Positions 1-64,000 of a DNA stretch of 64,000 bases are shown here, in pieces (position 1 is the first letter of the stretch; every line of letters starts with the position of its first letter). This DNA comes from Verrucomicrobiota bacterium. Its GTDB lineage: Bacteria > Verrucomicrobiota > Verrucomicrobiia > Limisphaerales > AAA164-E04. The notes under the pieces were generated by a model. The model saw only the letters and a list, made by a program, of their open reading frames with translations. It was not told where the DNA came from and did no database searches. The position numbers and the translations under genes are program-made. The DNA is taken from the NCBI GenBank assembly GCA_047947115.1, contig CP170459.1, forward strand, positions 2,432,001-2,496,000, read 5' to 3'.

Positions 1-716
1 GATCCATCTGCGAGCTGGCGGATGGGCTCGCCTTCCGGGGCGGGACGCAACACGACATGGGACAGGTCGATGGATTCCAGTGACGCCTCTTTGATGTTCA
101 AACTCCATTTGGATCCCTTGGGTTCGGTGATTTTGATTCGGCCCAGGTCAAACGCCTGCACGGCCAACGGGTCGGCAGTGGATTTGATGGATCGCATGGC
201 TTTGGATGACTGCAGGGAGAATTGCATATCCAACGGCGCATCGACCTTTGACTTGATGTAGACTTCCACACGATAAGATCCTGGTCGCGTCGGTTTGATG
301 ACACCTGACCAACTGTTGTCCTCTTTCTCCAAGGGGTGCATTTGCCATCGGCCATCGGAAAACTGATGCTGCGTTTGACTTCTTTCCACGATCAGCTTGC
401 AGGAATGATCGAATGGTTGTTTTGGTGCAATGACTCGGGTTGCGGAATTGCTTTCAGCGGTAAAATTGCAAAGTTCGATATCACCGTATGGGGTGACGAA
501 ATGCGTTGATCCGATCGTATCGATGGGAATGGGGATGATTTGAGAAGTTTGATTCTGTTTTTCCCAGTCAAACTCCATGCGCTCACGACTATCCCAGAAG
601 TCTGCCCCGGAGACTGATATGGACAAAACGCTCAGAACCAAGAGGTAAATTAAACGGAGCCAGGGTGTTATGGGTGTGTTCTCTGGTTGGTAAGTATTCC
701 TTGCTGCGGGTTGCAT
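1..716 (-). CDS. Secreted hypothetical protein, 3' part runs off the window start
   Basis: Manual translation (absent from the ORF track because there is no stop): open frame from ATG 716, MQPAARN...WLRLIYLLVLSVLSISVSGADFW... (signal-peptide-like) to ...HVVLRPAPEGEPIRQLADG at base 1. Confidence 0.65.
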   Translation of the reverse strand, partial: MQPAARNTYQPENTPITPWLRLIYLLVLSVLSISVSGADFWDSRERMEFDWEKQNQTSQIIPIPIDTIGSTHFVTPYGDIELCNFTAESNSATRVIAPKQPFDHSCKLIVERSQTQHQFSDGRWQMHPLEKEDNSWSGVIKPTRPGSYRVEVYIKSKVDAPLDMQFSLQSSKAMRSIKSTADPLAVQAFDLGRIKITEPKGSKWSLNIKEASLESIDLSHVVLRPAPEGEPIRQLADG

Positions 717-811
717 GTTCGAATCATGGGAATTCTGGCGATGAGGTAAAGCAAATAACTTGTTCCAGACAGCTTGCCCTTGTCCCATGGCTTTGGCAGA
801 CTTGTCGGCCG

Positions 812-1984
812 ATGCGTTTTTCGATCAGGGATTGGACAGAGGCCATTGAGACTTTGGTGCTGGAAGTGATCTCCGGTCATCGTCAGGACCGAAAGGCCAC
901 GGTGATTCGGAGTGCTTTGTTTTGTCTTTCCCTGGTTTTCACAGGGGCCATCAAGTTGCGGCGATCGTTGTACAATTTGCGTTTGCTGAGGGACTCCACA
1001 CTGGGGGTTCAAGTGATTGCAGTCGGAAACCTGACAGTGGGGGGGACTGGCAAGACGCCTGTCGTGGAGAAATTTGCTCGAGAGCTTCAGGATGCCGGGC
1101 GCAAGGTGGCCATTCTTTCTCGTGGTTATCGTTCAAAGCCCCGGCCCTTTCATGAGCGTTTGATGAACAAGCTGTTGTTGCGCCAGGATATCACACCGCC
1201 GAAGGTTGTTTCCAATGGGGAATCCTTGTTGCTGGATTCGGAGTCATCCGGGGATGAACCCTACATGTTGGCGGCCAATTTAAGGGATGTGGTGGTTCTG
1301 GTGGATAAGGACCGTGTCAAGAGCGGGCGGTATGCGATTCAAAAATATGGATGTGATACCTTGTTGCTGGATGATGGTTATCAGTACTGGAAATTGCAGG
1401 GAAGACGGCATGATGTAGTACTGATTGATTATCAGGATCCGTTTGGAAATGAGCATCTGCTGCCACGTGGGACACTCCGTGAGCCCCCGTCTCATCTGGC
1501 ACGCGCCCATACGATCTTTATCACCAAAATCAACGGGCCTACCGAAGGTTTAAGGAAAAGAATCCAAGAACTGAATCCTCGGGCCGGGATCATCGAATGT
1601 GTGCATCATCCTTTGTTTTTTGAGGATTTGTTTACGGGCGAGCAGTTGCCCTTGGAGTTTGTAAGGCACCGTCGGTTGGCAACCATCAGCGGTATTGCAC
1701 AACCGGAGAGTTTTGAGCAAAGCCTGATCCAATTGGGGAATCAAATTGTTTATCAACGCCGGTTTGCCGACCATCACCGTTATAACCAACAGGAGGTGCT
1801 CGATGTCATCAATCGCGGCGTGAAAAGGCAGGCGGAGATGTTGATCACCACTCAGAAGGATGCGGTTCGCTTTCCTAAGCTGGATCGACGTGATCTCCCT
1901 ATCTACTTTATGCGCGTCGAAATCAACATTGTGAAAGGCGCCAAGGACTTCCACGAGTGCGTCAAAAAAATCTGTTTCCACTGA
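812..1984 (+). CDS. lpxK: Tetraacyldisaccharide 4'-kinase
   Basis: VGNLTVGGTGKTP, ILSRGY, GDEP, LLDDG, LLPRGTLREP, FADHH, TTQKDAVR motifs; start moved to ATG 812. Confidence 0.95.
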   Translation: MRFSIRDWTEAIETLVLEVISGHRQDRKATVIRSALFCLSLVFTGAIKLRRSLYNLRLLRDSTLGVQVIAVGNLTVGGTGKTPVVEKFARELQDAGRKVAILSRGYRSKPRPFHERLMNKLLLRQDITPPKVVSNGESLLLDSESSGDEPYMLAANLRDVVVLVDKDRVKSGRYAIQKYGCDTLLLDDGYQYWKLQGRRHDVVLIDYQDPFGNEHLLPRGTLREPPSHLARAHTIFITKINGPTEGLRKRIQELNPRAGIIECVHHPLFFEDLFTGEQLPLEFVRHRRLATISGIAQPESFEQSLIQLGNQIVYQRRFADHHRYNQQEVLDVINRGVKRQAEMLITTQKDAVRFPKLDRRDLPIYFMRVEINIVKGAKDFHECVKKICFH

Positions 1985-1987
1985 ATC

Positions 1988-2926
1988 ATGAACAGATTTT
2001 CACAGTGGTTGCTTTATGCGTTAGGCCGGAGTTTGGTGTTTGTCATCCAACTGTTTCCTTTGACATGGGTGGCCGCTTTTGGTCGCCTGGCCGGTCGCCT
2101 GGCGTTTGTGGTTGATAAGCGCCATCGTCGCGTCGCAATCGGACAACTTGAGTGGTATCTGAAACAGACCCGGACCGAGGGGGATCCTGAATCCATGGCG
2201 AAGGAACACTATCGACGTCTGGGAGAAAACTACATTTCAGCCATCAAAACGGCTGGCATGAGTTGGGGCCGGCTTCAAAAGCATCTGGAGTTTGAAGGTC
2301 TCGAAATGCTTCAATCTCATCAAGGAGAGGGAACCGATCCCGAATGGAACAACAATTGGGTCTTCGCCATCGGTCATTTTGGAAATTTCGAATTGTACGC
2401 CCGGTGCATGTCTCAGGTGGAGGGGTTCAAGGGAGCCACGACTTATCGGGGTTTGAACCAAGCCGGTCTCGATCGATTGTTGCATGAGTTGCGCGCCCGT
2501 TCAGGTGTGTTGTTCTTCGATCGCCGAAAACAGTTTGGGAAACTTCGTCAAATCATGAATGAAGGTTCGGTCATGCTGGGGTTGCTGGCGGATCAGGTGG
2601 CGGGGAGTGGCACTCCGATGGAGTTTTTGGGGGATGAATGCCTCTGTTCAACAGCACCCGCCGTGTTTGCCCATCGCTATCACTGTCGTCTGGGGATGGC
2701 GATTTGCTATCGAATCGGTCCCGCAAAATGGAAGGTGATTTTTGATCAGGAAATCCCCACGTTTTCTCAAGGAGAACGCCGATCGGTTGAATCCATCACC
2801 AAGGATGTCAATCGAGCATTTGAAAGAGCGATCCACCGCGATCCCTTGAACTGGTTCTGGGTGCATGATCGCTGGAAGCGTTACCGCAAACTCAAAAAGA
2901 AAAAGCCCGTTCCGCCAGCCAAGTAG
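1988..2926 (+). CDS. Lipid A late acyltransferase (LpxL/HtrB family)
   Basis: GHFGNFE, LLADQ, W-F-W-V-H-D-R-W-K motifs; directly follows lpxK. Confidence 0.9.
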   Translation: MNRFSQWLLYALGRSLVFVIQLFPLTWVAAFGRLAGRLAFVVDKRHRRVAIGQLEWYLKQTRTEGDPESMAKEHYRRLGENYISAIKTAGMSWGRLQKHLEFEGLEMLQSHQGEGTDPEWNNNWVFAIGHFGNFELYARCMSQVEGFKGATTYRGLNQAGLDRLLHELRARSGVLFFDRRKQFGKLRQIMNEGSVMLGLLADQVAGSGTPMEFLGDECLCSTAPAVFAHRYHCRLGMAICYRIGPAKWKVIFDQEIPTFSQGERRSVESITKDVNRAFERAIHRDPLNWFWVHDRWKRYRKLKKKKPVPPAK

Positions 2927-3141
2927 GGACTTCAGGAGGATGAATCAGACCGGGGGGGGCACCGTCGAGAAGGTAAGGGCCTGCTGCCACAGAGCCGCGG
3001 GCGCGCAAGGGTGTTGGGTGAATGAGGTGCTGTTCGGACACGCTACCGGATGTGCATTCTCGACACTTCGTGGACACCCTGCCGGTTCAACCAAAGTTCC
3101 GGCAGAGGTTTTTCTGAAATGGCTTCCGCATCTTTGTCCAT

Positions 3142-4590
3142 TCAGTTGAACAGTGAATGGATGACATTTCCGTGCACGTTGGTCAGGCGTCGTGCGATGC
3201 CATTGTGGTAATAGGTCAGTTGGGTGTGATCCATGCCCATCAAATGCAGCGAGGTGGCGTGGATGTCGTAAAATTCGGTCGGATGTTGAACCACTTGATT
3301 CCCCAGTTCATCGGTTGCTCCGTAGGCGTATCCTTTTTTAACTCCGGCTCCAGCCATCCAGATGGTGAACGCGTGTTTATGGTGATCCCGTCCCCGGCTT
3401 TCGAGCCCTTCCGTGATGGGGGTACGTCCGAATTCGGTTGTCCACAGAACCAAGGTGTCTTCCAGCATGCCGCGCAATTTTAAATCTTTCAACAAAGCGG
3501 CCACGGGTTGGTCCATGACGGCGGCCTGTTTGTCGTGATTGCTGGTGAGATCTTCGTGTGCATCCCAATTCACTCTGGGTGAACCTTGTCCGCCGCCGTT
3601 GTAAATCTGAACAAAACGCACTCCACGCTCCGCCAGGCGTCGCGCCAACAGACAGTTGCGTCCGAATTCACCGCAGACGGGCGAATCCAGTCCGTATAGT
3701 TTTCGGGTGGACTCGCTTTCTCCTTTCAGGTCGGTGAGTTCGGGCACCGACATTTGCATCTGTGCGGCCAGTTCGTAGGCATGAATGCGTGCTTCCAATG
3801 TGGAATCTCCCTCGAACTGACCTGCAAAATTTTTATTCATGCGCGTCAGCAATTTGGAAGCGCTCGTTCGTGCTGACGGATTGACGGTTGACGGTGTGTT
3901 GAGGTCGGCGATGGGGTTGGGGCCGGATTGAAAGGCGACTCCCTGATGAACTGCCGGAAGAAATCCACTTGTCCAATTAATTGCTCCACCTGCGGGATAC
4001 TGTCTTGGATCTGGCAGCACAATATAAGCGGGAAGGTTTTGGTTTTCGGATCCCAGACCATAGGACGCCCACGCTCCAAAATTGGGATAGCCGTTGCGGT
4101 CCATCCCGCAATTCATCTGAAAAGTGGCGGGTGTGTGGTTCGAATTCTTGGTGTGCATGGAATGAACAAAGGTCAGATCATCCACACACTCGGCCAAATG
4201 GGGTAGCAAATCGCTCATCCACAGCCCGCTTCGTCCGCGCCGTTTAAAGGTGTAGGGGCTACCCATCAAGCGTCCGGGTTTCAGACGATGGGTTTTCATG
4301 GCGTTGCCGGTGTAGGTTTGATCATTGCGCCGATCCAGTTCGGGTTTGTAATCAAAGGCATCCACATGACTGACCCCGCCCAGTGCACAAATGTGAATGA
4401 TGCGTTGTGCTTTGGGAATAAATCCGGCCGGTTTCGGGAGGTAAGGTGAATTCGAAGCCAGTAATCCAGCGTCTGCTCCCAGCAGCCAATGCAATGCCAC
4501 CGTGCCAAATCCGCAGCCTGATTGCCTGAGAAATTGTCTCCTGGATGTCGCCTTTGTCGAGAGCAGATGGGATGAGGGATGCGGATTCAT
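3142..4590 (-). CDS. DUF1501 family protein with Tat signal
   Basis: SRRQFL twin-arginine motif, GGVSHVDAFDYKP, WDAH, TEFGRTP, GRDHH; paired with upstream PSD1 gene. Confidence 0.9.
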   Translation of the reverse strand: MNPHPSSHLLSTKATSRRQFLRQSGCGFGTVALHWLLGADAGLLASNSPYLPKPAGFIPKAQRIIHICALGGVSHVDAFDYKPELDRRNDQTYTGNAMKTHRLKPGRLMGSPYTFKRRGRSGLWMSDLLPHLAECVDDLTFVHSMHTKNSNHTPATFQMNCGMDRNGYPNFGAWASYGLGSENQNLPAYIVLPDPRQYPAGGAINWTSGFLPAVHQGVAFQSGPNPIADLNTPSTVNPSARTSASKLLTRMNKNFAGQFEGDSTLEARIHAYELAAQMQMSVPELTDLKGESESTRKLYGLDSPVCGEFGRNCLLARRLAERGVRFVQIYNGGGQGSPRVNWDAHEDLTSNHDKQAAVMDQPVAALLKDLKLRGMLEDTLVLWTTEFGRTPITEGLESRGRDHHKHAFTIWMAGAGVKKGYAYGATDELGNQVVQHPTEFYDIHATSLHLMGMDHTQLTYYHNGIARRLTNVHGNVIHSLFN

Positions 4591-4615
4591 GATGGAGTTG
4601 TTGTGAGTTTTAAGA

Positions 4616-6955
4616 TTATTGCATGTAAAGGAATTCACTCGAATTCAACAATACCCAGCAGACCTGGGACAGCCCATGCTCGGCTGCCAGGGTTTGGTGT
4701 TCATGGAGCTCTTCTGCTGTCGGGTTGCGTTGCATGGTTCGCTGAAAGGCGGATTGAATGGCCTGCTGCGTGTTATTTGGCCATTGTTGTTCCAGATCCT
4801 GCGCCATTTTTGCTGCCTGACGCAGGACGACGGAGTTGTTCATCAGTGTCAGGGCTTGAAGTGGCGTCGTGGTAATGCTGCGGTTCGGCATCAGGTCACT
4901 GGGACGAGGGCAATCCAATGAATCCATCAAGGGATCGTTGGCGGATTGAACATGAGTTCGGTAAACCGAACGCCGGTTGTAGGTGGCTCCCTGGTGATCT
5001 TTCCAGGTGTAGAAATGCGAATTGTTGACCTTGAGGGTGTAGGATTTGTAACCAGGTCCTTCCATGTCATAATTGATCTCCCCACTCGCCATCAGCATGG
5101 CATCCCGGGCGACTTCGCCTTCAACCCGACGTGGTGAGAATCGCCACAGCCACTGGTTGTCGGCGTCTTTTTTGAGGCCTTTTTCATCGGGTGCCGAGGA
5201 TTGCTGATAGGTGGCGCTGGACATGATCAAACGGTGCATGTGTTTGACGTCCCATCCGCTGCGGATAAATTCCGTGGCCAACCAGTCCAATAGTTCCGGA
5301 TGCGATGGACGTGCTCCGAGCTGACCGAAGTCGTTGGGAGTCGTTACAAGACCGCGTCCAAAGTGATAATGCCAAATGCGATTGGCCATTACGCGTGCCA
5401 GGAGCGGATTGGCCGGATCGGTCACCCAATCCGCGAGCGCTCGGCGACGGGAGGATTCTTTTGCGTTTGGTTGCAATCCAAAATCGTAGTCCAGTTGACG
5501 CAGCATGCTCAGACCGCCCGCGCTGACCGGTTCAAGAGCCTGCTGAACATCCCCTCGGGCGAGCACCTGGGTGACATCCGGTTCGCGAGGGTTGGCGGCG
5601 TAGGACTTTGGTAGTTGTCGGTCGAGTTCCTTTAGTTCTTGTTTCAACGCCTTGATGGCCGCATTCAAGGTTGCATCTTTTTCTTTTTTTTCAGCAGTGC
5701 GTTTTGCCTCGATCGCTTTCAATTCGGATTCAATTGTCCGCCGGGCCCTGGCATAGTTCGCACGTTCCTCGGTGGTCGGGATTGGGCGATCACCATGATG
5801 CGCCCCGTCCAACGCGGCTTTGATACGGTAATAGTCCTTGAGTGGGATGGGATCGTATTTGTGACTGTGACAGCGGGCGCAGTGAATGGTGGTGGCCAGA
5901 AACGTTTGACCGAGTGTGCCGATCATTTCCTCCAGTTCGTCCTCCCTCACTTGTTTGCGACTGATGCGATTGATCTGATTGACCCCGACCTCATCCCATG
6001 GACCCGCAACCAGGAATCCGGTGGCAATGATTCCATCTTGCGTGACCGGTTCCAGTAAATCACCCGCGATCTGTTCCCTGACAAATTGGTCGTAAGGTTT
6101 GTTCTGATTGAAAGAACGGATGACGTAATCCCGATAGCGCCAGGCATTTGGTCGGTGTTTGTCGCGCTCGTATCCCTGGCTTTCGTTGAACCGCGCCACA
6201 TCCAGCCAGTGTCGACCCCAGCGTTCACCGTAATGTGGTGATTGAAGCAATCGTTCAATGACCTGATCGATGGCGGATGGGGAGGTGGTTTTCTCAAATG
6301 ACTGGATGGTTTCCCATGAAGCAGGAAGCCCGGTCAGGTCCAGTGTCATGCGTCGGATGAGCTGGCGTTGTTCGGCTGGTGGATTGAGGTGGAGCCCCTG
6401 CTTTTCAAGTCGATGTTGAATGAATAAATCGACTGGATTTTGCACGCGCCAGTTTTCCCCGGGAGGCGGAGGTGTCGGGGAAATCACGTTCTGGTAGGCC
6501 CAATGACGATACAAGATGGATTCATTGCTGGCGTCAGCAGGCCAGGCGGCACCCTGTTGGATCCACCTTCGCAAGGCCAATCGTTCATCCAGCGAAGGGG
6601 GGGCGCCTTCAGGAGGCATTCGCAGATCCGGATCCTGAGAATTGATGCGCTGAAGGATGGCGCTTTGGTCCGGCTGTTTGACATTGATAACTGGACCGTT
6701 CTTGCCGCCCTTCATTGTTGTGGATTTCAGGTCGAGCCGCAGTCCGCCTTTCTGTTGATCGGGACCATGGCAAGCTATGCATCGGCGGACGAGAAACGGT
6801 TGGATGTGTTGATCAAAGTCGATGGACTCCGTTCGAACCGACGCGAGAGACAGGACGTATCCCATGCAAACCAACAAGGTCCCAAAGTAGCTGGTCGACA
6901 TGAAATGAACTGGATTTGTATGTTGCCTCATCATCAGAATGAGTCCTGCGTGCAA
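4616..6955 (-). CDS. Planctomycete-type cytochrome c / PSD1 (DUF1549-DUF1553) protein
   Basis: CIACH and CARCH heme motifs, HWAY, YGERWGRHWLDVAR, PSHPELLDWLA, PLQAL; real start probably a few codons downstream. Confidence 0.9.
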   Translation of the reverse strand: MHAGLILMMRQHTNPVHFMSTSYFGTLLVCMGYVLSLASVRTESIDFDQHIQPFLVRRCIACHGPDQQKGGLRLDLKSTTMKGGKNGPVINVKQPDQSAILQRINSQDPDLRMPPEGAPPSLDERLALRRWIQQGAAWPADASNESILYRHWAYQNVISPTPPPPGENWRVQNPVDLFIQHRLEKQGLHLNPPAEQRQLIRRMTLDLTGLPASWETIQSFEKTTSPSAIDQVIERLLQSPHYGERWGRHWLDVARFNESQGYERDKHRPNAWRYRDYVIRSFNQNKPYDQFVREQIAGDLLEPVTQDGIIATGFLVAGPWDEVGVNQINRISRKQVREDELEEMIGTLGQTFLATTIHCARCHSHKYDPIPLKDYYRIKAALDGAHHGDRPIPTTEERANYARARRTIESELKAIEAKRTAEKKEKDATLNAAIKALKQELKELDRQLPKSYAANPREPDVTQVLARGDVQQALEPVSAGGLSMLRQLDYDFGLQPNAKESSRRRALADWVTDPANPLLARVMANRIWHYHFGRGLVTTPNDFGQLGARPSHPELLDWLATEFIRSGWDVKHMHRLIMSSATYQQSSAPDEKGLKKDADNQWLWRFSPRRVEGEVARDAMLMASGEINYDMEGPGYKSYTLKVNNSHFYTWKDHQGATYNRRSVYRTHVQSANDPLMDSLDCPRPSDLMPNRSITTTPLQALTLMNNSVVLRQAAKMAQDLEQQWPNNTQQAIQSAFQRTMQRNPTAEELHEHQTLAAEHGLSQVCWVLLNSSEFLYMQ

Positions 6956-7205
6956 ACGGTTGCTATAGACACCCCTGCGTTCAGCTTTGAAATCGGGTAT
7001 GGAGTCACCATAATAACTCCGGCAAAGGATTCAAAAGTTTTTTCAAGGATGCTGTGGCGTTTGCGTAGACCTCCAGAGCGGTGCCGTGATCACCGAATTC
7101 CAGAGAATGGGGGCGCTTGACTTGTTTTGGGACACGTTTTGTTGGCTTTTCATTTTTTGTGGGTGGCTTACATTGGCGGGCATGTATTCGAAGGATGATC
7201 GGTTG

Positions 7206-9005
7206 ATGCCGGTTCGACAGTTTATTTGTTTTCTTTTTTTGGGGGCGGTTCTTTGTCTGCCTCTGGGCTTGTTGGGGCATCCTATTTCCATGAGCACGGC
7301 GGTGGCTGATATTTACGAGGATCATGTTCAGGTGGAATTGCGGATTCTGGCCGAGGATTTGATGTTCTATCAGTCGCTCGAAGCGGATAAGGATCAGGTC
7401 CTTTCCCGGGAAGATCTGTTGAAAGGTGCGGATGCTCATCGTGCTTTTTTAACGAAATACTTTCGGGTGTTAACCAAGGATGGAGCCGTTCTTGAAGGGG
7501 AGTTCACTGAAGTGGATACGGCTGAGATTCCGGAAGAGGGGGTGAGGCTTGATCAGGTGATGGACATCGGCGTGTATTTTCAATATCGGATTGGTTTGAA
7601 CGATCGTCCCGATTTTCTGACGTTTTCCCAGAATTTCGGAGGTGATGATGCTCCGGTGCCGTCCGTGATGGATTTAATCCTTTTGCAAGGAGGAGCGCGG
7701 CTGGATTTTCCAGTGCAGATCGGGCCGCGTTCGCCGCATTCGGTGGCCATTGACTGGGAAAACCCACCGCGGAACGATCGCATGTATTGGCGCGAACGAC
7801 GTGATCTCATGCGTCAACGTCGGGAAGAACTCCTGGGGATCACGAGTTACAGTTCCACTTATGCCTATATTTACGTGGAGCCCCATGAAATCCGTTTCGA
7901 AATCCTGACCCCACTTTTGACTTTGGATACCTGGCTGCCGGTTCAGCGCAAGGAGAAGGATATACTGTCGGTTGAGGAACAGGAACAATTGCAGCTTTCC
8001 CTGGAATCTTTTTTACGTGAGAAGTGCAAAGCGATGGTGGATGGGGTGGAGGTGACGCCCAATTTGTCCCGACTGGATTTCTTTACCCTGGATATCCGGG
8101 ATTTTGCCAAACAAGGCGAGAAGCGTCCGGTGGGCATTCAGAACGGGCGTGCCGGTATGATCCTGAGCTTCAGTACCAAAGGAACCCCTCATGCTGCTTC
8201 CATTGAGTGGAAAATGTTTAATGATTATACGCCTTTATTGAACACGATGGTCTACATTTTTGACGGGAAAGGGGAACGCCACTTTTTTACGGAGAACGAA
8301 CCGGTCTGGACATGGCAGTACGAAGGGGAATTGCCCGGTGCATCGACCTGGTTGAGTCTGCCCAAAGCCCCTGAGCTGCCAATCATGAGGGTATCCATCC
8401 TGGGACTGATCTGTTCCGCTTTGGGGGTGATCGTGCTTTTAGCCGGAGTGGTTCGCATCAGGTTGTGGTGGGTTGCTGGGGGCGTGGGATTCATTCTGGT
8501 TGCCGGCTTGGTCTGGCCCGTCGGTCTAATGGCCATTTTGCATCCCTTTCAAAAGGTGCCGAAAATATCGTTAAAGGATCAATCGATCGTTGCTGAGGCG
8601 TTGTTGAAAAACGTTTATCGAGCGTTTGATTATGCGGAAGACGAAGCGGTTTACGATGCGTTGGAACGCAGTGCCTCGGGTGAGTTTCTTGAATCGCTCT
8701 ATTTGCAGATCAAGAAAGGTCTGGTCATTCAGGATCAGGGTGGGGCGCGTTCGAGAGTCAGAGAGGTGAAGTGGGTGAGCGGTGAATCAGAATCCTATCC
8801 GGAAGACAAAGTGGGCTTTGCTTTGAGGATCCAGTGGGAAGTGACTGGAACCGTGGAGCACTGGGGGCATATTCATACCCGGCAGCATGCTTATCAAGCG
8901 GTTCTGAAAGTTTCCGGCACGGATGGGGAATGGAAAATAATGGATTTACAGGTGGTTTCCGAAGATCAGATCAAGTCGGTGACCGGATTGCGCAATGCTG
9001 CTTGA
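7206..9005 (+). CDS. Conserved hypothetical membrane protein
   Basis: Long ORF with signal peptide, two TM helices and a C-terminal NVYRAFDY...HWGHIH motif; start uncertain (7086-7206). Confidence 0.7.
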   Translation: MPVRQFICFLFLGAVLCLPLGLLGHPISMSTAVADIYEDHVQVELRILAEDLMFYQSLEADKDQVLSREDLLKGADAHRAFLTKYFRVLTKDGAVLEGEFTEVDTAEIPEEGVRLDQVMDIGVYFQYRIGLNDRPDFLTFSQNFGGDDAPVPSVMDLILLQGGARLDFPVQIGPRSPHSVAIDWENPPRNDRMYWRERRDLMRQRREELLGITSYSSTYAYIYVEPHEIRFEILTPLLTLDTWLPVQRKEKDILSVEEQEQLQLSLESFLREKCKAMVDGVEVTPNLSRLDFFTLDIRDFAKQGEKRPVGIQNGRAGMILSFSTKGTPHAASIEWKMFNDYTPLLNTMVYIFDGKGERHFFTENEPVWTWQYEGELPGASTWLSLPKAPELPIMRVSILGLICSALGVIVLLAGVVRIRLWWVAGGVGFILVAGLVWPVGLMAILHPFQKVPKISLKDQSIVAEALLKNVYRAFDYAEDEAVYDALERSASGEFLESLYLQIKKGLVIQDQGGARSRVREVKWVSGESESYPEDKVGFALRIQWEVTGTVEHWGHIHTRQHAYQAVLKVSGTDGEWKIMDLQVVSEDQIKSVTGLRNAA

Positions 9006-9054
9006 AATGTTTTTGCTTTTGTAACAAGCGGCTCCATGGGATAAGGATGGCATC

Positions 9055-9717
9055 ATGAGTGGGCGAACGGCCGAAATCAATCGCAAGACGGGTGAAACAA
9101 ACATCCGCTTGAAATTAAATATCGATGGCACAGGGGTATACCGGAACCAAACCGGGATTCCTTTTTTCAACCATATGCTGGACCTGTTTGCGCGGCATGC
9201 CGTGTTGGATCTGGATCTGGAATGCGATGGGGATCTGGATGTGGATGGTCATCACACGGTTGAGGATTGCGGAATTGCCTTGGGAGAGGCTTTTTTGGAA
9301 GCTTTGGGCGATAAGAAAGGGATTCGGCGTTATGGGTTTGGATTTGATCCTAAAAATCCTTTCACCGGAGAAGCGTACGTTCCGATGGACGAATGCCTGG
9401 CCCGTTGTGTGATCGATTTCAGCGGGCGCCCTTATATGGTGTGGAACGGGATGGATGATCTTGGTATGAAATGTATTTCCGTCGAAGAAAAGCATCAGGA
9501 CATGTCATCACGTTTCCGGTTTGGGTTGGCCCGTGAGTTTTTTCAAGGGTTTGCAAATGCTGCCAAATGCAATTTGCATCTGGAGTTGCTTTACGGGGAG
9601 GAGCCGCATCATGTGGTTGAAGTTCTCTTTAAAGCATTCGCCAAAGCCGTCGATTTTGCCTGCTCGCATGATCCCCGTATCATTCATCAAATTCCCAGCA
9701 CCAAGGGAAAGCTTTGA
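9055..9717 (+). CDS. hisB: Imidazoleglycerol-phosphate dehydratase
   Basis: RKTGETNI, FFNHML, HHTVED, PMDE, HHVVE, PSTKG. Confidence 0.95.
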   Translation: MSGRTAEINRKTGETNIRLKLNIDGTGVYRNQTGIPFFNHMLDLFARHAVLDLDLECDGDLDVDGHHTVEDCGIALGEAFLEALGDKKGIRRYGFGFDPKNPFTGEAYVPMDECLARCVIDFSGRPYMVWNGMDDLGMKCISVEEKHQDMSSRFRFGLAREFFQGFANAAKCNLHLELLYGEEPHHVVEVLFKAFAKAVDFACSHDPRIIHQIPSTKGKL

Positions 9718-9758
9718 TTTAGGAGTGAATACTATCACAGCCTGAAACGTCCCATCCA

Positions 9759-10367
9759 ATGTCGGAAAATCAGTCATATGAACATTTCGATGAATCGGAA
9801 GTGGTAACCGCCGCTCAAGCCGGTGACTCTTTGGCTTTTGAAGAGCTGGTTCGCAGGCATGGAGACAAGATTTTTCGTCGTGCCCTCAGCATGCTGAGAG
9901 ATGAGGACACTGCCCTGGATATGGCACAAATGGCCTGGATCAAGGCTTGGAAACGGTTGAAGCAGTTTCAGGGGGACAGCAGTTTTGCGACGTGGATGAC
10001 GCGAGTCACCATCAATGTCTGTCTGGATCATATTCGAAAGATGAAGCGTTGGAAGTTTGCGGAGTCGATCGAGGATCTGGACGAAAACTCGGGAGGCGTT
10101 GAACGGAAGTTGCCGGTGGTGGAAACCAATCCGACCGAGGGATTGGAACGCGAAGAACTGAGAGAAAAGATTGATCAGGCATTGGGACAACTTAGCGAAG
10201 GACACCGTGCCGTCATAGTCATGCATACGTTTGAAGAAATGGCTTACAAGGAAATAGCGGACGCAATGGATTGTTCCATTGGCACTGTCATGTCGCGGCT
10301 CTTTTACGCCAGGCGCAACCTGGCCTCCATTTTGCAACGTATGCTCAACGAGGGGGAAACATCATGA
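9759..10367 (+). CDS. ECF RNA polymerase sigma factor
   Basis: Region 2 (AFEELV...FATWMTRVTIN) and region 4 (YKEIA...GTVMSRLFYAR). Confidence 0.92.
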   Translation: MSENQSYEHFDESEVVTAAQAGDSLAFEELVRRHGDKIFRRALSMLRDEDTALDMAQMAWIKAWKRLKQFQGDSSFATWMTRVTINVCLDHIRKMKRWKFAESIEDLDENSGGVERKLPVVETNPTEGLEREELREKIDQALGQLSEGHRAVIVMHTFEEMAYKEIADAMDCSIGTVMSRLFYARRNLASILQRMLNEGETS

Positions 10368-10879
10368 ATGAGGCATTGGCCATTCGGATACAGGCGTATC
10401 TAGACGGAGAACTTTCCCGCGAAGCATCCGAACAATTGCTGGCCGATTTGGACAGCAACGTCGAGGGCAGGGAGCTTTTGGCGGCTTTGCAGGCGGAAAA
10501 CGCGTTATTGAGCAGTGTATCGGAGAAAGAATACCCACTCCCGGTGGTACATGGATATTTTTGGAAAGGTATAGCGGAAGGAATCGCCCGGGAAACCGGT
10601 TCTCAGGGGCTTTCGCACCATCGTCCGGCAGTAGAGCCCTGGAAACGGTGGCTTTCCTGGTTATTGCCTGCGGCTGGGGCTGCCTGCGTGGCTTTGGTAG
10701 GGATTCAACAGGGTTGGATCAACGGGGCATCCGGCAAGATGTCGGGTGATGGGGACCGGTCCAAACTAAGACGCGCCCCCAGTTTCCATGAAGTTGACAG
10801 TCGACAACAGAATGCAGGATTTATTTCCTTCCGGTCTGAATCTGAAGGTGTTTCCGTTGTATGGATCAGTAATGACTGA
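10364..10879 (+). CDS. Putative anti-sigma factor (single TM)
   Basis: ATGA overlap with sigma stop; AYLDGELS N-terminus and one TM helix. Confidence 0.8.
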   Translation: MNEALAIRIQAYLDGELSREASEQLLADLDSNVEGRELLAALQAENALLSSVSEKEYPLPVVHGYFWKGIAEGIARETGSQGLSHHRPAVEPWKRWLSWLLPAAGAACVALVGIQQGWINGASGKMSGDGDRSKLRRAPSFHEVDSRQQNAGFISFRSESEGVSVVWISND

Positions 10880-10939
10880 AGTTTTACCATTGCCCAACAC
10901 CGGTCTAACCTTTATGACATTTTTAAATTTAATCAATTT

Positions 10940-11461
10940 ATGAATTGGAATCGCCTCTCCATTTGCATAACACGCCGAAGCCTGTCCCTGTGGATGATGG
11001 TGTTGGTCGTTCACTGGTTGACAACGCCGTTTGCCGTTCAGGCAGCCGACCTGGCACTGTCCACCCGTCTGGTTTGGGGGACCAACCGTGAGGCGCCCAA
11101 AGGGGAAGACCTGAAACCTGTTTCACCAAAGCTCAAATCAAAGTTCGTCAACATTTTCAAATGGATGAACTACTATGAGATTTCCAACAAGCAATTCACA
11201 TTTCCCAAGCATGCAGGTAAAAAAACCCGATTAAGTCCCAAGTGTGAAATTATCATGGAAATCATTGAAGATGACACACTGCAGGTGAAAGTCTTTGGTG
11301 AGGATCAGTTGCAACGCACCGTCAAGCACCCTCTGAAACCCATCCTCAAGGATGGAGAATTGTTTGTGGTGGCTGGTGATGACAAGGATAGCTTCGGAGA
11401 CGCCTGGTTTCTTGTGATCGCTCACCCCAATATCGATGAGGAAACCGAAGAGAAGAAGTAA
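10940..11461 (+). CDS. Secreted hypothetical protein, third gene of the ECF operon
   Basis: Signal-peptide-like N-terminus ending AVQA; co-oriented with sigma/anti-sigma. Confidence 0.7.
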   Translation: MNWNRLSICITRRSLSLWMMVLVVHWLTTPFAVQAADLALSTRLVWGTNREAPKGEDLKPVSPKLKSKFVNIFKWMNYYEISNKQFTFPKHAGKKTRLSPKCEIIMEIIEDDTLQVKVFGEDQLQRTVKHPLKPILKDGELFVVAGDDKDSFGDAWFLVIAHPNIDEETEEKK

Positions 11462-11646
11462 CCTTTTCTTGCATTCGAAGGCAGCGCTGGGGGTCCTATG
11501 TGAGGCTTTCGCCTTTCCTGCTTTCAGTACGTTTTCAGTTTCCTAAATAATCCTTGGCAATCTGCCCAAGGCCATGGATGATTTGCAGGTAATTTTCACT
11601 TCTTTCAAAAGCTGCTGATGCAGTGCTGAGGTGAATCATTGACAAC

Positions 11647-12744
11647 TTGATCATGGAACTGTCCTATCATTTTAAGAAACACGGATGCTTTCTGTATGCC
11701 GCCTTGATCCTGGCGACGATCGCATGGGCACAAGCTGCTGATACCAACATCCGGCTTGCGACGCAGCCTGGTAAATTAAGGTATGATGTAGAGACCTTTG
11801 CCGTAAAACCCGGGGTGGATGTGGCGTTGACTTTCATCAACAACGACGAGATGCAACACAACCTGCTCATCGTTCAAGGAGAAGAAGGCATCACATTGAA
11901 GGTTGCGCAGAAAGCCTGGGCGATGGGGCCGGGTGCGGCGGATAAACAGTTTGTGCCGGAGATGGAAGGCGTGGTTCTGGTGCACAGCCGAGTGTTGAAT
12001 CCCGGTCAGCAGCAAACGCTTCACTTCAAATCGCCTGACAAACAAGGTGTTTACCCTTATGTATGCACTTTGCCGGGACATGCCTTTTCCATGAAAGGCC
12101 AGATGGTGGTGACAAATAATCCCGAATCTGTCAAAAAAACAGAGGCGAAACCAGATGAGGATCAGGGTGTTGATTTTGTTTTACACCCCCACCACAAACC
12201 GATCATTAAACGTTCTTTCGTTCAGGACGGCCCCCCGCGCGCCATCAATGTTGGTATTCCTGGAGGAATCAATTATTGCTTCGATGCGGAAACTTGCACG
12301 GTGGCCTTCGGCTGGTTTGGGGCTTTTCTGGATATCGGGCCTGATTGGGGGCGCAATGCCAATGAACGCGGCGGTCGCCCTGTGCGCGTTCTTGGGGAGC
12401 GGTTCGATGCAGGACAGCCATTTTTCCCGATTCGTCTTGGCGGAAACAATATTCCGTCGCAGGTGCGCTTTAAAGGTTACCGGTTGAATGGCATGCAGGC
12501 GCCGACTTTGGAGTTCACCGTCAACGGTGCCTGGGTCAAGGAAACCATCACACCGTCCGAAAGGGGAATTGGTTTGAAATACACTTTTGAAATGGATCCC
12601 GGATTAGTGACTCCGGTTTATGTCCATTTGGACCGCAGCGATGCTGAAGTAACCGTTTCTCACGGCAAATGGGAGGGCTCCTGGCTGAAAATAGAGCCAG
12701 AGGATATTGCTTCCTTTTCCCTCACTCGTTTTTATCAACCTTGA
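11647..12744 (+). CDS. Azurin/plastocyanin-like blue copper protein with extra C-terminal domain
   Basis: MQHN and YPYVCTLPGHAFSMKG type-1 copper ligands (H, C, H, M); signal peptide. Confidence 0.85.
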   Translation: MIMELSYHFKKHGCFLYAALILATIAWAQAADTNIRLATQPGKLRYDVETFAVKPGVDVALTFINNDEMQHNLLIVQGEEGITLKVAQKAWAMGPGAADKQFVPEMEGVVLVHSRVLNPGQQQTLHFKSPDKQGVYPYVCTLPGHAFSMKGQMVVTNNPESVKKTEAKPDEDQGVDFVLHPHHKPIIKRSFVQDGPPRAINVGIPGGINYCFDAETCTVAFGWFGAFLDIGPDWGRNANERGGRPVRVLGERFDAGQPFFPIRLGGNNIPSQVRFKGYRLNGMQAPTLEFTVNGAWVKETITPSERGIGLKYTFEMDPGLVTPVYVHLDRSDAEVTVSHGKWEGSWLKIEPEDIASFSLTRFYQP

Positions 12745-12759
12745 TCCACTTTTATCCTC

Positions 12760-14280
12760 ATGATGATTCCAAGTTTAAACAAAACGATCTGGACGAAGTT
12801 AATTTGCTGCCTGTTTCTCGCAGGTTGCTGGGACATGGTTGCCGCCGAGCAAAAGTCTCCTTCCAATATCCCTGCGGGGTACGCCGTTGAAACGGTCGAA
12901 ATCCCGGAAGGTATCACACTTGGTGTGGGCGGTATTGCGTTTGCGTCTGATGGTGCTGTGTTTTTGACTTCCCGGGAAGGACAGGTCTGGCGCCTTCAGG
13001 ATGAAAAGTGGAGTTTGTTCGCTGATGGATTGCATGAGGTGCTTGGAATTTATATCGATCCGGTCACCTCTGAAATCTGGGTCATGCAGCGTCCGGAACT
13101 GACCAAGCTCATTGATGAAGACGGTGACGGTGCTGCCGATGTTTTCCGAACCATCAATGCCGAATGGGGATTGACCGACAATTATCACGAATACGCCTTT
13201 GGAATGGTGCGTGATTCGGAGGGTAATTTTTATGGGACTCTGAATACCAGCCTGAGTTGGGTTGGTTGGGCGGGCAGCTCCAAGTGGGATGTTGGCCGTG
13301 TGCATGATGGCAAAATGGGGCGTGCCGCCAGGTATCGTGGATGGTCCTTTCAAATCACACCCGATGGCCGGTTCGTCCCCTGGTCTTCAGGTATGCGTTC
13401 ACCGGCGGGAATCGGGATGAACAAAATGGAAGAGATTTTTTACACCGACAATCAAGGCGATTGGAATGGATCTTCCACGTTGCAGCATGTGGTCAAAGGG
13501 CGTTTTCACGGCCATCCTTCTTCCCTGATGGATCATCCTGATTTTCAAGGACAGGATCTGAATGCCATTTCGGTGGATGCCTATCGGGAACTTCGCACGC
13601 CTCCTGCTGTTTTCTTCATTCACGGAGATCTGGCCAATTCTCCCGGAGAACCTGTATTCAACGAAACGGGGGGGCAGTTTGGTCCTTTCGAAGATCAGAT
13701 CTTTGTAGGGGATCAGACCCGGTCCAATCTCATGCGCATATATCTGGAGAAAGTGCAGGGTGCATATCAAGGAGCCATATTCAATTTCATCGATCCCATG
13801 CAAAGTGGCATCGTTCGAAATCAATTCGACAAAAACGGGGTGCTTTATGTGGGGCAGACCGGGCGCGGTTGGCGTTCGGTGGGGGACCAGATCTTCGGGC
13901 TTCAGAAAGTCCGCTGGGATCGGCGCACGACCCCTGTGGAAATGCAGTCCATTCGTTTGACAACAACCGGGTTCGAAATCCGTTTCACGCAACCCATGGA
14001 CGAGGCTTTGCTCAAGGATCCGGAAAGTTTCTCGATTCGCCATTGGCATTACCTATACCGCCCCGAATACGGATCTCCAAAGGCGGACCTTACCCAGGTT
14101 GAACCTTCGAACATCCAGGTAACCCATCACGGGATGGGGGTGCGGTTTGAGTTGCCATTGCTCACCGGAAAGGTGTATGAGTTCAAGCTCAATGGGATGC
14201 GTTCTGAATCGGGAGCTGATCTGACCAATCCTATCGGATGGTATACATTGAATCGCTTACGGCTGGATGATCTGCGTTGA
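12760..14280 (+). CDS. Secreted glucose/sorbosone-dehydrogenase-like beta-propeller protein
   Basis: QRPELT, DEDGDGAAD, YHEYAFG, GMRSPAG, TDNQGDW motifs. Confidence 0.75.
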   Translation: MMIPSLNKTIWTKLICCLFLAGCWDMVAAEQKSPSNIPAGYAVETVEIPEGITLGVGGIAFASDGAVFLTSREGQVWRLQDEKWSLFADGLHEVLGIYIDPVTSEIWVMQRPELTKLIDEDGDGAADVFRTINAEWGLTDNYHEYAFGMVRDSEGNFYGTLNTSLSWVGWAGSSKWDVGRVHDGKMGRAARYRGWSFQITPDGRFVPWSSGMRSPAGIGMNKMEEIFYTDNQGDWNGSSTLQHVVKGRFHGHPSSLMDHPDFQGQDLNAISVDAYRELRTPPAVFFIHGDLANSPGEPVFNETGGQFGPFEDQIFVGDQTRSNLMRIYLEKVQGAYQGAIFNFIDPMQSGIVRNQFDKNGVLYVGQTGRGWRSVGDQIFGLQKVRWDRRTTPVEMQSIRLTTTGFEIRFTQPMDEALLKDPESFSIRHWHYLYRPEYGSPKADLTQVEPSNIQVTHHGMGVRFELPLLTGKVYEFKLNGMRSESGADLTNPIGWYTLNRLRLDDLR

Positions 14281-14282
14281 TG

Positions 14283-14316
14283 CGCTTGTTTCACAGCAGA
14301 AACAAGCGGTTTCTTT
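14283..14316. terminator. Hairpin between convergent genes, probable terminator
   Basis: CGCTTGTTTC-acagca-GAAACAAGCG perfect 10-bp stem followed by GTTTCTTT. Confidence 0.65.
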
Positions 14317-15243
14317 CTAAAAGAACAAAGCTTCGGCTTTTTGAATGTCTGCCAGGATTTGCTGTTGCAGTGCCTGGATGTCGGGGAAGCGTTGTTCGTT
14401 GCGGATACGTTCCTTGAGTTCCAGTGCCAGGAATTCGCCGTAGATATCCCCCTTGAAATTCAAAAAATGAACCTCGGCCTGGGTGCGGGGGATCGGGTGA
14501 TTCAGGGTGGGACGTGTGCCGATGTTTAAGACTCCATGCAAGGTTGTTCCATCTCGATGGGTTTGGACCGCCCAGACGCCCGGTTTGGGGAGAGTGAGTG
14601 TCTGCACATCCAGATTGGCTGTGGGAAATCCGAGTTTCCGGCCCAGGCCATCTCCTTTCACAACCTCGCCAACCATGCAGTAAGGACGTCCCAGCAGTTC
14701 GGATGCTTTTGAAACATTTCCGTCAGCAAGCAGGTTGCGAATGCGCGTGCTGCTAACCGGTTCGCCATCGCATGTCACCGCCGTTTTACAAGTTGTCTGG
14801 AATCCCCATTGCATTCCCAGTTGCTTGAGGAGGTCGACATTGCCGGTTCGGCGGTGCCCAAATGCGAAATTGTCACCCACACAGATTTCGACAAGTCGGC
14901 CGCAGTGATCTTTGATTTGGTGGATAAAGGAGGCCGCATCCAATTGCCTCAAAGCCTCGTCAAAGGGGACGATCCACGCGATGTTCAATCCTGCTTCTTT
15001 GAGCAATAGCTCCTTCAAACTCTGAGGGTAAATCAGCCCAGGTGCGTGAGAAGGGGCCAGTATGTGAGCCGGATGCTCCTGAAAAGTCAGGGCGAGCGCC
15101 AACCCTGAGTCTGTTTTGGCCTGTTTGATGATGTGGCTTAACAGAGACTGGTGACCGAGGTGCAGTCCGTCGAACATTCCAATGGCACAGTGCACAGGCC
15201 GATCCCGTTGACCGATAGATTGGAATTGACGAATGATATCCAT
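14317..15243 (-). CDS. ribF: Bifunctional riboflavin kinase/FAD synthetase
   Basis: GMFDGLHLGH, VSSTRIR, GFPTAN, NIGTRPT, EVH. Confidence 0.95.
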   Translation of the reverse strand: MDIIRQFQSIGQRDRPVHCAIGMFDGLHLGHQSLLSHIIKQAKTDSGLALALTFQEHPAHILAPSHAPGLIYPQSLKELLLKEAGLNIAWIVPFDEALRQLDAASFIHQIKDHCGRLVEICVGDNFAFGHRRTGNVDLLKQLGMQWGFQTTCKTAVTCDGEPVSSTRIRNLLADGNVSKASELLGRPYCMVGEVVKGDGLGRKLGFPTANLDVQTLTLPKPGVWAVQTHRDGTTLHGVLNIGTRPTLNHPIPRTQAEVHFLNFKGDIYGEFLALELKERIRNEQRFPDIQALQQQILADIQKAEALFF

Positions 15244-15265
15244 GGGCCGGTGAAAACAGGGGGCT

Positions 15266-15982
15266 TCAGCGCGAGCTGGCCAAAGGAGTGGGTGTGATCA
15301 AACACTTGGTAAGTTCCCCAAGATCCATATCGAGGATGTCCTTCAGTGGCCTGGCATCCTTGATATTGAAATCTCCCGATACCGTTCGGCGCAATGTTTT
15401 CAAAAAAGCGCCGCATCCAACTTGTTTGCCAAGGTCATGCGCCAGGCTGCGCACATAGGTGCCCTTGGTACAGGCAATTTCAAAAGTGCATTCAGGCGCA
15501 GTGTAGTCCTTGATCCGGAAATAATAGATGTGGATCAGACGGGCAGGTCGCTCGACCTCGATGCCTTTGCGCGCCAGTTTGTAGAGCGGAACCCCGTCCT
15601 TCTTGATGGCTGATACCATCGGAGGTGTCTGCATCTGATCCCCCTTGAATGTCAGGGCAATTTTGTTGAGGTCCTCCGGAGAAAGATCCGGGACCTCGCT
15701 TTCGGCAACCGTTTCTCCGTCCACATCATAACTGTTTGTTTCCCGGCCGAGTTCGATGCTGCCCTGGTACACTTTATCCTGTCCCATCAGCCGCTCCGAA
15801 AGTTTGGTTGCTTTTCCCAGAACAAGGATGAGCAGACCGGTTGCGTTTGGATCCAATGTTCCGCAATGACCAACCTTCTTGATGCGAAACTTTCTTCGAA
15901 CGGCATCCACCACATCATGGGATGTCATGCCTGGGGGCTTGTCGACGAGTAAAATGCCGTCCGGAGTGGTGTTTTTAACCAT
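15266..15982 (-). CDS. truB: tRNA pseudouridine(55) synthase
   Basis: [35 protein letters not shown]. Confidence 0.96.
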
Positions 15983-16004
15983 CGGATAATGAAATAAATT
16001 AAAA

Positions 16005-17000
16005 TTAAAGATTTTCTGGGGGAACTGCCTGAATGGCCTTGCGTATGGCGGCGATGACTCGACGCTGGACGGTCATCGGTTTGCCTTCGATGCGCGCACC
16101 GGATGCGGCTTTGTGTCCGCCTCCACCGAATTGTTTGGCGATTTCATTCACGTTGATTTCCGGATGCTTCGAGCGAAGACTGATGCGGGTTTCGCCTTGT
16201 TCGATTTCCTCGAACAAGCAGGCGACCTCCACCGGTTCAATAGAACGAATATGATCAATCAAACCCTCTGTATCTTCGCGAGTAGCCCCGGATTTTGAAT
16301 AATCCGATTTTTTCAACCACAAATAGGCAATTCGGTTTTCTTCCGTGAGTTTGAATTGATTATAGACGCGGCGTAACAACCGCACGCGGGGGAGGGGATA
16401 GGATTGGTAAACTTCATCGCAGATGCGGGCAAGGTTTGCCCCTCGTTTGACGAGTTCACCTGCGATTTGAAAGGTGTCAGGACTTGTTGACGGATACTGA
16501 AACGAGCCGGTATCGGTGGAAATGGCGGTGAACAGGCAGTCGGCCATCTCGGCCGTCATGGTCCAACGCGCAGCCTTGATAAGTTGAAAGATCATTTCAC
16601 CACTGGACGAGGCATTGGATGCAATCCAATTGATATCCCCATAGCGTGTGTTGCTGGGATGGTGATCAATATTGATGAGCACCTTGTGGGCTCTGATGGC
16701 ATCACCCACCATGCCCAATCGATCGTAGGAGGCTACATCCACGGCTATGACGCAGTCGAACTGTCTGTCCGGTTCCGGGCATTGGCAGATTCCCTCCGGA
16801 TCCATGAACTTCAACTTGGCGGGTGCGGGATCCTGGTTCCAGCAGACGACGTCGATACCAAGGGCTTTGAGGGCCATGGTAAGAGCCAGCTGAGAGCCAA
16901 GGCAATCGCCGTCCGGACGGATATGTCCAACAACACAGAAGGTTTGGTGCTTCTTGATTTCCTCCAGGATTTTGATGGCTGATTTCGGTGCTGCCTTCAT
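16005..17000 (-). CDS. nrnA: DHH family oligoribonuclease/PAP phosphatase
   Basis: HIRPDGD, IDHH, TDTGSF, GGGGH; conserved position after rbfA. Confidence 0.9.
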   Translation of the reverse strand: MKAAPKSAIKILEEIKKHQTFCVVGHIRPDGDCLGSQLALTMALKALGIDVVCWNQDPAPAKLKFMDPEGICQCPEPDRQFDCVIAVDVASYDRLGMVGDAIRAHKVLINIDHHPSNTRYGDINWIASNASSSGEMIFQLIKAARWTMTAEMADCLFTAISTDTGSFQYPSTSPDTFQIAGELVKRGANLARICDEVYQSYPLPRVRLLRRVYNQFKLTEENRIAYLWLKKSDYSKSGATREDTEGLIDHIRSIEPVEVACLFEEIEQGETRISLRSKHPEINVNEIAKQFGGGGHKAASGARIEGKPMTVQRRVIAAIRKAIQAVPPENL

Positions 17001-17356
17001 GAGGGCGATTCCTCGGAGTGCTCCAGTTCATCAATGATGCTGAGCACCTGGTTGCCTTTTTCAATGGAGTCGTCGAATGAAAATCGAACCTGTGGTGAAT
17101 ACTTCATGACAACCCGTTGGGAAACATCCTTCTGCAATTCACCTCTGTGCTCATTCAGGTAATGTTCGGACTGCTTGCGTTGATCCTTCGATCCAACGTG
17201 ACCCAAAAGAATTTTTGCGTGTTTCAAATCTCCGGAAACAAAGACTTCGTGAACGGAAACCAGACCGTAGGTTTCCAGAGGTAGATGCTGCCTCAGCAAA
17301 TCTCCGGCTTCCCGTTTCAAAAGCTCGCGAATGCGTTGATGCCTCAATGACTGCAT
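16997..17356 (-). CDS. rbfA: 30S ribosome-binding factor A
   Basis: VSGDLKHAK, KYSPQVRFSFDDS; follows infB. Confidence 0.92.
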   Translation of the reverse strand: MQSLRHQRIRELLKREAGDLLRQHLPLETYGLVSVHEVFVSGDLKHAKILLGHVGSKDQRKQSEHYLNEHRGELQKDVSQRVVMKYSPQVRFSFDDSIEKGNQVLSIIDELEHSEESPS

Positions 17357-17376
17357 GAATCTGGGGGCTGTCTGCC

Positions 17377-20022
17377 TTACAGCTGTTGGGCCACTTTTTC
17401 GAGTGTGTAAGTCTCGATGATGTCTCCCTCCTGATATCCCTGGAATCCATCAATTCGGATACCACACTCCATACCATTGCGGATCTCCGGCACTTCGTCC
17501 TGAAAACGTCGCAGTGACTGGATGAGACCTTCGTAGATAAGGCTTTCTTTGCGGTAAATACGGGTGCGGCCACGCACCAATTTGCCGTCGGTAACATAAC
17601 TTCCCGCCACCGCTCCACCTTTGGAGAGATCGAAAACTTTGCGCACTTCGGCCTTGCCGGTGACTTGTTCGCGGGTGATCGGGTCCAACAACCCTGCCAT
17701 CGCTTCTCTTACCTCGTCGATCAGTTCGTAAATGATGCTGTAAAGTTTGATCTGGACGCCTTCACGCTTGGCCGTCTCTGTTACTCCCGTGTCTAGTTTG
17801 GTATGAAAACCAATCACAATGGCCCGTGAAGCGGACGCTAGCATCACATCGGAATCGGTGATAGAGCCGACGCCATGGTGGATAACTTCCAGGTCCACCT
17901 TGTCGGAATCGGTTTTGTTGAGCGCATCGACAATGGCTTCAGTGGAACCTTGCGTGTCCGCTTTGACAACCACCTTGAGCGTTTTGGAGGCCCCTTCTTC
18001 CAGTGTGTTGAAAAGGTTCTCCAGAGTGACAGCTTTCCGACGGTCCGCCGATTTCTGACGGGCTTCTTCGCCTCGTTCTTCAGCCAGTTTTCGAGCTTGT
18101 TTCTCTGATTTGACGATATTGAATTCCAGTCCGGCCTCCGGGACGCCATTCAGTCCAAGCACTTTCACCGCCACAGAAGGGCCGGCGGATTTGAGTCGCT
18201 GGCCCTCTTCGTTGATCAAAGCTTTGACTCGGCCCCAGTATGAGCCACAGATTATGGAGTCGCCCACCTTCAATGTCCCTTTTCGGACGAGCACCGTGGC
18301 GGTTGGTCCCCCTTGTTGCAAGCCGGATTCGATGACATTTCCGGTTGCATTACGATCAGGATTGGCCTTGAGTTCGAGGACTTCAGCCTGCAGCAGCACC
18401 ATTTCCAGCAGGGAATCCACACCCTGCTTCGTGACAGCTGACACGTCCACAAAAATAGTATCTCCACCCCATTCCTCGCACATTAAACCGCGATCCTGCA
18501 ATTGCTGCCGTGCCTTCAGTGGGTTGGCTGAAGGGTGATCGCATTTGTTGACCGCGACGATGATGGGAACGCCTGCGGCTTTGGCATGGTTGAGAGCCTC
18601 AATGGTTTGAGGCATCACTCCGTCGTCTGCTGCAACCACTAGGATGACGATGTCGGTGACATTGGCTCCACGTGCTCGCATGGCACTAAACGCCGCGTGA
18701 CCTGGTGTGTCCAGAAAGGTGATTTGCTGAATTTCCTCCGGACGTTCGGGGTGTGGGAAATGGATGGTGTATGCACCGATGTGTTGGGTGATACCTCCTG
18801 CTTCTCTCGAGACGACGTTGGATTTGCGGATGACGTCGAGCAAGGTGGTTTTTCCGTGATCCACGTGTCCCATGATAGTGACCACTGGAGGTCGCAGGGA
18901 AAGGTCTTCGTCTTTGTCCCGATGGTCGAGTTTGATTTTTTCGACCGTTTTGGTGACACCTGCACCCTTTTCACGTTTCTCAACTTCAAAACGGAACCCG
19001 TGTTTGGCGCATACCTGTTTGGCAACCGGTTCTTCGATCGCCTGGTTTACCGTGGCAAATACATTGAGCTCCATCAGATCAGCGATCAATTGGAACGGCT
19101 TGCGATCCATCTCCTGAGCCAAGTCGCGAATGATGATCGGGGGCTTGAGGTTAATGAGTTTGCCGGATTCCGGAACCTTGTATTTTTGAACAAATTTCGG
19201 TTTGGGCTTAGGCTGGTTGAAGCTAGAGCTTGCTGCTGCGCCACCATCCTGGTTTTGCCCTGGTTGTCCCGGGCGGCCCTGAAATTTTGTCGTGGCGGAT
19301 TCTCGTTCCTTCTGCTTGGCTTTCTTCCTTTGCTCCCGTTCTTTGCGCCGGTCTGCCATGCGGGACTGTTTGCTTGGGCCTGCCTGTCTTGTTGGCAACT
19401 GGATGAAACCGACCTTTGCTCCCAACCCGGGCTTGGCGGTTTCTTCGGGTGTTTCCGCTGTTTCCGGTTGAGTGGTCTGCACCGGTTCCACCACTGCAGG
19501 CTCTTCAGGCGGTAATTCAGCGGCAACTTCCTGTTCCGAGGAGGCTTCCGGAGCCTGTTCTGGCTCGACCTGTTCTACGCTGACTTCCTGTTCGGGAGTT
19601 GCTTCCACGGGTTCCTCCTCGACGGTATCGGGCTGCGCGCTCTGCTCAGCCTGCTCATCGCCGGCATCTTCAGGCTCTTCCGGCTCGGCGTGAATCACCT
19701 TGATGGAGGGCTCCTCCATAACTGGTTCTTCTGCCGATTCAGCTTCGTGAGAAGTTTCCTCTGCAGGTGCCTCGTTCGTCTGTTCGGCGTGTGCCTCGTC
19801 GTCGTCTTTTTTGACGACAGTGATGCCTTCAGCTTCAGTGGTGGCTGGGCTTTCCTCTTCTCTTTGGCCACCCAATTCCTTGATCAGGTACTCGGCGGAA
19901 ATTTTATCAATCGAGCTGGATGGTACTTTGGCATTTGCGATCCCCAGGTCCTTGGCGCGTGCGATGACTTCCTTGTTGGGCATGCCAAGGGTTCTGGCGA
20001 TATCGTATATACGAACGGGCAT
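17377..20022 (-). CDS. infB: Translation initiation factor IF-2
   Basis: GHVDHGKT, GGITQHIGAY, DTPGHAAF, NKCD; acidic N-terminal linker; start ATG 20022 (MPVRIY). Confidence 0.98.
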   Translation of the reverse strand: MPVRIYDIARTLGMPNKEVIARAKDLGIANAKVPSSSIDKISAEYLIKELGGQREEESPATTEAEGITVVKKDDDEAHAEQTNEAPAEETSHEAESAEEPVMEEPSIKVIHAEPEEPEDAGDEQAEQSAQPDTVEEEPVEATPEQEVSVEQVEPEQAPEASSEQEVAAELPPEEPAVVEPVQTTQPETAETPEETAKPGLGAKVGFIQLPTRQAGPSKQSRMADRRKEREQRKKAKQKERESATTKFQGRPGQPGQNQDGGAAASSSFNQPKPKPKFVQKYKVPESGKLINLKPPIIIRDLAQEMDRKPFQLIADLMELNVFATVNQAIEEPVAKQVCAKHGFRFEVEKREKGAGVTKTVEKIKLDHRDKDEDLSLRPPVVTIMGHVDHGKTTLLDVIRKSNVVSREAGGITQHIGAYTIHFPHPERPEEIQQITFLDTPGHAAFSAMRARGANVTDIVILVVAADDGVMPQTIEALNHAKAAGVPIIVAVNKCDHPSANPLKARQQLQDRGLMCEEWGGDTIFVDVSAVTKQGVDSLLEMVLLQAEVLELKANPDRNATGNVIESGLQQGGPTATVLVRKGTLKVGDSIICGSYWGRVKALINEEGQRLKSAGPSVAVKVLGLNGVPEAGLEFNIVKSEKQARKLAEERGEEARQKSADRRKAVTLENLFNTLEEGASKTLKVVVKADTQGSTEAIVDALNKTDSDKVDLEVIHHGVGSITDSDVMLASASRAIVIGFHTKLDTGVTETAKREGVQIKLYSIIYELIDEVREAMAGLLDPITREQVTGKAEVRKVFDLSKGGAVAGSYVTDGKLVRGRTRIYRKESLIYEGLIQSLRRFQDEVPEIRNGMECGIRIDGFQGYQEGDIIETYTLEKVAQQL

Positions 20023-20127
20023 AAATTTTTTCTGGCAGGCCGACTTCAAGGAGGAGGTCGTCGGCTTGCTTTAACTTTTCTTGCAATTTGTTTTTTATCA
20101 ATATGGTTCGATTCCTTAGCGGACGAA

Positions 20128-21405
20128 CTAAGATGCCTCACCCTCCTCTGATGGGGCATTTCTTCGCTGTGTTTCCATCTGAACAGCTTCCAGAATGTCT
20201 TTGGCGGCGTCACCAATACCTGGTACTTCCATCAAGTCATCAATTTCTACTTGAAGGAGATCTTCCAAGGTATGAAAACCACTGTTCACCAGAGCTGTGG
20301 CTTGTTCTTCGGAAATACCGTCGATGCTGGCGAAAGCTCTCACAGCTTGAGCTACTTTCTCCTCAAATCCAAGTGTCTTTTCTTCCCTTGCTTGAATGTC
20401 AACATGCCAGCCACAAAGCTTGGAGGTCAGTCGAGCATTCTGGCCGCGCTTGCCGATTGCAAGTGAGAGCTGTTCTTCGTCCACCATGACGTTCAGACGA
20501 CGTCTTTCCTCGTCAATGTCGATGGACTGAAGTTTCGCCGGGTTCAGTGCGTTGGCAACGAACTGGGTGATATCGGGATCCCATGGGATGATATCCACTT
20601 TTTCATTGTTCAACTCGCGCACGATGTTTTTGACGCGCTGGCCTCGAAGTCCCACACAGGCTCCCACCGGATCGACTTTTTCGTCTCTGGAATGAACGGC
20701 CAATTTGGTGCGATAACCCGGTTCACGGGCTATGGCTTTGACCTCGATGGTCCCATCGTTGATTTCTGAAACTTCCAACTTGAAAAGCTTGATGACAAAA
20801 TTGGGGTCGGCACGACTTAGGATGATTTCGGGTCCATGTGACCCGGTATCGACCGCCTTGACAAAGCATCGAACGCGCTCTCCAACCTGATATTCTTCAG
20901 TGGGGACACGCTCGCGATTTGGGAGAAGTGCTTCAAATTTCCCCAGATCGAGGTAAACATCGGACCGTTCAAACCGGCGGACAATGCCGCTGACAATGTC
21001 GCCTGTCCGATCCTTGAATTCGCTGTAGATGAGCTGTTTTTCAGCTTTGCGGATATGCTGAAGCAAGGCTTGTTTGGCGTTTTGAGAAGCAATTCGCCCG
21101 AAGTTTTCGGGGGTGACCTCCACCTCAACCTCTTCGCCCAGCTGGGCATTGGGGTGGTGGCGCCGGGCTTCCGCCACTGAAATATGGTCATGCTTGGATT
21201 CCGGTTTTTCCATGACCATCAGCGTCGCATAAGCGCGAATATCGCCGGATTTCGGATCAATTTGCACGCGCAGATTTCTCGCTGGTCCTACGGCCTTTTT
21301 GGCCGCTGAAATCAGCGCTTCTTCGACAGCCTGAAGCAAGACATCTTTGCTGATGCCTTTCTCCCGCTCCCAGTATTCTAATATGGCTAATAAATCTGCA
21401 TTCAT
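20128..21405 (-). CDS. nusA: Transcription termination/antitermination factor NusA
   Basis: FGRIASQNAKQ, AREPGYRTK, DPVGACVG, AIGKRGQNARL. Confidence 0.98.
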   Translation of the reverse strand: MNADLLAILEYWEREKGISKDVLLQAVEEALISAAKKAVGPARNLRVQIDPKSGDIRAYATLMVMEKPESKHDHISVAEARRHHPNAQLGEEVEVEVTPENFGRIASQNAKQALLQHIRKAEKQLIYSEFKDRTGDIVSGIVRRFERSDVYLDLGKFEALLPNRERVPTEEYQVGERVRCFVKAVDTGSHGPEIILSRADPNFVIKLFKLEVSEINDGTIEVKAIAREPGYRTKLAVHSRDEKVDPVGACVGLRGQRVKNIVRELNNEKVDIIPWDPDITQFVANALNPAKLQSIDIDEERRRLNVMVDEEQLSLAIGKRGQNARLTSKLCGWHVDIQAREEKTLGFEEKVAQAVRAFASIDGISEEQATALVNSGFHTLEDLLQVEIDDLMEVPGIGDAAKDILEAVQMETQRRNAPSEEGEAS

Positions 21406-21436
21406 CCGCGAGATTCCTTTTCTCGTTAAAGAGAAC

Positions 21437-21464
21437 AAAAAAGCCGGCTGATAATCGCCGACTC
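21437..21464 (-). terminator. Leader terminator/attenuator upstream of nusA
   Basis: Minus strand AGUCGGC-GAUUAUCA-GCCGGCU-UUUUU, about 30 nt before the nusA start. Confidence 0.65.
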
Positions 21465-21503
21465 TGGCGTGCCGCTCACTGCGGCCTTAAATTGTTATGG
21501 AAC

Positions 21504-21532
21504 AAACTAATTGGGGCCAAGTAGAGCGTCAA
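21504..21532 (-). promoter_or_regulatory. Putative sigma70 promoter of the nusA-infB operon
   Basis: TTGACG-17 nt-TAGTTT on the minus strand. Confidence 0.45.
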
Positions 21533-21747
21533 GTTCGTTTTAAGGGCAAAATGATCCGATTTCACTCGCGGTGGTTCGTTTCCGGTGTTGCCTGTTTTTT
21601 ATTTGACTTGGCTGGAACATGCTCATCTCGAGAAGGGAAAATCAGTGGGTGACTGCCGTTGACACCGCCGCCGGCTATGCCCAATAATGGACTTGCCTGG
21701 TCGAAACGCGGGAACCGCTCCCGTCCCAGCCTGGTTGAACATACGAT

Positions 21748-22059
21748 ATGAACGATTCGAGTCAGGAAACATTGAGAGCCCCGCGCGAGCGGTTGGCAAA
21801 CGAATTGCAGGCCATCATTCAGGATGCCGAAGCGCTCTTGAATGCCACGGCTTCAGAAAAAGGTGAGAAAGCCGATTCCGCTCGCGCCAAAATGAAAGAC
21901 GCCCTGGAGCGCGCCAAGGCAAATTACAGCAGCCTGGAGGGAAGAGCTCTGGCGCATGCTAAAGCAACCGATGAAGTCATACGCAGGCACCCGTACGAAA
22001 CACTTGGCGTCGGGTTTGGTCTCGGTCTGGTGCTGGGGCTGCTTCTGAACAGGCGCTGA
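21748..22059 (+). CDS. ElaB/YqjD (DUF883) family membrane-anchored protein
   Basis: DAEALL...IRRHPYETLGVGFGLGLVLGLLLNRR C-terminal TM motif. Confidence 0.9.
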   Translation: MNDSSQETLRAPRERLANELQAIIQDAEALLNATASEKGEKADSARAKMKDALERAKANYSSLEGRALAHAKATDEVIRRHPYETLGVGFGLGLVLGLLLNRR

Positions 22060-22069
22060 TTCCAATCTC

Positions 22070-22468
22070 ATGAATGCTCCTCATGACCCTAGCGAATCAT
22101 CCTCACCGATGATTGATTCCGCCGGACGTTGGTCGGATTCACTGCTGAATTTCATCCGGACTCGCATTGAGTTATTTCTCCTAGAGCTTGAAGAGGGGAA
22201 GATTCATCTGGCAGAGATGCTGATCTGGCTGGTTTGTTTTGCTGTCTTTGCCCTGATGTTCATCGCTGTGACCACAGTTGCTTTTTTATATTTTCTCCCA
22301 ACTGGTTGGCGGGGCGCTGGGCTCATCGGTTTGTTGCTGGGGTACGGGTGTGTTACCTTGGTTTGTCTATTGCGCCTGAAGCGGTTGGCTCAATCGGAAA
22401 CTCCCATGTTCCAAGCTTCACTGGAACAACTTAAAAAGGATCAGTCATGTTTTTCGAATCGAAAATAA
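22070..22468 (+). CDS. YqjE-like (phage holin superfamily) membrane protein
   Basis: RTRIELFLLELEE, two TM helices, SLEQLKKD; yqjD-yqjE-yqjK synteny. Confidence 0.8.
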   Translation: MNAPHDPSESSSPMIDSAGRWSDSLLNFIRTRIELFLLELEEGKIHLAEMLIWLVCFAVFALMFIAVTTVAFLYFLPTGWRGAGLIGLLLGYGCVTLVCLLRLKRLAQSETPMFQASLEQLKKDQSCFSNRK

Positions 22469-22770
22469 AAGCCAACAAAGTGCGCAAGCAGATGCTTGTT
22501 CTGGAGTGTGATACTCAGCGACTTTTGATTGAGGAACGTTGGCGTGATTTGCGCCGTCAGGTTCGGTTTGGGAAGGGGAGCCTCAACGGTAAGTCGGGAC
22601 GCTGGCAGCAAGTGGCCGCGTTGGCGGCACCTGTCGGGGCTTTTTTTCTGACCCGATGGTTGCGCCGGAAGGAGCCGGCGTCCACTCAGCAGGAGCGCTC
22701 CGTCACCGGAGATTATTTGAGCTTGCTGGGCTCCGTTTTTGATTGGATGGGGCGATTTCACCGATCCTGA
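22447..22770 (+). CDS. YqjK-like protein
   Basis: RKQMLVLECDTQR N-terminus; third gene of the cluster; start uncertain. Confidence 0.6.
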   Translation: MFFESKIKANKVRKQMLVLECDTQRLLIEERWRDLRRQVRFGKGSLNGKSGRWQQVAALAAPVGAFFLTRWLRRKEPASTQQERSVTGDYLSLLGSVFDWMGRFHRS

Positions 22771-23020
22771 TTCGGCATTGCCCCTGGAACGTGAGTGATT
22801 TTTGGGTATTGTCTTCTTTCCTGATGGTTCCTGATGGATAACGGATTATTTTGCCAGGGGCGCTCGACTTTCTTTTGATCCCATGAAGTATTTTGCAGAT
22901 TTCGGAATCAATCCTGCTGCTTTTTCTTTGATCCGTATCCCCATTGGTCTCCGGGGTGGATTCTGTGGAAAAGTTGTTTATTTAGTTTAACTAATTAATT
23001 ATCAGTCTGATGTCTCGATA

Positions 23021-23911
23021 ATGGATAGGGGAATACCCATCATTGACCCGGAAAAGGAGAAAGAGTCCAACTCCTTGATTGCCTTGCTTTGGCCGTTTGA
23101 TGAGTTGCGCAAGTTGAGTGAGATGGATAATCGCAACTTGCTGGCCATAACGGCGATCGGCGTTGTTCCTATGGTGATTTTGACTTTGTTTTCTGGTTTG
23201 ATCAGGGAGCAATTTGCTTTTGTTTTGACTGGTTTGTATTTCTCGGTCCTCTGGTCCATTCTATTTTATAACCTTTTCCCTGCACCTTCGATACGTATTG
23301 GGACGTCCGTGTTCTGTTTCTTGGGGACTGCGTTGGTGTCTGTGAGTTTTCTTGCTTTGATATTCAAACTTCCATTTGTTCGTCTTGATTTCGATATGCT
23401 CAGGTCGCCAAACCATTTGGAGCGATTTGTCGGATTCTGGCTGTGGGTTGGTTTTCCGGAGGAGTTGGTAAAGGTCTTCATGCTTTACGTGTTATCGAGG
23501 CGAAAGGATATTCTTTTCCCGAGTACGTATGCTTACTATGGAATGGTGTGTGGATTGGGGTTTGGAATTTATGAGGGCATGGATTATCAAATGGGAGCCA
23601 ATCATCAATTGGCTGAGAGTCCGGGCGAATATCTTTTTTTGAATCTGTTGCGTCTGACCACGCTTCCGGTGTTGCACGCCGTTTGGACGGGGATTGCTGG
23701 GTTTTTCCTTGGGTTCCTGTTCCTTTATCGTCAAAAGATGATCCTGTTGCTGCTTGTGGGCCTGGGAGTGCCCTCTGTATTGCACGCTCTCTTCAATGCG
23801 TTTAATCACACTGTGGCCAGCCTTGGGCTTGCGATCATGAGCGTCCTGGTTTTTAGCCTTTACTTTGCCAAGCATGAAACGCTGAATTACTTCCTTGGGA
23901 GACAGCAGTGA
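23021..23911 (+). CDS. PrsW family intramembrane glutamic protease
   Basis: EELVK, GLGFGIYE, HAVWTG, LHALFN motifs; many TM helices. Confidence 0.88.
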   Translation: MDRGIPIIDPEKEKESNSLIALLWPFDELRKLSEMDNRNLLAITAIGVVPMVILTLFSGLIREQFAFVLTGLYFSVLWSILFYNLFPAPSIRIGTSVFCFLGTALVSVSFLALIFKLPFVRLDFDMLRSPNHLERFVGFWLWVGFPEELVKVFMLYVLSRRKDILFPSTYAYYGMVCGLGFGIYEGMDYQMGANHQLAESPGEYLFLNLLRLTTLPVLHAVWTGIAGFFLGFLFLYRQKMILLLLVGLGVPSVLHALFNAFNHTVASLGLAIMSVLVFSLYFAKHETLNYFLGRQQ

Positions 23912-24058
23912 TCGTTCACTGCTTGGCGAGTCTCTTCAAGATGGATCAAAATCAAACTTGATCGTGTTGTAACATTCTGTCCATACTCCTGACACATCCT
24001 TTCGGGCGTTCGGTTCGGTCTTGTTCGAGATGTTTAACATCCTTGTCATTAAATTAAT

Positions 24059-25003
24059 GTGAAAGTTTTTAGCGGTACCTCCAATTTGCCTTTGGCAAAC
24101 AAAATCACCGATTACATGGGGATTCCACTCGGTCGCTGCAAGGTCAGCGCATTTCCTGATGGAGAAACCTTTGTCAAGATCGAGGAAAACGTCAGGGGGC
24201 AGGATGTTTTTGTTCTGCAATCCACTTCCCCGCCCACCAATCACCACTTGATGGAGATGTTCATCATGATCGATGCGCTGCGACGGGCAAGCGCGTCACG
24301 GATCACGGCGGTGCTGCCTTTCTACGGATATGCGCGTCAGGATCGAAAGGATCAGCCACGCGTACCCATCACAGCCAAGCTGGTCGCCAACCTGATCGTT
24401 GCTGCCGGTGCGCATCGAGTGTTGACCATGGATCTGCACGCCCAGCAGATCCAGGGATTTTTTGATATACCGGTGGATCACCTGTATGCAGCGCCGGTCA
24501 TGTATGAATACCTGCGCAAGAAGAATGTACAGGATCTGGTGGTGGTCAGTCCTGATGCGGGTGGCATCAAGATGGCGCACGCTTACTCGGAGGTGCTTGG
24601 CTGTTCACTTGCCATTGTTGCGAAGCGACGCAAAAGCGCCACCGAGGTGGAAAGCATGACATTGATCGGGGATATAGCCGGGAAATCGGTGTTGTTGGTC
24701 GATGATTTGACCGAAACCGCAGGAACCCTGACCGAAGCGGCCCGGCTTCTCAAAACACAAGGTGCGCGATCCGTCTTTGCCTGTGTGTCTCATGCTCTGT
24801 TGAATGATCTTGGAATCGAAAGATTACGAAAATCAGATATTGACGAGTTGATAACAACTGATACAGTTCTTCGCTCCGCCGTGGAAGGCGTCAACATCAC
24901 CACCCTATCGGTGGCAGGACTTTTGGGCGAAGCGATCAAGCGAATCCACAACAATTCGTCGGTCAATTCGCTCTTTGAGTTTAACGGCGCGCGAACGAGT
25001 TAA
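24059..25003 (+). CDS. prs: Ribose-phosphate pyrophosphokinase
   Basis: FPDGE, YARQDRK, DLHAQQIQGFF, VSPDAGG, VDDLTETAGTL. Confidence 0.97.
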   Translation: MKVFSGTSNLPLANKITDYMGIPLGRCKVSAFPDGETFVKIEENVRGQDVFVLQSTSPPTNHHLMEMFIMIDALRRASASRITAVLPFYGYARQDRKDQPRVPITAKLVANLIVAAGAHRVLTMDLHAQQIQGFFDIPVDHLYAAPVMYEYLRKKNVQDLVVVSPDAGGIKMAHAYSEVLGCSLAIVAKRRKSATEVESMTLIGDIAGKSVLLVDDLTETAGTLTEAARLLKTQGARSVFACVSHALLNDLGIERLRKSDIDELITTDTVLRSAVEGVNITTLSVAGLLGEAIKRIHNNSSVNSLFEFNGARTS

Positions 25004-25048
25004 GCGGAATGACCTTTGCGAAAAGCAATCAAGTTTAGATATAAATAC

Positions 25049-25669
25049 ATGGAAGCGGTAGCTTTAAATGCCCAATCTCGCAGTGAACTGAAGCGGAGTC
25101 GTGTCAAGAAACTCCGCACCAATGGCGTTGTACCAGGAGTGCTCTATGGGGGCTCCGATGATCCCAAAGCGGTTTCAATCTGCGCCAAAGAATTCAAAAA
25201 GCTGATGAAGCACTCTGCTTCGGAAAACATTCTGGTCGAACTTGGCATGGATGGCGGGAGTCATCTGGCCATGGTGCAGGAAGTTCAGCACCATCCACTT
25301 TCAGGAGATGTGTTGCACGTTGATTTCCGTGAAGTGCGCGCCGACCAGCCCATCATTGTTGCGGTGCCTATCGAGCCTCGCGGCGAAGCCTACGGTGTGA
25401 AGAATGAAGGTGGTCTGCTTGAACACGTTTTGTTCAGTATCAAAGTCAAAGCGCTGCCCAAGGACTTGCCTGAAGTGATTCATGTCAACGTGACTGAAAT
25501 GCGTTCGGGTCAGACCATGCATTTGGGTGAAATTCCATTGCCTGAGAATCTGGAAGTGATCGGTGAAAAAGGCATTCCCGCATTCTCCATCTCTATCGGT
25601 CGTGCCGCACGTGCTGAAGCAGCACAAGAAAAGGCACAAGAAAAGGCACAAGCAGCGGGTGGCAAGTAA
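25049..25669 (+). CDS. rplY: 50S ribosomal protein L25/Ctc
   Basis: VPGVLYG, QHHP...HVDF, GVKNEGG; start ATG 25049. Confidence 0.95.
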   Translation: MEAVALNAQSRSELKRSRVKKLRTNGVVPGVLYGGSDDPKAVSICAKEFKKLMKHSASENILVELGMDGGSHLAMVQEVQHHPLSGDVLHVDFREVRADQPIIVAVPIEPRGEAYGVKNEGGLLEHVLFSIKVKALPKDLPEVIHVNVTEMRSGQTMHLGEIPLPENLEVIGEKGIPAFSISIGRAARAEAAQEKAQEKAQAAGGK

Positions 25670-25731
25670 TTTTTTAAAGACGGAGGAAAGGACTTTCCTC
25701 CACGACAACCCATAATCGACCGGGGCTAGAG

Positions 25732-26340
25732 ATGAACTATCGCATGCTCGTCGGTTTGGGGAATCCCGGTAAAGGCTATGAACGAAACCGGCATAACGTC
25801 GGATTCATGCTTCTGGACCAACTGGCTGGCGGTTGGCGATGTTCTCTGAATCCTCAGGGAAAATTCAGAGCGGAGTGGGGGAAAGTGATCCGTGGTGACC
25901 ACCAGTGGTTGTTGGTCAAGCCCCTCACTTTCATGAACGCCAGTGGTGAGGCGGTGCAGCGGTTGGCTGCCTTTTATCAGGTGCCGCCATCTGAGATTTT
26001 GGTTGTCTATGACGATCTGGATCTGCCCCTTGGGGCGGTCCGATGCCGCCCGGACGGAAGTTCGGGGGGGCACAACGGGATGAAATCCATTGAATCCCGA
26101 CTGGGGACCAGGCAGTTCCCCAGGTTACGGATAGGGATTGGCAGGGATGATCGCGGAAAAGACGCGACTATCAGCTATGTCCTGTCCGACTTTTCCAAAT
26201 CGGAAAAGGCACATTTGGAGCAATCCCTGCAACGGGCGGAGAATCTAATAGAGGAGTGGGGGAATTCCTCACTCGAAAAGGCGATGAGTCTTTTCAACGG
26301 TCGTATTCAACAAGGCGAACCGACCGGCAAGACAAATTAA
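25732..26340 (+). CDS. pth: Peptidyl-tRNA hydrolase
   Basis: VGLGNPG, RHNVGF, KPLTFMNASG, GGHNG, RLRIGIG. Confidence 0.97.
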   Translation: MNYRMLVGLGNPGKGYERNRHNVGFMLLDQLAGGWRCSLNPQGKFRAEWGKVIRGDHQWLLVKPLTFMNASGEAVQRLAAFYQVPPSEILVVYDDLDLPLGAVRCRPDGSSGGHNGMKSIESRLGTRQFPRLRIGIGRDDRGKDATISYVLSDFSKSEKAHLEQSLQRAENLIEEWGNSSLEKAMSLFNGRIQQGEPTGKTN

Positions 26341-26365
26341 CAATAATACAGTCATCAAGACGCTT

Positions 26366-26653
26366 GTGAAACAATACGAAGGATTATTCATCCTAAACAC
26401 GGCTGGGAAGGTCGAAGGAGCGGACGAAGTGCTCGCTCAAGTGACCGAAGTCATCAACGGTGCCGGCGGTAAAGTGACCGGCGAGGTCGAAAAACTCGAC
26501 AATCGCTCCTTTGCCCGCGTGGCCAACAAGAAATACACTTCTGGCTTTTATGCCAAAGTACCTTTCGAAATCGAGCACACTGAGCTGGAGGGTCTCAGGA
26601 ACCAATTAACTTCGCGTAACGACGTCTTTCGCGTTCTTGTCACCAGTGCCTAA
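26366..26653 (+). CDS. rpsF: 30S ribosomal protein S6
   Basis: MKQYEGLFIL start, size, position before ssb. Confidence 0.88.
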   Translation: MKQYEGLFILNTAGKVEGADEVLAQVTEVINGAGGKVTGEVEKLDNRSFARVANKKYTSGFYAKVPFEIEHTELEGLRNQLTSRNDVFRVLVTSA

Positions 26654-26673
26654 CCAGCAGCGCCATCCAAGCC

Positions 26674-27144
26674 ATGCCCTCTTACAACAAAGTCATCCTT
26701 ATCGGCAACCTGACCCGGGATCCTGAACTGCGTTATACCCCAAGCGGGCGTGCCATCGCCAAACTGGGACTTGCGTTGAATCGATCCTGGAAGACCGAAA
26801 CCGGCGAGACGCGGGAAGAGGTGACTTTTGTCGATGTGGACGCGTTCGGCCGTCAGGCTGAGGTGCTTGGACAATACCTTCGCAAAGGGCGACCGGTCAT
26901 GGTCGAAGGTCGATTGAAACTCGATCAGTGGGATGACAAGCAAACCGGACAAAAGCGCAGTCGGATGGGAGTTGTGCTGGAGAGCTTCCAGTTCCTTGAT
27001 TCTGGCGGCAATCGTTCCGAAGGCGAGTCCAGTGACGGATATTCATCTGCGCCACCTCCTTCCAATCAAAACCCGGCCCCGCATACGCAGAGGCCTGCTC
27101 CCGACGATTCCATGCCCATGGACGACGATGATGTTCCATTTTGA
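26674..27144 (+). CDS. ssb: Single-stranded DNA-binding protein
   Basis: NKVILIGNLTRDPELRYT; acidic DDDDVPF tail. Confidence 0.97.
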   Translation: MPSYNKVILIGNLTRDPELRYTPSGRAIAKLGLALNRSWKTETGETREEVTFVDVDAFGRQAEVLGQYLRKGRPVMVEGRLKLDQWDDKQTGQKRSRMGVVLESFQFLDSGGNRSEGESSDGYSSAPPPSNQNPAPHTQRPAPDDSMPMDDDDVPF

Positions 27145-27214
27145 TCCAGGGGAAGCAGCGTTTTACACTAGATTTATAACAACACCAAAAAAGATTATTT
27201 AGAACCGAGACAAT

Positions 27215-27694
27215 ATGGCAAAGACAGACGTAATTCTCATCAAAAAAGTGGATGGATTGGGTGGCGAGGCCGATCAAGCGACCGTTGCGGCGGGATATGC
27301 GCGTAACTACCTGATTCCTCAAGGATATGCCATTCCGTTGACCAACGCCAACAAACGACGCGTTGATAGCTTGCGCGAACGCCGTCAGAAACGCGAATCT
27401 GAAGAACTGGCACACGCCAAAGAGCTAGAATCCAGCCTCAGCCGCCTTGTCCTCAATATCAAAGTCAAGACCGGTGAGGACGGTAGAATGTTTGGTTCCG
27501 TCACCTCTCAGGTTATAGCCGACGAATTGATGAGCCAATTTGAGCTAGAATTGGATCGTCGCAAGATCCAGCTGCCTGAAGCTATCAAAACAGCTGGCGA
27601 ACACTTGATCGAAATCCGGCTTCACGCGGATGTGACTGCCAAGCTGAAAGTGCAGATCGAAGGTTCCGTACCTATGCCCACGGCAGCTGAGTAA
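27215..27694 (+). CDS. rplI: 50S ribosomal protein L9
   Basis: GYARNYLIP, GRMFGSVT, IKTAGEH. Confidence 0.96.
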   Translation: MAKTDVILIKKVDGLGGEADQATVAAGYARNYLIPQGYAIPLTNANKRRVDSLRERRQKRESEELAHAKELESSLSRLVLNIKVKTGEDGRMFGSVTSQVIADELMSQFELELDRRKIQLPEAIKTAGEHLIEIRLHADVTAKLKVQIEGSVPMPTAAE

Positions 27695-27727
27695 GCTGTA
27701 TTGCATGGTGATTCAGCCATTTTAGAC

Positions 27728-27763
27728 AAACCCCGCATGCAGGACGTGCGGGGTTTTGTTTTT
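27728..27763 (+). terminator. Rho-independent terminator after rplI
   Basis: AAACCCCGCA...TGCGGGGTTT hairpin followed by a T-rich run. Confidence 0.8.
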
Positions 27764-27815
27764 GCAGCATTGGAAGCTTGAAAAGCTCCTTTCTTCCATA
27801 TAAACCAACACTTAC

Positions 27816-27892
<77 letters not shown>

Positions 27893-28837
27893 TTCCTTGA
27901 AGCTCGATCGGGTCTGCACCAAGGTGGGTCTACACTGCCGCATCACTGCTATTCCGTGGTTACCTGCCAATAGGGTTGGGCGTTCCTGGTGTGTCGACTA
28001 ATGCCCGTTACTTTTTGGACGGATCCTCCAGGGATGGAGTAATGGAATTGGGAGGCGTACAGAAACCTGTTTACCAGTTTTTGAACTCTTTCGTCTTTTA
28101 GGATGAAGCCGTGGCTGTATTCTTTGTAGAATATGGCGTCGCCTACGAGGAGGGTTAAAACGGAGTCGTGGAAGCAACATGAACTGACGTGGGGCACTCT
28201 TCCATCGCCGTCAGGGGTGCGCAATGCCTGTTCAAGTTGGAAGAAGTTTCGAGGTTCATTCGCTTTTTTACTGTTACGTATGACATTCATGGATTGGTAG
28301 GTCTCGAATCCTCCTCTCACCAATACCAACACGCGTTCTCTTTGATCCTTTGTCAGTTCGTTCAGATCAAGCAATCCGTCTTTCACCGTTGCCGAAGCAA
28401 TGGAAAGTGCCCCTTCGAATTTTTCAGCGATCGCCTGTTTCGAAGGTGTGTCTTTGGAACGGATGTTTTCTTGCCAATGGTCGATGTCAAAGAGGTTATG
28501 CTCTCTTGGGCTGGTGGTAAACCGACTTGCTTCTCGGTAGGATGCAAGCAGTTCAAGAGCTCCTGGGAAAGTTCTGATGAGTTTTCTTATTTTTGCCTTC
28601 ACATTGGGGAAAACTCCTTCCCCGATAAGTGCCGCACATACAATATCCAATGACCCTCTGAATGGAGGTGCGGCAAATACAATCTTATGAACTCTGCCAA
28701 ATCCGTTTGACTTTAGATAGTTTCTGAGAACGAAATTGCCTAAACTGTGTGTGACGAAATCTGTAGTGCCCCCCAAAAAAGGGACCAGTAGTTAAGAGAG
28801 ATTTTTCCGGTGTCAGAGAGTAAAATCGAGACACCAA

Positions 28838-29134
28838 ATGAAAGCAAAACGCAAACGATACGACGCCCAGTTCAAAGCCAAAATCGGCTTTGAAGCCATC
28901 CGTGGAATCAAGACGGTTCAGCAGATCGCCAAGGAAAACCAGATCCATCCGACACAGGTGAATCAATGGAAGCAGATCCTCATTGAAGATGCTTCAAGTT
29001 TGTTTGAGGGGAAGCGTCCATCTCAGGACCAGGACGATTGGGCGAATGAACGAGACCGACTCCATGCCAAGATCGGGCAGCAAAGCGTTGAGATCGATTG
29101 GTTGGCAAAAAAGTGCAAGCAACTGCATCTCTAA
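28838..29134 (+). CDS. IS3 transposase OrfA (HTH)
   Basis: RKRYDAQFKAK...IHPTQVNQWK; A-AAA-AAG slippery site at 29107-29113. Confidence 0.92.
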   Translation: MKAKRKRYDAQFKAKIGFEAIRGIKTVQQIAKENQIHPTQVNQWKQILIEDASSLFEGKRPSQDQDDWANERDRLHAKIGQQSVEIDWLAKKCKQLHL

Positions 29135-30024
29135 CCGAGCGTCGGGCGATGGTCGTAAAAGGCCATCGCCAGATCAGTTTGAGAAGGCAGTGTGAACTTT
29201 TGAATATTAGTCGTAGCAAGGTTTTCTACCAAGGCGCTCAGGAATCGGAAGAGAACCTCCACTACATGCGATTGATCGATGAGATCTATATGGATCAACC
29301 CGTTTACGGGTATCGCCGAATGACAGCGGTGCTGCAACGGATGGGGTTTCAGGTCAATGAAAAGCGAATTCAACGGCTGATGAGGTTGATGGGATTGGAG
29401 GCCGTTTATCCAAAACCAAGAACCAGCATCCCCATGCCAGGCCACAAAAAGTATCCATACCTTTTGCGGAACCGAAAACCCACCGGCCCCAATCAAGTAT
29501 GGAGCATGGATATTACATATATTCCTATGAAAATGGGATTTATGTATCTGATGGCCGTTATGGATTGGTGGAGTCGTTTGGTGATCACGTGGGAATTATC
29601 CAACACGATGGAAGCTGAGATTTGTGCCAAGACAGCAGGTGTTGGACTGAGTGCAAGCAAGCATACTCCTCTGATTTTTAACGTGGATCAGGGCAGCCAA
29701 TTTACCAGCAACGTTTTCATTGATACGATCGAGTCATACGCAGTGAAGGTAAGCATGGACGGCCGTGGACGTGCATTGGACAACGTCTTTATCGAACGCT
29801 TATGGCGTAGCATTAAGTATGAGGACATATACCTTCGTGGCTACGAGGATGGGCTCTGCCTGCACCAAGGATTAGAGAGGTGGTTCGACCACTACAACAA
29901 TCACCGGCCTCACCAAGCGCTTGATTACGCCACGCCATGGGAGTGGCATTTCACCCCCAGAAATATGGAGCGACAATCCCGACTTGGATCGACGACGAGG
30001 AACTCAAAATCTAATGTGAGGTAA
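29098..30024 (+). CDS. IS3 transposase OrfB (DDE integrase core), -1 frame
   Basis: YGYRRM, WSMDITY, DQGSQF, DNVFIERLW, YNNHRPHQAL. Confidence 0.93.
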   Translation: MVGKKVQATASLTERRAMVVKGHRQISLRRQCELLNISRSKVFYQGAQESEENLHYMRLIDEIYMDQPVYGYRRMTAVLQRMGFQVNEKRIQRLMRLMGLEAVYPKPRTSIPMPGHKKYPYLLRNRKPTGPNQVWSMDITYIPMKMGFMYLMAVMDWWSRLVITWELSNTMEAEICAKTAGVGLSASKHTPLIFNVDQGSQFTSNVFIDTIESYAVKVSMDGRGRALDNVFIERLWRSIKYEDIYLRGYEDGLCLHQGLERWFDHYNNHRPHQALDYATPWEWHFTPRNMERQSRLGSTTRNSKSNVR

Positions 30025-30807
30025 CAAAACAAGGAGACTCAAAGCAACTTATTGGAATGCCTCATGAACATGCGCGCAGAAAAATCCAGTCCTCCATTCC
30101 AGCCCGCGAGTGCCGCTTCGCGGAGACATAAGAAGCGGGCTTCCATTCCGGACTGGATTTTTCTCTTCCGATCGGGCACCCTTGAAGAAGTTGGCAGCGG
30201 AATGCCAGTTCAAACACCAAAACCGACACCGGAGAATATATCTTAAATTTCCGCCTCCGTGGTCCCCTAGTTGGGGGGCACCTCAATCAAATGAAGCTAT
30301 GGGGTGCCCTGTTGCCTGCGATTTCTCCGTCAAATAATCAATGTAAGTTGCAAGGCGTTTTCCATTTTCCGATGCCGGTAGCCGCCAATCGTAATTGAAA
30401 ATGAATACCGGATAGTCTGACTTCAGATCGCGTAGGAATTCCCCGTAGGCAAGCTTCTCGATTTCATTGGGCAAAATGATCGTATCGATTGATTCATCGT
30501 AGAATTTTCCATTGTGCACATGGCTCAGTTCCAGATCCTCAATTGTCTCAAAATTGCTCTGTACACCGGACCAAATAATGTCCCAATCAGGTCGATTCGT
30601 TTGAGCCAACTTGGTTCCTTTAATCCCCGGAATAAAAATGAACGCGTCTGCAGGCATGCCAGACACTTGCTCATGGGTTTATGTATGTCAATGTCGTTTT
30701 CCCGGTCAAATCTGATGACGCATGTACAAGAATAATTGTCATTGACTATATTCCATCCGAGACAATTTCATGTACTCTAATATGGAAAAAAATACCTAGA
30801 AGATTAC

Positions 30808-31041
30808 CTTCGAGAAGGTCGATACCTGCTCCTCGGCAACCTTGCAGGAAGCGATCCGACAAAACTCTGGGATGGCTGCATCCAGCTGAAACAGGTTGAG
30901 CAGGTGTTCAGGAACCTCAAGGCTGATTGAGCTGTTCGTCCGATTCACCCCCGTCTGGAAGAACGCAGCGAAGCCCGTATCTTTATTGCATTCCTGGCAT
31001 ACTGTCTTCACGTCACCCTGGGAAAACGATGTCGGCACAGA
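30808..31041 (+). pseudogene. IS1634-family transposase fragment
   Basis: Manual translation LREGRYLLLGNL...DPTKLW...QLKQVEQVFRNLKAD*AVRPIHPRLEERSEARIFIAFLAYCLHVTL, in-frame stop at 30928. Confidence 0.75.
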
Positions 31042-31069
31042 GCAATGGAATAAATCATGTGAAGAGAGC

Positions 31070-31507
31070 GTGTTGTCGAAAGTCGCAACGTCAACGTATT
31101 CAGCTGTGACGAATTTTCAGGAACCACAGGACGATTATGTTTATGTGAAACCGTTTCATCAAGAGGGGGCAGTGGAGATGGTATCAGGGGAAGGGGCTAG
31201 ATACCCTGTTGGGTCAAAAGATGGGAAACAGTTGTATTTCCAAATGAGAAATAAAATATATTCCATCGATATGCTCGAAGGTCAGCGAAAAGATAATGAA
31301 GAACCCAAAGTAGCATTTGAATTACCCGCAGGAATGTCCGGGGAAGAATGGGCGCTTGATTGGGAAAATGATCGAATATTGATCAGTACGAGTGCCGACG
31401 AAGATGCAGATACCTCCGGGGCGTCCAGCGTCGACCTCAATACATTAAGAATCACTTACAATTTTGACGTTGAATTAAAAAGAACTGCTCAATCTCGACT
31501 CAGATAG
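31070..31507 (+). pseudogene. C-terminal fragment of a TolB/PD40 beta-propeller protein (as in kinase-PD40 fusions)
   Basis: VYVKPF...VSGEGARYPVGSKDGKQLYF...ITYNFDVELKR; no credible N-terminus, 5' boundary approximate. Confidence 0.5.
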
Positions 31508-31530
31508 AAAGAGATGTCGCTGATTGCGCC

Positions 31531-31662
31531 ATCATCTTCATTATTGCCGGTAATCAATTTCGGCTTGCTTGTGCCGTGCATTTCAGAACGAAAATGGTAT
31601 TCGCTTTGAAATTCATGACTCATTCGGAATACGACAAAATGTCTTGGAAGAACGAACTATGA
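31531..31662 (+). pseudogene. higB: 3' remnant of higB toxin (copy in element C)
   Basis: Near-identical to 33550-33681 but lacks the 5' part and a start codon. Confidence 0.85.
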
Positions 31663-32054
31663 AAACTCAGACAACAACCAAGGTGCGAGCCCTTGATTCG
31701 GTTCCCAAGGATTATCCGAGTCTCTGTTCCGGATATCCCCCGCGCCCCATTCATGATGATCATGAATACGCTGAAGCCCAAAAAGCCATATTTGAATTGA
31801 TAGGCTTTGAAGAACAGTTTACTCCCGATCAATCCGACTATCTGGAGGCAGTCAGTACCTTCATTGAGCAATATGATCAACAAACGATAAGTTGGCCTCG
31901 GAGAAACCCGAAGTCCATCCTGAAGTATCTCATGGCTGAGCACGCTATGAGTGGCGCCGATCTGGCAAGATACCTTGGCATCAACGAATCGATGGGAGGA
32001 AAAATCTTGCGAGGGGAAAGAAATCTGACTGTTGAACACATCCGCTTTTCTTGA
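31659..32054 (+). pseudogene. higA: HigA antitoxin copy, C-terminally truncated
   Basis: Close paralog of 33678-34112 ending HIRFS* instead of HIRFLSSKFSVSPELFIA. Confidence 0.8.
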
Positions 32055-32193
32055 TGAAGAGTGAGACGTATTGAGAATGTGCAACAGTTGCTGCAGTGTG
32101 CGGTTTTGTGCGGCAAGCTGATAATTTGGCCGCTTTACTTGGATGATTTTTTGAGTGTTGAATAAAGTTGGTGAGTTAGGCCATTGTTGGATT

Positions 32194-32388
32194 GTGTCAA
32201 AAATAAGGTCATTCAGAATTTATTCAAGCTTGGCAGAGGAGAACCAAGCCGAGTATCGGCGTCGGTCCCGGATGTCTCCTCAAGAACGAATGAATGAATT
32301 TGCCGTTCTTCAAGAACGTGCCTGGGGGAATGATTGGAGGACCAAGCCAATGGACCGAATAGCAACTTGGGAAAAGGTGGATTGGTAG
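32194..32388 (+). CDS. Small hypothetical protein, putative partner of the downstream nucleotidyltransferase
   Basis: SSLAEENQAEY...MSPQERM; stop 3 nt before the next ATG; start uncertain (32155 or 32194). Confidence 0.55.
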   Translation: MSKIRSFRIYSSLAEENQAEYRRRSRMSPQERMNEFAVLQERAWGNDWRTKPMDRIATWEKVDW

Positions 32389-32391
32389 GGT

Positions 32392-32868
32392 ATGACCACG
32401 TTGACCGAAGATATGGTCGAGTTCTTGGGGTTGCTCAAAAAGCACGGTGTGGAGTTCGTTTTGGTGGGCGGTCATGCTGTGAATTATTATGGATACGTGC
32501 GGACAACTCAGGATATTGACCTACTCATTTACCCTTCTCCGAAAAATGCTCAGTGCATGATGGCTGCTCTAAGCGATTTTGGATTCGGAGACGCTGGAAT
32601 TCCGGTGTCACTTTTTGAATCGACAGGAAGTGCCATTCATCTGGGTAATGAACCCAACCGCATTGATTTACTGACAGCGCTGAAGGGGATGAGCAATGAG
32701 CAGATATTCAAAAACAAAAAGCGCATACACTTGGGTTCATTGGAACTGGATATTATCGATTTAAATGACCTGCTCCAGATTAAGCGGCAATCAAGCCCTC
32801 TCAAAGATCAGGCTGATGCAGAAGAGATTGAAATATCAAAACCTGATGGAGACTCATATGATAGATGA
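32392..32868 (+). CDS. Pol-beta-superfamily minimal nucleotidyltransferase
   Basis: VLVGGHAVNYYGYVRTTQDIDL (GG...DxD), RIDLL, K...KDQAD. Confidence 0.82.
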   Translation: MTTLTEDMVEFLGLLKKHGVEFVLVGGHAVNYYGYVRTTQDIDLLIYPSPKNAQCMMAALSDFGFGDAGIPVSLFESTGSAIHLGNEPNRIDLLTALKGMSNEQIFKNKKRIHLGSLELDIIDLNDLLQIKRQSSPLKDQADAEEIEISKPDGDSYDR

Positions 32869-33008
32869 TCCGATCGTTGCCGAAGATCGACAACATAGAG
32901 CAGTCATACTTAATGGATTTGATGGAGGGTGGTTAGATCTAACTTGTTTATGGGTACAGCCCGCCTCCGCTTAAAGCTCCGGCGAGGCAACTTTCGCGGT
33001 GAGAAAGT

Positions 33009-33034
33009 TGGTGGAGGCGTCGGGAGTTGAACCC
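33009..33034 (-). repeat. att site: copy of the tmRNA 3' end (25/26 identical)
   Basis: TGGTGGAGGCGtCGGGAGTTGAACCC versus 63055-63080. Confidence 0.9.
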
Positions 33035-33351
33035 TATAAGACCTTTCAAGACGAAGTATCCTTCCTTCGCATCCTTGCATGACTACAACACCTTACACGT
33101 TCATTCTCCAAAATCCACCATGCACCGTCTTGAACCATCATGAAAAAAATCTGTGCGGTTTTGTGCGGCAAATTTGGGAAGCTTTGGTTCAGATAGATCC
33201 AACCAACAGTTTTCGGTAAATTCTTATATGAGTGATCAAATGTTTGTTGGCGGGATCAAATCCATCTATTTGATTCGTCATTACTGATTCTCACTCGGGG
33301 AAGTCAAACATTGGCGAATTGGCGAATAGTCCAATATTGACTTTGAGATGA

Positions 33352-33681
33352 ATGCGGGACAAATTGTCCTTGTTGAGGATCATAACGGAAAAAGCACTCA
33401 AGGAATGGTCGTTGAAGCATGCCCGTGCGAAAGTATCTCTCGCAAACTGGGTTCGTGTCGTGAAACGCTCAAGTTGGAATACTTTGGTCGACATTCGTGC
33501 CACCTTTCCTTCAGCCGATCAGATATCTGTAGGCAGCGGACGGTCCGTCATCATCTTCAATATTGCCGGTAATCAATTTCGGCTTGTTTGTGCGGTGCAT
33601 TTTAGAACGAAAATGGTATTCGCTTTGAAATTTATGACACATTCAGAATACGACAAAATGTCTTGGAAGAACGAACTATGA
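33352..33681 (+). CDS. higB: Type II toxin HigB (RelE-like mRNA interferase)
   Basis: RIITEKALKEW...FPSAD...IFNIAGNQFRL...THSEYDK; real start may be TTG 33373. Confidence 0.92.
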   Translation: MRDKLSLLRIITEKALKEWSLKHARAKVSLANWVRVVKRSSWNTLVDIRATFPSADQISVGSGRSVIIFNIAGNQFRLVCAVHFRTKMVFALKFMTHSEYDKMSWKNEL

Positions 33682-34112
33682 AAACTCAGACAGCAACCAA
33701 GGTGCGAGCCTTTAATTCTGTTCCCAAGGATTATTCCTGCCTTTGTTCCGGATATCTTCCGCGTCCCATTCATGATGATCATGAATACGCTGAGGCCCAA
33801 AAAGCCATATTCGAATTGGTAGGTTTTGAAGAACAGTTAACTCCGGATCAAACTGACTATTTGGAGGCAGTTAGTACGTTCATTGAGCAATATGATCAGC
33901 AAACGGTAAGCTGGTCTAGGAGAAATCCGAAGTCCATCCTGAAGTATCTCATGGCAGAGCACGGTATGAGTGGTGCCGACCTGGCAAGATCTCTTGGCAT
34001 GAACGAATCGATGGGAGGCAAAATTTTGCGAGGGGAAAGAAATCTGACTGTTGAACACATTCGTTTTTTATCAAGCAAGTTTTCTGTTAGCCCTGAGCTC
34101 TTTATTGCCTGA
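33678..34112 (+). CDS. higA: Type II antitoxin HigA (HTH)
   Basis: ATGA overlap with higB; PRPIH...LKYLM...ILRGERNLT...F-x-V-SPELF. Confidence 0.92.
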   Translation: MKTQTATKVRAFNSVPKDYSCLCSGYLPRPIHDDHEYAEAQKAIFELVGFEEQLTPDQTDYLEAVSTFIEQYDQQTVSWSRRNPKSILKYLMAEHGMSGADLARSLGMNESMGGKILRGERNLTVEHIRFLSSKFSVSPELFIA

Positions 34113-34326
34113 GATCAGTTCTATTGAAAAAAGCTCCATAAACTTAAAATTGAGTAAGAATTCATCCGCTTTTCTTTATGATGAATGAGATAGATTGAGT
34201 ATGTGTAACAGTAGCAGGAGTGTGTGGTTTTTGTGCGGCAAGGTGAGTGATTTGATCTAACTCGTTGATGGATACAGCCCGCCTTCGCTTTAAGCTGCGG
34301 CGAGGCAAATTTCGCGGTGCGAAAGT

Positions 34327-34351
34327 TGGTGGAGGCGGCGGGAGTTGAACC
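34327..34351 (-). repeat. att site: exact 25-bp copy of the tmRNA 3' end
   Basis: TGGTGGAGGCGGCGGGAGTTGAACC identical to 63055-63079. Confidence 0.93.
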
Positions 34352-34850
34352 TGCTGCTTCGTGTTCGTTAACATTCGGGATGACGCACATTACTTTCTTT
34401 TTTACAACGTATTATGATTGTTTTCCTTAAAAGCCAGCACGAACCATTACGCAGTAAACGCGAAACATTTCGTGTCAAGTATTGTCAAGTGACCACCTTC
34501 GATGGATGATTATCGAATCTCCAAGAGTCGGTGTATTGCATCATCTTCACATACGAAAAGCAGCTTAATTTTTGTTGCGATGAATAAACAGGAACGACAG
34601 GATAGAAACGTTCCCCTGAATACGATGAGGGCAATAACAAAACAGAGGACCAGTAAGAGTCCGAAACCTCGGTTTTCAAAAACTTTATTTGATAGCATCA
34701 TCTTCCTTTTACTCGCACTAGCCTATGTTGTTGGAGCTTGATCAACGAGCTGAAATTGCCCCAATAATTCAGCCAGAGTTTGGGATTAATTCTCCCACTA
34801 CTCGACGGAATCGCCGAGATACTGTGCCTCTGAGCCGTTGGTTTTTAACC

Positions 34851-35900
34851 TTAATTTGTATTTTGAGGTACGACCCCAACGGCTCCTCCCCCAACACATC
34901 GCATGTCGCTCAAAGGACGAGTCGTTTGGTCGTGATAGTGCCGCACGCCGCGCTGCATCACCACTTGCACACGGCGATCCTTCGCGGTGGCTCGATAGAA
35001 GGCCGCGTTGAAGCCGACTCCCAAGGCGCTGAAAGCCCATTGCCCGGTTTCACCCGTGATGAAATCCCCCGTCACGCCGTGCTGGACGGGCCGCTGGCCG
35101 ACTTCAAACGAGAATGGCGGATTGCCATGGTAGTTGAAATCGACCGAGGTGCCCGGCCATGTCTCTTTGATATACCGTTCCAGCTCCGTTTCGAACGCAG
35201 CGCTGCTGTCATAGCGGAACTCCATTATCTTTTCCCAGTCCGCATCCCAACGCATCGCCCTGGGCATCTCATGACCGTGCTGCTCCTTGAACTTGGTCTG
35301 ACAATGATCGCACCAGCAACCATAAGGCGGCCCGAATCCTTGATCGACCATGTCGAGGTGAAAGCCGTTGATGCCATACGTCATCATCTCTTCTAGCAAA
35401 CCCTTCACGTAGCCGATGTAAGGCGAATTGAAACAGACGCGCTCGATGGGATTGCCCTCCTTGTCGCGCATGCGCCAGTCTGGATGCTCACGCAAGGTGT
35501 GTGTCGGATATTGCAAGACACAATAGGCGATCACCGGCATCTGATGTTTCTTCGCTTCCTCAACCGTTTCGCGCAGGACATCACGTTCACCCAAGCCAGG
35601 CGCCTTGGGCTGCAGTCTGGAGTCGTAGTACGTGTAGACGCCATCGCGAGCCCAGATGACCATGTAGTCGCAATGCGCGGCGGCGGCGCTCTCAATACAC
35701 TCGCGTCCGTTGAATCGGGCCACGTATCCCACGTCGGCCATGTCGCTGCCGAACTGCGCGCCAGTGGGCCCGGTTTCGATGCCGACCAAGGCGCGCTCGA
35801 ACCAGGGCGTCTTCTGAGCAGCTAGTGGTGTCATCACAACGCTGTGTAGTGCTAGAGCGAAGACGAAGAGTCGTTTGGTGGTCATCGGAAGGAATGGCAT
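34851..35900 (-). pseudogene. Secreted glycoside-hydrolase-like protein (GHL6/alpha-fucosidase-like TIM barrel), probably 3'-truncated
   Basis: Signal peptide, RDVLRETVE, HPDW, CFNSPY, GFHLDM, CWCDHCQ; breaks into unrelated AT-rich sequence after RPLSDMR (~34897). Confidence 0.65.
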
Positions 35901-35903
35901 TGA

Positions 35904-37940
35904 CTAAGGCTTTAAAAGCGCCCTTAAGGAGTCAAGATCGGAAACTTTTGATGAGGGATCGAATGCATAGGCGCGCTCCTCTTGCATCAACTCGGCATGC
36001 TTCTGTGCCAGGCGTTGGCGTAGCCCGGGATTTGCGGCAGCGACATAGACGGCGGCAACGTCGATGCGATCGTTGATCTGTAAGGCATCCGGTGCGAGCG
36101 TGAATTCGACCTCGTGAACACCATCGGCATCGACTCGGAAGACTTCCTCCGGTTTCGAAGGATAGCCAGGCAGTCGGAAGGTGAGCGCAGCTTGTCTTGG
36201 GGTGAATTCGAAGGTGTTGGTATCATTGTCAGGGCTGTAGGCGAGATCGTTGGCAAAGAAGAGTGCTCCTTCCTTGCCGGTGATCGACGAGAGATCCCAG
36301 TCGAGTTTGCCTTCGTTGAGGAGGCGCTTGTATTCATAGGCGTCGCCTTCAATGACGAGTGGTGCGATTGTCAGGGCAACGCCGTTTACTCGCGTGATCG
36401 GATCGATGAGATCGGGAAAATTCACCAAAGATTTGAGACTAAGATTGAACCAATAGATCGATGTGATGCGATTGGCGAGACCGTGATAAGCTTGAGCGGC
36501 CAGTTCATCGGGAGTGGGCGAAGCGCGCTCGCGGGAACGTGTTCGCCAGCCATCGTGAGCACCCTGCGCCCAGTAGGCGATGGGGCGCGGACGATTCAGA
36601 TCGCGCAGGCTCCGCGTCATGTCGCCAATGGTTTCCAGCGGCGCGCCCCATGAAATCGATGCGCCGCCCCAGCGATCGTAGCTCCGCCATGAATCCGCCG
36701 CCGGTGCCGTGACCCGATAAGCGTCGTAGTGAGGGTAGTCGGAAAGGCCCGCATAGTAGCGCCAAACGCGTTCTTCACTATGCGTGACCGTGGTCGCCAA
36801 ACGCGTCTTTTGATAGGGTTCGAAGGCTTTCCATACCTCCTGGGGCGGGACGGGTCTGCCACCACCATATTGAGGTTCGCCGAGGAATTCCACCGCGTGG
36901 ATCTGTGGGAGCATGGCATCAGCATCGTAGCGCTGGAAGTTTGCCAGACGATTGAAGCGTTTGATCGGATACTGCGCGTAGAGTTCCGCGTTGTCCGTGT
37001 AGCCACCCACTTCTTCGATCTGCCCGGTGTTGATGTGCATGCGCTTCAAGGTCTTCAGGTAGGGCAACATGGTTAGGGTATTCTTCCCGTCGATATCCGA
37101 AGCCACCCAGCCGCCGCTTAGATCAAAGGCTTCACGCTTGATGCGCAAATAGGCCCACAGGGAGAACGATGTCTCGTCTGCCCGCGCGCATTCGACTTCG
37201 ATCGCCGTGTAGGTGAGTGGCAATGGATCGGTCTTGGCGACAAAGCCTCCCTTGTCTCCCTTCGTGACGATTCCATTCTGCGGAAACAGATCCAGCGCAT
37301 TCAACCAAGGCTGGGGCAGGAGTGCGAGGAAGTCTGCCCCCTCCGCTGGCAGCCAAAACCGACAACGACGGATACTGATATCGGCTCCCGTGTGATTCGC
37401 TAGATGAACGAAGACTTTGTCAGGATGTATCGAATCACTGCTAGAGTCAAAAGTGACCGCCGAGAGCCACGCGTTCGCTGCGGTGAGATCGAGATCGACT
37501 GACGTTGTCTCAGGCCCGGTTCCGAGCGTGAGGCGATGCGATGAGCCTGCGGCCCACTTGCTTCCGCGGCTGTTGAATGACCAGACAGTCAGGGCGCCCG
37601 GCGGCACGCCACACGGCAGTCCATCCCGCGCGGAAGGGGTGTCATGCCAGGCCCATTCGCCGCTTTCCAGCAATTCACTTGGGCGTTCTTCATCAAACCG
37701 ATACTCCAGATCGGACGTGAGTTGCCAGGGCACTTCGCCGACATTCCTCAGGAAGATTTCCACCTTGGCCCCCATCTCCGGATCCGGAGCCCGGCGATAA
37801 CGCATGTTCGGAGACTGCACATGCGGGACGACGTTCAATCCAGCAAGGGTCACGGTTTCTCCGTGCAGAGACGAGTGGCCTGACAAATGCAGACTGATGA
37901 GATAGGCGAAAAGGAAAATCGGTGCGGAGGGCAACTTCAT
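35904..37940 (-). CDS. Secreted hypothetical protein, possibly glycoside-hydrolase-like
   Basis: ~680-aa ORF with signal peptide; GEPQY, DYPHYDAY, YWAQG motifs; 3 bp from the GH-like gene. Confidence 0.65.
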   Translation of the reverse strand: MKLPSAPIFLFAYLISLHLSGHSSLHGETVTLAGLNVVPHVQSPNMRYRRAPDPEMGAKVEIFLRNVGEVPWQLTSDLEYRFDEERPSELLESGEWAWHDTPSARDGLPCGVPPGALTVWSFNSRGSKWAAGSSHRLTLGTGPETTSVDLDLTAANAWLSAVTFDSSSDSIHPDKVFVHLANHTGADISIRRCRFWLPAEGADFLALLPQPWLNALDLFPQNGIVTKGDKGGFVAKTDPLPLTYTAIEVECARADETSFSLWAYLRIKREAFDLSGGWVASDIDGKNTLTMLPYLKTLKRMHINTGQIEEVGGYTDNAELYAQYPIKRFNRLANFQRYDADAMLPQIHAVEFLGEPQYGGGRPVPPQEVWKAFEPYQKTRLATTVTHSEERVWRYYAGLSDYPHYDAYRVTAPAADSWRSYDRWGGASISWGAPLETIGDMTRSLRDLNRPRPIAYWAQGAHDGWRTRSRERASPTPDELAAQAYHGLANRITSIYWFNLSLKSLVNFPDLIDPITRVNGVALTIAPLVIEGDAYEYKRLLNEGKLDWDLSSITGKEGALFFANDLAYSPDNDTNTFEFTPRQAALTFRLPGYPSKPEEVFRVDADGVHEVEFTLAPDALQINDRIDVAAVYVAAANPGLRQRLAQKHAELMQEERAYAFDPSSKVSDLDSLRALLKP

Positions 37941-38038
37941 GAAAATGCTGGTAGGAGTCTCAACGAACCGTCTAGGCAGTCTTGGAGCGTTTGGCAATAT
38001 GAAGAAGATCGGCGGCTGGCTGCAGGAAGGGCATTTGG

Positions 38039-38298
38039 CTAGCGGGATGTAAATCTTTGACGTTGTAAGATTGAGGTGGCGTTGGCCGGATCACGGGCCA
38101 TCGTTTCGATGGCCTGGGGGAGGCTGGGGTAGCCTGCGTGACCCAAAGGTGCCAGCAAGGCGCACCGGATCAGGGCCAACGCTCGCACGGCGTTGGGCGT
38201 TTACAGATGGCGATGAATTGTTGTGCGAAGGGAAACGCCACGGATTCCGCTTCGATCTCGCATAGGCTTAGATGGCGTTCTTTGATGCGGCCGTGGCC
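38039..38298 (-). pseudogene. ISAs1-family transposase relic with internal deletion
   Basis: Manual translation GHGRIKERHLSLCEIEAESVAFPFAQQFIAI, then in another frame NAVRALALIRCALL...LPQAIETMARDP...*. Confidence 0.55.
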
Positions 38299-38299
38299 G

Positions 38300-39619
38300 T
38301 CATGGGTTTCTCACTGTCCGCAGCGCCTTGATCTCGGCGGCGCCCCCCGCCACGCACAGGCTTTCGATGCGCAGTTCCTGCTCCGCGTTCCCGTCCAGGA
38401 CGGGCTCGATCTCCAGCACGTGGGGAACGCTCGCGTCGAGGTTGTCCACGATGGTCTTGTGGTAGTTCCAGTTGCCATTGAAGCGTGCGGAGGTCATGTC
38501 GTAGAGGTCCGTCGGTTCCTTCTGGCCATCCGGCATGTAGGTGTGCGGCTTGCCGTCGATGCGGATCCGGTACTTCCCGGAGTTCAGGGTGGCCTCGCCG
38601 AACACCATCACGAAGGAAGCCCGCACCTCGAAGCGGAGCGTGGCCGGGGTCTGGGGGACTGATTCCTCGTTTCCTTCCGCGTTCCTGACCCGCTTGCGAT
38701 TCGAGGCGATGAGCAGCCGGTCCAGCCAGCGCGACATCATCTGGTCGTGGCAGGCGCCCGTGAGGTGCGGCTTGCCTTGCGTCCACCCTGAGGGCAACGC
38801 GTCGGACGGAAGCAGGTCCGCGAGCACGGCGCGCCGGTTGGTCATGAAGAGGCTGTCGTGCAGCATCTTCTCCGGCACCGCGCACACGGCGTTTTCGCGC
38901 ACGCCCTTCTCGAAAGCGGCGAAGGCAGCGTCGGCAAAGAGTTGGTAGCCAGCGTCGCCGGGATGCACGCCGTCAGTGTCCCAGATGCGGTCTAGCGTGA
39001 TCTCCTTCTTGCGGACCCGTTCGATGACCAGCGCCGCGGCGTCGCCGGCGGGGACGCCGTAGGCAGCGGCGATTTTCAGGCGCTGCGTCAGGCCTCCGAG
39101 GTGCGCGGTCGTGCCGCTCTCCAGGCCCGTCTCGATCTCCCACTTGAAAGGAAACATCACCGCCACCACCGGCGCGTGGCCGTCGCCGATGATGCGCCGC
39201 AGGAGGGACTCGTACGACGCGAACACGAGGGGATTCCCGGCCCAGTTGTCGTCGTTCGCGCTGAAGTCCAGGAACACCAGATCCGGCTTGCGCGCCAGCA
39301 CGTCGCGCTCGAGGCGGAAGACGCCCAGCAAGGACGGGGTCCCGCCGATGGCGGCGTCATAGCACTGGAAGCGCGCCTTGGGATAGCGCGCCTCCAGCAG
39401 TTTCTTCGTTTGTGCGCGGTAGGAGGTCAACGCCTGGTCCGTGGCGTTGGCCCCCCACGTCAGCGAGGCTCCGAAGAAGACGACATTGAGGGATTCGCCC
39501 GCCCTGGCTCGTGCATCGAACCCGGCAAAGGAACCGCGCTGGGCTTCCGCCGCCAGGGCCGTTGACGCCGTGAGGACGGTTGCGGCTATTGCTGATAGGA
39601 CTCTCCGGGTTGTGCTCAT
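38300..39619 (-). CDS. Secreted SGNH/GDSL hydrolase (carbohydrate-esterase-like)
   Basis: Blocks FGASLT, AAIGG, DFSAND, DGVHP; signal peptide from ATG 39619. Confidence 0.85.
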   Translation of the reverse strand: MSTTRRVLSAIAATVLTASTALAAEAQRGSFAGFDARARAGESLNVVFFGASLTWGANATDQALTSYRAQTKKLLEARYPKARFQCYDAAIGGTPSLLGVFRLERDVLARKPDLVFLDFSANDDNWAGNPLVFASYESLLRRIIGDGHAPVVAVMFPFKWEIETGLESGTTAHLGGLTQRLKIAAAYGVPAGDAAALVIERVRKKEITLDRIWDTDGVHPGDAGYQLFADAAFAAFEKGVRENAVCAVPEKMLHDSLFMTNRRAVLADLLPSDALPSGWTQGKPHLTGACHDQMMSRWLDRLLIASNRKRVRNAEGNEESVPQTPATLRFEVRASFVMVFGEATLNSGKYRIRIDGKPHTYMPDGQKEPTDLYDMTSARFNGNWNYHKTIVDNLDASVPHVLEIEPVLDGNAEQELRIESLCVAGGAAEIKALRTVRNP

Positions 39620-39677
39620 TATGATTTGTTTTCGAATGTCACGGTTGGTGTTCGATTCTATTACTGCCACGCGTTGC

Positions 39678-41003
39678 CTACTTCGCAGGCACCTCGCCGC
39701 ATCGGTAAATTTTCGTGCTCAAGCTCATCGGCTGGGCGAAAGTGCCGGCTTTCAGTGTGAAGGTGATTCCCCCATACCAGTCGAACGCGCCGAGCGACTC
39801 GGGAATGGCGCATGTGAACTCGCCATTGTCTCCCGGAACGGCTTCGAGGCGGGCCCAGTGGCGGGCGTCCCAGCCGCACGGCTGGTCGGGAAGCCAGCTC
39901 ACATAGAACCAGCCCGCAGCACGGTCAGGGCAGTTCTTCACGGTGAACTTGAGCACCTTGCCGTCGCGCGGCACAGCCACGGCGTTCGGCTCGGGGAGGG
40001 GAGGACTGCCGCCCGCGAGCACGTGCGCGAAGAACGCAGGCTCGATCTCGGCGTTGATCGGGTAATCCCAGCGCACCGGCCCGCCCGGCAGCGACATGTA
40101 GTGGCTCTTGTTCGGACCGAAGCAGAGGTACTTGCCGGCAGGGATTGCGTCGAGCGTTGCCATCACCGACGGCGGCTTGAAGAAGATGTCGTTCGCGCTG
40201 CTGTACATCAGGTAGGTGGCACGACAGCGATTGAGTCTGGTGCCCGCGTCGAAGCATTTCAGCCAGGTGTTCCGATCCGCCTCGTCCATCTCCTTCAGCG
40301 CGCTGGAGCCAATCGCGTCGAGTTGATAGAATCCCGAGCCATACAGGTTAAAAGTGCCTTTTACGCGTTCGTCGAGGAGGCCGGAGAGCATGGTGACCAT
40401 GTAGCCGCCCCAACTGATGCCGGTCATGCAGAGCTTCTGCGGGTCCACGTCGGGCTGGGCTTCGAGGAGGTTGAACGCCCGCAGGCCCGCGGTGACCGCG
40501 TCGAAGAGCACGCAGACGTAGGGCGTGGGCTTGGGGGGGATGATCTGGTCGGCGCCGAACTGCATCTTGGTGACGCGGCTGATGCTGAGCATCTTGTCGT
40601 TGGCGCCGTAGCCGGGGAGGTCAGGGGCGATCGCCACGTAGCCGAGCTTCGCCCACGCGATGGGGCTGCCTTCACCGGCCATCCCGCCGCCACCGTGGCA
40701 CACGAGCATGCCGGGCAACTTCTGACCGGCAGTATTCTCAGGCCGGGCAATGATGGCATAGATCTCGCAATCCTTGACCTCGCCCTCCTTGCTGCCTTCG
40801 GCGCTGGCGAACCGCAACTTCGTCACCTTCACGCCGTCTGTGGTTTCCTCCGAGATCACCGTCGTGACCTTCGGCACGCCCGTCGCGTAGGGGGCGAAGA
40901 GGTCGTCCTTCTCCAGCGCCGGCGCCGGTGCGGCGGCCACACATTTCACGAGGAAAAAGAGAATCCCAACGGAAACTACTGCATCACGAATGGTTGTTCT
41001 CAT
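39678..41003 (-). CDS. Secreted alpha/beta-hydrolase (acetylxylan-esterase-like)
   Basis: CHGGGG, GISWGG nucleophile elbow, ANDIFF, KSHY; signal peptide. Confidence 0.85.
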   Translation of the reverse strand: MRTTIRDAVVSVGILFFLVKCVAAAPAPALEKDDLFAPYATGVPKVTTVISEETTDGVKVTKLRFASAEGSKEGEVKDCEIYAIIARPENTAGQKLPGMLVCHGGGGMAGEGSPIAWAKLGYVAIAPDLPGYGANDKMLSISRVTKMQFGADQIIPPKPTPYVCVLFDAVTAGLRAFNLLEAQPDVDPQKLCMTGISWGGYMVTMLSGLLDERVKGTFNLYGSGFYQLDAIGSSALKEMDEADRNTWLKCFDAGTRLNRCRATYLMYSSANDIFFKPPSVMATLDAIPAGKYLCFGPNKSHYMSLPGGPVRWDYPINAEIEPAFFAHVLAGGSPPLPEPNAVAVPRDGKVLKFTVKNCPDRAAGWFYVSWLPDQPCGWDARHWARLEAVPGDNGEFTCAIPESLGAFDWYGGITFTLKAGTFAQPMSLSTKIYRCGEVPAK

Positions 41004-41070
41004 GGTTGTTTGCTGCTAAGTACTGTCTCTAAACAATGTCGTGAAGAACACTCGAACAAGGTGTGGTGGC

Positions 41071-44000
41071 TCATTCCGTGAAAAGGATCTGGCCCCAGTT
41101 CTTCGGTTCCATCTTCAGCTCGAAGACTTCATCGTTCACCAGCCCGGTTGCCTGGTTGTTCCAGTAGGTGCGGAGGAGGGTATCGTCGCCGGCGGGCGTG
41201 CCGTGGGTGGCCCCGAAATCGCCGGAGAGCTTCATCCCTGCGAAAGGCTTCAGGCCAAGCGTGGAGAGGGGCACCCCGATCTCGACCACGCACCACCGAT
41301 CGCCCTTCTTTACCTCGATCTTCGCGTCCTGCAGCTCCACGACGCTGTCCATCACGTAATTGCTGACCACGCCGGAGCTGAAGGTCCTGGGGTTCTTCTG
41401 CTCGGCGATCTTGCGATACAGCACCGCCGTCGGCTTGCCCCGGAAATTTCCGATGGAGAGGCGGAGATCGCCCTTGGCCGCCTCGGCGCGGTTCTCATCG
41501 GCCTCGGGATCGGTGCCGAGCTGGAAATCCACCGTATCGCCCCGGGCGTACATGAATACCGGCGAGTCCGCACCGTTGGTCCACGGCGTCGCATCCGCCA
41601 CGCGCCAGCCGAGGTAAAGAAAGGTTTCGTCCCAGGCAATGGCCGATCGGACTTCGGCATCATCCTGTTTCTTGAAAACGATTTCCTTGCCAAAATCCTT
41701 CGCAAGATCGCCCGTGAAGACCGGCGTCTGCTTCCGGACCTCGCAGCGGCGCAGGCCGGCGCTGCGCTGCACCAGCTCGCTGCGAATCGCCTCGGCGAGC
41801 TTCAGGTCTTTCTCCTCGAGGCGGAGCGTGCCGGAGCCGAGCGGCTTGACGGTTTCGAGACCGACGACTTCGACATTCCAGTTCGCAGTCTTGCCGGCGG
41901 TCACGTAGAGCTTGCCGTCCTTGCCCTGGGTGATGCTGCCGCCGAAATCCTCGCCCCCTTCGCCGGACGGCACGTGATCGAGCACTGCCCCCGGCACTGC
42001 CCTTTCGGGCCATTGCACTTTCGAGAAGTCGCCCTGGAACAGGCGCGTCAGGTAGAACCCGTCGCGCGTGAGCATGTGCCACTCGCCGACGTTCGAGTTG
42101 ATCACCCACGCGCTGCCGACGGGATCGGGCAACGTGACGCTGCCCACGGTGCCGAAGGCCCCGCGGATGAGGCCGGCCTGCGGCCCCGGTGCGTTGTGCG
42201 AGCCGTGCACGCCATGGAACGTGTTCGGATAGCTCCACCGCAGCTTGCCGGAGGCCACGTCGTAGCAGTTGAAGAGCTGCTTCTCGGAGTCGCACGATAG
42301 CACGAGGTCGTTAGCTGGCGACGGCATCGGCCCTTCGAGAGGAGGCAGGAAGTGCAGGTTCGTGGTGTCCCACTTCGGGGCGCCGGAGGGAGTGAAGCCG
42401 GCCAGCCTGATGCGGGCGCCACGGTCCCACCGGTTGGCCTTCGGGTCGAGCACGCCCGCGTAGAGCGTGAGGTCGGTGTTCAGCCCCAACGACCAGTTGA
42501 GGTAGCCATTGAACGACATCAGCATCGGCACCACGGTCTTCTCCCCGTCCTGCTTCTGCTGGTCGCCGTTCTCATCGGACCAGAACACGGTGGTCTTGTC
42601 CTTGTCGTTGCGGCCGAAGGTCGCCCGGAGGGCGTAGGCGCCGTCGCCGAGGCGTTCCCAGACGTGCGTGTCGGTGCCGAGCGTGGCCGCGAGGTAGAGC
42701 TTGCCATTCGTGCCGCGGCAGAAGCGGGCGAAGTTGTGGAACAGGCTGTTCCAGTCCCGGCCCTCTCCGTTCTCAAAGGTGCCGAGGCATTGGGCAAGCC
42801 CGGTGGCGGGATCGAGCCGCCATTCGCAGGCTTCGCCGACCATCAGGTTCGGATCGTCCGGGTTGATCGCTCCGCCGCTGGCACCATAGTGAGTGGAGCC
42901 GAAGAACTCGCGGACGAACGTGCCGGTCTGGTTGTTCCACACGCTGAACCGTTTTGGGAAGAAACCGGCTTCAGCCACCCACAGGTTTCCTTCACGGTCA
43001 ACTGCCAGTCCGTGGATGTTGATCATACCCTCCTTGACCCAGGGCCCGGTGCGAGGCCTGCCGCCCTGCTTCCCGATCGCCAGGGCAGGCTTGCCGTCGG
43101 GCGTAAACACCTTGATCTGCGCGCTCGGCTCGCCTTCGCCCACATAGATTCGACCGCCAGCATCGACCGCAAGGCACTTGGCGTCGATCAGTCGGGTCAG
43201 CACCGGCTTTACCGCGCCGGTTGCGGGGTCCACGGCGGCCACCGAATCGGTGCCGGAAAGGACGTAGAGGAGCGAGTCGCTCACCGCGGCGATGCCGCTG
43301 GGCGCGGGCACGGGGATGGTCTTGAGCACTTTGCCGTTCTCTGCGTCGAGTACGGCGACGAAATCGCTTTTCATAACGGCAACTTCCTGCGGGAAGGAAG
43401 CCTCGATCTTGCGGCGCACCGCGGCCTGCAGCTTCAGCGAAGCCATTTCGGCCCCGCCGTCGACGAGCGTCTTGTCGTTGAGCATGCCGTTGATGGTCCC
43501 GGCAACGGCGTCGCGGACGTCCGGCGTGTAGTAGTTGGGCGCAGCGAGCGCCTTGTCTTCCGGCTCGGTGCCAGCCAGCCAGGCTGCGGCACGCTCGCGG
43601 ACGTTCTTGTCGACCTTCTCCCAGATCGCCTTGCCGATACCGTCGCCCGCGGCGGAGAGCTTGGTGAGGAACGCGCGCCAATTGGTTACATCGCTCCTGC
43701 GGAAATTGTAGGAGCGGAAGGTGAGGTAGAGTTTGCCGTTGCGGGCCGCCATCGCCTCAGCCTTGTCGGGCATGCCGGGCTGGTCCTTCCAGAGATCCTT
43801 CACGAAGAGATCTCTGAATCCGCCATCGTTTGCGTCGTCCCAGTTCTGATAGGAGCCGGTGGCAGTGTCGAGGCGGAAGAGCACCTGCGGGCTGCCGGAG
43901 CTGTTGCCGACATAGACGAGGTCGCCCTCAACTGCCAGCAGTTCGGCGCCGCCGAAGCCGCCGTATTTGTGTTTCCAGCGGACGTTGCCGTCGAGGTCGC

Positions 44001-45201
44001 AGGCGAGCAGGCCGCGGCCGGCCTCGGCGGCTCCCCAGCCAAGGTAAACGGAATCGCCTTGTGCGGCACTGGTCCAGGGCACGCCGAGGTCGCCGCCCCA
44101 GTTCGAGGTGGGGCCGCTGTGCCAGGGTGCGTTGCCGCTGTTGCCCGCCCAGCCTCGCAGGCGCAGGCCGATGCCCGTGTGCCAGATGGCCTGCCAGGTG
44201 TAGTCGCCGGCGGGCAGCACCGCGCCGGGCGTGCGCCAGATCGGCGTGGCCAGGCCGTCCCACGTCACCGTGTGCTCGCCCTTGGCCATCGGCTCGGCAT
44301 TGAGGAGATTCCGCACCACGACGCCGTCGGCGTTGCGGAGGAGCATCGATACGTAGCCGTCCTCGGGCATGGTGAACTTGATCGGCTTGAAGCCCTTCGG
44401 CCCCTCGCTGAGGGCTGACCAGTCAACCACCGGCTGACCTTGCTGCAGCGACACCGGCAACTTGCGGCCGTCGGCCAGGTGCAGCATCCGGGGCTTCATC
44501 TTCCCGGAGCGCTCGAAGGTCGCCGGGCCGAACTGGTCGAGCTTGCGCGTGCCCCAATAGGTACGTTCCGGCACCACTCCGGGCATGAAACAGTCCCATG
44601 CATGCAGACTCCAGCCAAACGGGAGGACGAACATCACTCTAATCTCGCTGCCGGGTCCGAGGGTGACACCTTCGCTTGTAATCATCTTCAGGGGAATCCG
44701 GATCTCCTGCGTATAGCCTTTGCCGTCCGGGTTGTTGAGAAACACCTGCTCCGCGCCCATCTGCTTCGGGTCACGCGCGCTCTGAAGAGGTGGCTCGAAA
44801 TTGAGCGTGATCGATTCCTTCCCGTCCAGGTCGCGCCCGCAGGTCAGGTTGGGCTGAAGCTGCTGCGGTGTGCCGGGCGCCGTGAGCATGTGCATCCGCA
44901 GCGTGCTGCCGGCGGGGCGTCGGTCGTTATGACGGAAGCTGCCTGTGACGCGCGCAAGCACGTAGAGATTATCCTGGTCGTACATCGCATGAAGCCACGC
45001 GCTGTGGCGGTCACGCTGCTCCTCCACGTTCTCGCAGGCGAAGATGCCACCGGTGAGGTCCCAGTCGTCGAATCTGCCGTCGATGACGACCTTGCCCGGC
45101 GCCGGCAACACGGAAATGCCGTAGTTCTCGGTTTGCGTGCCCGCAAATGCGGGCATCGCAAGCAGGCCGCAGACGGTGAGGAGGTTGAAAATAGTTTTCA
45201 T
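41071..45201 (-). CDS. Large secreted protein: CBM9/DOMON-like, FlgD-Ig, beta-propeller, CBM9/DOMON-like
   Basis: VIDGRFDDWD, GVVVRNLL...GEHTVTWDG...GDYTW, NHL-like AVDAGGRIYV/IKVFTPDG repeats; paralog of 55136-59266. Confidence 0.8.
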   Translation of the reverse strand: MKTIFNLLTVCGLLAMPAFAGTQTENYGISVLPAPGKVVIDGRFDDWDLTGGIFACENVEEQRDRHSAWLHAMYDQDNLYVLARVTGSFRHNDRRPAGSTLRMHMLTAPGTPQQLQPNLTCGRDLDGKESITLNFEPPLQSARDPKQMGAEQVFLNNPDGKGYTQEIRIPLKMITSEGVTLGPGSEIRVMFVLPFGWSLHAWDCFMPGVVPERTYWGTRKLDQFGPATFERSGKMKPRMLHLADGRKLPVSLQQGQPVVDWSALSEGPKGFKPIKFTMPEDGYVSMLLRNADGVVVRNLLNAEPMAKGEHTVTWDGLATPIWRTPGAVLPAGDYTWQAIWHTGIGLRLRGWAGNSGNAPWHSGPTSNWGGDLGVPWTSAAQGDSVYLGWGAAEAGRGLLACDLDGNVRWKHKYGGFGGAELLAVEGDLVYVGNSSGSPQVLFRLDTATGSYQNWDDANDGGFRDLFVKDLWKDQPGMPDKAEAMAARNGKLYLTFRSYNFRRSDVTNWRAFLTKLSAAGDGIGKAIWEKVDKNVRERAAAWLAGTEPEDKALAAPNYYTPDVRDAVAGTINGMLNDKTLVDGGAEMASLKLQAAVRRKIEASFPQEVAVMKSDFVAVLDAENGKVLKTIPVPAPSGIAAVSDSLLYVLSGTDSVAAVDPATGAVKPVLTRLIDAKCLAVDAGGRIYVGEGEPSAQIKVFTPDGKPALAIGKQGGRPRTGPWVKEGMINIHGLAVDREGNLWVAEAGFFPKRFSVWNNQTGTFVREFFGSTHYGASGGAINPDDPNLMVGEACEWRLDPATGLAQCLGTFENGEGRDWNSLFHNFARFCRGTNGKLYLAATLGTDTHVWERLGDGAYALRATFGRNDKDKTTVFWSDENGDQQKQDGEKTVVPMLMSFNGYLNWSLGLNTDLTLYAGVLDPKANRWDRGARIRLAGFTPSGAPKWDTTNLHFLPPLEGPMPSPANDLVLSCDSEKQLFNCYDVASGKLRWSYPNTFHGVHGSHNAPGPQAGLIRGAFGTVGSVTLPDPVGSAWVINSNVGEWHMLTRDGFYLTRLFQGDFSKVQWPERAVPGAVLDHVPSGEGGEDFGGSITQGKDGKLYVTAGKTANWNVEVVGLETVKPLGSGTLRLEEKDLKLAEAIRSELVQRSAGLRRCEVRKQTPVFTGDLAKDFGKEIVFKKQDDAEVRSAIAWDETFLYLGWRVADATPWTNGADSPVFMYARGDTVDFQLGTDPEADENRAEAAKGDLRLSIGNFRGKPTAVLYRKIAEQKNPRTFSSGVVSNYVMDSVVELQDAKIEVKKGDRWCVVEIGVPLSTLGLKPFAGMKLSGDFGATHGTPAGDDTLLRTYWNNQATGLVNDEVFELKMEPKNWGQILFTE

Positions 45202-45224
45202 AGAAGGTCTCACTGAGTTATGAA

Positions 45225-47180
45225 TTATTGAGGCTTCACCGAGGATCCAAAATCGGGTGTGCTCTCAAGCAAGGCTTCGGTTAGTTGATAGCAGACCACG
45301 GTATCCAACCCGCGAATGTAGAGCCTGCCGTTGGCAAGGGTTGGCTGTTGGGTGTGATGGATTTCCAACCCGTGGCGCACCCGGCCGAGTTCCTTGTAGC
45401 CCGCCTTGTTCGCTTCCGCCATCACAAGCTCACCGGCTTTGGTCAGGCCGAAGATCAACCCGTCGGCGATGATGAGTTGCTGTTTTGTGTCCCAGTCCCG
45501 GCGCTCGAATTGCTCCCACATCAGTTCGCCGGTCGCGAGGTCGGCGCATTGCAGCCGAAACGAACCAAATCCATAAACGGCACCGTCATGAATGGCCGGC
45601 GTATTGAACCAATTCACCTGGACCCTGGAACTCTGATACAAGATGTCTGCCAAATACTGTCCCTCACGCTTCTTGAGCTCAATACACATGGAGAATCTGT
45701 TTTCTCCGCTGCACAGAAACACCCGATTGGATACCGCCACCGCCGAAGCCATCAACCCGTGGCCCATCACGCGGGGGATCGTCCACAGTATGGAACCGTC
45801 CTTTACGCTGACGCCTATGATCTCTTCGTTGCCCAGACCGTAAATCAACTGCCCCTCACCGTCGAGTTCAAGATAGGTCGGCGACGCGCCGGCATACGGC
45901 GCACCGCCATGCTTGGGCTGCCGTTCTTTTCCGGTCCACAGGACTTTTCCGGAAACCTTATCCAACGCCATCAGAATGTCCTTCTCGATTTGCGGCAGGA
46001 CAAAAAGGGTTCCGCCGATCACGAGCGGCGTCGAAAATCCGTTCACAAAGGGGATGTCTCCACCACTGCGCCACAGTTCCTTGCCATCGCTTACCCGAAG
46101 ACAGACCAACGGGCAGATCTCATTGGGGCCTTTTTGATCAGGCTTACCTCCCTCCCTACTGACTCGCTGATAGGGGATGTAGTACACGCGGTCTTCATCA
46201 ACCAGCGGCGAGGCGACGGTTCCCCACCAGTGAGCCGGCAGCATGTATTCGGGCGCGAGTTCCGTCTTCCAGATGATTCTCCCGGTTTTCGCGTCCACGC
46301 AGTACGCCCACTGTTTGCCGTCGAGTTGCCCCGTTGCAAATGCCCGGCCGCCTGATTCCACGGTCACGCCGATGGAGGGTCCGGTTTTCAGCCGCCAAAG
46401 ATCTTTGGGGCCGTCTTTAGGCCAGGTTCGCAGTAACCCAGCCGCGTTGAACACCGTATTCCCGTCAACGGGAATGAACCGATTCAGATCGGTATTGCGC
46501 GCCTCGATCGTTCTCGTAAAAGTTACCTTCAAGGGCGGAAGGGCATCCCACGCCTGCTCGGCCGTCAGCGTGTCGGTCGAAATGGTTATCTCCTGACCCT
46601 GCTCACAGGATTTCGTTCCTTCTTTTCCGTCCAGGACATACGAAACGAGCATGATTTTCCCCGCCCCGCTGCTTGGATCCCCCGCCCCGTGGTCCGAAGC
46701 CACAATTGTCATTTTGTTGTTGGCGATCGCTGCATTGCACGGTTCGGTTACGTCCACCCATCCCTCTCGTTTACCGTATATGGCGAACTTGATCCCCAAT
46801 CCCGTGGCCGGCAATGGCTTGCTCGCGCCTAGAACCGCAACTCCTTTCACCCAATCCGCGCCCGGGGTAGCAACCCCCAATTCATCACCGGCAATCGCCG
46901 ACAGCTCGATCGTTTGCTGCGTGCCGTCCAGAACATATTCCACCACAATTTTATCATTCCCGGCATCCACGCCCAAAAACGCGCTGGTCGCGACAATCAC
47001 CAACCGGTTATCCTTGACCCTGGCCGCCAGCACCTTGGTGACATCCACTTTCCCGGCCAGAGCCTTGGTAATCGTCAAGCCCGCGGTCGGAATGGCAGCC
47101 CGCTCCTCCGCCATGGCCGTCGATGCCACGAGACATATCACGGCCATCGTTGAGAGAATTCCTCGTGTTGCGTTAGTCAT
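45225..47180 (-). CDS. Secreted PQQ-like (BamB-type) beta-propeller with two N-terminal lectin-like repeats
   Basis: DAKTGRIIW, ASPLVD, SDGKELW, RLYIRG; repeated VDVT...D...YVLDG module. Confidence 0.8.
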   Translation of the reverse strand: MTNATRGILSTMAVICLVASTAMAEERAAIPTAGLTITKALAGKVDVTKVLAARVKDNRLVIVATSAFLGVDAGNDKIVVEYVLDGTQQTIELSAIAGDELGVATPGADWVKGVAVLGASKPLPATGLGIKFAIYGKREGWVDVTEPCNAAIANNKMTIVASDHGAGDPSSGAGKIMLVSYVLDGKEGTKSCEQGQEITISTDTLTAEQAWDALPPLKVTFTRTIEARNTDLNRFIPVDGNTVFNAAGLLRTWPKDGPKDLWRLKTGPSIGVTVESGGRAFATGQLDGKQWAYCVDAKTGRIIWKTELAPEYMLPAHWWGTVASPLVDEDRVYYIPYQRVSREGGKPDQKGPNEICPLVCLRVSDGKELWRSGGDIPFVNGFSTPLVIGGTLFVLPQIEKDILMALDKVSGKVLWTGKERQPKHGGAPYAGASPTYLELDGEGQLIYGLGNEEIIGVSVKDGSILWTIPRVMGHGLMASAVAVSNRVFLCSGENRFSMCIELKKREGQYLADILYQSSRVQVNWFNTPAIHDGAVYGFGSFRLQCADLATGELMWEQFERRDWDTKQQLIIADGLIFGLTKAGELVMAEANKAGYKELGRVRHGLEIHHTQQPTLANGRLYIRGLDTVVCYQLTEALLESTPDFGSSVKPQ

Positions 47181-47190
47181 TGTCTGTTTT

Positions 47191-47218
47191 GGTTCGTGGT
47201 TCTGGGTTCTTGGTTCTG
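47191..47218. repeat. Degenerate heptamer tandem repeat (GGTTCKK x4)
   Basis: GGTTCGT GGTTCTG GGTTCTT GGTTCTG in the intergenic spacer. Confidence 0.75.
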
Positions 47219-47221
47219 GGC

Positions 47222-48421
47222 TCAATAGTCCGCCACCGAACCATCCGGATTCTTCTGGCCGGGCCATTTGAACTTCGTCGGATCAATCTTCGCGAGCGCC
47301 GCTTCATCGACCTCGACGCCCAGCCCCGGTCCCTGTGGCAGCGAGGAGTCGCCATTCTTGTCCACCTCCCAACTTTTCTTGAGTGTGCCGCCGCAGTCAT
47401 TGGAGTAGTATTCGTGAATGAGAAACAGCGGGATGGACGCCGCGACATGAAAGCTCGCCGCAATGCCTATGAACGACGCAATCGAATGAGGAGCGAGCGG
47501 CACCGTGTAAGTCTCCGCCAGCACTGCCACCTTCTTCATCTGCGTGATGCCGCCGCCATGCGCGCAATCGTGCTGGATGATGTCGATACAGCGCTCCTGC
47601 AAATACGGGATCACCTCCCAGATCGTCCGGTCACGCTCGCCCGAAGCCAGCGGCACATTGACGGACTGCTTGATGCGCTTGAACACTTCGATGTTTCCCG
47701 GCACCGCCGGTTCCTCGATCCACAACACGTCGTAAGGCTCGATGGCATTGGCGAACTGGATCAACATCGGCGGCGGCAGACAACAATGCGCGTCAAACAT
47801 CACCGTGCCGTCCTTGCCCACCCGTTCCCGCGCTTCCTTGACCGCCTTCACCAGCGGCTCGATGTCGGCGGGATTGCCGGACGCAGGACGCGGTCCACCG
47901 GCGGGGACCTTGTAAGCCTTGGGCGTGGGATAAACGCGGATTCTGTCGCGTGTCGGGCCACCCATCAGTCGATAAACCGGCACGCCATGCAGTTTGCCGG
48001 TGATGTCCCACAGCGCCATGTCGATGCCCGCAATCGTGTGCAGCATGAAGGCGCCGCCACGATAATCCCGGTGCGCGCGATACAATTTCTGCCAGAGATG
48101 CTCGATGCGCGTTGGGTTCTCGCCGTCGAGCAGTTCAAACATTGACTGCATGAGCGGCCCCGCGACCGTCGGCGGCAATTGCGAAATCTCGCCCCAACCG
48201 AAGATCTGTTGGTTGGTTTCGATTTTCAAAAGCGTCTTGCTGCCGACAGGGTAGGTCTTGAAGCCGGTGATCTTGATCGACGACGCACGGTCGCCAACAT
48301 CAGCCGCAGGGTTGTCGGCCGCTGACACTTCGTTCAGCAGCAGCATACCGGCCGCAGTCGCACCGGCCGATGCGAGCAGATCGCGGCGGCTGATGCCCTG
48401 GCGTTTGGGTTGTGAGGTCAT
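47222..48421 (-). CDS. Mandelate racemase/enolase-superfamily acid-sugar dehydratase (galactonate-dehydratase-like) with Tat signal
   Basis: SRRDLL, GWGE, AGIDMALWDITGK, metal ligands in FDAH/WIEEP/SGER, APH, PGLG. Confidence 0.9.
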   Translation of the reverse strand: MTSQPKRQGISRRDLLASAGATAAGMLLLNEVSAADNPAADVGDRASSIKITGFKTYPVGSKTLLKIETNQQIFGWGEISQLPPTVAGPLMQSMFELLDGENPTRIEHLWQKLYRAHRDYRGGAFMLHTIAGIDMALWDITGKLHGVPVYRLMGGPTRDRIRVYPTPKAYKVPAGGPRPASGNPADIEPLVKAVKEARERVGKDGTVMFDAHCCLPPPMLIQFANAIEPYDVLWIEEPAVPGNIEVFKRIKQSVNVPLASGERDRTIWEVIPYLQERCIDIIQHDCAHGGGITQMKKVAVLAETYTVPLAPHSIASFIGIAASFHVAASIPLFLIHEYYSNDCGGTLKKSWEVDKNGDSSLPQGPGLGVEVDEAALAKIDPTKFKWPGQKNPDGSVADY

Positions 48422-48456
48422 GTTCTTAGTTCTTAGTTCTTAGTTCTTAGTTCTTG
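48422..48456. repeat. Heptamer tandem repeat (GTTCTTA x4 + GTTCTTG)
   Basis: Directly abuts the dehydratase start codon. Confidence 0.9.
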
Positions 48457-48502
48457 GTCAGATGGAGAGTTTTTTGAGTTGGGTCTGGCGGGCGCGGCGC
48501 GA

Positions 48503-49603
48503 TCAGGGTCGGCCAACGGTGAGGAGGTCGGAAATCTCTGCGTCCCACGAGAGGCTTACTGCTTTTTCCAAATTGCCGTCGGTGGTGATTCGGTAGCCCG
48601 TGAGGGTCGCCCCATTGTAGGCGGAAACGAGGAGATACTTGCCGTCTGGAGACAGCGCCAGCCCCCACGGAATTTTGTCCGCCGGTGTCAGCCCGAGCAA
48701 CTCGGCCTGGCCGTCGTCTTTCACCCGGTAGCGGGCGATTCGATCAAAGTCCTGACTGTGTCCGCGCAATCCGGCGAAGATGAACTTACCGTCCGGTGTG
48801 ATCTCCAGGTCGGACGCACTGAGGCCCTCCTTCGACATTCCCTCCGGCAGGATCGGAATGTCCTGCTTCAGAACAAGCTGACCGTCGGACCGCCGCTCGT
48901 AGGTGGAGAGGCCGATGCCTTGCTCGTTGGAGAAATAGACCATCGGCAACCTGGGGTGATAGACGAGGTGGCGCGGGCCAGTGCCGACCGGGGGATTCGC
49001 ATTGACCGGAGTGAGCGGCGTGATCATCCCCGAGGTCGCATCGAAGCGGTATTGGAAAAGAGCCAGATTGCCCTTCACATAGGGGATGTAGAGATGCTGG
49101 TTGTCGGGCGAAATGAGGACGCAGTGGGCTTCCTTCTTGCCCTCATCAATCGTCGCCACGGCTTTACCGGGCAGGCCGTCTTCTCCGAGGCGGTAGGCAT
49201 TGAGCCGCCCGTTTCCATAGCTGACACCGAAAAGAAACGCACCGCTGCGATCGAGACTGAGGTAGGCGGCATCGTCATTCAGGTCCACGCGCTGATGGCT
49301 CGCATAGGTGCCGTTTTTCGCCAACGTCACCACCGCACCGGGCACCTTACCCCGTTCTCCGCCGCCGCCCGCGATGTAGAGCAGCGGTTTCTTCGGGTGC
49401 GCGGCGATGACTCGACCGTTGAATCCCAGCTCCCGCTTTTCGGCCAGTTTGAGTTCCAATCCACCGTCCTCCCTGGGAAGGGCGTCAACGATCCAAAGGG
49501 TTTGCGTCTTGCTGGCAGGCGCATAGACGCGAAAGGCTTCAGCGGCGAGGCTCGTGGCAGACATGCCGATGCCAAGCAGGGCGGTAATGAAATGGAGTTT
49601 CAT
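48503..49603 (-). CDS. Secreted lactonase (6-phosphogluconolactonase/cycloisomerase-2 family)
   Basis: EAHCV, GPRHLVYHP, SNE, TPDGKF, SPDGKY; signal peptide from ATG 49603. Confidence 0.9.
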   Translation of the reverse strand: MKLHFITALLGIGMSATSLAAEAFRVYAPASKTQTLWIVDALPREDGGLELKLAEKRELGFNGRVIAAHPKKPLLYIAGGGGERGKVPGAVVTLAKNGTYASHQRVDLNDDAAYLSLDRSGAFLFGVSYGNGRLNAYRLGEDGLPGKAVATIDEGKKEAHCVLISPDNQHLYIPYVKGNLALFQYRFDATSGMITPLTPVNANPPVGTGPRHLVYHPRLPMVYFSNEQGIGLSTYERRSDGQLVLKQDIPILPEGMSKEGLSASDLEITPDGKFIFAGLRGHSQDFDRIARYRVKDDGQAELLGLTPADKIPWGLALSPDGKYLLVSAYNGATLTGYRITTDGNLEKAVSLSWDAEISDLLTVGRP

Positions 49604-49756
49604 GTTCTTGGTTCTTTGGATTGCGTGTGCGCTTGGCCAAGCGCCTCCACTTCTTCGCGGTCTGCGAACTGCACATCGGCCCCTGTCGCGAATACAAGCA
49701 GTTGCCGCGCGAGGAAAAGACAGCAGGACGATGAGAAGCCTGAGGCTGGGTTTCAT
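49600..49756 (-). pseudogene. Collapsed relic of a DUF1592-family gene
   Basis: Signal-peptide start MKPSLRLLIVLLS joined out of frame to DUF1585-like FLARQLLVFATGADVQFADREEVE. Confidence 0.5.
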
Positions 49757-49777
49757 GGCGGTGGATAAATGTGGGTA

Positions 49778-51028
49778 TTACTCGCGCCCGTGGAACCGCT
49801 CTTCCAGCGGCAGCGCGATGACTTTCCACGTGGCAGGATAAAAGCGGATGATGCGGCGCGGGCGATAACCTTCCAGCATCATGCCGCATTTCACCTGGAT
49901 CTGCACACCACTGCTGCCGGGCTCAATGGGCACGTTTTTGATGTCGAGAATGTTGCCGCCTTTCCGATCATTTACGGGATCGTAGGTCATGAGGCTTTCG
50001 CGTGCGACGGCGATGCCGCCCTTCGGCGCTTTCGGATCATCTTCAGGAAAGGAAAACGGCCAGCCCTGCCGCTCTTCGTTGATGCCTTTCAACTCGTCGA
50101 ACAGCTTCGGATCAACCCCGCCGAAGAACGTGATGGTGACGATTTGCTTCGCGTCGTCCACGGCGTTGATCCAGCCGGGCAAACCGCGCTCGCGGATGTG
50201 GTTGCGATGGCGTTCGAGTTGGTTCGCGGTAGCGAGGGCGCGGGCCGGTTGATCAAGCCAGACGTCGGTGATGCGCCCCGGACCGTAGAGTGTCGCCCAG
50301 GTGAGATTGAAGAGCACGGACTGTCCCGGCTGGATCGCTTTGAGATCCGCAATCGTGTTGGCCTCTAACACACGCGTGCTGGTGAGCAGATCGAAGAGTT
50401 TCGGCGGGCCGCTGGGCTGGCCGTTATCCTGCAGTGTGGCCGTGAGCTTCTTCGCATCGAGGTCCGCGCTGTCGATCTTCCAGAGCTGCTTCTGCCCTCC
50501 ATAGAACGAGAAATCGTCCTCGATGCGGAAGCAGCGGCGAAATTCCCAGTCAGGTGTCTTGCGGCCGTTAGCGTTGTAGGGCAGTGGAGTCTTGTCGTCG
50601 GGATCGCTCTGGTAAAACAAGCCGTGCAGATGCGTGCCGAGCGGGATGTCCTGCAACGCCGCCGGTGCCCCCTGATACCAGATGGAGCCATACGGCAGCA
50701 TGGTCGCATCCAGCGGCAAGTCCACAATGCCGGCATCCTGGCTGTCATTGCGGTCCACCCGCATCTGGAATCGACGTTCCAGGTGATCGACATCGATGAG
50801 TTCACCCGAGACGGCGTGCGCGGAGCCCTCCGGCGGGAACTGCCCTTCGACGAGCTGAAACCACTCCGGCTTGTCGCCGGGCTTTCGGTCTTTGGGGTTC
50901 GTGCGTTTCTCGCCCGACTGCACCGGGCCATCGGCATCGGTGCGGAACTTGGGTTTGTCCTCGGCATGGAGGAGCGACGCCGCGAGGCATAGGGCGACGA
51001 GAAGGCGCATGGAAAATTCAGCCATCAT
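49778..51028 (-). CDS. Secreted hypothetical protein
   Basis: 416-aa ORF, signal peptide, GC-rich codon usage, co-oriented with DUF1552. Confidence 0.75.
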   Translation of the reverse strand: MMAEFSMRLLVALCLAASLLHAEDKPKFRTDADGPVQSGEKRTNPKDRKPGDKPEWFQLVEGQFPPEGSAHAVSGELIDVDHLERRFQMRVDRNDSQDAGIVDLPLDATMLPYGSIWYQGAPAALQDIPLGTHLHGLFYQSDPDDKTPLPYNANGRKTPDWEFRRCFRIEDDFSFYGGQKQLWKIDSADLDAKKLTATLQDNGQPSGPPKLFDLLTSTRVLEANTIADLKAIQPGQSVLFNLTWATLYGPGRITDVWLDQPARALATANQLERHRNHIRERGLPGWINAVDDAKQIVTITFFGGVDPKLFDELKGINEERQGWPFSFPEDDPKAPKGGIAVARESLMTYDPVNDRKGGNILDIKNVPIEPGSSGVQIQVKCGMMLEGYRPRRIIRFYPATWKVIALPLEERFHGRE

Positions 51029-51065
51029 CTTTCTGATTTCAGTTTTTTAATTCACCTTGCGTGGA

Positions 51066-52442
51066 TCACGCAACGACCTGCGAGAGCGGCGCGACGCTGT
51101 CCTGGAACTTGTCCACTTTCACATCTGCGCGTTGCAGCATGGTGAGCAGCAGGTTGCTCACGCGGGCATCGCTGTCCACAGGGCGCGAGCAGATATGATA
51201 GTGGGCGGTCGCATCGGCCACGTTGTATTTGCCGATCTTGGGCAGATTGAAATCAACGTGCGTGCCGTGCTTGTAGCCGAGCGCTTTACCACCCGCGAGG
51301 ATGGTCGGCAGATTGGCGTTGCCATGGCTGTGGCCGTAGGCCATGCCGCTGCCCCAGAGGACTTGCGTGGTATCGAGCAGTGGCGTGTCGCTTTCCTTGT
51401 GCTCCTTGAGCTGGTCGAGGAAATAGCTGAACTGGCGAACGAGGAAAGTGTCCGCCTCGGTGAGGCGACGGAGCTGTTCGGGGTCGCCGTTGTGGTGCGA
51501 GAGGCCGTGGCGTTGCTGCAAAATACCAATGTCGGGAATGGCTCCGCCTTGCGCCTCGCTGCCGATGCCGCAGGTGATGACGCGGGTGGAATCGGTGCGC
51601 AGCGCCATGACCATGAGGTCGTAGAACAGGCGGTAATACGCACCGGCCTCGGCCATGCTGAGCTTGCGCTGGAGGCGCGCGGCTTCGTCAGCGGGGACGA
51701 CGGGTTTGGCGACGTTGAGCCATTCATCGGCGCGGCGGGTGCGTTCCTCGACCTGGCGAACGGCAGTCAAATACTCGTCGAGCTTGCTGCGATCCTCGCT
51801 GCCAAGCTTGTTGTTCACGCGCTTGGCGTCATCGGCCACGAGATCGAGGATGCTGCCGCGGCGGCTGAGACGGCGGCGAATGGTCTCCTTGCTGTCCCTC
51901 TCGACCCCGAAGAGCGCATTGAAAATTTGCTGCGTGTTACGTTCCGCCGGAATCTGAATGCCGTCCTTTGACCACGCCAGCGACTGGCCCTCGACGGCCA
52001 TCTCGAGCGACGAGAAGCGCGTCGCGGCTCCATGCACCTCGGCGATGAGCTGATCGGCGGAGACGGTGTTGCGGAAGGAACCGCCATCGCCCGGCACGTT
52101 CGCGCCGGTGAGCCAGACTTTCTCGCAATTGTGATGCTTGCCTAGCACCATGGGGTGATGCAGGCCGCTGATTGGCGTGATGTCCGCACGATGCTTTTCG
52201 AGCGAAGCGAGTGGCTTGGTGAATTGGTAGTCGGCACCCGCCTGCTCGATCTGCCACGTCAGCGTATTCACGCCGTTCGGGATATAGAGAAACACGCTGC
52301 GCTTCGGCTTGGCGGCCACGGCGGCGGCACGCGCGCTGGCAGGCAGCATGGCATTGAGGAATGGCAGGGCGATGGTGGCACCGAGTCCGCGCAGGGCCTC
52401 GCGGCGGCTGATTTGCCAGTGGTTTAAGTTCAGGTTGCTCAT
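51066..52442 (-). CDS. DUF1552 family protein (Tat signal)
   Basis: SRREALRG...LPFL, YIPNG, SADQ, D-x-x-KLDEY, TDSTRV, HGLSHH, GNANLP. Confidence 0.9.
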
Positions 52443-52451
52443 AAGTTCGTG

Positions 52452-54881
52452 TCAGCGTTTTTGGAAAAGTTCGGAGGTGACGAGTGCGGTGACGATGTCC
52501 TTCACGCGATAGTCCATGGCCTTGCTCGCAGCGGCGATGGCTTTCAGATCATCGCGGTCGTCAAACGACATGCTGCGACGCAGGCCATAGATGGCGAGCT
52601 TCTCGATGAAGGTGTGATTGAAGGCGTCGAGATCCGCTACGAGGAGCTTCTTGAACTCGTCAACATTCAGGTATTCGCGACCGTCCGGGAGCATTCCGGC
52701 GGCGGTGACTTTCAGGTTCTCGCCGATGCCGTCGGTGACTTCTTCCGTGCGCCAGCGGCCGATGGCGTCGTAGTTTTCAAACGCCAGGCCGAGGGGATCA
52801 ATCTTCGCGTGGCAGGCGGCGCAGTTGGCGTCCTGGACGTGCGCTTCGAGCTTCTGGCGCAGCGTGGCTTTCGGGCCGGTGGGATTCGTGGGGATGGGAT
52901 TCACGTTTGCGGGCGGCGGCGGTGGTGACTTGCCGAAGATGGACTCCATGACCCACACGCCGCGATGTACGGGGCGATGCCGCACGCCATCGCTCGTGAG
53001 CGAAAGAATCGAGGCCTGCGTAAGTAAGCCGCCGCGATGGCTTTCAGCGGGCAAGGAGACGCGTTGAAACTCGTCGGCGCCGCCCAGCGTCCCCTCGGGC
53101 AGGCCGTAGAACTGCGCGAGCCGCGGGTTCATCATGCTCCAGTCCGAGTGCAAGAACTCGCGGAGCGTCAGGCCGCTGCTGAGCACTTCACGGAAGAAGG
53201 CCTTGGTCTCGCCGACCATGCTCGTTTCAAGCGCGTTGTCGTAGTCCGGGTACAGATTCTTGTCGGGCGGGAACATGCCGACCTTTTTCAAGCGCAGCCA
53301 TTGGGTGGCAAAGGAATCTGTGAAGCGCTGCGAGCGCGCATCGGCCAGCAGACGCGTGACCTGCTGGGCGAGCACCGCCTTGTCGCGCAGCTTGCCCTGC
53401 TCGGCGAGCGCGAACAATTCGGCATCGGGCATCGTGTTCCAGAGCAGGTAAGACAGACGCGACGCGATCTCCCAATCGTTGAGCGTGTGGCGCGATGTGT
53501 TCTCGTCGCCCTCGGCGATGAAGAGGAAGCTCTTCGAGTTCAGGATGGCGAGCATCCCCGCTTTCACCGCGTTGCGGAAGGTCTCCTTCGCATCGAGTTC
53601 GCTTTGCACGATGCGCAGGTAGTGGTCGATCTCCTCGTCAGTGACGGGACGTCGAAAGGCACGTTTCGCCAAAGTGGCCAGGCAGGCGCGCGCCTGCTGC
53701 ATGTTTCCCTCTTCGCTCGGCATGTAGTCATCGCGCAGTTGCTGCTCGTGCTCCTCGATGATCGGCCCCTTCCACGAGACCGAGTCCAGAATGAGGAAGG
53801 GATAGCGCGCCTGGCCCGCTTCATCGGTGAGCTTCATCTGCCAGGGAATGCGGCCAATCTTCGTGCTGATGAAGGGCACCTCGCCATGACGCCCCGAGCG
53901 CGGATTATTCGATGGACCCGGCACGTCGTTATACACGTGAATGTGCGGATCCTTCGGCAAATGCGCACGGAACGTCACGGTGATCGGCTTGTCCTCTGGC
54001 GCGACGATGTCCCGCTCAAACAACACGCGGTCGAGCCTCGTCTCATACACCTTGAGGCGCGGTGCACGGCCATTCTCCGGCTTCAGGCCGCTGAGGGTGT
54101 AGCTTATCTCATAGATTCCTGGCCCCGGCAGCGGCTGCCTCAAATTCGAGTGGCGGAAGATGTCGCCAGCCCACATTTCGAAACGCACCTTGTCGAGTAG
54201 CCCCAACTCGCGCAACCGTTCGCGATGTCGCTCGTTGATCTGTTCTTCCTCAATCGCCGGCTTCGAGCCACCGAAAGGCGGCGCGGGCGGCGCGTTCTCC
54301 GGCAGCGGATCGGGATACGCTTCATCGAGAATGGTCTCCGCCGCCCCGAGATACTTCTCAATGTTCGATGGCGATAGCGTCAGCACCGATCCGATACGTT
54401 CAAAGCCGTGCCATTCCGGGTCCTCAAGGAGGTTGCCAGGATCATTCGCATCGAAGTGCACGCCGATGAGATCGCGCACCGTGTTCACATACTCGTCCCG
54501 CGTGAGGCGGTTGTAACTGACCCGTCCGCGTGCGGCCATGCGGGCGGATTCGCCTTCCTTCATCCGAGCAGCGATCCACTCCACCACCTTGGCGCTCTCG
54601 TCCGCGCCTGGGCGGACCTTCACCTTTTTCGGCGGCATCTCGCCCGTGTTGATGCGTTCCATGACTTCCAGCCACTGCGGCGTGTTCTCGGTCCCCACCT
54701 TCGGCGAGAGATTGTCCACCCGGAATTCCCCCTTCTGCACCTCCGCGTCGTGGCACTCCACGCAATGCTTCTGCAGAAATGGCTGCACGACCTTGTCAAT
54801 GTCCCTGACTTCCTCCGCCCGCGACGAGGCCGGGGCAACCAAGGCGACGATGGCTGAGAGGCCGAAAACGAATCGTGTCAT
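52452..54881 (-). CDS. DUF1587/1592/1588/1585 planctomycete cytochrome c protein
   Basis: CVECH and CAACH, RLTRDEYVNT, ASRLSYLLW, PVHRGVWV, IDPLG; start ATG 54881. Confidence 0.9.
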   Translation of the reverse strand: MTRFVFGLSAIVALVAPASSRAEEVRDIDKVVQPFLQKHCVECHDAEVQKGEFRVDNLSPKVGTENTPQWLEVMERINTGEMPPKKVKVRPGADESAKVVEWIAARMKEGESARMAARGRVSYNRLTRDEYVNTVRDLIGVHFDANDPGNLLEDPEWHGFERIGSVLTLSPSNIEKYLGAAETILDEAYPDPLPENAPPAPPFGGSKPAIEEEQINERHRERLRELGLLDKVRFEMWAGDIFRHSNLRQPLPGPGIYEISYTLSGLKPENGRAPRLKVYETRLDRVLFERDIVAPEDKPITVTFRAHLPKDPHIHVYNDVPGPSNNPRSGRHGEVPFISTKIGRIPWQMKLTDEAGQARYPFLILDSVSWKGPIIEEHEQQLRDDYMPSEEGNMQQARACLATLAKRAFRRPVTDEEIDHYLRIVQSELDAKETFRNAVKAGMLAILNSKSFLFIAEGDENTSRHTLNDWEIASRLSYLLWNTMPDAELFALAEQGKLRDKAVLAQQVTRLLADARSQRFTDSFATQWLRLKKVGMFPPDKNLYPDYDNALETSMVGETKAFFREVLSSGLTLREFLHSDWSMMNPRLAQFYGLPEGTLGGADEFQRVSLPAESHRGGLLTQASILSLTSDGVRHRPVHRGVWVMESIFGKSPPPPPANVNPIPTNPTGPKATLRQKLEAHVQDANCAACHAKIDPLGLAFENYDAIGRWRTEEVTDGIGENLKVTAAGMLPDGREYLNVDEFKKLLVADLDAFNHTFIEKLAIYGLRRSMSFDDRDDLKAIAAASKAMDYRVKDIVTALVTSELFQKR

Positions 54882-55024
54882 AGGAAAGCAGACTAGGGTT
54901 TGTGAGCGCGGCGCGCCGGAACGGCTGAGCTGGTGTCTGGGTTGCTGCCGAGCAGCTCGGGGAGGCCATGATAGCATATGAATGAGCAGTGTGGAACGTG
55001 CGGCGCGAAGCCGCGAGTGAACAT

Positions 55025-55052
55025 GCGGCTGATGCCCTGCCGTTTGGGTTGT
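55025..55052. repeat. 28-bp direct repeat (27/28) of 48386-48413
   Basis: GCGGCTGATGCCCTG(C/G)CGTTTGGGTTGT; both encode QPKRQGISR on the minus strand. Confidence 0.8.
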
Positions 55053-55135
55053 TCGTTCATCATTCCTGTGACTCATGGGTGAAGAATGGTTGGTTCCATG
55101 GGCAAGGTTAATGGGTGGAGTGCACTCGGTGATCG

Positions 55136-58100
55136 TCACGGCTGGAACGTGATCTCGCCCCAGTTCGCCGGTTCCATTTTCAGCTCGAAGACTTCGTCGT
55201 TGACGATGCCCGTGGCCTGGTTGTTCCAGTGGGTGCGCAGGGCGGTGTCGGTTCCGGATTTGTCGCCGTGTGTGGCGCCAAAGTCGCCGCGCAGCGCCAA
55301 GCCGTCCGTGACTTTCAGCCCGAGCGCCGCCAGCGGAATCGCGGATTCGACCACGTAGCGCTTGTCCTCCACCTTCACGGATACCTTGGCCTCGGCCAGC
55401 ACCTCAACGCTGTCCATCACGTATTCCTTCACGACGCCGGAGCTGAAGGTCTTGGGCTTCTTCTCGTCCGCGACCTTGCGATAGACCACGGCCGTGGGCT
55501 GGCCTTTGAAGTTGCCGATGGACAGGCGCAGGTCGCCCTTCACGGGTTCGCCGCGTTTCTTGTCGGCTGCGGGGTCGGTCCCGAGCTGCAGGTCCACGGT
55601 GTCGCCGCGGGCGTAGAGGAACTCGGGCGCGTCCGCGCCGTTGACCCACGGCGTGTCGTCCTCCACCTCCCAGCCGACGTAGAGGTTGGCCTCATCCCGG
55701 GCCATGGCGACCCGGACCCGCGTGCCCGCCTGCTTCTCGAACGCCTGCTTCTCGGGTTCCTCGAAGTCCTTGAAGTCTGCGTCAAGGTTCCCGGTGAACG
55801 CCACCGTGGCCTTCTGGACCATGTACTTCTTGTTGCCTTCCGCGACCTGCAACTGCTTCTCGCGAAACGTCTGGGCCGTCTTCACGTCGTCGGCGCCCAT
55901 CGCCACCTTGCCGCCGGGGATCTCCTGGATCGTCTCCAGTCCTGTGACCTCGATATTCCAGAGCCCGGTCTTGCCGGCCTGGATGTAGACCTTGCCGTCC
56001 TTGCCCTGGCGCAGGGAGCCGCCGAAATCCTCGCCGCCGAGGCCCGGGGGCACGTTGTCGAGGATGGCGCCCGGCACCGCCTGGTCCGGCCACTGGGTCT
56101 TGAACGCGTCGCCCTGGAAGAGGCGCGTGAGGTAGAAGCCGTCCTCGGTCAGCACATGCCACTCGCCGATGTTGCCGTTGATGCCCCAGATGCCGCCGAC
56201 CGGCTTGGGCAGCACCGCGTTGCCGACCAGTCCGAAGGCGCCCCGGATGAGGCCGACCTCCGGCGCTGGCGCCTTATGCGAGCCATGCACGCCGGAGAAG
56301 GTGTTGGGGTACTTCCAGAGCAGGCGTCCGTCGACCGTGTCGTAGCACTCGAAGTTTTGTTCACCCACCGCGACCAGCTTGCGGTTGTCCGGTGTGGATA
56401 GCGCGCCGCCGTCAAAACCGGCAACCTTGCGGGGGCCGGCAACGTCATACCGGGGCGCGCCGCATTTCGTGAAGTCCGCAACCTTGAACTGCAGCCCGTT
56501 GGCGTAGAGGGTCAGATCGCTGTTCATGTTGAGCGACCAGTGCAGATAGCCGGTCATCGTCAGCGCCGCCGGATGCGTCGCCAGTTCGTCGGGCTGCTGC
56601 TGTTCGTCGCCGTTCGCGTCGGCCCAGAAGACCGTCTTCTTCTCTTTGGGGTTGGGTACGATGCTCCCGCGCAGCGCGAACTTCGCGTCGCCCAGCCGCT
56701 CGCGGATGGACAGGCCCGTGTTGCTACTGAATGTCACCAGGTAGAGCTTGCCGTTGCTGCCTTCGGCATAGCGGGCAACCCCGGCATAGTGGTTCTCGAA
56801 GGTCCCCAGGCAAACATCGCGCCCGGTGGCCGGGTCGATGCGCCACTCGCAGCCCTCCCCCGCCATGATGTTCGGGTCGCGCGGGTTGATCGCGCCACCA
56901 CTGGCGCCGTAGTGCGTGGGGCCGAAAAATTCCCTGAGGAAGGCGCCCTCTTTCTTGTCCGCCCCCGCCCGGGCCTGCCACACACTGAAGCGTTGCGGCG
57001 TCTGGTTCGCCTCGGCCACCCAGAGCTTGCCTTCCTTGTCCACCACCAGCCCCAGCGGATTAAGCACGCCGTCCTGGACAAATGCCCCGAGGGCCGGACG
57101 CCCGCCCTTGCGGCCGATCGCGCCGGCGGGCTTCCCGTCGGCGGTGAACACCAGCACCTGCTGGGTCTTGCCGCCCACGCTCACGTAGAGCCGGCCCTGG
57201 TCGTCGGCGGTCACGCCAGAGGCGTCCGGCAGGTCCTTGATCACGGTCTTCACGGTGCCGGCGGCGGGATCGACCGCCAGGATGTTGCGGCGATCGCTGA
57301 CCACATAGACCAGCGTGTCGTTCACGGCCCGCACGAAGCGGGGTTTATCCACATCGATGAGCTTGATGACCTTGCTGGTTTGCGCGTCCAGGACGGCAAG
57401 GAAGTTCATCTTCATCGGGGTCATGTCGGCCGCGAAGGCCTTCTCGATGAACCGGCGGTTCGCCTGGGCGAGGTCGTCCGGGGACAGCTTGGCGGCGTCG
57501 GGCACGAGCGTCGTGCTGTTGAGCAAACCGTTCAGGACGCTCACCACGTTGTCACGCACGTCCGGCGTGTAGTAATTCGGCGCACCGAGGGCTTCGTCGA
57601 TGCCGACTTGAGGGTTCTGGTCGAACCACCAGGTCAGGCGCTGTTTCTGCCAGTCGCCGAGCTTCTCGCGGATCGTCCTGGCGAGGCCGTCGTCTTTGTG
57701 GATCTTTTGAATCAGCGGTTTCCAGTCCCCCACGTCGGCGCGGCGGAAGGAGGCTGCCGAACAGGCGATGTAGAGCTTCCCGTTCCTGGCGTCCATGCCC
57801 TCGATGCGATCGGGCATGCCCGCGGGGTCCTCCCAGATGGCGCTGACCTGCAGATCGGGCGTGTCCTTGCCTTTCCAGGAACTGTAGTTGCCAGTCTTGG
57901 CGTCGAGCCGGTAGATCAGGTTGGCCCACTTGTTGACGTAAACAATGCCGCCGTCCACGCCCATGATCTCGGCGCCGCCCATGCCGCCGTGGGTGTGCTT
58001 CCATTGGACCTTGCCCTGCAGATCGCAGGCCACCACTGCTTTTCCGGCTTCCGCACCGGTCCAGCCGAGATAGACCTTTTCACCGTCGGTGGTGCAGGCG

Positions 58101-59266
58101 AACGGCACGCCGTGATCGCCGCCCCAGTTGGAGGTGAGCGAGCTGTCCCAGGGCGCGCTGCCGCCGTTGCTGGCCCAGCCGCGCAGGCGCAGGCCGATGC
58201 CCTTGTGCGCGATGGCCTTCCAGGTGAAATCGCCCGCCGCCACCGGCTGGCCGGGCGTGCGCCAGTAGGGGGTGGTCAGGCCGTCCCACTGGACCTCGTG
58301 CTCGCCCTTGGCGAAGAAGGCGCAGTTCAGAAGCTGGCGGGCGACCGAGCCATCGGGGGCAAAGAGGTTCAGCGACACGTAGCCGTCGAAGGGCATGGCG
58401 AAGCGGATCGGCTTGAACCCGGGCAGCTCCTTGCTCTGGACCAGCCCCGTCCAGTTCACGACCGGCAACCCTGCCTCCATCGTCACGGCGAACTCGCGGC
58501 CGTCGGAGAGACGGATGGACCGGGGCTGCAGCTTGCCCGTCTTCTCGAGTGTGGCATAACCCCAGCACGTTGGGCCCTGGAAGGTGAAGACGCGGTCGAT
58601 CTGCACGCCCGGCTTGAAGAGATCCTTCATGGTGATGCGGCCAGACTGGCCTGCCGTGAAGTTCGGCTCCACCGTCATGACCATCCGGGCACCGGGCTTG
58701 AGCGGCTGTTGGTCCGCGGTCAGCAGCTTCCAGGGAACGGCGATTTCCTGCACGTAACCCTTGCCGTCGGCATCCGCTGCGAACGTCTGCTGCGCGCCCT
58801 CCGCCCTGGTGTCGGGGATGCTGCCTTCGTTGAGCCCCTTGCCGAATTGGACGCTCACCACATCCCCGCCTTCGCGGTACTTCCAGCAGTCCCAATGGGC
58901 CGTGCGCTCCTTGCCCGCCGCGTCGGTCGTGACCGTGCGGAACTGCAGGCAGTCGCCCTGGAAGCCCATGTCGCCGTTCACCCCGGGGTTGTTGAGCGGG
59001 GTCGGATCCTTCCAGCGCGCCAGCACGTACAGGTTCTGACTGTCGTACATCACGTGGAACCATTGGCCGTACTGGTCGCGCAGATTCTCGACGTCGCTGC
59101 AGGCGAAAATCCCTCCGGTCAGATCCCAGTCATCGAACTTTCCGTCCACGACGACCTTGCCCGGCGCAGGCAGAATCTGCATGTTCAGGTTCTCGGTTTC
59201 GGTGGCCCGGGCGGCCGGAAGGGCGGCCAAGGCGAGAACGAGTGCGATCAGTATCTTGCTGTTCAT
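55136..59266 (-). CDS. Large secreted protein, paralog of 41071-45201
   Basis: Shared LPAPGKVV-x-DG-x-FDDWDLTGGIFAC, SNWGGD, APNYYTPDVRD, GVHGSH, GGEDFGGS, WNNQATG-x-VNDEVFELKMEP; start ATG 59266. Confidence 0.82.
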   Translation of the reverse strand: MNSKILIALVLALAALPAARATETENLNMQILPAPGKVVVDGKFDDWDLTGGIFACSDVENLRDQYGQWFHVMYDSQNLYVLARWKDPTPLNNPGVNGDMGFQGDCLQFRTVTTDAAGKERTAHWDCWKYREGGDVVSVQFGKGLNEGSIPDTRAEGAQQTFAADADGKGYVQEIAVPWKLLTADQQPLKPGARMVMTVEPNFTAGQSGRITMKDLFKPGVQIDRVFTFQGPTCWGYATLEKTGKLQPRSIRLSDGREFAVTMEAGLPVVNWTGLVQSKELPGFKPIRFAMPFDGYVSLNLFAPDGSVARQLLNCAFFAKGEHEVQWDGLTTPYWRTPGQPVAAGDFTWKAIAHKGIGLRLRGWASNGGSAPWDSSLTSNWGGDHGVPFACTTDGEKVYLGWTGAEAGKAVVACDLQGKVQWKHTHGGMGGAEIMGVDGGIVYVNKWANLIYRLDAKTGNYSSWKGKDTPDLQVSAIWEDPAGMPDRIEGMDARNGKLYIACSAASFRRADVGDWKPLIQKIHKDDGLARTIREKLGDWQKQRLTWWFDQNPQVGIDEALGAPNYYTPDVRDNVVSVLNGLLNSTTLVPDAAKLSPDDLAQANRRFIEKAFAADMTPMKMNFLAVLDAQTSKVIKLIDVDKPRFVRAVNDTLVYVVSDRRNILAVDPAAGTVKTVIKDLPDASGVTADDQGRLYVSVGGKTQQVLVFTADGKPAGAIGRKGGRPALGAFVQDGVLNPLGLVVDKEGKLWVAEANQTPQRFSVWQARAGADKKEGAFLREFFGPTHYGASGGAINPRDPNIMAGEGCEWRIDPATGRDVCLGTFENHYAGVARYAEGSNGKLYLVTFSSNTGLSIRERLGDAKFALRGSIVPNPKEKKTVFWADANGDEQQQPDELATHPAALTMTGYLHWSLNMNSDLTLYANGLQFKVADFTKCGAPRYDVAGPRKVAGFDGGALSTPDNRKLVAVGEQNFECYDTVDGRLLWKYPNTFSGVHGSHKAPAPEVGLIRGAFGLVGNAVLPKPVGGIWGINGNIGEWHVLTEDGFYLTRLFQGDAFKTQWPDQAVPGAILDNVPPGLGGEDFGGSLRQGKDGKVYIQAGKTGLWNIEVTGLETIQEIPGGKVAMGADDVKTAQTFREKQLQVAEGNKKYMVQKATVAFTGNLDADFKDFEEPEKQAFEKQAGTRVRVAMARDEANLYVGWEVEDDTPWVNGADAPEFLYARGDTVDLQLGTDPAADKKRGEPVKGDLRLSIGNFKGQPTAVVYRKVADEKKPKTFSSGVVKEYVMDSVEVLAEAKVSVKVEDKRYVVESAIPLAALGLKVTDGLALRGDFGATHGDKSGTDTALRTHWNNQATGIVNDEVFELKMEPANWGEITFQP

Positions 59267-59305
59267 TTCTTTTACTTTCGGTTCATGTTGCAATGTCTTT
59301 CCCGC

Positions 59306-60922
59306 TTACTTTTTAGCCGCTTCCGACTGAAAAACGGCACGTCCCCAATGCGGACCGCTCAGAAAGAATGCCGGCGGCGGAGGGGTTGGAGAAGCCGGTG
59401 GATTCTGGTTGGTCACATCAACCAACTGCCCAAAGCAGATTCGTCCGTCGGCATCGCTCCAATGCACCGTCCACAACGCCCCCATGACGTCGCCTGCGCG
59501 CGGGGGATCGCTCTCGCAGTGGAGCAGCCGCCAGGGAATCGCGTATTCCAGCGTGTAGCCGAGTCCATCCGCGTCCTTCTGGAACGCGCCCTTCCATCCT
59601 GCGGGGGGTGCGGCGGGAGATTCCAATTCAAAGCTGTGCTGCAAACCGAGGCTCGCCCGCCCGGACTTGGCATCGTGCCACAGGATCAGGCTCGTCACCC
59701 GCTCGTTGGTGGAATCCGCAAGCAGCTCACGGCTGGGATTCGCGGGCCGGAATATAGGGTTGATCCCCTTGAGCGGCCAGCCCAGCTGGCGATCCGTGGA
59801 GAGACGCACGATGACGCTGCCTCCGGCAAACTGGAAGCCTTCGCGGGACGCATTGCGCATCGGTTCGGGGTCGCCCACATGCGCAGCCACATACAAGTGC
59901 GTCGCATCATACATCATCCCTCCCTCGACGAAATACGTCGCCGCGTAAGGCGGCTCGCACGCGCTCTTGAAAAAGGTAGCGCGGTTCCATTCCGTGAGCT
60001 GGCCATCCACCGACACCTCGTTCGTCGCACGCGTCACCGCGACTGACTCCACGGCGCTGCGGTTGTAGAGCGGGCCACCGTGAGTTATCGGCGTCGTTCG
60101 CGGCATCCGCCGGATGAACCGGTCCTCGACAAACGCCGCCGGAGCCAGTTCACCCGCGGCCGAGCATCGCAGCCCGCTGCCGGCCTTCAGTTCCCGGGCT
60201 GCCCCTGACGCGGTAGCCTCCGTCCGCACTAGGCCGTCGTAAACCTGCACGCGCTCGTCGCCGCTCTGACTGACGCTCACGCCGAACTCGGTGCCGAGGT
60301 CGATGACCCGCATCTGCGCCGTTTCGACCACAAACCCCGAGCGCCCCTTCGGCATTCTCACCACCACCGTGCCAGACGTGAGCCGGAGGTGTTGAGCGCC
60401 CAGCCATTCCCCGACCGCCGGTCCTTCGACAAGCACTTCAACACCGTTAGCTCCTGCCAGCGAAATTAATCCATTCTGCAGGCTCCAACCGCCTCTCCCG
60501 ACGCGATCGGACACCCGCACTTCCCGCCCGTCCGCCCAGCGCCCGCGCAGAGTCTCGCGAACCGCAAAGCCCGGTTCCAAGTCCGCTCCGGGCTGCCGGG
60601 GAGCGTCACGCAGCGAGAGCCATACCGCGGCCGCCAACCCGAACATCGCCGCCGCCGCTGCCCACGGCAGACTCCAGCGCCACCAGGGGGACGCCGAGGC
60701 ACGTGTTGGTTGCACTGCGCGGAGAAAGGGCAGCTTGCACTCCAGACCGCGAAACTGCCAGGCCAGACCGGCGTGCAGTTCCAGGTAGGAGAGAAAGAAC
60801 CGCTGCGCCTCGTCGCTCGTCAGCAACTCGCGTTCGAGCGCTTCGCGTTCCGCCAAGCGCAGGTTCCCCGCCACGTAAGCATCGGCCCAATCCCGGAGCC
60901 TGGCGGCTTGGTCCGAGTTCAT
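59306..60922 (-). CDS. FecR-family anti-sigma/sensor with C-terminal CBM9/DOMON-like domain
   Basis: LERELL...YLELHAGL, TM helix, VEGPA, VIDLGTEFGV, then VDGQLTEW...MYDATHLY...YTLEYAIPW; ATGA overlap with sigma. Confidence 0.85.
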   Translation of the reverse strand: MNSDQAARLRDWADAYVAGNLRLAEREALERELLTSDEAQRFFLSYLELHAGLAWQFRGLECKLPFLRAVQPTRASASPWWRWSLPWAAAAAMFGLAAAVWLSLRDAPRQPGADLEPGFAVRETLRGRWADGREVRVSDRVGRGGWSLQNGLISLAGANGVEVLVEGPAVGEWLGAQHLRLTSGTVVVRMPKGRSGFVVETAQMRVIDLGTEFGVSVSQSGDERVQVYDGLVRTEATASGAARELKAGSGLRCSAAGELAPAAFVEDRFIRRMPRTTPITHGGPLYNRSAVESVAVTRATNEVSVDGQLTEWNRATFFKSACEPPYAATYFVEGGMMYDATHLYVAAHVGDPEPMRNASREGFQFAGGSVIVRLSTDRQLGWPLKGINPIFRPANPSRELLADSTNERVTSLILWHDAKSGRASLGLQHSFELESPAAPPAGWKGAFQKDADGLGYTLEYAIPWRLLHCESDPPRAGDVMGALWTVHWSDADGRICFGQLVDVTNQNPPASPTPPPPAFFLSGPHWGRAVFQSEAAKK

Positions 60923-61446
60923 GATTTGCTTCCCTCCGCAAGGACTCTCAACATGCAGTCGTGCAGGATGGCCCGGATCCGCCGCAGGCTCTTGTAGAGG
61001 GCGTTGACCGAGCGTCCGGCTCGAGCCGCCGTGCTCTTGAGCGGCCCTTCCCGGTAGCACTCCTCCACCAGAGCCCGTTGGTGCGGCGGAAGCTGGTTCA
61101 GGCAGTGCTGCAGCGCCCGATGGCACTCCTCCGAAAATCGCCCCCCCGCCTCCCGGTCTGTCAAGAGCAGTTCCGCCACTTCCTCGCTCAGCAGGGTGTA
61201 CCGGCTGGATTCGCGGCGGCGGAAATTGCGCACATGGTTGTGGGCAATCGCGCAGGCCCAACTCGCAAACTCGCCCTTTTCCGGGTCGTATTTCGCCCGC
61301 TCCTGCCACAGCGTGAGGCAAGTCTGCTGAAACAAGTCTTCAACATCCTCGCGCCGCGGCACGAGGGTGAACAAGAAGCGGTAAACCCTGCTCTGGTTGG
61401 CCAGCAGCAGGGTGATGAAGCGGTCGTCAGGCGGTTCGGTAGTCAT
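60919..61446 (-). CDS. ECF RNA polymerase sigma factor
   Basis: EDLFQQT...FASWACAIA, LPPHQR, ALYKSLRRIR. Confidence 0.9.
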   Translation of the reverse strand: MTTEPPDDRFITLLLANQSRVYRFLFTLVPRREDVEDLFQQTCLTLWQERAKYDPEKGEFASWACAIAHNHVRNFRRRESSRYTLLSEEVAELLLTDREAGGRFSEECHRALQHCLNQLPPHQRALVEECYREGPLKSTAARAGRSVNALYKSLRRIRAILHDCMLRVLAEGSKS

Positions 61447-61743
61447 CTTTATAAGTGATTGGTCGCACTAGCGGAAAAGTGGCCCAGGAAAACGCATCAT
61501 GTCGCCCGCGGAGCCGGAATGGCGAAAACTTACAGGCCTCGATATATCTTAATCTTCGACCTGTTGGGCGATCTCGTGTGCTCGCGATCCGAGCCTCGCG
61601 AACGCGAGACGAAGTCAGTCATTGCCAGCGGCGCGCCAGAGCGCTATCACCGCCGAAATTCACCAACTACCGTTTCGCCATGCGCCAGCTCACTTGCCTG
61701 CCTTTTGTCCTGGTGGTCTTGTTGAAGATTCGGAATTGCCAGT

Positions 61744-62949
61744 TTATTGATTGGCCGATGGAAAAATGTCAAACCACCTCTTGGCTTCATCTTTTCCAAC
61801 TAATTCTAGGTAATGCTGTTTGATTATTTGTACTGAGTTTCCTGATTCGTAGGCAACTTTGGGTAAGTCGGTTGTCATCGCAACCCGGTATGAAATGTAG
61901 CTATGCCTCAATGCATTGTGTTTCCATCTGAGGCGAGCAGAATTAGAGGTTCTCAAAAAGCATTTTGTTAACACGCTCTCCGATCGATTCCATATTTTTC
62001 CCGTGGTTTTCATATTGGGGGTTAACCATGCAGCCAAGTTTTCAGAAATCGGCACAACTCTTCGGGCTGCCGTTTTGGCAATACCATGGTCGATGGTTAT
62101 CATTCTGCGTTCGATATGCACATTTTCCCAATTCAAGCGCATGGTTTCAGCAGTGCGGATGCCACAAAAGGCTCCTAGAAGTAAAACAGGCAAGATTTGG
62201 GCATCCGCGTGTGTTAAGAGTGCTTGGATTTCTTCAGGTGAAAATATTTCTATTGATCCATGCACTTTTTTTCTAAGTGCGATTCGAGAGACTTCACTAT
62301 GGTCTTGCTGCAAATATCCGCGCGATTTTCCGAATTCAAAAAGAGTGAGAATACTTTGAAGGTAGTTGTTGTGACTGCGATTCGAAAGGTTCAGGTTGTT
62401 GAGAAACTCTTCAATATCCGCAGAGGTGATCGAGGTTATTTGGCACACAAATCGACTAGCAAATCGGCCGCACCTGGATCGAAGGTCCTTGAGATATTTC
62501 TCGCTTAAGCTTTGCTGCGCTTTTGCACTCAACATTTCTTCCAGCACATCTTGAACTGTCTTTTTGGGCAGTTCCGTTGGGTGATGTTTCAAGTAGAATT
62601 CAATAGCACTAGAAAGGGGGATACCTTGCAGCTTCCTAACAGCGTCCGAATATTCCTCTGCTACCACATCGAGCGGTTTTTGCACTTCTTTGATCGAGTT
62701 GCATGCACGCGTGTAGATGAGTTTACCAATGTTGTCTATGCTGGTAGACTGGGCCTCTCCTCGACTCAGTTCCGTTGCGATAGTCTCAGCTTCTGATTTA
62801 GCGCGTTTGAAGTCGGCAAATGCCTTGCGTTTGCGAGTTTTTCCAATACGCCAATCGACTGAGTAGACCTTGCCGGAATGTGTTAGGACTTGATAAATTT
62901 TGACAACGGTTCGAGATCGTTTGATCGAAACTGGAAACTTCACCTTCAC
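61744..62949 (-). CDS. Tyrosine recombinase/integrase of island A
   Basis: Catalytic R (GIRTAE), K (AKT), HNALRHS, GNS, Y (KQHY); 105 bp from the tmRNA 3' end. Confidence 0.93.
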   Translation of the reverse strand: MKVKFPVSIKRSRTVVKIYQVLTHSGKVYSVDWRIGKTRKRKAFADFKRAKSEAETIATELSRGEAQSTSIDNIGKLIYTRACNSIKEVQKPLDVVAEEYSDAVRKLQGIPLSSAIEFYLKHHPTELPKKTVQDVLEEMLSAKAQQSLSEKYLKDLRSRCGRFASRFVCQITSITSADIEEFLNNLNLSNRSHNNYLQSILTLFEFGKSRGYLQQDHSEVSRIALRKKVHGSIEIFSPEEIQALLTHADAQILPVLLLGAFCGIRTAETMRLNWENVHIERRMITIDHGIAKTAARRVVPISENLAAWLTPNMKTTGKIWNRSESVLTKCFLRTSNSARLRWKHNALRHSYISYRVAMTTDLPKVAYESGNSVQIIKQHYLELVGKDEAKRWFDIFPSANQ

Positions 62950-62956
62950 TAGGTGA

Positions 62957-62984
62957 AGTGTAAGAGAATAGGAAGAAATGTCAA
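62957..62984 (-). promoter_or_regulatory. Putative sigma70 promoter of the integrase, overlapping arm-like repeats
   Basis: TTGACA (62984-79), 16 nt, TACACT (62962-57); GTG start 7 nt after the -10. Confidence 0.5.
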
Positions 62985-63054
62985 GTATTTGTCAAGTTTG
63001 ATGGTGGTTTTATTTTGTGTGGTGTGTAAAGCATTTGTGATCAATTAGTAAGAG

Positions 63055-63413
63055 TGGTGGAGGCGGCGGGAGTTGAACCCGCGTCCTAAGCAAACTTGCC
63101 GTGAAGCTTCTACATGCTTGTCCGGGCATTGGGTGTCTGTGAAGTGATGACGACCCGGCGCGAGTCACTTCACATAGTCCGCATGAAATCAGTTTCGGTC
63201 CCTTGCGCGCGGTCTCCGCTCCGAACCTAACCTGCTGTCAGCGTTTCTTCCACCCAGCAGGTGTCAGCAGAGAAACGTCGCGGAGCTTTATGCCGCGAGA
63301 GCTAATTCATTGTTAGCATTTATTGCTATTGGTCCGATTTTTTACGAGGCCAACGAACCATCCTCGGCATGCTACCTCAGACGTATCTACCCAGTCGAAA
63401 CCAGTACGCCTCC
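63055..63413 (-). ncRNA. ssrA: tmRNA
   Basis: 5' GGAGGCGUACUGGUUUCGAC; 3' GCGGGUUCAACUCCCGCCGCCUCCACCA; tag frame ANNELALAA* at 63317-63288; 359 nt. Confidence 0.95.
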
Positions 63414-63492
63414 ATGTAGTGGGTATAAACTGCACGGTGTTGGGGTGCTTGTCAAGGAGGGGTTGAGTTTGCGTGGGGCGATCATTTTCCGC

Positions 63493-64000
63493 CTACAGCT
63501 TGCGGGTTCCCTTGCAGGTTGGGTAGCGGGTGCAGCCTAGGAAGGGGTCTCCGGTGTGGGCGCCGGTTTTTGCGGTTCGTTGGACCATGGGGCTGTTGCA
63601 CTCTGGGCAGGGGGGGAAAGCGTTGTCTTTGGTGGTTGCGTTTTGTTGCCGGTGTTCCAGGCGTTTGGCGGCCAGCGTTTCCGAATAGCCACCTTCTTCT
63701 ACAAACTTTTTTTCGAGCGCTTCAATCTGCTGGTCCAGCAGATAGTTGGTCTGGTGGATCAAGCAGATCAGGGCGTTGGCACGTACGAATGCGTTTTCAT
63801 GTTCCAGCCAGGGTACATACAGGTCGAAGCGTTCCATGTCGGTGAGTTGTTCCCAGCGAAGGTTGTGGGTTCTGGCTACTTCGCGTACGGCTTTTGCCTC
63901 GGATGCCCGAGGATCCCAGATCATTTGGCGGTGTTGGCGGATGTAGTCTTCGTAATCGAGTAACAGCTCTTCCAGGCTGGCTCTGGCTACGTTCACCAGC
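63493..64000 (-). CDS. Four-helix-bundle protein with suffix domain and topoisomerase-type C4 zinc finger, 5' end outside window
   Basis: NVARASLEELLLDYED, ANALICLI, EGGYSE, CPEC...FLGCTRYPTC. Confidence 0.85.
   Translation of the reverse strand, partial: LVNVARASLEELLLDYEDYIRQHRQMIWDPRASEAKAVREVARTHNLRWEQLTDMERFDLYVPWLEHENAFVRANALICLIHQTNYLLDQQIEALEKKFVEEGGYSETLAAKRLEHRQQNATTKDNAFPPCPECNSPMVQRTAKTGAHTGDPFLGCTRYPTCKGTRKL

Follow-up and report, generated by a model that had tools for sequence, protein, structure and literature searches.

The systems closest to the locus described here are summarized from the accessible portions of the respective reports. The attP site of phage mv4 carries two pairs of adjacent 11-bp direct-repeat arm sites, one per arm end (bioRxiv 10.1101/2023.11.06.565760). 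Among the Dehalococcoides islands at ssrA, 15 are without an integration module and have been proposed as CIMEs (PMC3146451), and streptococcal CIMEs are integrase-less elements of 1.2–13 kb that keep attL and attR and are stacked behind an integrase-bearing element (PMC5704250, PMC7563491). In the Islander survey, for which an integrase and a length of at least 2 kb were required, tmRNA was the most enriched target, tandem arrays were recorded, and targets were seen to switch often (PMC4383910).

Here, we analyzed a 64,000-nucleotide window (the whole stretch of DNA under study) from the 6.08-Mb genome of an aquatic bacterium, in which ssrA adjoins a tandem array of elements (Table 1). We consider it probable that this array is a stack on the 3′ core of ssrA, in which an island encoding an integrase (A) stands in front of older, integrase-less elements (B, C, and D). 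As originally predicted, the tmRNA 3′ end occurs three times, i.e., in the gene itself and as a 25-bp identical and a 26-bp one-mismatch copy. Contigs from other studies span att2 (X4 and X7), att3 (X4 and X10), and the motif at 32097 (X4, X7, and X10), and because these independent contigs bridge them, a misassembly of these junctions can be dismissed; no bridging contig was found for the ssrA–A junction among those listed. The circular attP junctions anticipated for A or B did not appear: the loose ends listed for contigs, which drop rare forms, included neither a circle junction nor one of attP type. One loose end, that of X10 at 34327, looks like the start of an L050-type integrase island. 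Placing such an island directly behind A was rejected, as this contig was possibly positioned by the 25-bp core alone, and a candidate fourth att near 32233 was dropped, as it lies inside the small ORF of C and is not an ssrA copy.

Table 1 Features of the ssrA-associated array, in window positions.
Feature	Position	Strand	Remark
ssrA (tmRNA)	63055-63413	minus	terminal ~25 bp is the common attachment core
Island A near-end pair, ACTTGACA-N3-ACTTGACA, period 11	62979-62997	minus	second copy includes a TTGACA -35-like box before the integrase gene
Island A tyrosine integrase, 401 aa	61744-62949	minus	
Island A cargo	34851-61446	minus	62% GC vs. 51% for the genome
Island A far-end pair, ACTTGACA-N2-ACTTGACA, period 10	34473-34490	minus	
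att2, A/B junction	34327-34351	minus	25-bp copy of ssrA 3′ end, identical
B near-end trailer, hairpin-rich	34272-34326	minus	only 2 copies in genome
Word that we take to be IHF-like	34258-34270	minus	B near end
B near-end pair, CCGCACA-N4-CCACACA	34221-34240	minus	
higB (PF09907) and higA-like HTH gene	33352-33681 and 33678-34112	plus	sole genes of B
B far-end pair, CCGCACA-N3-CCGCACA, period 10	33152-33170	minus	
att3, B/C junction	33009-33034	minus	26-bp copy of ssrA 3′ end, 1 mismatch
C near end	32924-33008	minus	second trailer copy, 88% to that of B; no repeat pair after it
C cargo: small ORF (~32227-32388) and DUF2204-like nucleotidyltransferase (32392-32868)	32227-32868	plus	
Hybrid repeat pair	32097-32115	minus	right, C far-end inner flank; left, B-type near-end inner flank; no adjoining att
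Remnant D, second higBA copy	31527-32096	plus	91% to B

Island A spans 28.7 kb and has its own intact tyrosine integrase gene and the same repeat word at both ends, flanked on one side by the intact target gene and on the other by the displaced 3′ fragment, both in the same orientation. The integrase displays the family consensus at R265, K292, N345, R348, N371, and Y380 (catalytic set R-K-N-R-N-Y) and scores above the cutoff for PF00589, while its scores against Xer and IntI models are far under their cutoffs (39 vs. 265 for TIGR02249, the integron integrase IntI). The cassette-like order of cargo that had been proposed was not borne out, i.e., the array reflects ordinary tandem accretion and includes no integron-like system. 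The separators observed between elements are copies of the ssrA 3′ end accompanied by arms. The structural model of the integrase (pLDDT 92) was aligned to lambda Int by Foldseek over 411 columns and has a predicted N-terminal domain composed of a β-sheet and a helix; residues 1–75 scored 0.93 to PF09003 and PF02920 clusters in the Atlas, which serves as a lead only. No arm-binding family was detected by Pfam in any of the 37 members of the integrase family scanned. Cargo genes encode an ECF sigma, a FecR-domain protein, two ~1380-aa paralogous beta-propeller proteins, a DUF1552/DUF1592 cluster, and enolase-superfamily, lactonase, esterase, GDSL, and truncated GHL6 proteins. A Pfam scan of 15 island A proteins yielded no match to relaxase, conjugation, or T4SS genes, and reading by eye revealed no obvious excisionase ORF at the ends of A and B.

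The ends of A and B are marked by different pairs of short words, both of which the original prediction had reported. Pairs of the form TGTCAAGT-N2/3-TGTCAAGT occur only twice genome-wide, once per end of island A, and in 0 of 100 shuffles of the window. Likewise, TGTGYGG-N3/4-TGTGYGG is found at both ends of B and at 32097, in 0 of 100 window shuffles, and at only two other places in the genome, one per end of a tRNA-Tyr island. The far-end pairs, expected ~120 bp inside att, are separated from the GTTC of their att copy by 122 bp in A and 119 bp in B, and the pair-to-pair span is 231 bp in B and the metagenomic locus L051, 230 bp in the CCGCACA tRNA-Tyr island, and 203 bp in A.

This arrangement extends to the integrase family at large. 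We examined 39 homologous loci and set aside nine without a T-arm match; a period-11 pair was found ≤90 nt past the tRNA or tmRNA end in 25 of the remaining 30, compared to 2 of 149 in-gene control windows. When 13 genomes were searched for their own words, an integrase was located ≤1.5 kb from 18 of 19 period-11 matches (13 of those by selection) and near none of the 14 period-10 matches, 12 of which sit 85 or 122 bp before a tRNA or tmRNA fragment. The far-end pair was not found by exact patterns in 5 of these 13 genomes, which were draft assemblies. Five other complete, homologous islands had both ends on a single contig with matching word and target, and three further islands in this genome each have their own word at both ends; a tRNA-Thr island at 4.3 kb displays no clear pair. 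Word and clade did not map one-to-one in a quick IQ-TREE tree that left out L057, L058, and L060 (<300 aa stop to stop), while alignment A3 left out L057, L058, L060, and L092 (<340 aa) as well as L025. Since 25 of 30 loci carry the pair after the tRNA or tmRNA end and both ends of five islands are marked, the pairs are likely arm-type integrase sites as first proposed, a putative assignment to which the predicted N-terminal domain also points, with binding itself predicted. Direct repeats that come in pairs on either arm, each at a set distance from the core, match a heterobivalent (lambda/mv4-type) layout.

Element B is only 1.3 kb long, contains no recombinase or transfer genes, and keeps attL and attR (att2 and att3), each accompanied by a repeat pair. 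In metagenomes (n = 6 matches, with L050, L051, L053, and L054 scored as one because they are near-identical), B-like ends were found around other toxin–antitoxin cargo and never with a full integrase gene; the cargo of L051, L052, and L055 includes DUF433, Phd-PIN, and nucleotidyltransferase genes. The far end of B is 98% identical to that of L051 and 68–71% to those of L052 and L055. L038, the only far-end match in genome contigs, was rejected as a family member because it is ~54% alike to the arm of B, the same as A vs. B. Since the Islander filters call for an integrase and at least 2 kb (PMC4383910), B-type modules would escape that survey.

The third element of the original prediction stood only in part: the motif at 32097 is present, but it is a single pair with no far-side att, in a region that corresponds to a fusion. 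In this strain, C has neither a far-side ssrA copy nor a near-end pair and thus does not retain attL and attR, and in remnant D higB is cut at its 5′ end and higA is shortened at its 3′ end. Judging from its flanks, the 32097 pair is a fusion of the far end of the nucleotidyltransferase module C with a truncated higBA copy (D), and the att between them was likely deleted. In L051 and in a contig of run X3, the inner flank of C continues into an outer far end of B type. Period 10 was rejected as proof of far-end identity for this pair, and the case rests on flanks because the near-end pair of G001 also has period 10. In all, the array includes two or three small integrase-less toxin–antitoxin modules.

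Taken together, this points to a stack in which island A was likely inserted last. Its lambda-type integrase would bind the ACTTGACA pairs as arm sites, and the CCGCACA pairs would have served a different integrase, since lost, in the same way. Once the element is circular, its two pairs may flank the core as P1P2 and P′1P′2, with the crossover probably in the T-loop, and occupation of the near pair by the integrase would block the −35 box and could repress the integrase gene. C and D may have fused by recombination between adjacent pairs, with loss of a fourth att, and B, C, and D would be CIME-like modules, probably kept by their toxin–antitoxin genes and possibly reshuffled by recombination between their conserved ends. 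Counting against this stack are the mixed ends of L055, the reversed order in L050 and L054, the lack of a Pfam arm-binding hit, the failure to find a circle junction in contigs or a CCGCACA integrase at ssrA, the far-end pairs not found in 5 of 13 genomes, the tRNA-Thr island with no clear pair, and the loose match of word to clade.

Alternatively, B-type modules could be live non-autonomous cassettes, excised and inserted at ssrA by a CCGCACA helper integrase acting in trans, with cargo swapped between conserved ends. We regard this as unlikely, although the modules do combine conserved ends with differing cargo, core-to-pair spacing is the same in B and L051 (88 and 143 bp), the body of B is 96% identical in G001 compared to 84–86% for adjoining core DNA, and in L050 and L054 the order is opposite to that of the present array, with the integrase-less module beside ssrA and an island with intact integrase beyond it. 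However, the near-end pairs of L051 and G001 are degenerate and C has none, the G001 copy has lost both cores, no circles were seen in the contigs listed, and searches returned no helper at ssrA. CCGCACA pairs with an integrase were found at ssrA in 0 of 401 phylum genomes, such a helper was found in no viral contig with three patterns, and no integrase-bearing parent with B-type ends was detected in genome contigs, metagenomes, viral contigs, or phylum genomes. Used as a query, the tRNA-Tyr integrase had matches in 9 of 401 order genomes (G000 among them), each at tRNA-Tyr, -Leu, or -Val. Apart from G000, a family-wide pattern search yielded seven matches, close to what the reversed control gave; of these, L133 alone combines a tRNA with an integrase, and L135 is beside a tRNA-Val. 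The resident tRNA-Tyr CCGCACA integrase itself looks inactive from its sequence, in which Ser replaces the first catalytic Arg and the ATG is out of frame relative to its G004 homologue. The predicted sharing of one att core by two integrase lineages held insofar as many lineages with different words use the ssrA core, but no CCGCACA partner was found among them; the CCGCACA integrases that these searches did return are located at tRNA-Tyr or tRNA-Leu. That B, L051, L052, and L055 form an undescribed family of 1.3–1.9-kb non-autonomous toxin–antitoxin cassettes, inserted at ssrA by a CCGCACA-code integrase in trans, also seems unlikely.

It is quite improbable that B is mobilized in cis through the common core, either jointly with A or by itself, by the integrase of A or a different GACA-code integrase at ssrA, for which arm needs would have to be relaxed. 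The cores are identical or nearly so, the far-end spacing of B (119) is near that of A and of other GACA islands (both 122), L055 combines an A-type ACTTGACA near end with a CCGCACA far end (IS-interrupted), and CIME–ICE co-transfer has been reported (accessible text of PMC5704250); against this, the far arms of B and A are ~52% alike, which is the background level, att3 has a mismatch, and the attP span of B differs from that of A by 28 bp. It is very improbable that the pairs are promoter −35 boxes or repressor, excisionase, or host-factor sites instead of arm sites: the word of A does contain TTGACA within a good sigma-70 match (TTGACA-16-TACACT) overlapping the near pair, and RDF sites can be direct repeats one helical turn apart (bioRxiv 10.1101/784983, accessible portion), but homologous words depart from TTGACA (CGTGACA, TCGGACA, CCGCACA), the far end repeats the same word at a constant spacing from the core, and the ends of A and B have no obvious excisionase ORF by eye.

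Overall, the array reads as an integrase island accreted in tandem onto CIME-like remnants, which is a familiar kind of structure in a little-studied group, and its integrase family, probably one of Verrucomicrobiota, is widespread and uncharacterised in the literature searched. Searches of the openly accessible literature listed no paper on arm repeats or toxin–antitoxin mini-elements in Verrucomicrobia. As a rule, the integrase end of an island is marked by a period-11 pair, and where att duplications are short, the far end can be recognized by a period-10 pair at 85 or 122 bp from the T-loop. With this rule, island borders and modules lacking an integrase can be mapped in fragmented genomes too, and natural integrase/arm pairs with different words become available for binding tests. 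If cassettes were indeed moved in trans, the 7–8-bp arm word and the attP span would identify the integrase responsible for each cassette, and a single tmRNA core would serve several orthogonal integrases.

Compared to known systems, again from the accessible portions of the cited sources, the locus resembles phage mv4 and other lambda-type integrases in its predicted three-domain integrase, tRNA-like 3′ end target, and attP of ~215–240 bp. Unlike mv4, it has no phage genes, its target is ssrA, and arm binding is predicted; the two catalytic His positions are Asn in the family studied here. As for KplE1 intS (PMC2951348), the integrase promoter overlaps attL arm sites beside the target gene, except that no RDF was identified here and autorepression is predicted. 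The Dehalococcoides islands (PMC3146451) are similarly tandem and bounded by ssrA 3′ repeats, with a crossover in the T-loop, but they have a serine recombinase (DsiB) module and dehalogenase cargo, and the accessible description includes no arm-repeat code. As in streptococcal CIMEs, the most decayed elements lie farthest from the target gene; the differences are that Pfam detected neither conjugation nor relaxase genes on A, that the cargo of B-type elements is toxin–antitoxin-like only, and that L050 and L054 break the streptococcal rule that the CIME is the most distant element.

The genome holding the window is a single contig (6.08 Mb, 51% GC) in which island A lies behind ssrA, with the smaller modules B, C, and D farther out. 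A TIGR02989 sigma factor and the Atlas taxa point to Verrucomicrobiota as the probable phylum of the host. Most of the original prediction proved well read: the repeats are real, and every pair, i.e., a doubled word in direct repeat with a period of 10 or 11, was recovered where it had been placed, while either pair pattern occurred in 0/100 shuffles. Across the whole genome, the TGTCAAGT pair was found only at the two ends of A, and the TGTGYGG pair three times in the window and twice elsewhere, in a 14-kb tRNA-Tyr island with one copy at each end. Metagenome contigs from other studies spanned the A/B junction (att2; runs X4 and X7, without differences), the B/C junction (att3; X4 and X10), and the motif at 32097 (X4, X7, and X10), and no contig bridging the ssrA–A junction was seen among the matches listed. 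In one metagenome locus (L055), ssrA is followed by a ACTTGACA pair and then by the start of an A-like integrase.

Features of the ssrA array (positions in the window)
Feature	Position	Strand	Length	Remarks
ssrA	63055-63413	-		tmRNA gene
Island A	34352-63054		28.7 kb	cargo 62% GC
att2, ssrA 3′ copy	34327-34351		25 bp	identical
Element B	33035-34326		1292 bp	43% GC
att3, ssrA 3′ copy	33009-33034			one mismatch
Second higBA copy (D)	31527-32049			91% to B

The first gene of A encodes a 401-aa tyrosine integrase (PF00589) that scores far under the Xer and IntI cutoffs and matches its family at R265, K292, N345, R348, N371, and Y380; in the alignment of its homologues (A3), Asn occupies the first catalytic His position in 37/37 members and the second in 33/37. 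Its AlphaFold model (pLDDT 92) has an N-terminal four-strand sheet and helix, then core-binding and catalytic domains, and aligns with lambda Int over 411 columns. Residues 1–75 resemble PF09003 and PF02920 clusters (Atlas score 0.93, a lead), and none of the 37 integrase members had a Pfam match to an arm-binding family. At the head of the cargo (59306-61446) stand an ECF sigma factor (TIGR02989) and a FecR-domain protein; the rest is made up of hydrolases, a DUF1552/1592 cluster, and large beta-propeller proteins. Two paralogous ~1380-aa beta-propeller (PQQ/NHL-like) proteins (41071-45213 and 55136-59293) lie 14 kb apart in DNA blocks that are 72–82% alike. Among the 15 island A proteins scanned with Pfam, none belonged to a relaxase, conjugation, or phage family.

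Homologues of this integrase occur in 60 of 401 genomes of the class, and a T-arm was detectable upstream in 30 of the 39 homologous loci examined. A period-11 repeat was present within 90 nt after the tRNA/tmRNA end in 25 of these 30 loci versus 2 of 149 in-gene windows, with words varying among loci (TCCTGACA, TACTGACA, CGTGACA, TCGGACA, CGGGACA, ACTTGACA, and CCGCACA). When 13 genomes were each searched with their own word, 33 matches were obtained: 18 of 19 period-11 matches lay beside an integrase (13 of these by selection), against 0 of 14 with period 10, and 12 of the latter preceded a tRNA or tmRNA fragment by 85 or 122 bp; a far-end pair was not found in 5 of the 13 genomes. Five islands displayed the same word and target at both ends on one contig. 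A obeys this rule, with period 11 at its near (ssrA-side) end and period 10, at 122 bp, at its far end; among other islands of this genome, three repeat their own word at either end (period 11/11), and one further island has no clear pair. The near pair of A also overlaps a TTGACA-16-TACACT box (two such sites found, 0.2 expected), and we infer that integrase A binds the pairs and represses itself. Elsewhere, a far-end pair precedes an ssrA fragment in L107 (genome G187), where a neighbouring family member with the same word uses tRNA-Pro, and a tRNA fragment in L130 (G021), where such a neighbour uses ssrA, which suggests that the target was switched and the word kept.

Element B encodes only higB and a higA-like gene, and was detected in seawater, marsh, lagoon, estuary, marine, and freshwater metagenomes (DNA runs of 9 studies). 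Searching for its far-end pattern returned one locus in genome_contigs and six in metagenomes, four of the six near-identical. L051, a module of 1.4 kb at ssrA, has DUF433 cargo and B-like ends (far 98%, near 83%), while L052 (Phd-PIN) and L055 (a nucleotidyltransferase module) have far ends 68–71% identical to that of B; no full integrase gene lies inside these three modules. In L050 and L054, the module comes first after ssrA and is followed by an island whose integrase is intact. In a single comparison, B and L051 shared a between-pair span of 231 bp, and the span measured 230 bp for the tRNA-Tyr island and 203 bp for A. The congener G001 holds a B body 96% identical, versus 84–86% for nearby core DNA, in the same orientation ~3 kb from tRNA-Arg, with degenerate pairs and no cores. 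In the window, tRNA-Arg(CCG) (27816-27892) faces ssrA, which makes the stretch between the two genes a variable region; in G001 its content differs.

CCGCACA, the reverse strand of B's word TGTGCGG, was found beside tRNA-Tyr and tRNA-Leu integrases, and its associated integrases grouped apart from A (quick tree, SH-aLRT 95) in a clade that holds other words too. Two integrase lineages had been proposed to share one att core: ssrA is indeed the target of several lineages, but genome and viral-contig searches found no CCGCACA integrase there. The resident tRNA-Tyr integrase is probably inactive, since Ser replaces its first catalytic Arg and its ATG is out of frame when compared with the G004 homologue. 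The tRNA-Tyr island (L086, G000:C1:341637-355704) duplicates the whole tRNA and has a CCGCACA pair at either end; it also carries three 419-aa ORFs that are nearly identical to one another and probably encode IS transposases, and a second, 5′-truncated integrase in reverse orientation at its far end. B-type modules may be relics reshuffled by recombination, or, improbably in our view, may still be moved in trans.

Where a third element, C, had been proposed, its pair at 32097 stands, but the region comprises two remnants. Beyond att3 follow a second copy of the trailer (the hairpin-rich DNA after an ssrA 3′ copy) without a pair, a nucleotidyltransferase module, one pair (32097), and a second higBA. 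DNA right of this pair is 92% identical to L051 and 86% to G007; in L051 the pair connects the C-type flank with a B-type far arm and att copy, a join shared by a contig of run X3, whose study may include the window's source. DNA left of the pair resembles B's near-end inner flank (81%), and run X10 holds a D-like copy retaining the full higA end. On these alignments, the simplest reading is that a deletion between the C far pair and the D near pair removed a fourth att; the array would therefore once have held at least four elements.

Nearby, an IS3-family element (28762-30288; 99.8% copy at G000:3754120) appears to split a gene (pieces 27949-28776 and 30283-30666), and a repeated-element fragment (30750-31049) is 84% identical to two other genome sites. 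In locus L038 (6000-6240), an ssrA copy stands between a TGTCCCCA pair and two TGTGTGG pairs, the latter 70 bp apart and oppositely oriented. In G018 (L031–L035; C1:5.58–5.60, 6.61–6.63, and 3.94–3.95 Mb), nine far arms of ~170 bp, almost identical to one another and in most cases bearing a TTTGCCAA-N3-TTTGCCAA pair, precede copies of the ssrA 3′ end at three sites on the chromosome and separate modules of 2–15 kb; no A3-family integrase was found within these loci. They form another family of modules without an integrase, marked by a word of their own, within the same bacterial family.

Taken together, the order A (intact), B (att-complete, without integrase), and C/D (decayed) fits tandem accretion, whereby newcomer A would have integrated beside the target gene and pushed older remnants outward. 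Searches of the open-access literature turned up no paper on the arm words of this integrase family or on TA-only ssrA modules in Verrucomicrobia. Earlier reports describe tandem accretion with such outward displacement (PMC5704250, PMC7563491) and integrase-less ssrA islands in Dehalococcoides (PMC3146451), and tmRNA tandems are described for Islander (PMC4383910). The near pair over the promoter-like box recalls the autorepressed intS of KplE1 (PMC2951348), and the pair layout is that measured for phage mv4, whose attP carries two pairs of 11-bp arm sites at the ends of its arms, the sites of each pair lying side by side as direct repeats (bioRxiv 10.1101/2023.11.06.565760).

Follow-up and report, generated by a model that had tools for sequence, protein, structure and literature searches.

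The window analysed here is a stretch of 64,000 nucleotides (G000:C1:2432001-2496000) within a 6.08-Mb genome assembled as a single contig, and DNA nearly identical to it was found in metagenomes of seawater, marsh, estuary, and lagoon; all positions below are those of the window unless a contig is named. The tmRNA gene ssrA (63055..63413, reverse strand) is the target of an array of islands in which, reading away from ssrA, the 28.7-kb island C (34352..63054, reverse strand) is followed by a minimal unit, B, measuring 1318 nt from core to core, and by a remnant, A (31527..33008, no strand assigned). The terminal 25-26 nt of the tmRNA gene recur at 34327-34351 (att1) and 33009-33034 (att2) and have no other copy in the genome. 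Independent metagenome contigs span both junctions, A-B and (at att1, in runs X3 and X14) B-C, which means that the layout did not arise from misassembly.

The original prediction had read B (33009-34351) from its letters as an att core, arm repeats, higBA, arm repeats, and a second att core, and this order was confirmed. At the junction with A lies att2 (33009..33034, reverse strand), a 26-nt distal copy of the tmRNA 3' end with one mismatch, followed by a distal spacer (33035..33151, reverse strand) that sets the core-to-arm distance at about 118 nt, the same spacing as in island C, and by a direct pair of arm-type repeats (33152..33168, reverse strand) that read CCGCACA twice on the tmRNA strand. 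On the other side of the genes, an interior segment (34141..34220, reverse strand) that is conserved in A, in a sibling unit B', and in a related unit of genome G466 occupies the place where autonomous relatives begin their integrase. Beyond it are the proximal arm-type pair (34221..34238, reverse strand; one copy mismatched, 88 nt from the core), a hairpin-rich segment beside the core (34271..34326, reverse strand) with related sequence 3' of ssrA or tRNA ends in several relatives, and att1 (34327..34351, reverse strand), the perfect 25-nt proximal copy at the junction with C. The mismatch predicted for the distal att is present and is agreed on by contigs of independent runs, which cross att2 with 0-1 other differing letters, so it is not a sequencing error. 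Hairpin-rich segments directly follow the att core at both 34271-34326 and 32955-33008, and related hairpins follow ssrA in many relatives (loci L003, L005, L006, L011, and L013), sometimes with a small ORF behind them that we take to resemble a GIY-YIG nuclease.

The only genes recognised in B are higB (33373..33681, forward strand), which by homology encodes a 102-aa RelE-family mRNA interferase and for which alignment places the start at TTG 33373, and higA (33678..34112, forward strand), which encodes a 144-aa antitoxin with a C-terminal HTH and whose start overlaps the higB stop. HigB scored 83.6 bits against PF09907 (E 1.2e-23) and aligned with the solved HigB chains PDB 5ycl/5ifg/6kml at E about 2e-10 and about 30% identity; HigA matched HTH_3 (PF01381), and the NCBIfam HigA model scored under its cut-off. 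The predicted promoter and operator (33337..33369, forward strand) consist of a -35 box (33337-33342) and a palindrome (33357-33369) just 5' of the start codon, and similar elements precede three distant homologs (L004, L014, and L061). Six RNA runs had 0.23-0.29 of the window's words in common, which is no evidence of expression. That B contains no trace of an integrase, as had been predicted, was borne out by a profile of 20 same-family integrase rows, which was silent in B and returned 57 bits for the control stretch, the N-terminus in island C; the same profile detected no integrase remnant in B', A, or the G466 unit.

Island C carries its own tyrosine integrase (61744-62949) with intact catalytic motifs, together with TTGACA-type arm pairs (34473-34489 and 62979-62996) that differ from the arms of B and that, lying at att0 and att1, bound C alone. 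Its cargo is GC-rich (about 60-67% vs 51% for the genome) and includes two paralogous, secreted-looking proteins of 1380 aa (41071-45213 and 55136-59293), with DNA about 69% identical over long stretches, as well as glycoside-hydrolase-like and ECF sigma-like genes. At the far side of the array, a tRNA-Arg(CCG) gene (27816-27892) stands opposite the tmRNA gene with a variable interval of 35 kb between them, and an IS3-family element (28762-30285) lies inside an uncharacterised gene. This element is 99.8% identical to a copy at G000:C1:3754120 and is skipped in all four of the metagenome runs compared, so its insertion is recent.

Remnant A had been taken for a diverged sibling with the same layout as B; it proved instead to be decayed and fused, lacking a distal arm and att. 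It comprises a truncated higBA (31527-32049; 91% to B) in which higB is missing its 5' part and higA is cut at its 3' part by a microhomology deletion, a single arm pair (32097-32113), a small ORF with a DUF2204 nucleotidyltransferase gene (32155-32868) that are extra relative to B, and a proximal end (32929-33008). Left of the arm pair, A is 83% identical to the proximal interior of B; right of it, A is 92% identical to the distal interior of B' and 86% to a remnant in genome G189. These alignments make A likely a fusion, at the arm repeat, of two units of the family. The small ORF and DUF2204 gene are probably a TA-like pair and recur at the distal end of the family (32155-32868; L055; L083); the small protein had no Pfam match.

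A scan of metagenomes for the hairpin-plus-att junction of B returned 25 loci, three of which (L066, L075, and L083) hold the sibling B'; since these are >99% identical to one another, B' represents one haplotype. Its host is a congeneric species with a flank 84% identical to that of G000. B' is 1408-1410 nt from att to att and has both arm pairs, a perfect att, and no integrase; it is identical to B at 152/186 nt of the proximal end and 134/137 nt of the distal end, and its cargo consists of DUF433 and DUF5615 (PIN-like) genes plus part of the nucleotidyltransferase pair seen in A, namely the small ORF and a stub. It lies directly at ssrA, between ssrA and an intact integrase island, E, and this position ahead of E is that of the newest arrival. 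The genome G466 is 99.97% identical to the B' locus over 2972 nt of ssrA flank, with ssrA joined straight to E at the att core on one MAG contig that ends 29 nt beyond the core; B' is present or absent exactly at att in near-clonal chromosomes. The same genome carries a higBA unit about 3 kb from tRNA-Arg that has both arms and no att and is 96% identical to B, with 10 of 744 coding nt of higBA differing against a background of 84-86% and with HigA 98.6% identical at the amino acid level. A distal end at 97-98% and a near-identical higBA vs that background of 84-86% point to exchange across species.

B-type ends were found in 3 of 22 genomes of the family, all of one genus (3 of its 8 genomes), and no integrase-bearing copy of them was found among the metagenome loci, the 22 family genomes, or an order-wide scan of 401 genomes. 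The original prediction was to fall if homologs of B always lay in larger, integrase-bearing islands, and this is not what the survey returned. The proximal interiors of B and B' are both free of integrase and are 17% diverged. A K-x-x-F-x-K-like stretch, which both B' and the G466 unit have past their proximal arm, was considered as an integrase remnant and rejected as not significant. Three of the five family members (A and the units in G189 and G466) are immobile remnants. The suggestion that B moves in its reduced form, for which the neighbour A had been cited, gains nothing from A; its support comes from B', which combines shared ends, a different TA pair, and att-precise presence or absence, and B accordingly belongs to a non-autonomous family that apparently moves in this form.

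The 6.08-Mb genome holds five matches to the pattern TGTG(C/T)GG-N3-4-TGTGCGG: one at each end of B, one in A, and one at each end of a tRNA-Tyr integrase island. The latter (L016, G000:C1:341637-355704, 14 kb) duplicates the whole tRNA, has CCGCACA arms at both ends, and also contains a second, N-terminally truncated integrase and three near-identical copies of a transposase-like ORF. Elsewhere, the CCGCACA-arm motif occurs at the ends of integrase islands at tRNA-Tyr, -Val, -Asn, and -Pro. The exact pair pattern was found in 44 of 201 genomes of the order, where a reversed control gave about 39 matches vs 69 real ones, so many single arm-pair matches are due to chance; about half of the 30 arm-pair loci that were read lie beside tRNA ends or in repeat clusters, and in four of the five islands fetched whole, the integrase begins just past the proximal arm pair. 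The integrases of CCGCACA-arm islands form a group with the tRNA-Tyr ones that excludes the C and E integrases (support 93/92, not starred); this clade changes tRNA targets at 52-79% identity. Judged by sequence, the arm repeats of B are predicted to be arm-type sites of a real integrase clade.

No intact helper integrase with matching arms was found. C and E have intact integrases with the same core target, and their arm motifs differ from those of B. The original prediction had proposed looking for the cognate integrase elsewhere, and the only arm-matched integrase of this genome, that of the tRNA-Tyr island, looks inactive: it has no in-frame ATG/GTG/TTG before the arm-binding domain, where four relatives have one, and carries Ser at the first catalytic Arg, a position that is Arg in 17 other rows. 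These two defects make it probably inactive, and it was rejected as a helper within the genome despite its shared arm motif. In G479, an ssrA island with CCGCAC-type arms (L097) has a frameshifted integrase. A GTDB scan for the arm with an ssrA att gave 17 loci, of which this island is the one real case and most others are ssrA with a chance heptamer; an order-wide scan for an ssrA att followed by CCGCACA hit 6 of 401 genomes, and among the four of five non-self loci that were read, only the one identical to that of G479 had an integrase. Two arm-pair matches occurred in viral contigs, neither with further similarity.

Population data were drawn from seven metagenome runs of five studies, compared as contigs only, which drop rare forms. 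B is polymorphic and is missing from the major haplotype in X3, where depth was about 5 for B, about 5-9 for B with the left part of C, and 22-27 for A; these depths are no share of cells, and they suggest that A is fixed in the X3 population. The junctions seen comprise A-B, B-C, A'-att-D (X3 and X13), and probably B-att-D (X4), D being a foreign element that joins the array at att2 (33034) in X3 and X13 and at att1 (34351) in X4 and that was found neither in the window nor in five genomes of the genus. The A allele beside att2 and D in X3 and X13 differs at several letters, so a swap of haplotypes, and not an excision, may explain why B is missing there. A loose end at 34327 in X2 resembles the proximal end of island E. 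A joint from 33171 to 32142 (X1 and X8) was considered as a circle or third element and rejected, as its 25 linker letters match B'. In the contigs of the seven runs, which drop rare forms, no circle or B-only excision joint was seen.

We consider it probable (roughly 0.6) that B, which belongs to a small family with differing TA pairs, is a unit that excises and integrates at the tmRNA gene with a borrowed tyrosine integrase. B encodes no enzyme for this, and its sibling combines the same ends with another TA pair, so movement likely relies on the integrase of another island. Recombination between att1 and att2 would free a circle of 1318 nt, the presumed attP intermediate, in the order arm, 118 nt, core, 88 nt, arm. 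Crossover in the T-loop is one class of integrase target position, and homology among the att copies starts 2-3 nt before the T-loop, which would fit a crossover there. The att2 mismatch sits 3' of the T-loop, in A's half of the site, where it would be left behind, so the predicted attP core of B, and thus of the circle, would be perfect. A T-stem category of crossover is described in the part of PMC4383910 available. The family may descend from an island with a CCGCACA-arm integrase that lost this gene once, before the siblings diverged. The helper might be an ssrA integrase with matching arms that arrives on a visiting island, or the integrase of a neighbour such as C or E, with which the core is held in common and not the arms; B may at present be stranded in this genome. 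TA pairs can provide addiction or phage defence, both plausible for the pairs of B and B', and the pair may help B to persist. A point against the borrowed-integrase reading is that island E may have inserted at the distal att of B or have been exchanged by homologous recombination.

Three other readings were weighed. The arm repeats might be chance or regulatory sequence and B a mere spacer between att copies that acquired a TA operon, as the frequent reversed-control matches in the 201-genome scan would allow; this is very improbable and already largely refuted, since all five matches in the genome lie at island ends, the core-to-arm spacing equals that of island C, and B' and the G466 unit retain the repeats at either end despite their changed cargo. 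We also find it unlikely, if still worth serious consideration, that B is a CIME-type remnant that lost its integrase in place and moves only with a neighbour or in recombined blocks of the array. B does lie distal to the autonomous island C, the CIME order according to the portion of PMC5704250 available, its low X3 depth resembles that of C's left part, the haplotype that lacks B has a different A allele, no helper was found, and no circle was seen in the contigs of seven runs; moreover, a related higBA (43%/39% aa identity) is cargo inside an 11-kb CCGCACA integrase island (L061). Against this reading, B' lies proximal to its integrase island and is absent alone, at att, from a near-clonal chromosome, the siblings share an integrase-free proximal interior though 17% diverged there, and the arm pairs of C enclose only C. 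Nor are these ends bound to a single neighbour, since B is found next to C and probably next to D, and B' next to E.

The original prediction had further proposed that B, with its higBA, may guard the array. On this reading, a cell that lost the neighbouring islands would lose the antitoxin with them and die. B would indeed go with an excision running from ssrA to att2, higBA is intact with its promoter and operator conserved, and TA pairs are said to stabilise composite islands in the part of PMC8978831 available. We regard this role as improbable, however, because arms that match the C integrase lie at att0 and att1, and the product expected from them would not include B; because the neighbours change independently, with C apparently replaced and B kept, joined to D, in X4; and because B is absent from the major haplotype of X3. 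Remnant A, moreover, is without an outer att, and its truncated HigA retains most of the protein and might neutralise HigB.

A second family of integrase-free units was found in a sister genus (G468, G470, and G474), where tandem units share the tmRNA-end core and have another conserved pair of ends. Its arrays (G474:C1 5580601-5603354, 6608727-6626643, and 3935334-3945051, L141 and L143-L145; G470:C94, L140; G468:C478 and C129, L139 and L146) occupy several chromosomal places, some far from ssrA, and the distal arm gave 19 matches in three of five genomes tested. Across 13 att-to-att units and one open stretch, of 1.1-15 kb, none of 75 ORFs matched an integrase family, and the cargo includes TIR, Shedu, AbiEii, Pua-like, and methyltransferase domains, with a relaxase in one unit. 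A candidate autonomous parent lies at G468:C452 (L120), where an intact 416-aa tyrosine integrase directly follows ssrA, preceded by TTTGCCAA-like repeats that resemble the family's arms. The integrases fetched from G474 had no second-family att or paired-arm match beside them, save a weak arm-like one at tRNA-Val, and among 301 sampled genomes of the order the ends gave nothing beyond hairpin-only matches. We tentatively raise the idea, to which we give less than even odds, that B is the founding case of minimal tDNA-island satellites, its ends of about 400 nt acting as a reusable, TA-swapping vehicle that crosses species with the integrases of visiting islands, with the sister genus holding a scaled-up version. 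If this were true, the sister-genus units would form integron-like arrays of defence cassettes, overlooked by island finders that rely on an integrase.

When an island at a tRNA or tmRNA gene has no integrase, it is usually taken as dead or dragged in cis, and tools for which an integrase is mandatory discard it. The B family offers comparative evidence that some of them come and go singly and swap cargo between species, and B itself provides a 1.3-kb substrate with defined ends for work on trans-mobilisation and on the arm-vs-core specificity of island integrases, and lets one ask whether a TA pair alone sustains a selfish element.

Among known systems, the comparison of B to a MITE made in the original prediction does not suit it. 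MITEs have terminal inverted repeats and a target-site duplication made by a transposase, are non-coding, and occur in many dispersed copies. The ends of B are direct copies of the tmRNA 3' end and direct arm repeats, with no terminal inverted repeat among the repeats listed, and it carries two intact genes and has copies only in the ssrA array, a single locus. An integron cassette was likewise rejected, as B is bounded by copies of the tmRNA end and TIGR02249, with its cut-off of 265 bits, gave 39 bits for the nearest integrase. As a toxin-antitoxin locus, B resembles type II HigB-HigA systems in its toxin-first operon, with the gene for a RelE-type HigB (PF09907) 5' of the HTH antitoxin gene, and in its palindromic promoter operator; it departs from the usual ones in that the pair, whose activity is predicted from homology, is the entire cargo of an att-bounded unit.

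In its target signature, a tDNA with a displaced fragment at its bounds, B matches the islands of Islander and the Pseudomonas tmRNA islands I23/I44/I55 (10.1101/2024.08.29.610337), as far as the available parts of these reports describe them, and C and E are islands of this kind. Those islands encode their own integrase, which B does not, and Islander (PMC4383910), in the portion available, rejects tDNA candidates without an integrase, so B-like elements would not be catalogued there. In their available sections, 10.1101/2024.08.29.610337 and 10.64898/2026.01.13.699239 concern cell-to-cell transfer and not integration.

CIMEs, described in the available part of PMC5704250 (citing Pavlovic et al. 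2004) as elements that have lost integration and transfer genes, kept their att sites, and are moved in cis, come closer. B has no integration or transfer genes, retains predicted attL and attR sites, and is part of a tandem stack at a target gene's 3' end, next to an autonomous island. It fits the CIME definition only in part, because CIMEs are described as decayed in place and distal to the newcomer, which is true of B relative to C and false of B', which is proximal to E and is gained or lost alone, and because the siblings of B exchange cargo across species. The 15 ssrA islands of Dehalococcoides without an integration module, read by their authors as possible CIMEs (McMurdie et al. 2011, PMC3146451, in the portion available), are similarly in tandem at ssrA and bounded by 3'-end copies, but involve a serine recombinase and large rdhA cargo, where B has tyrosine-integrase arms, a length of 1.3-1.4 kb in its family, and TA-only cargo. 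The E. coli microcin H47 island, whose excision and integration were demonstrated to depend on trans-supplied functions and termed a "parasitic strategy" in the available part of Azpiroz et al. (2011, PMC3191183), resembles B in being small, att-flanked, and without a recombinase gene; as described there, it is a 13-kb island with long imperfect repeats and a helper in the host background, is not part of a tmRNA array with arm pairs, and is not limited to a TA pair. A literature search that was thin on subscription journals, with supplements outside its scope, found no TA-only, att-bounded tmRNA element. The general arrangement is thus already published, and B contributes a clean minimal case of it instead of a new principle: it is likely a TA-only variant, moved in trans, of the integrase-less, att-bounded islands represented by CIMEs, the Dehalococcoides ssrA islands, and the H47 island, and what distinguishes its family is the minimal TA-only cargo, the swapping of that cargo between species, and the fact that B', upstream of an integrase island, is gained or lost exactly at the att.
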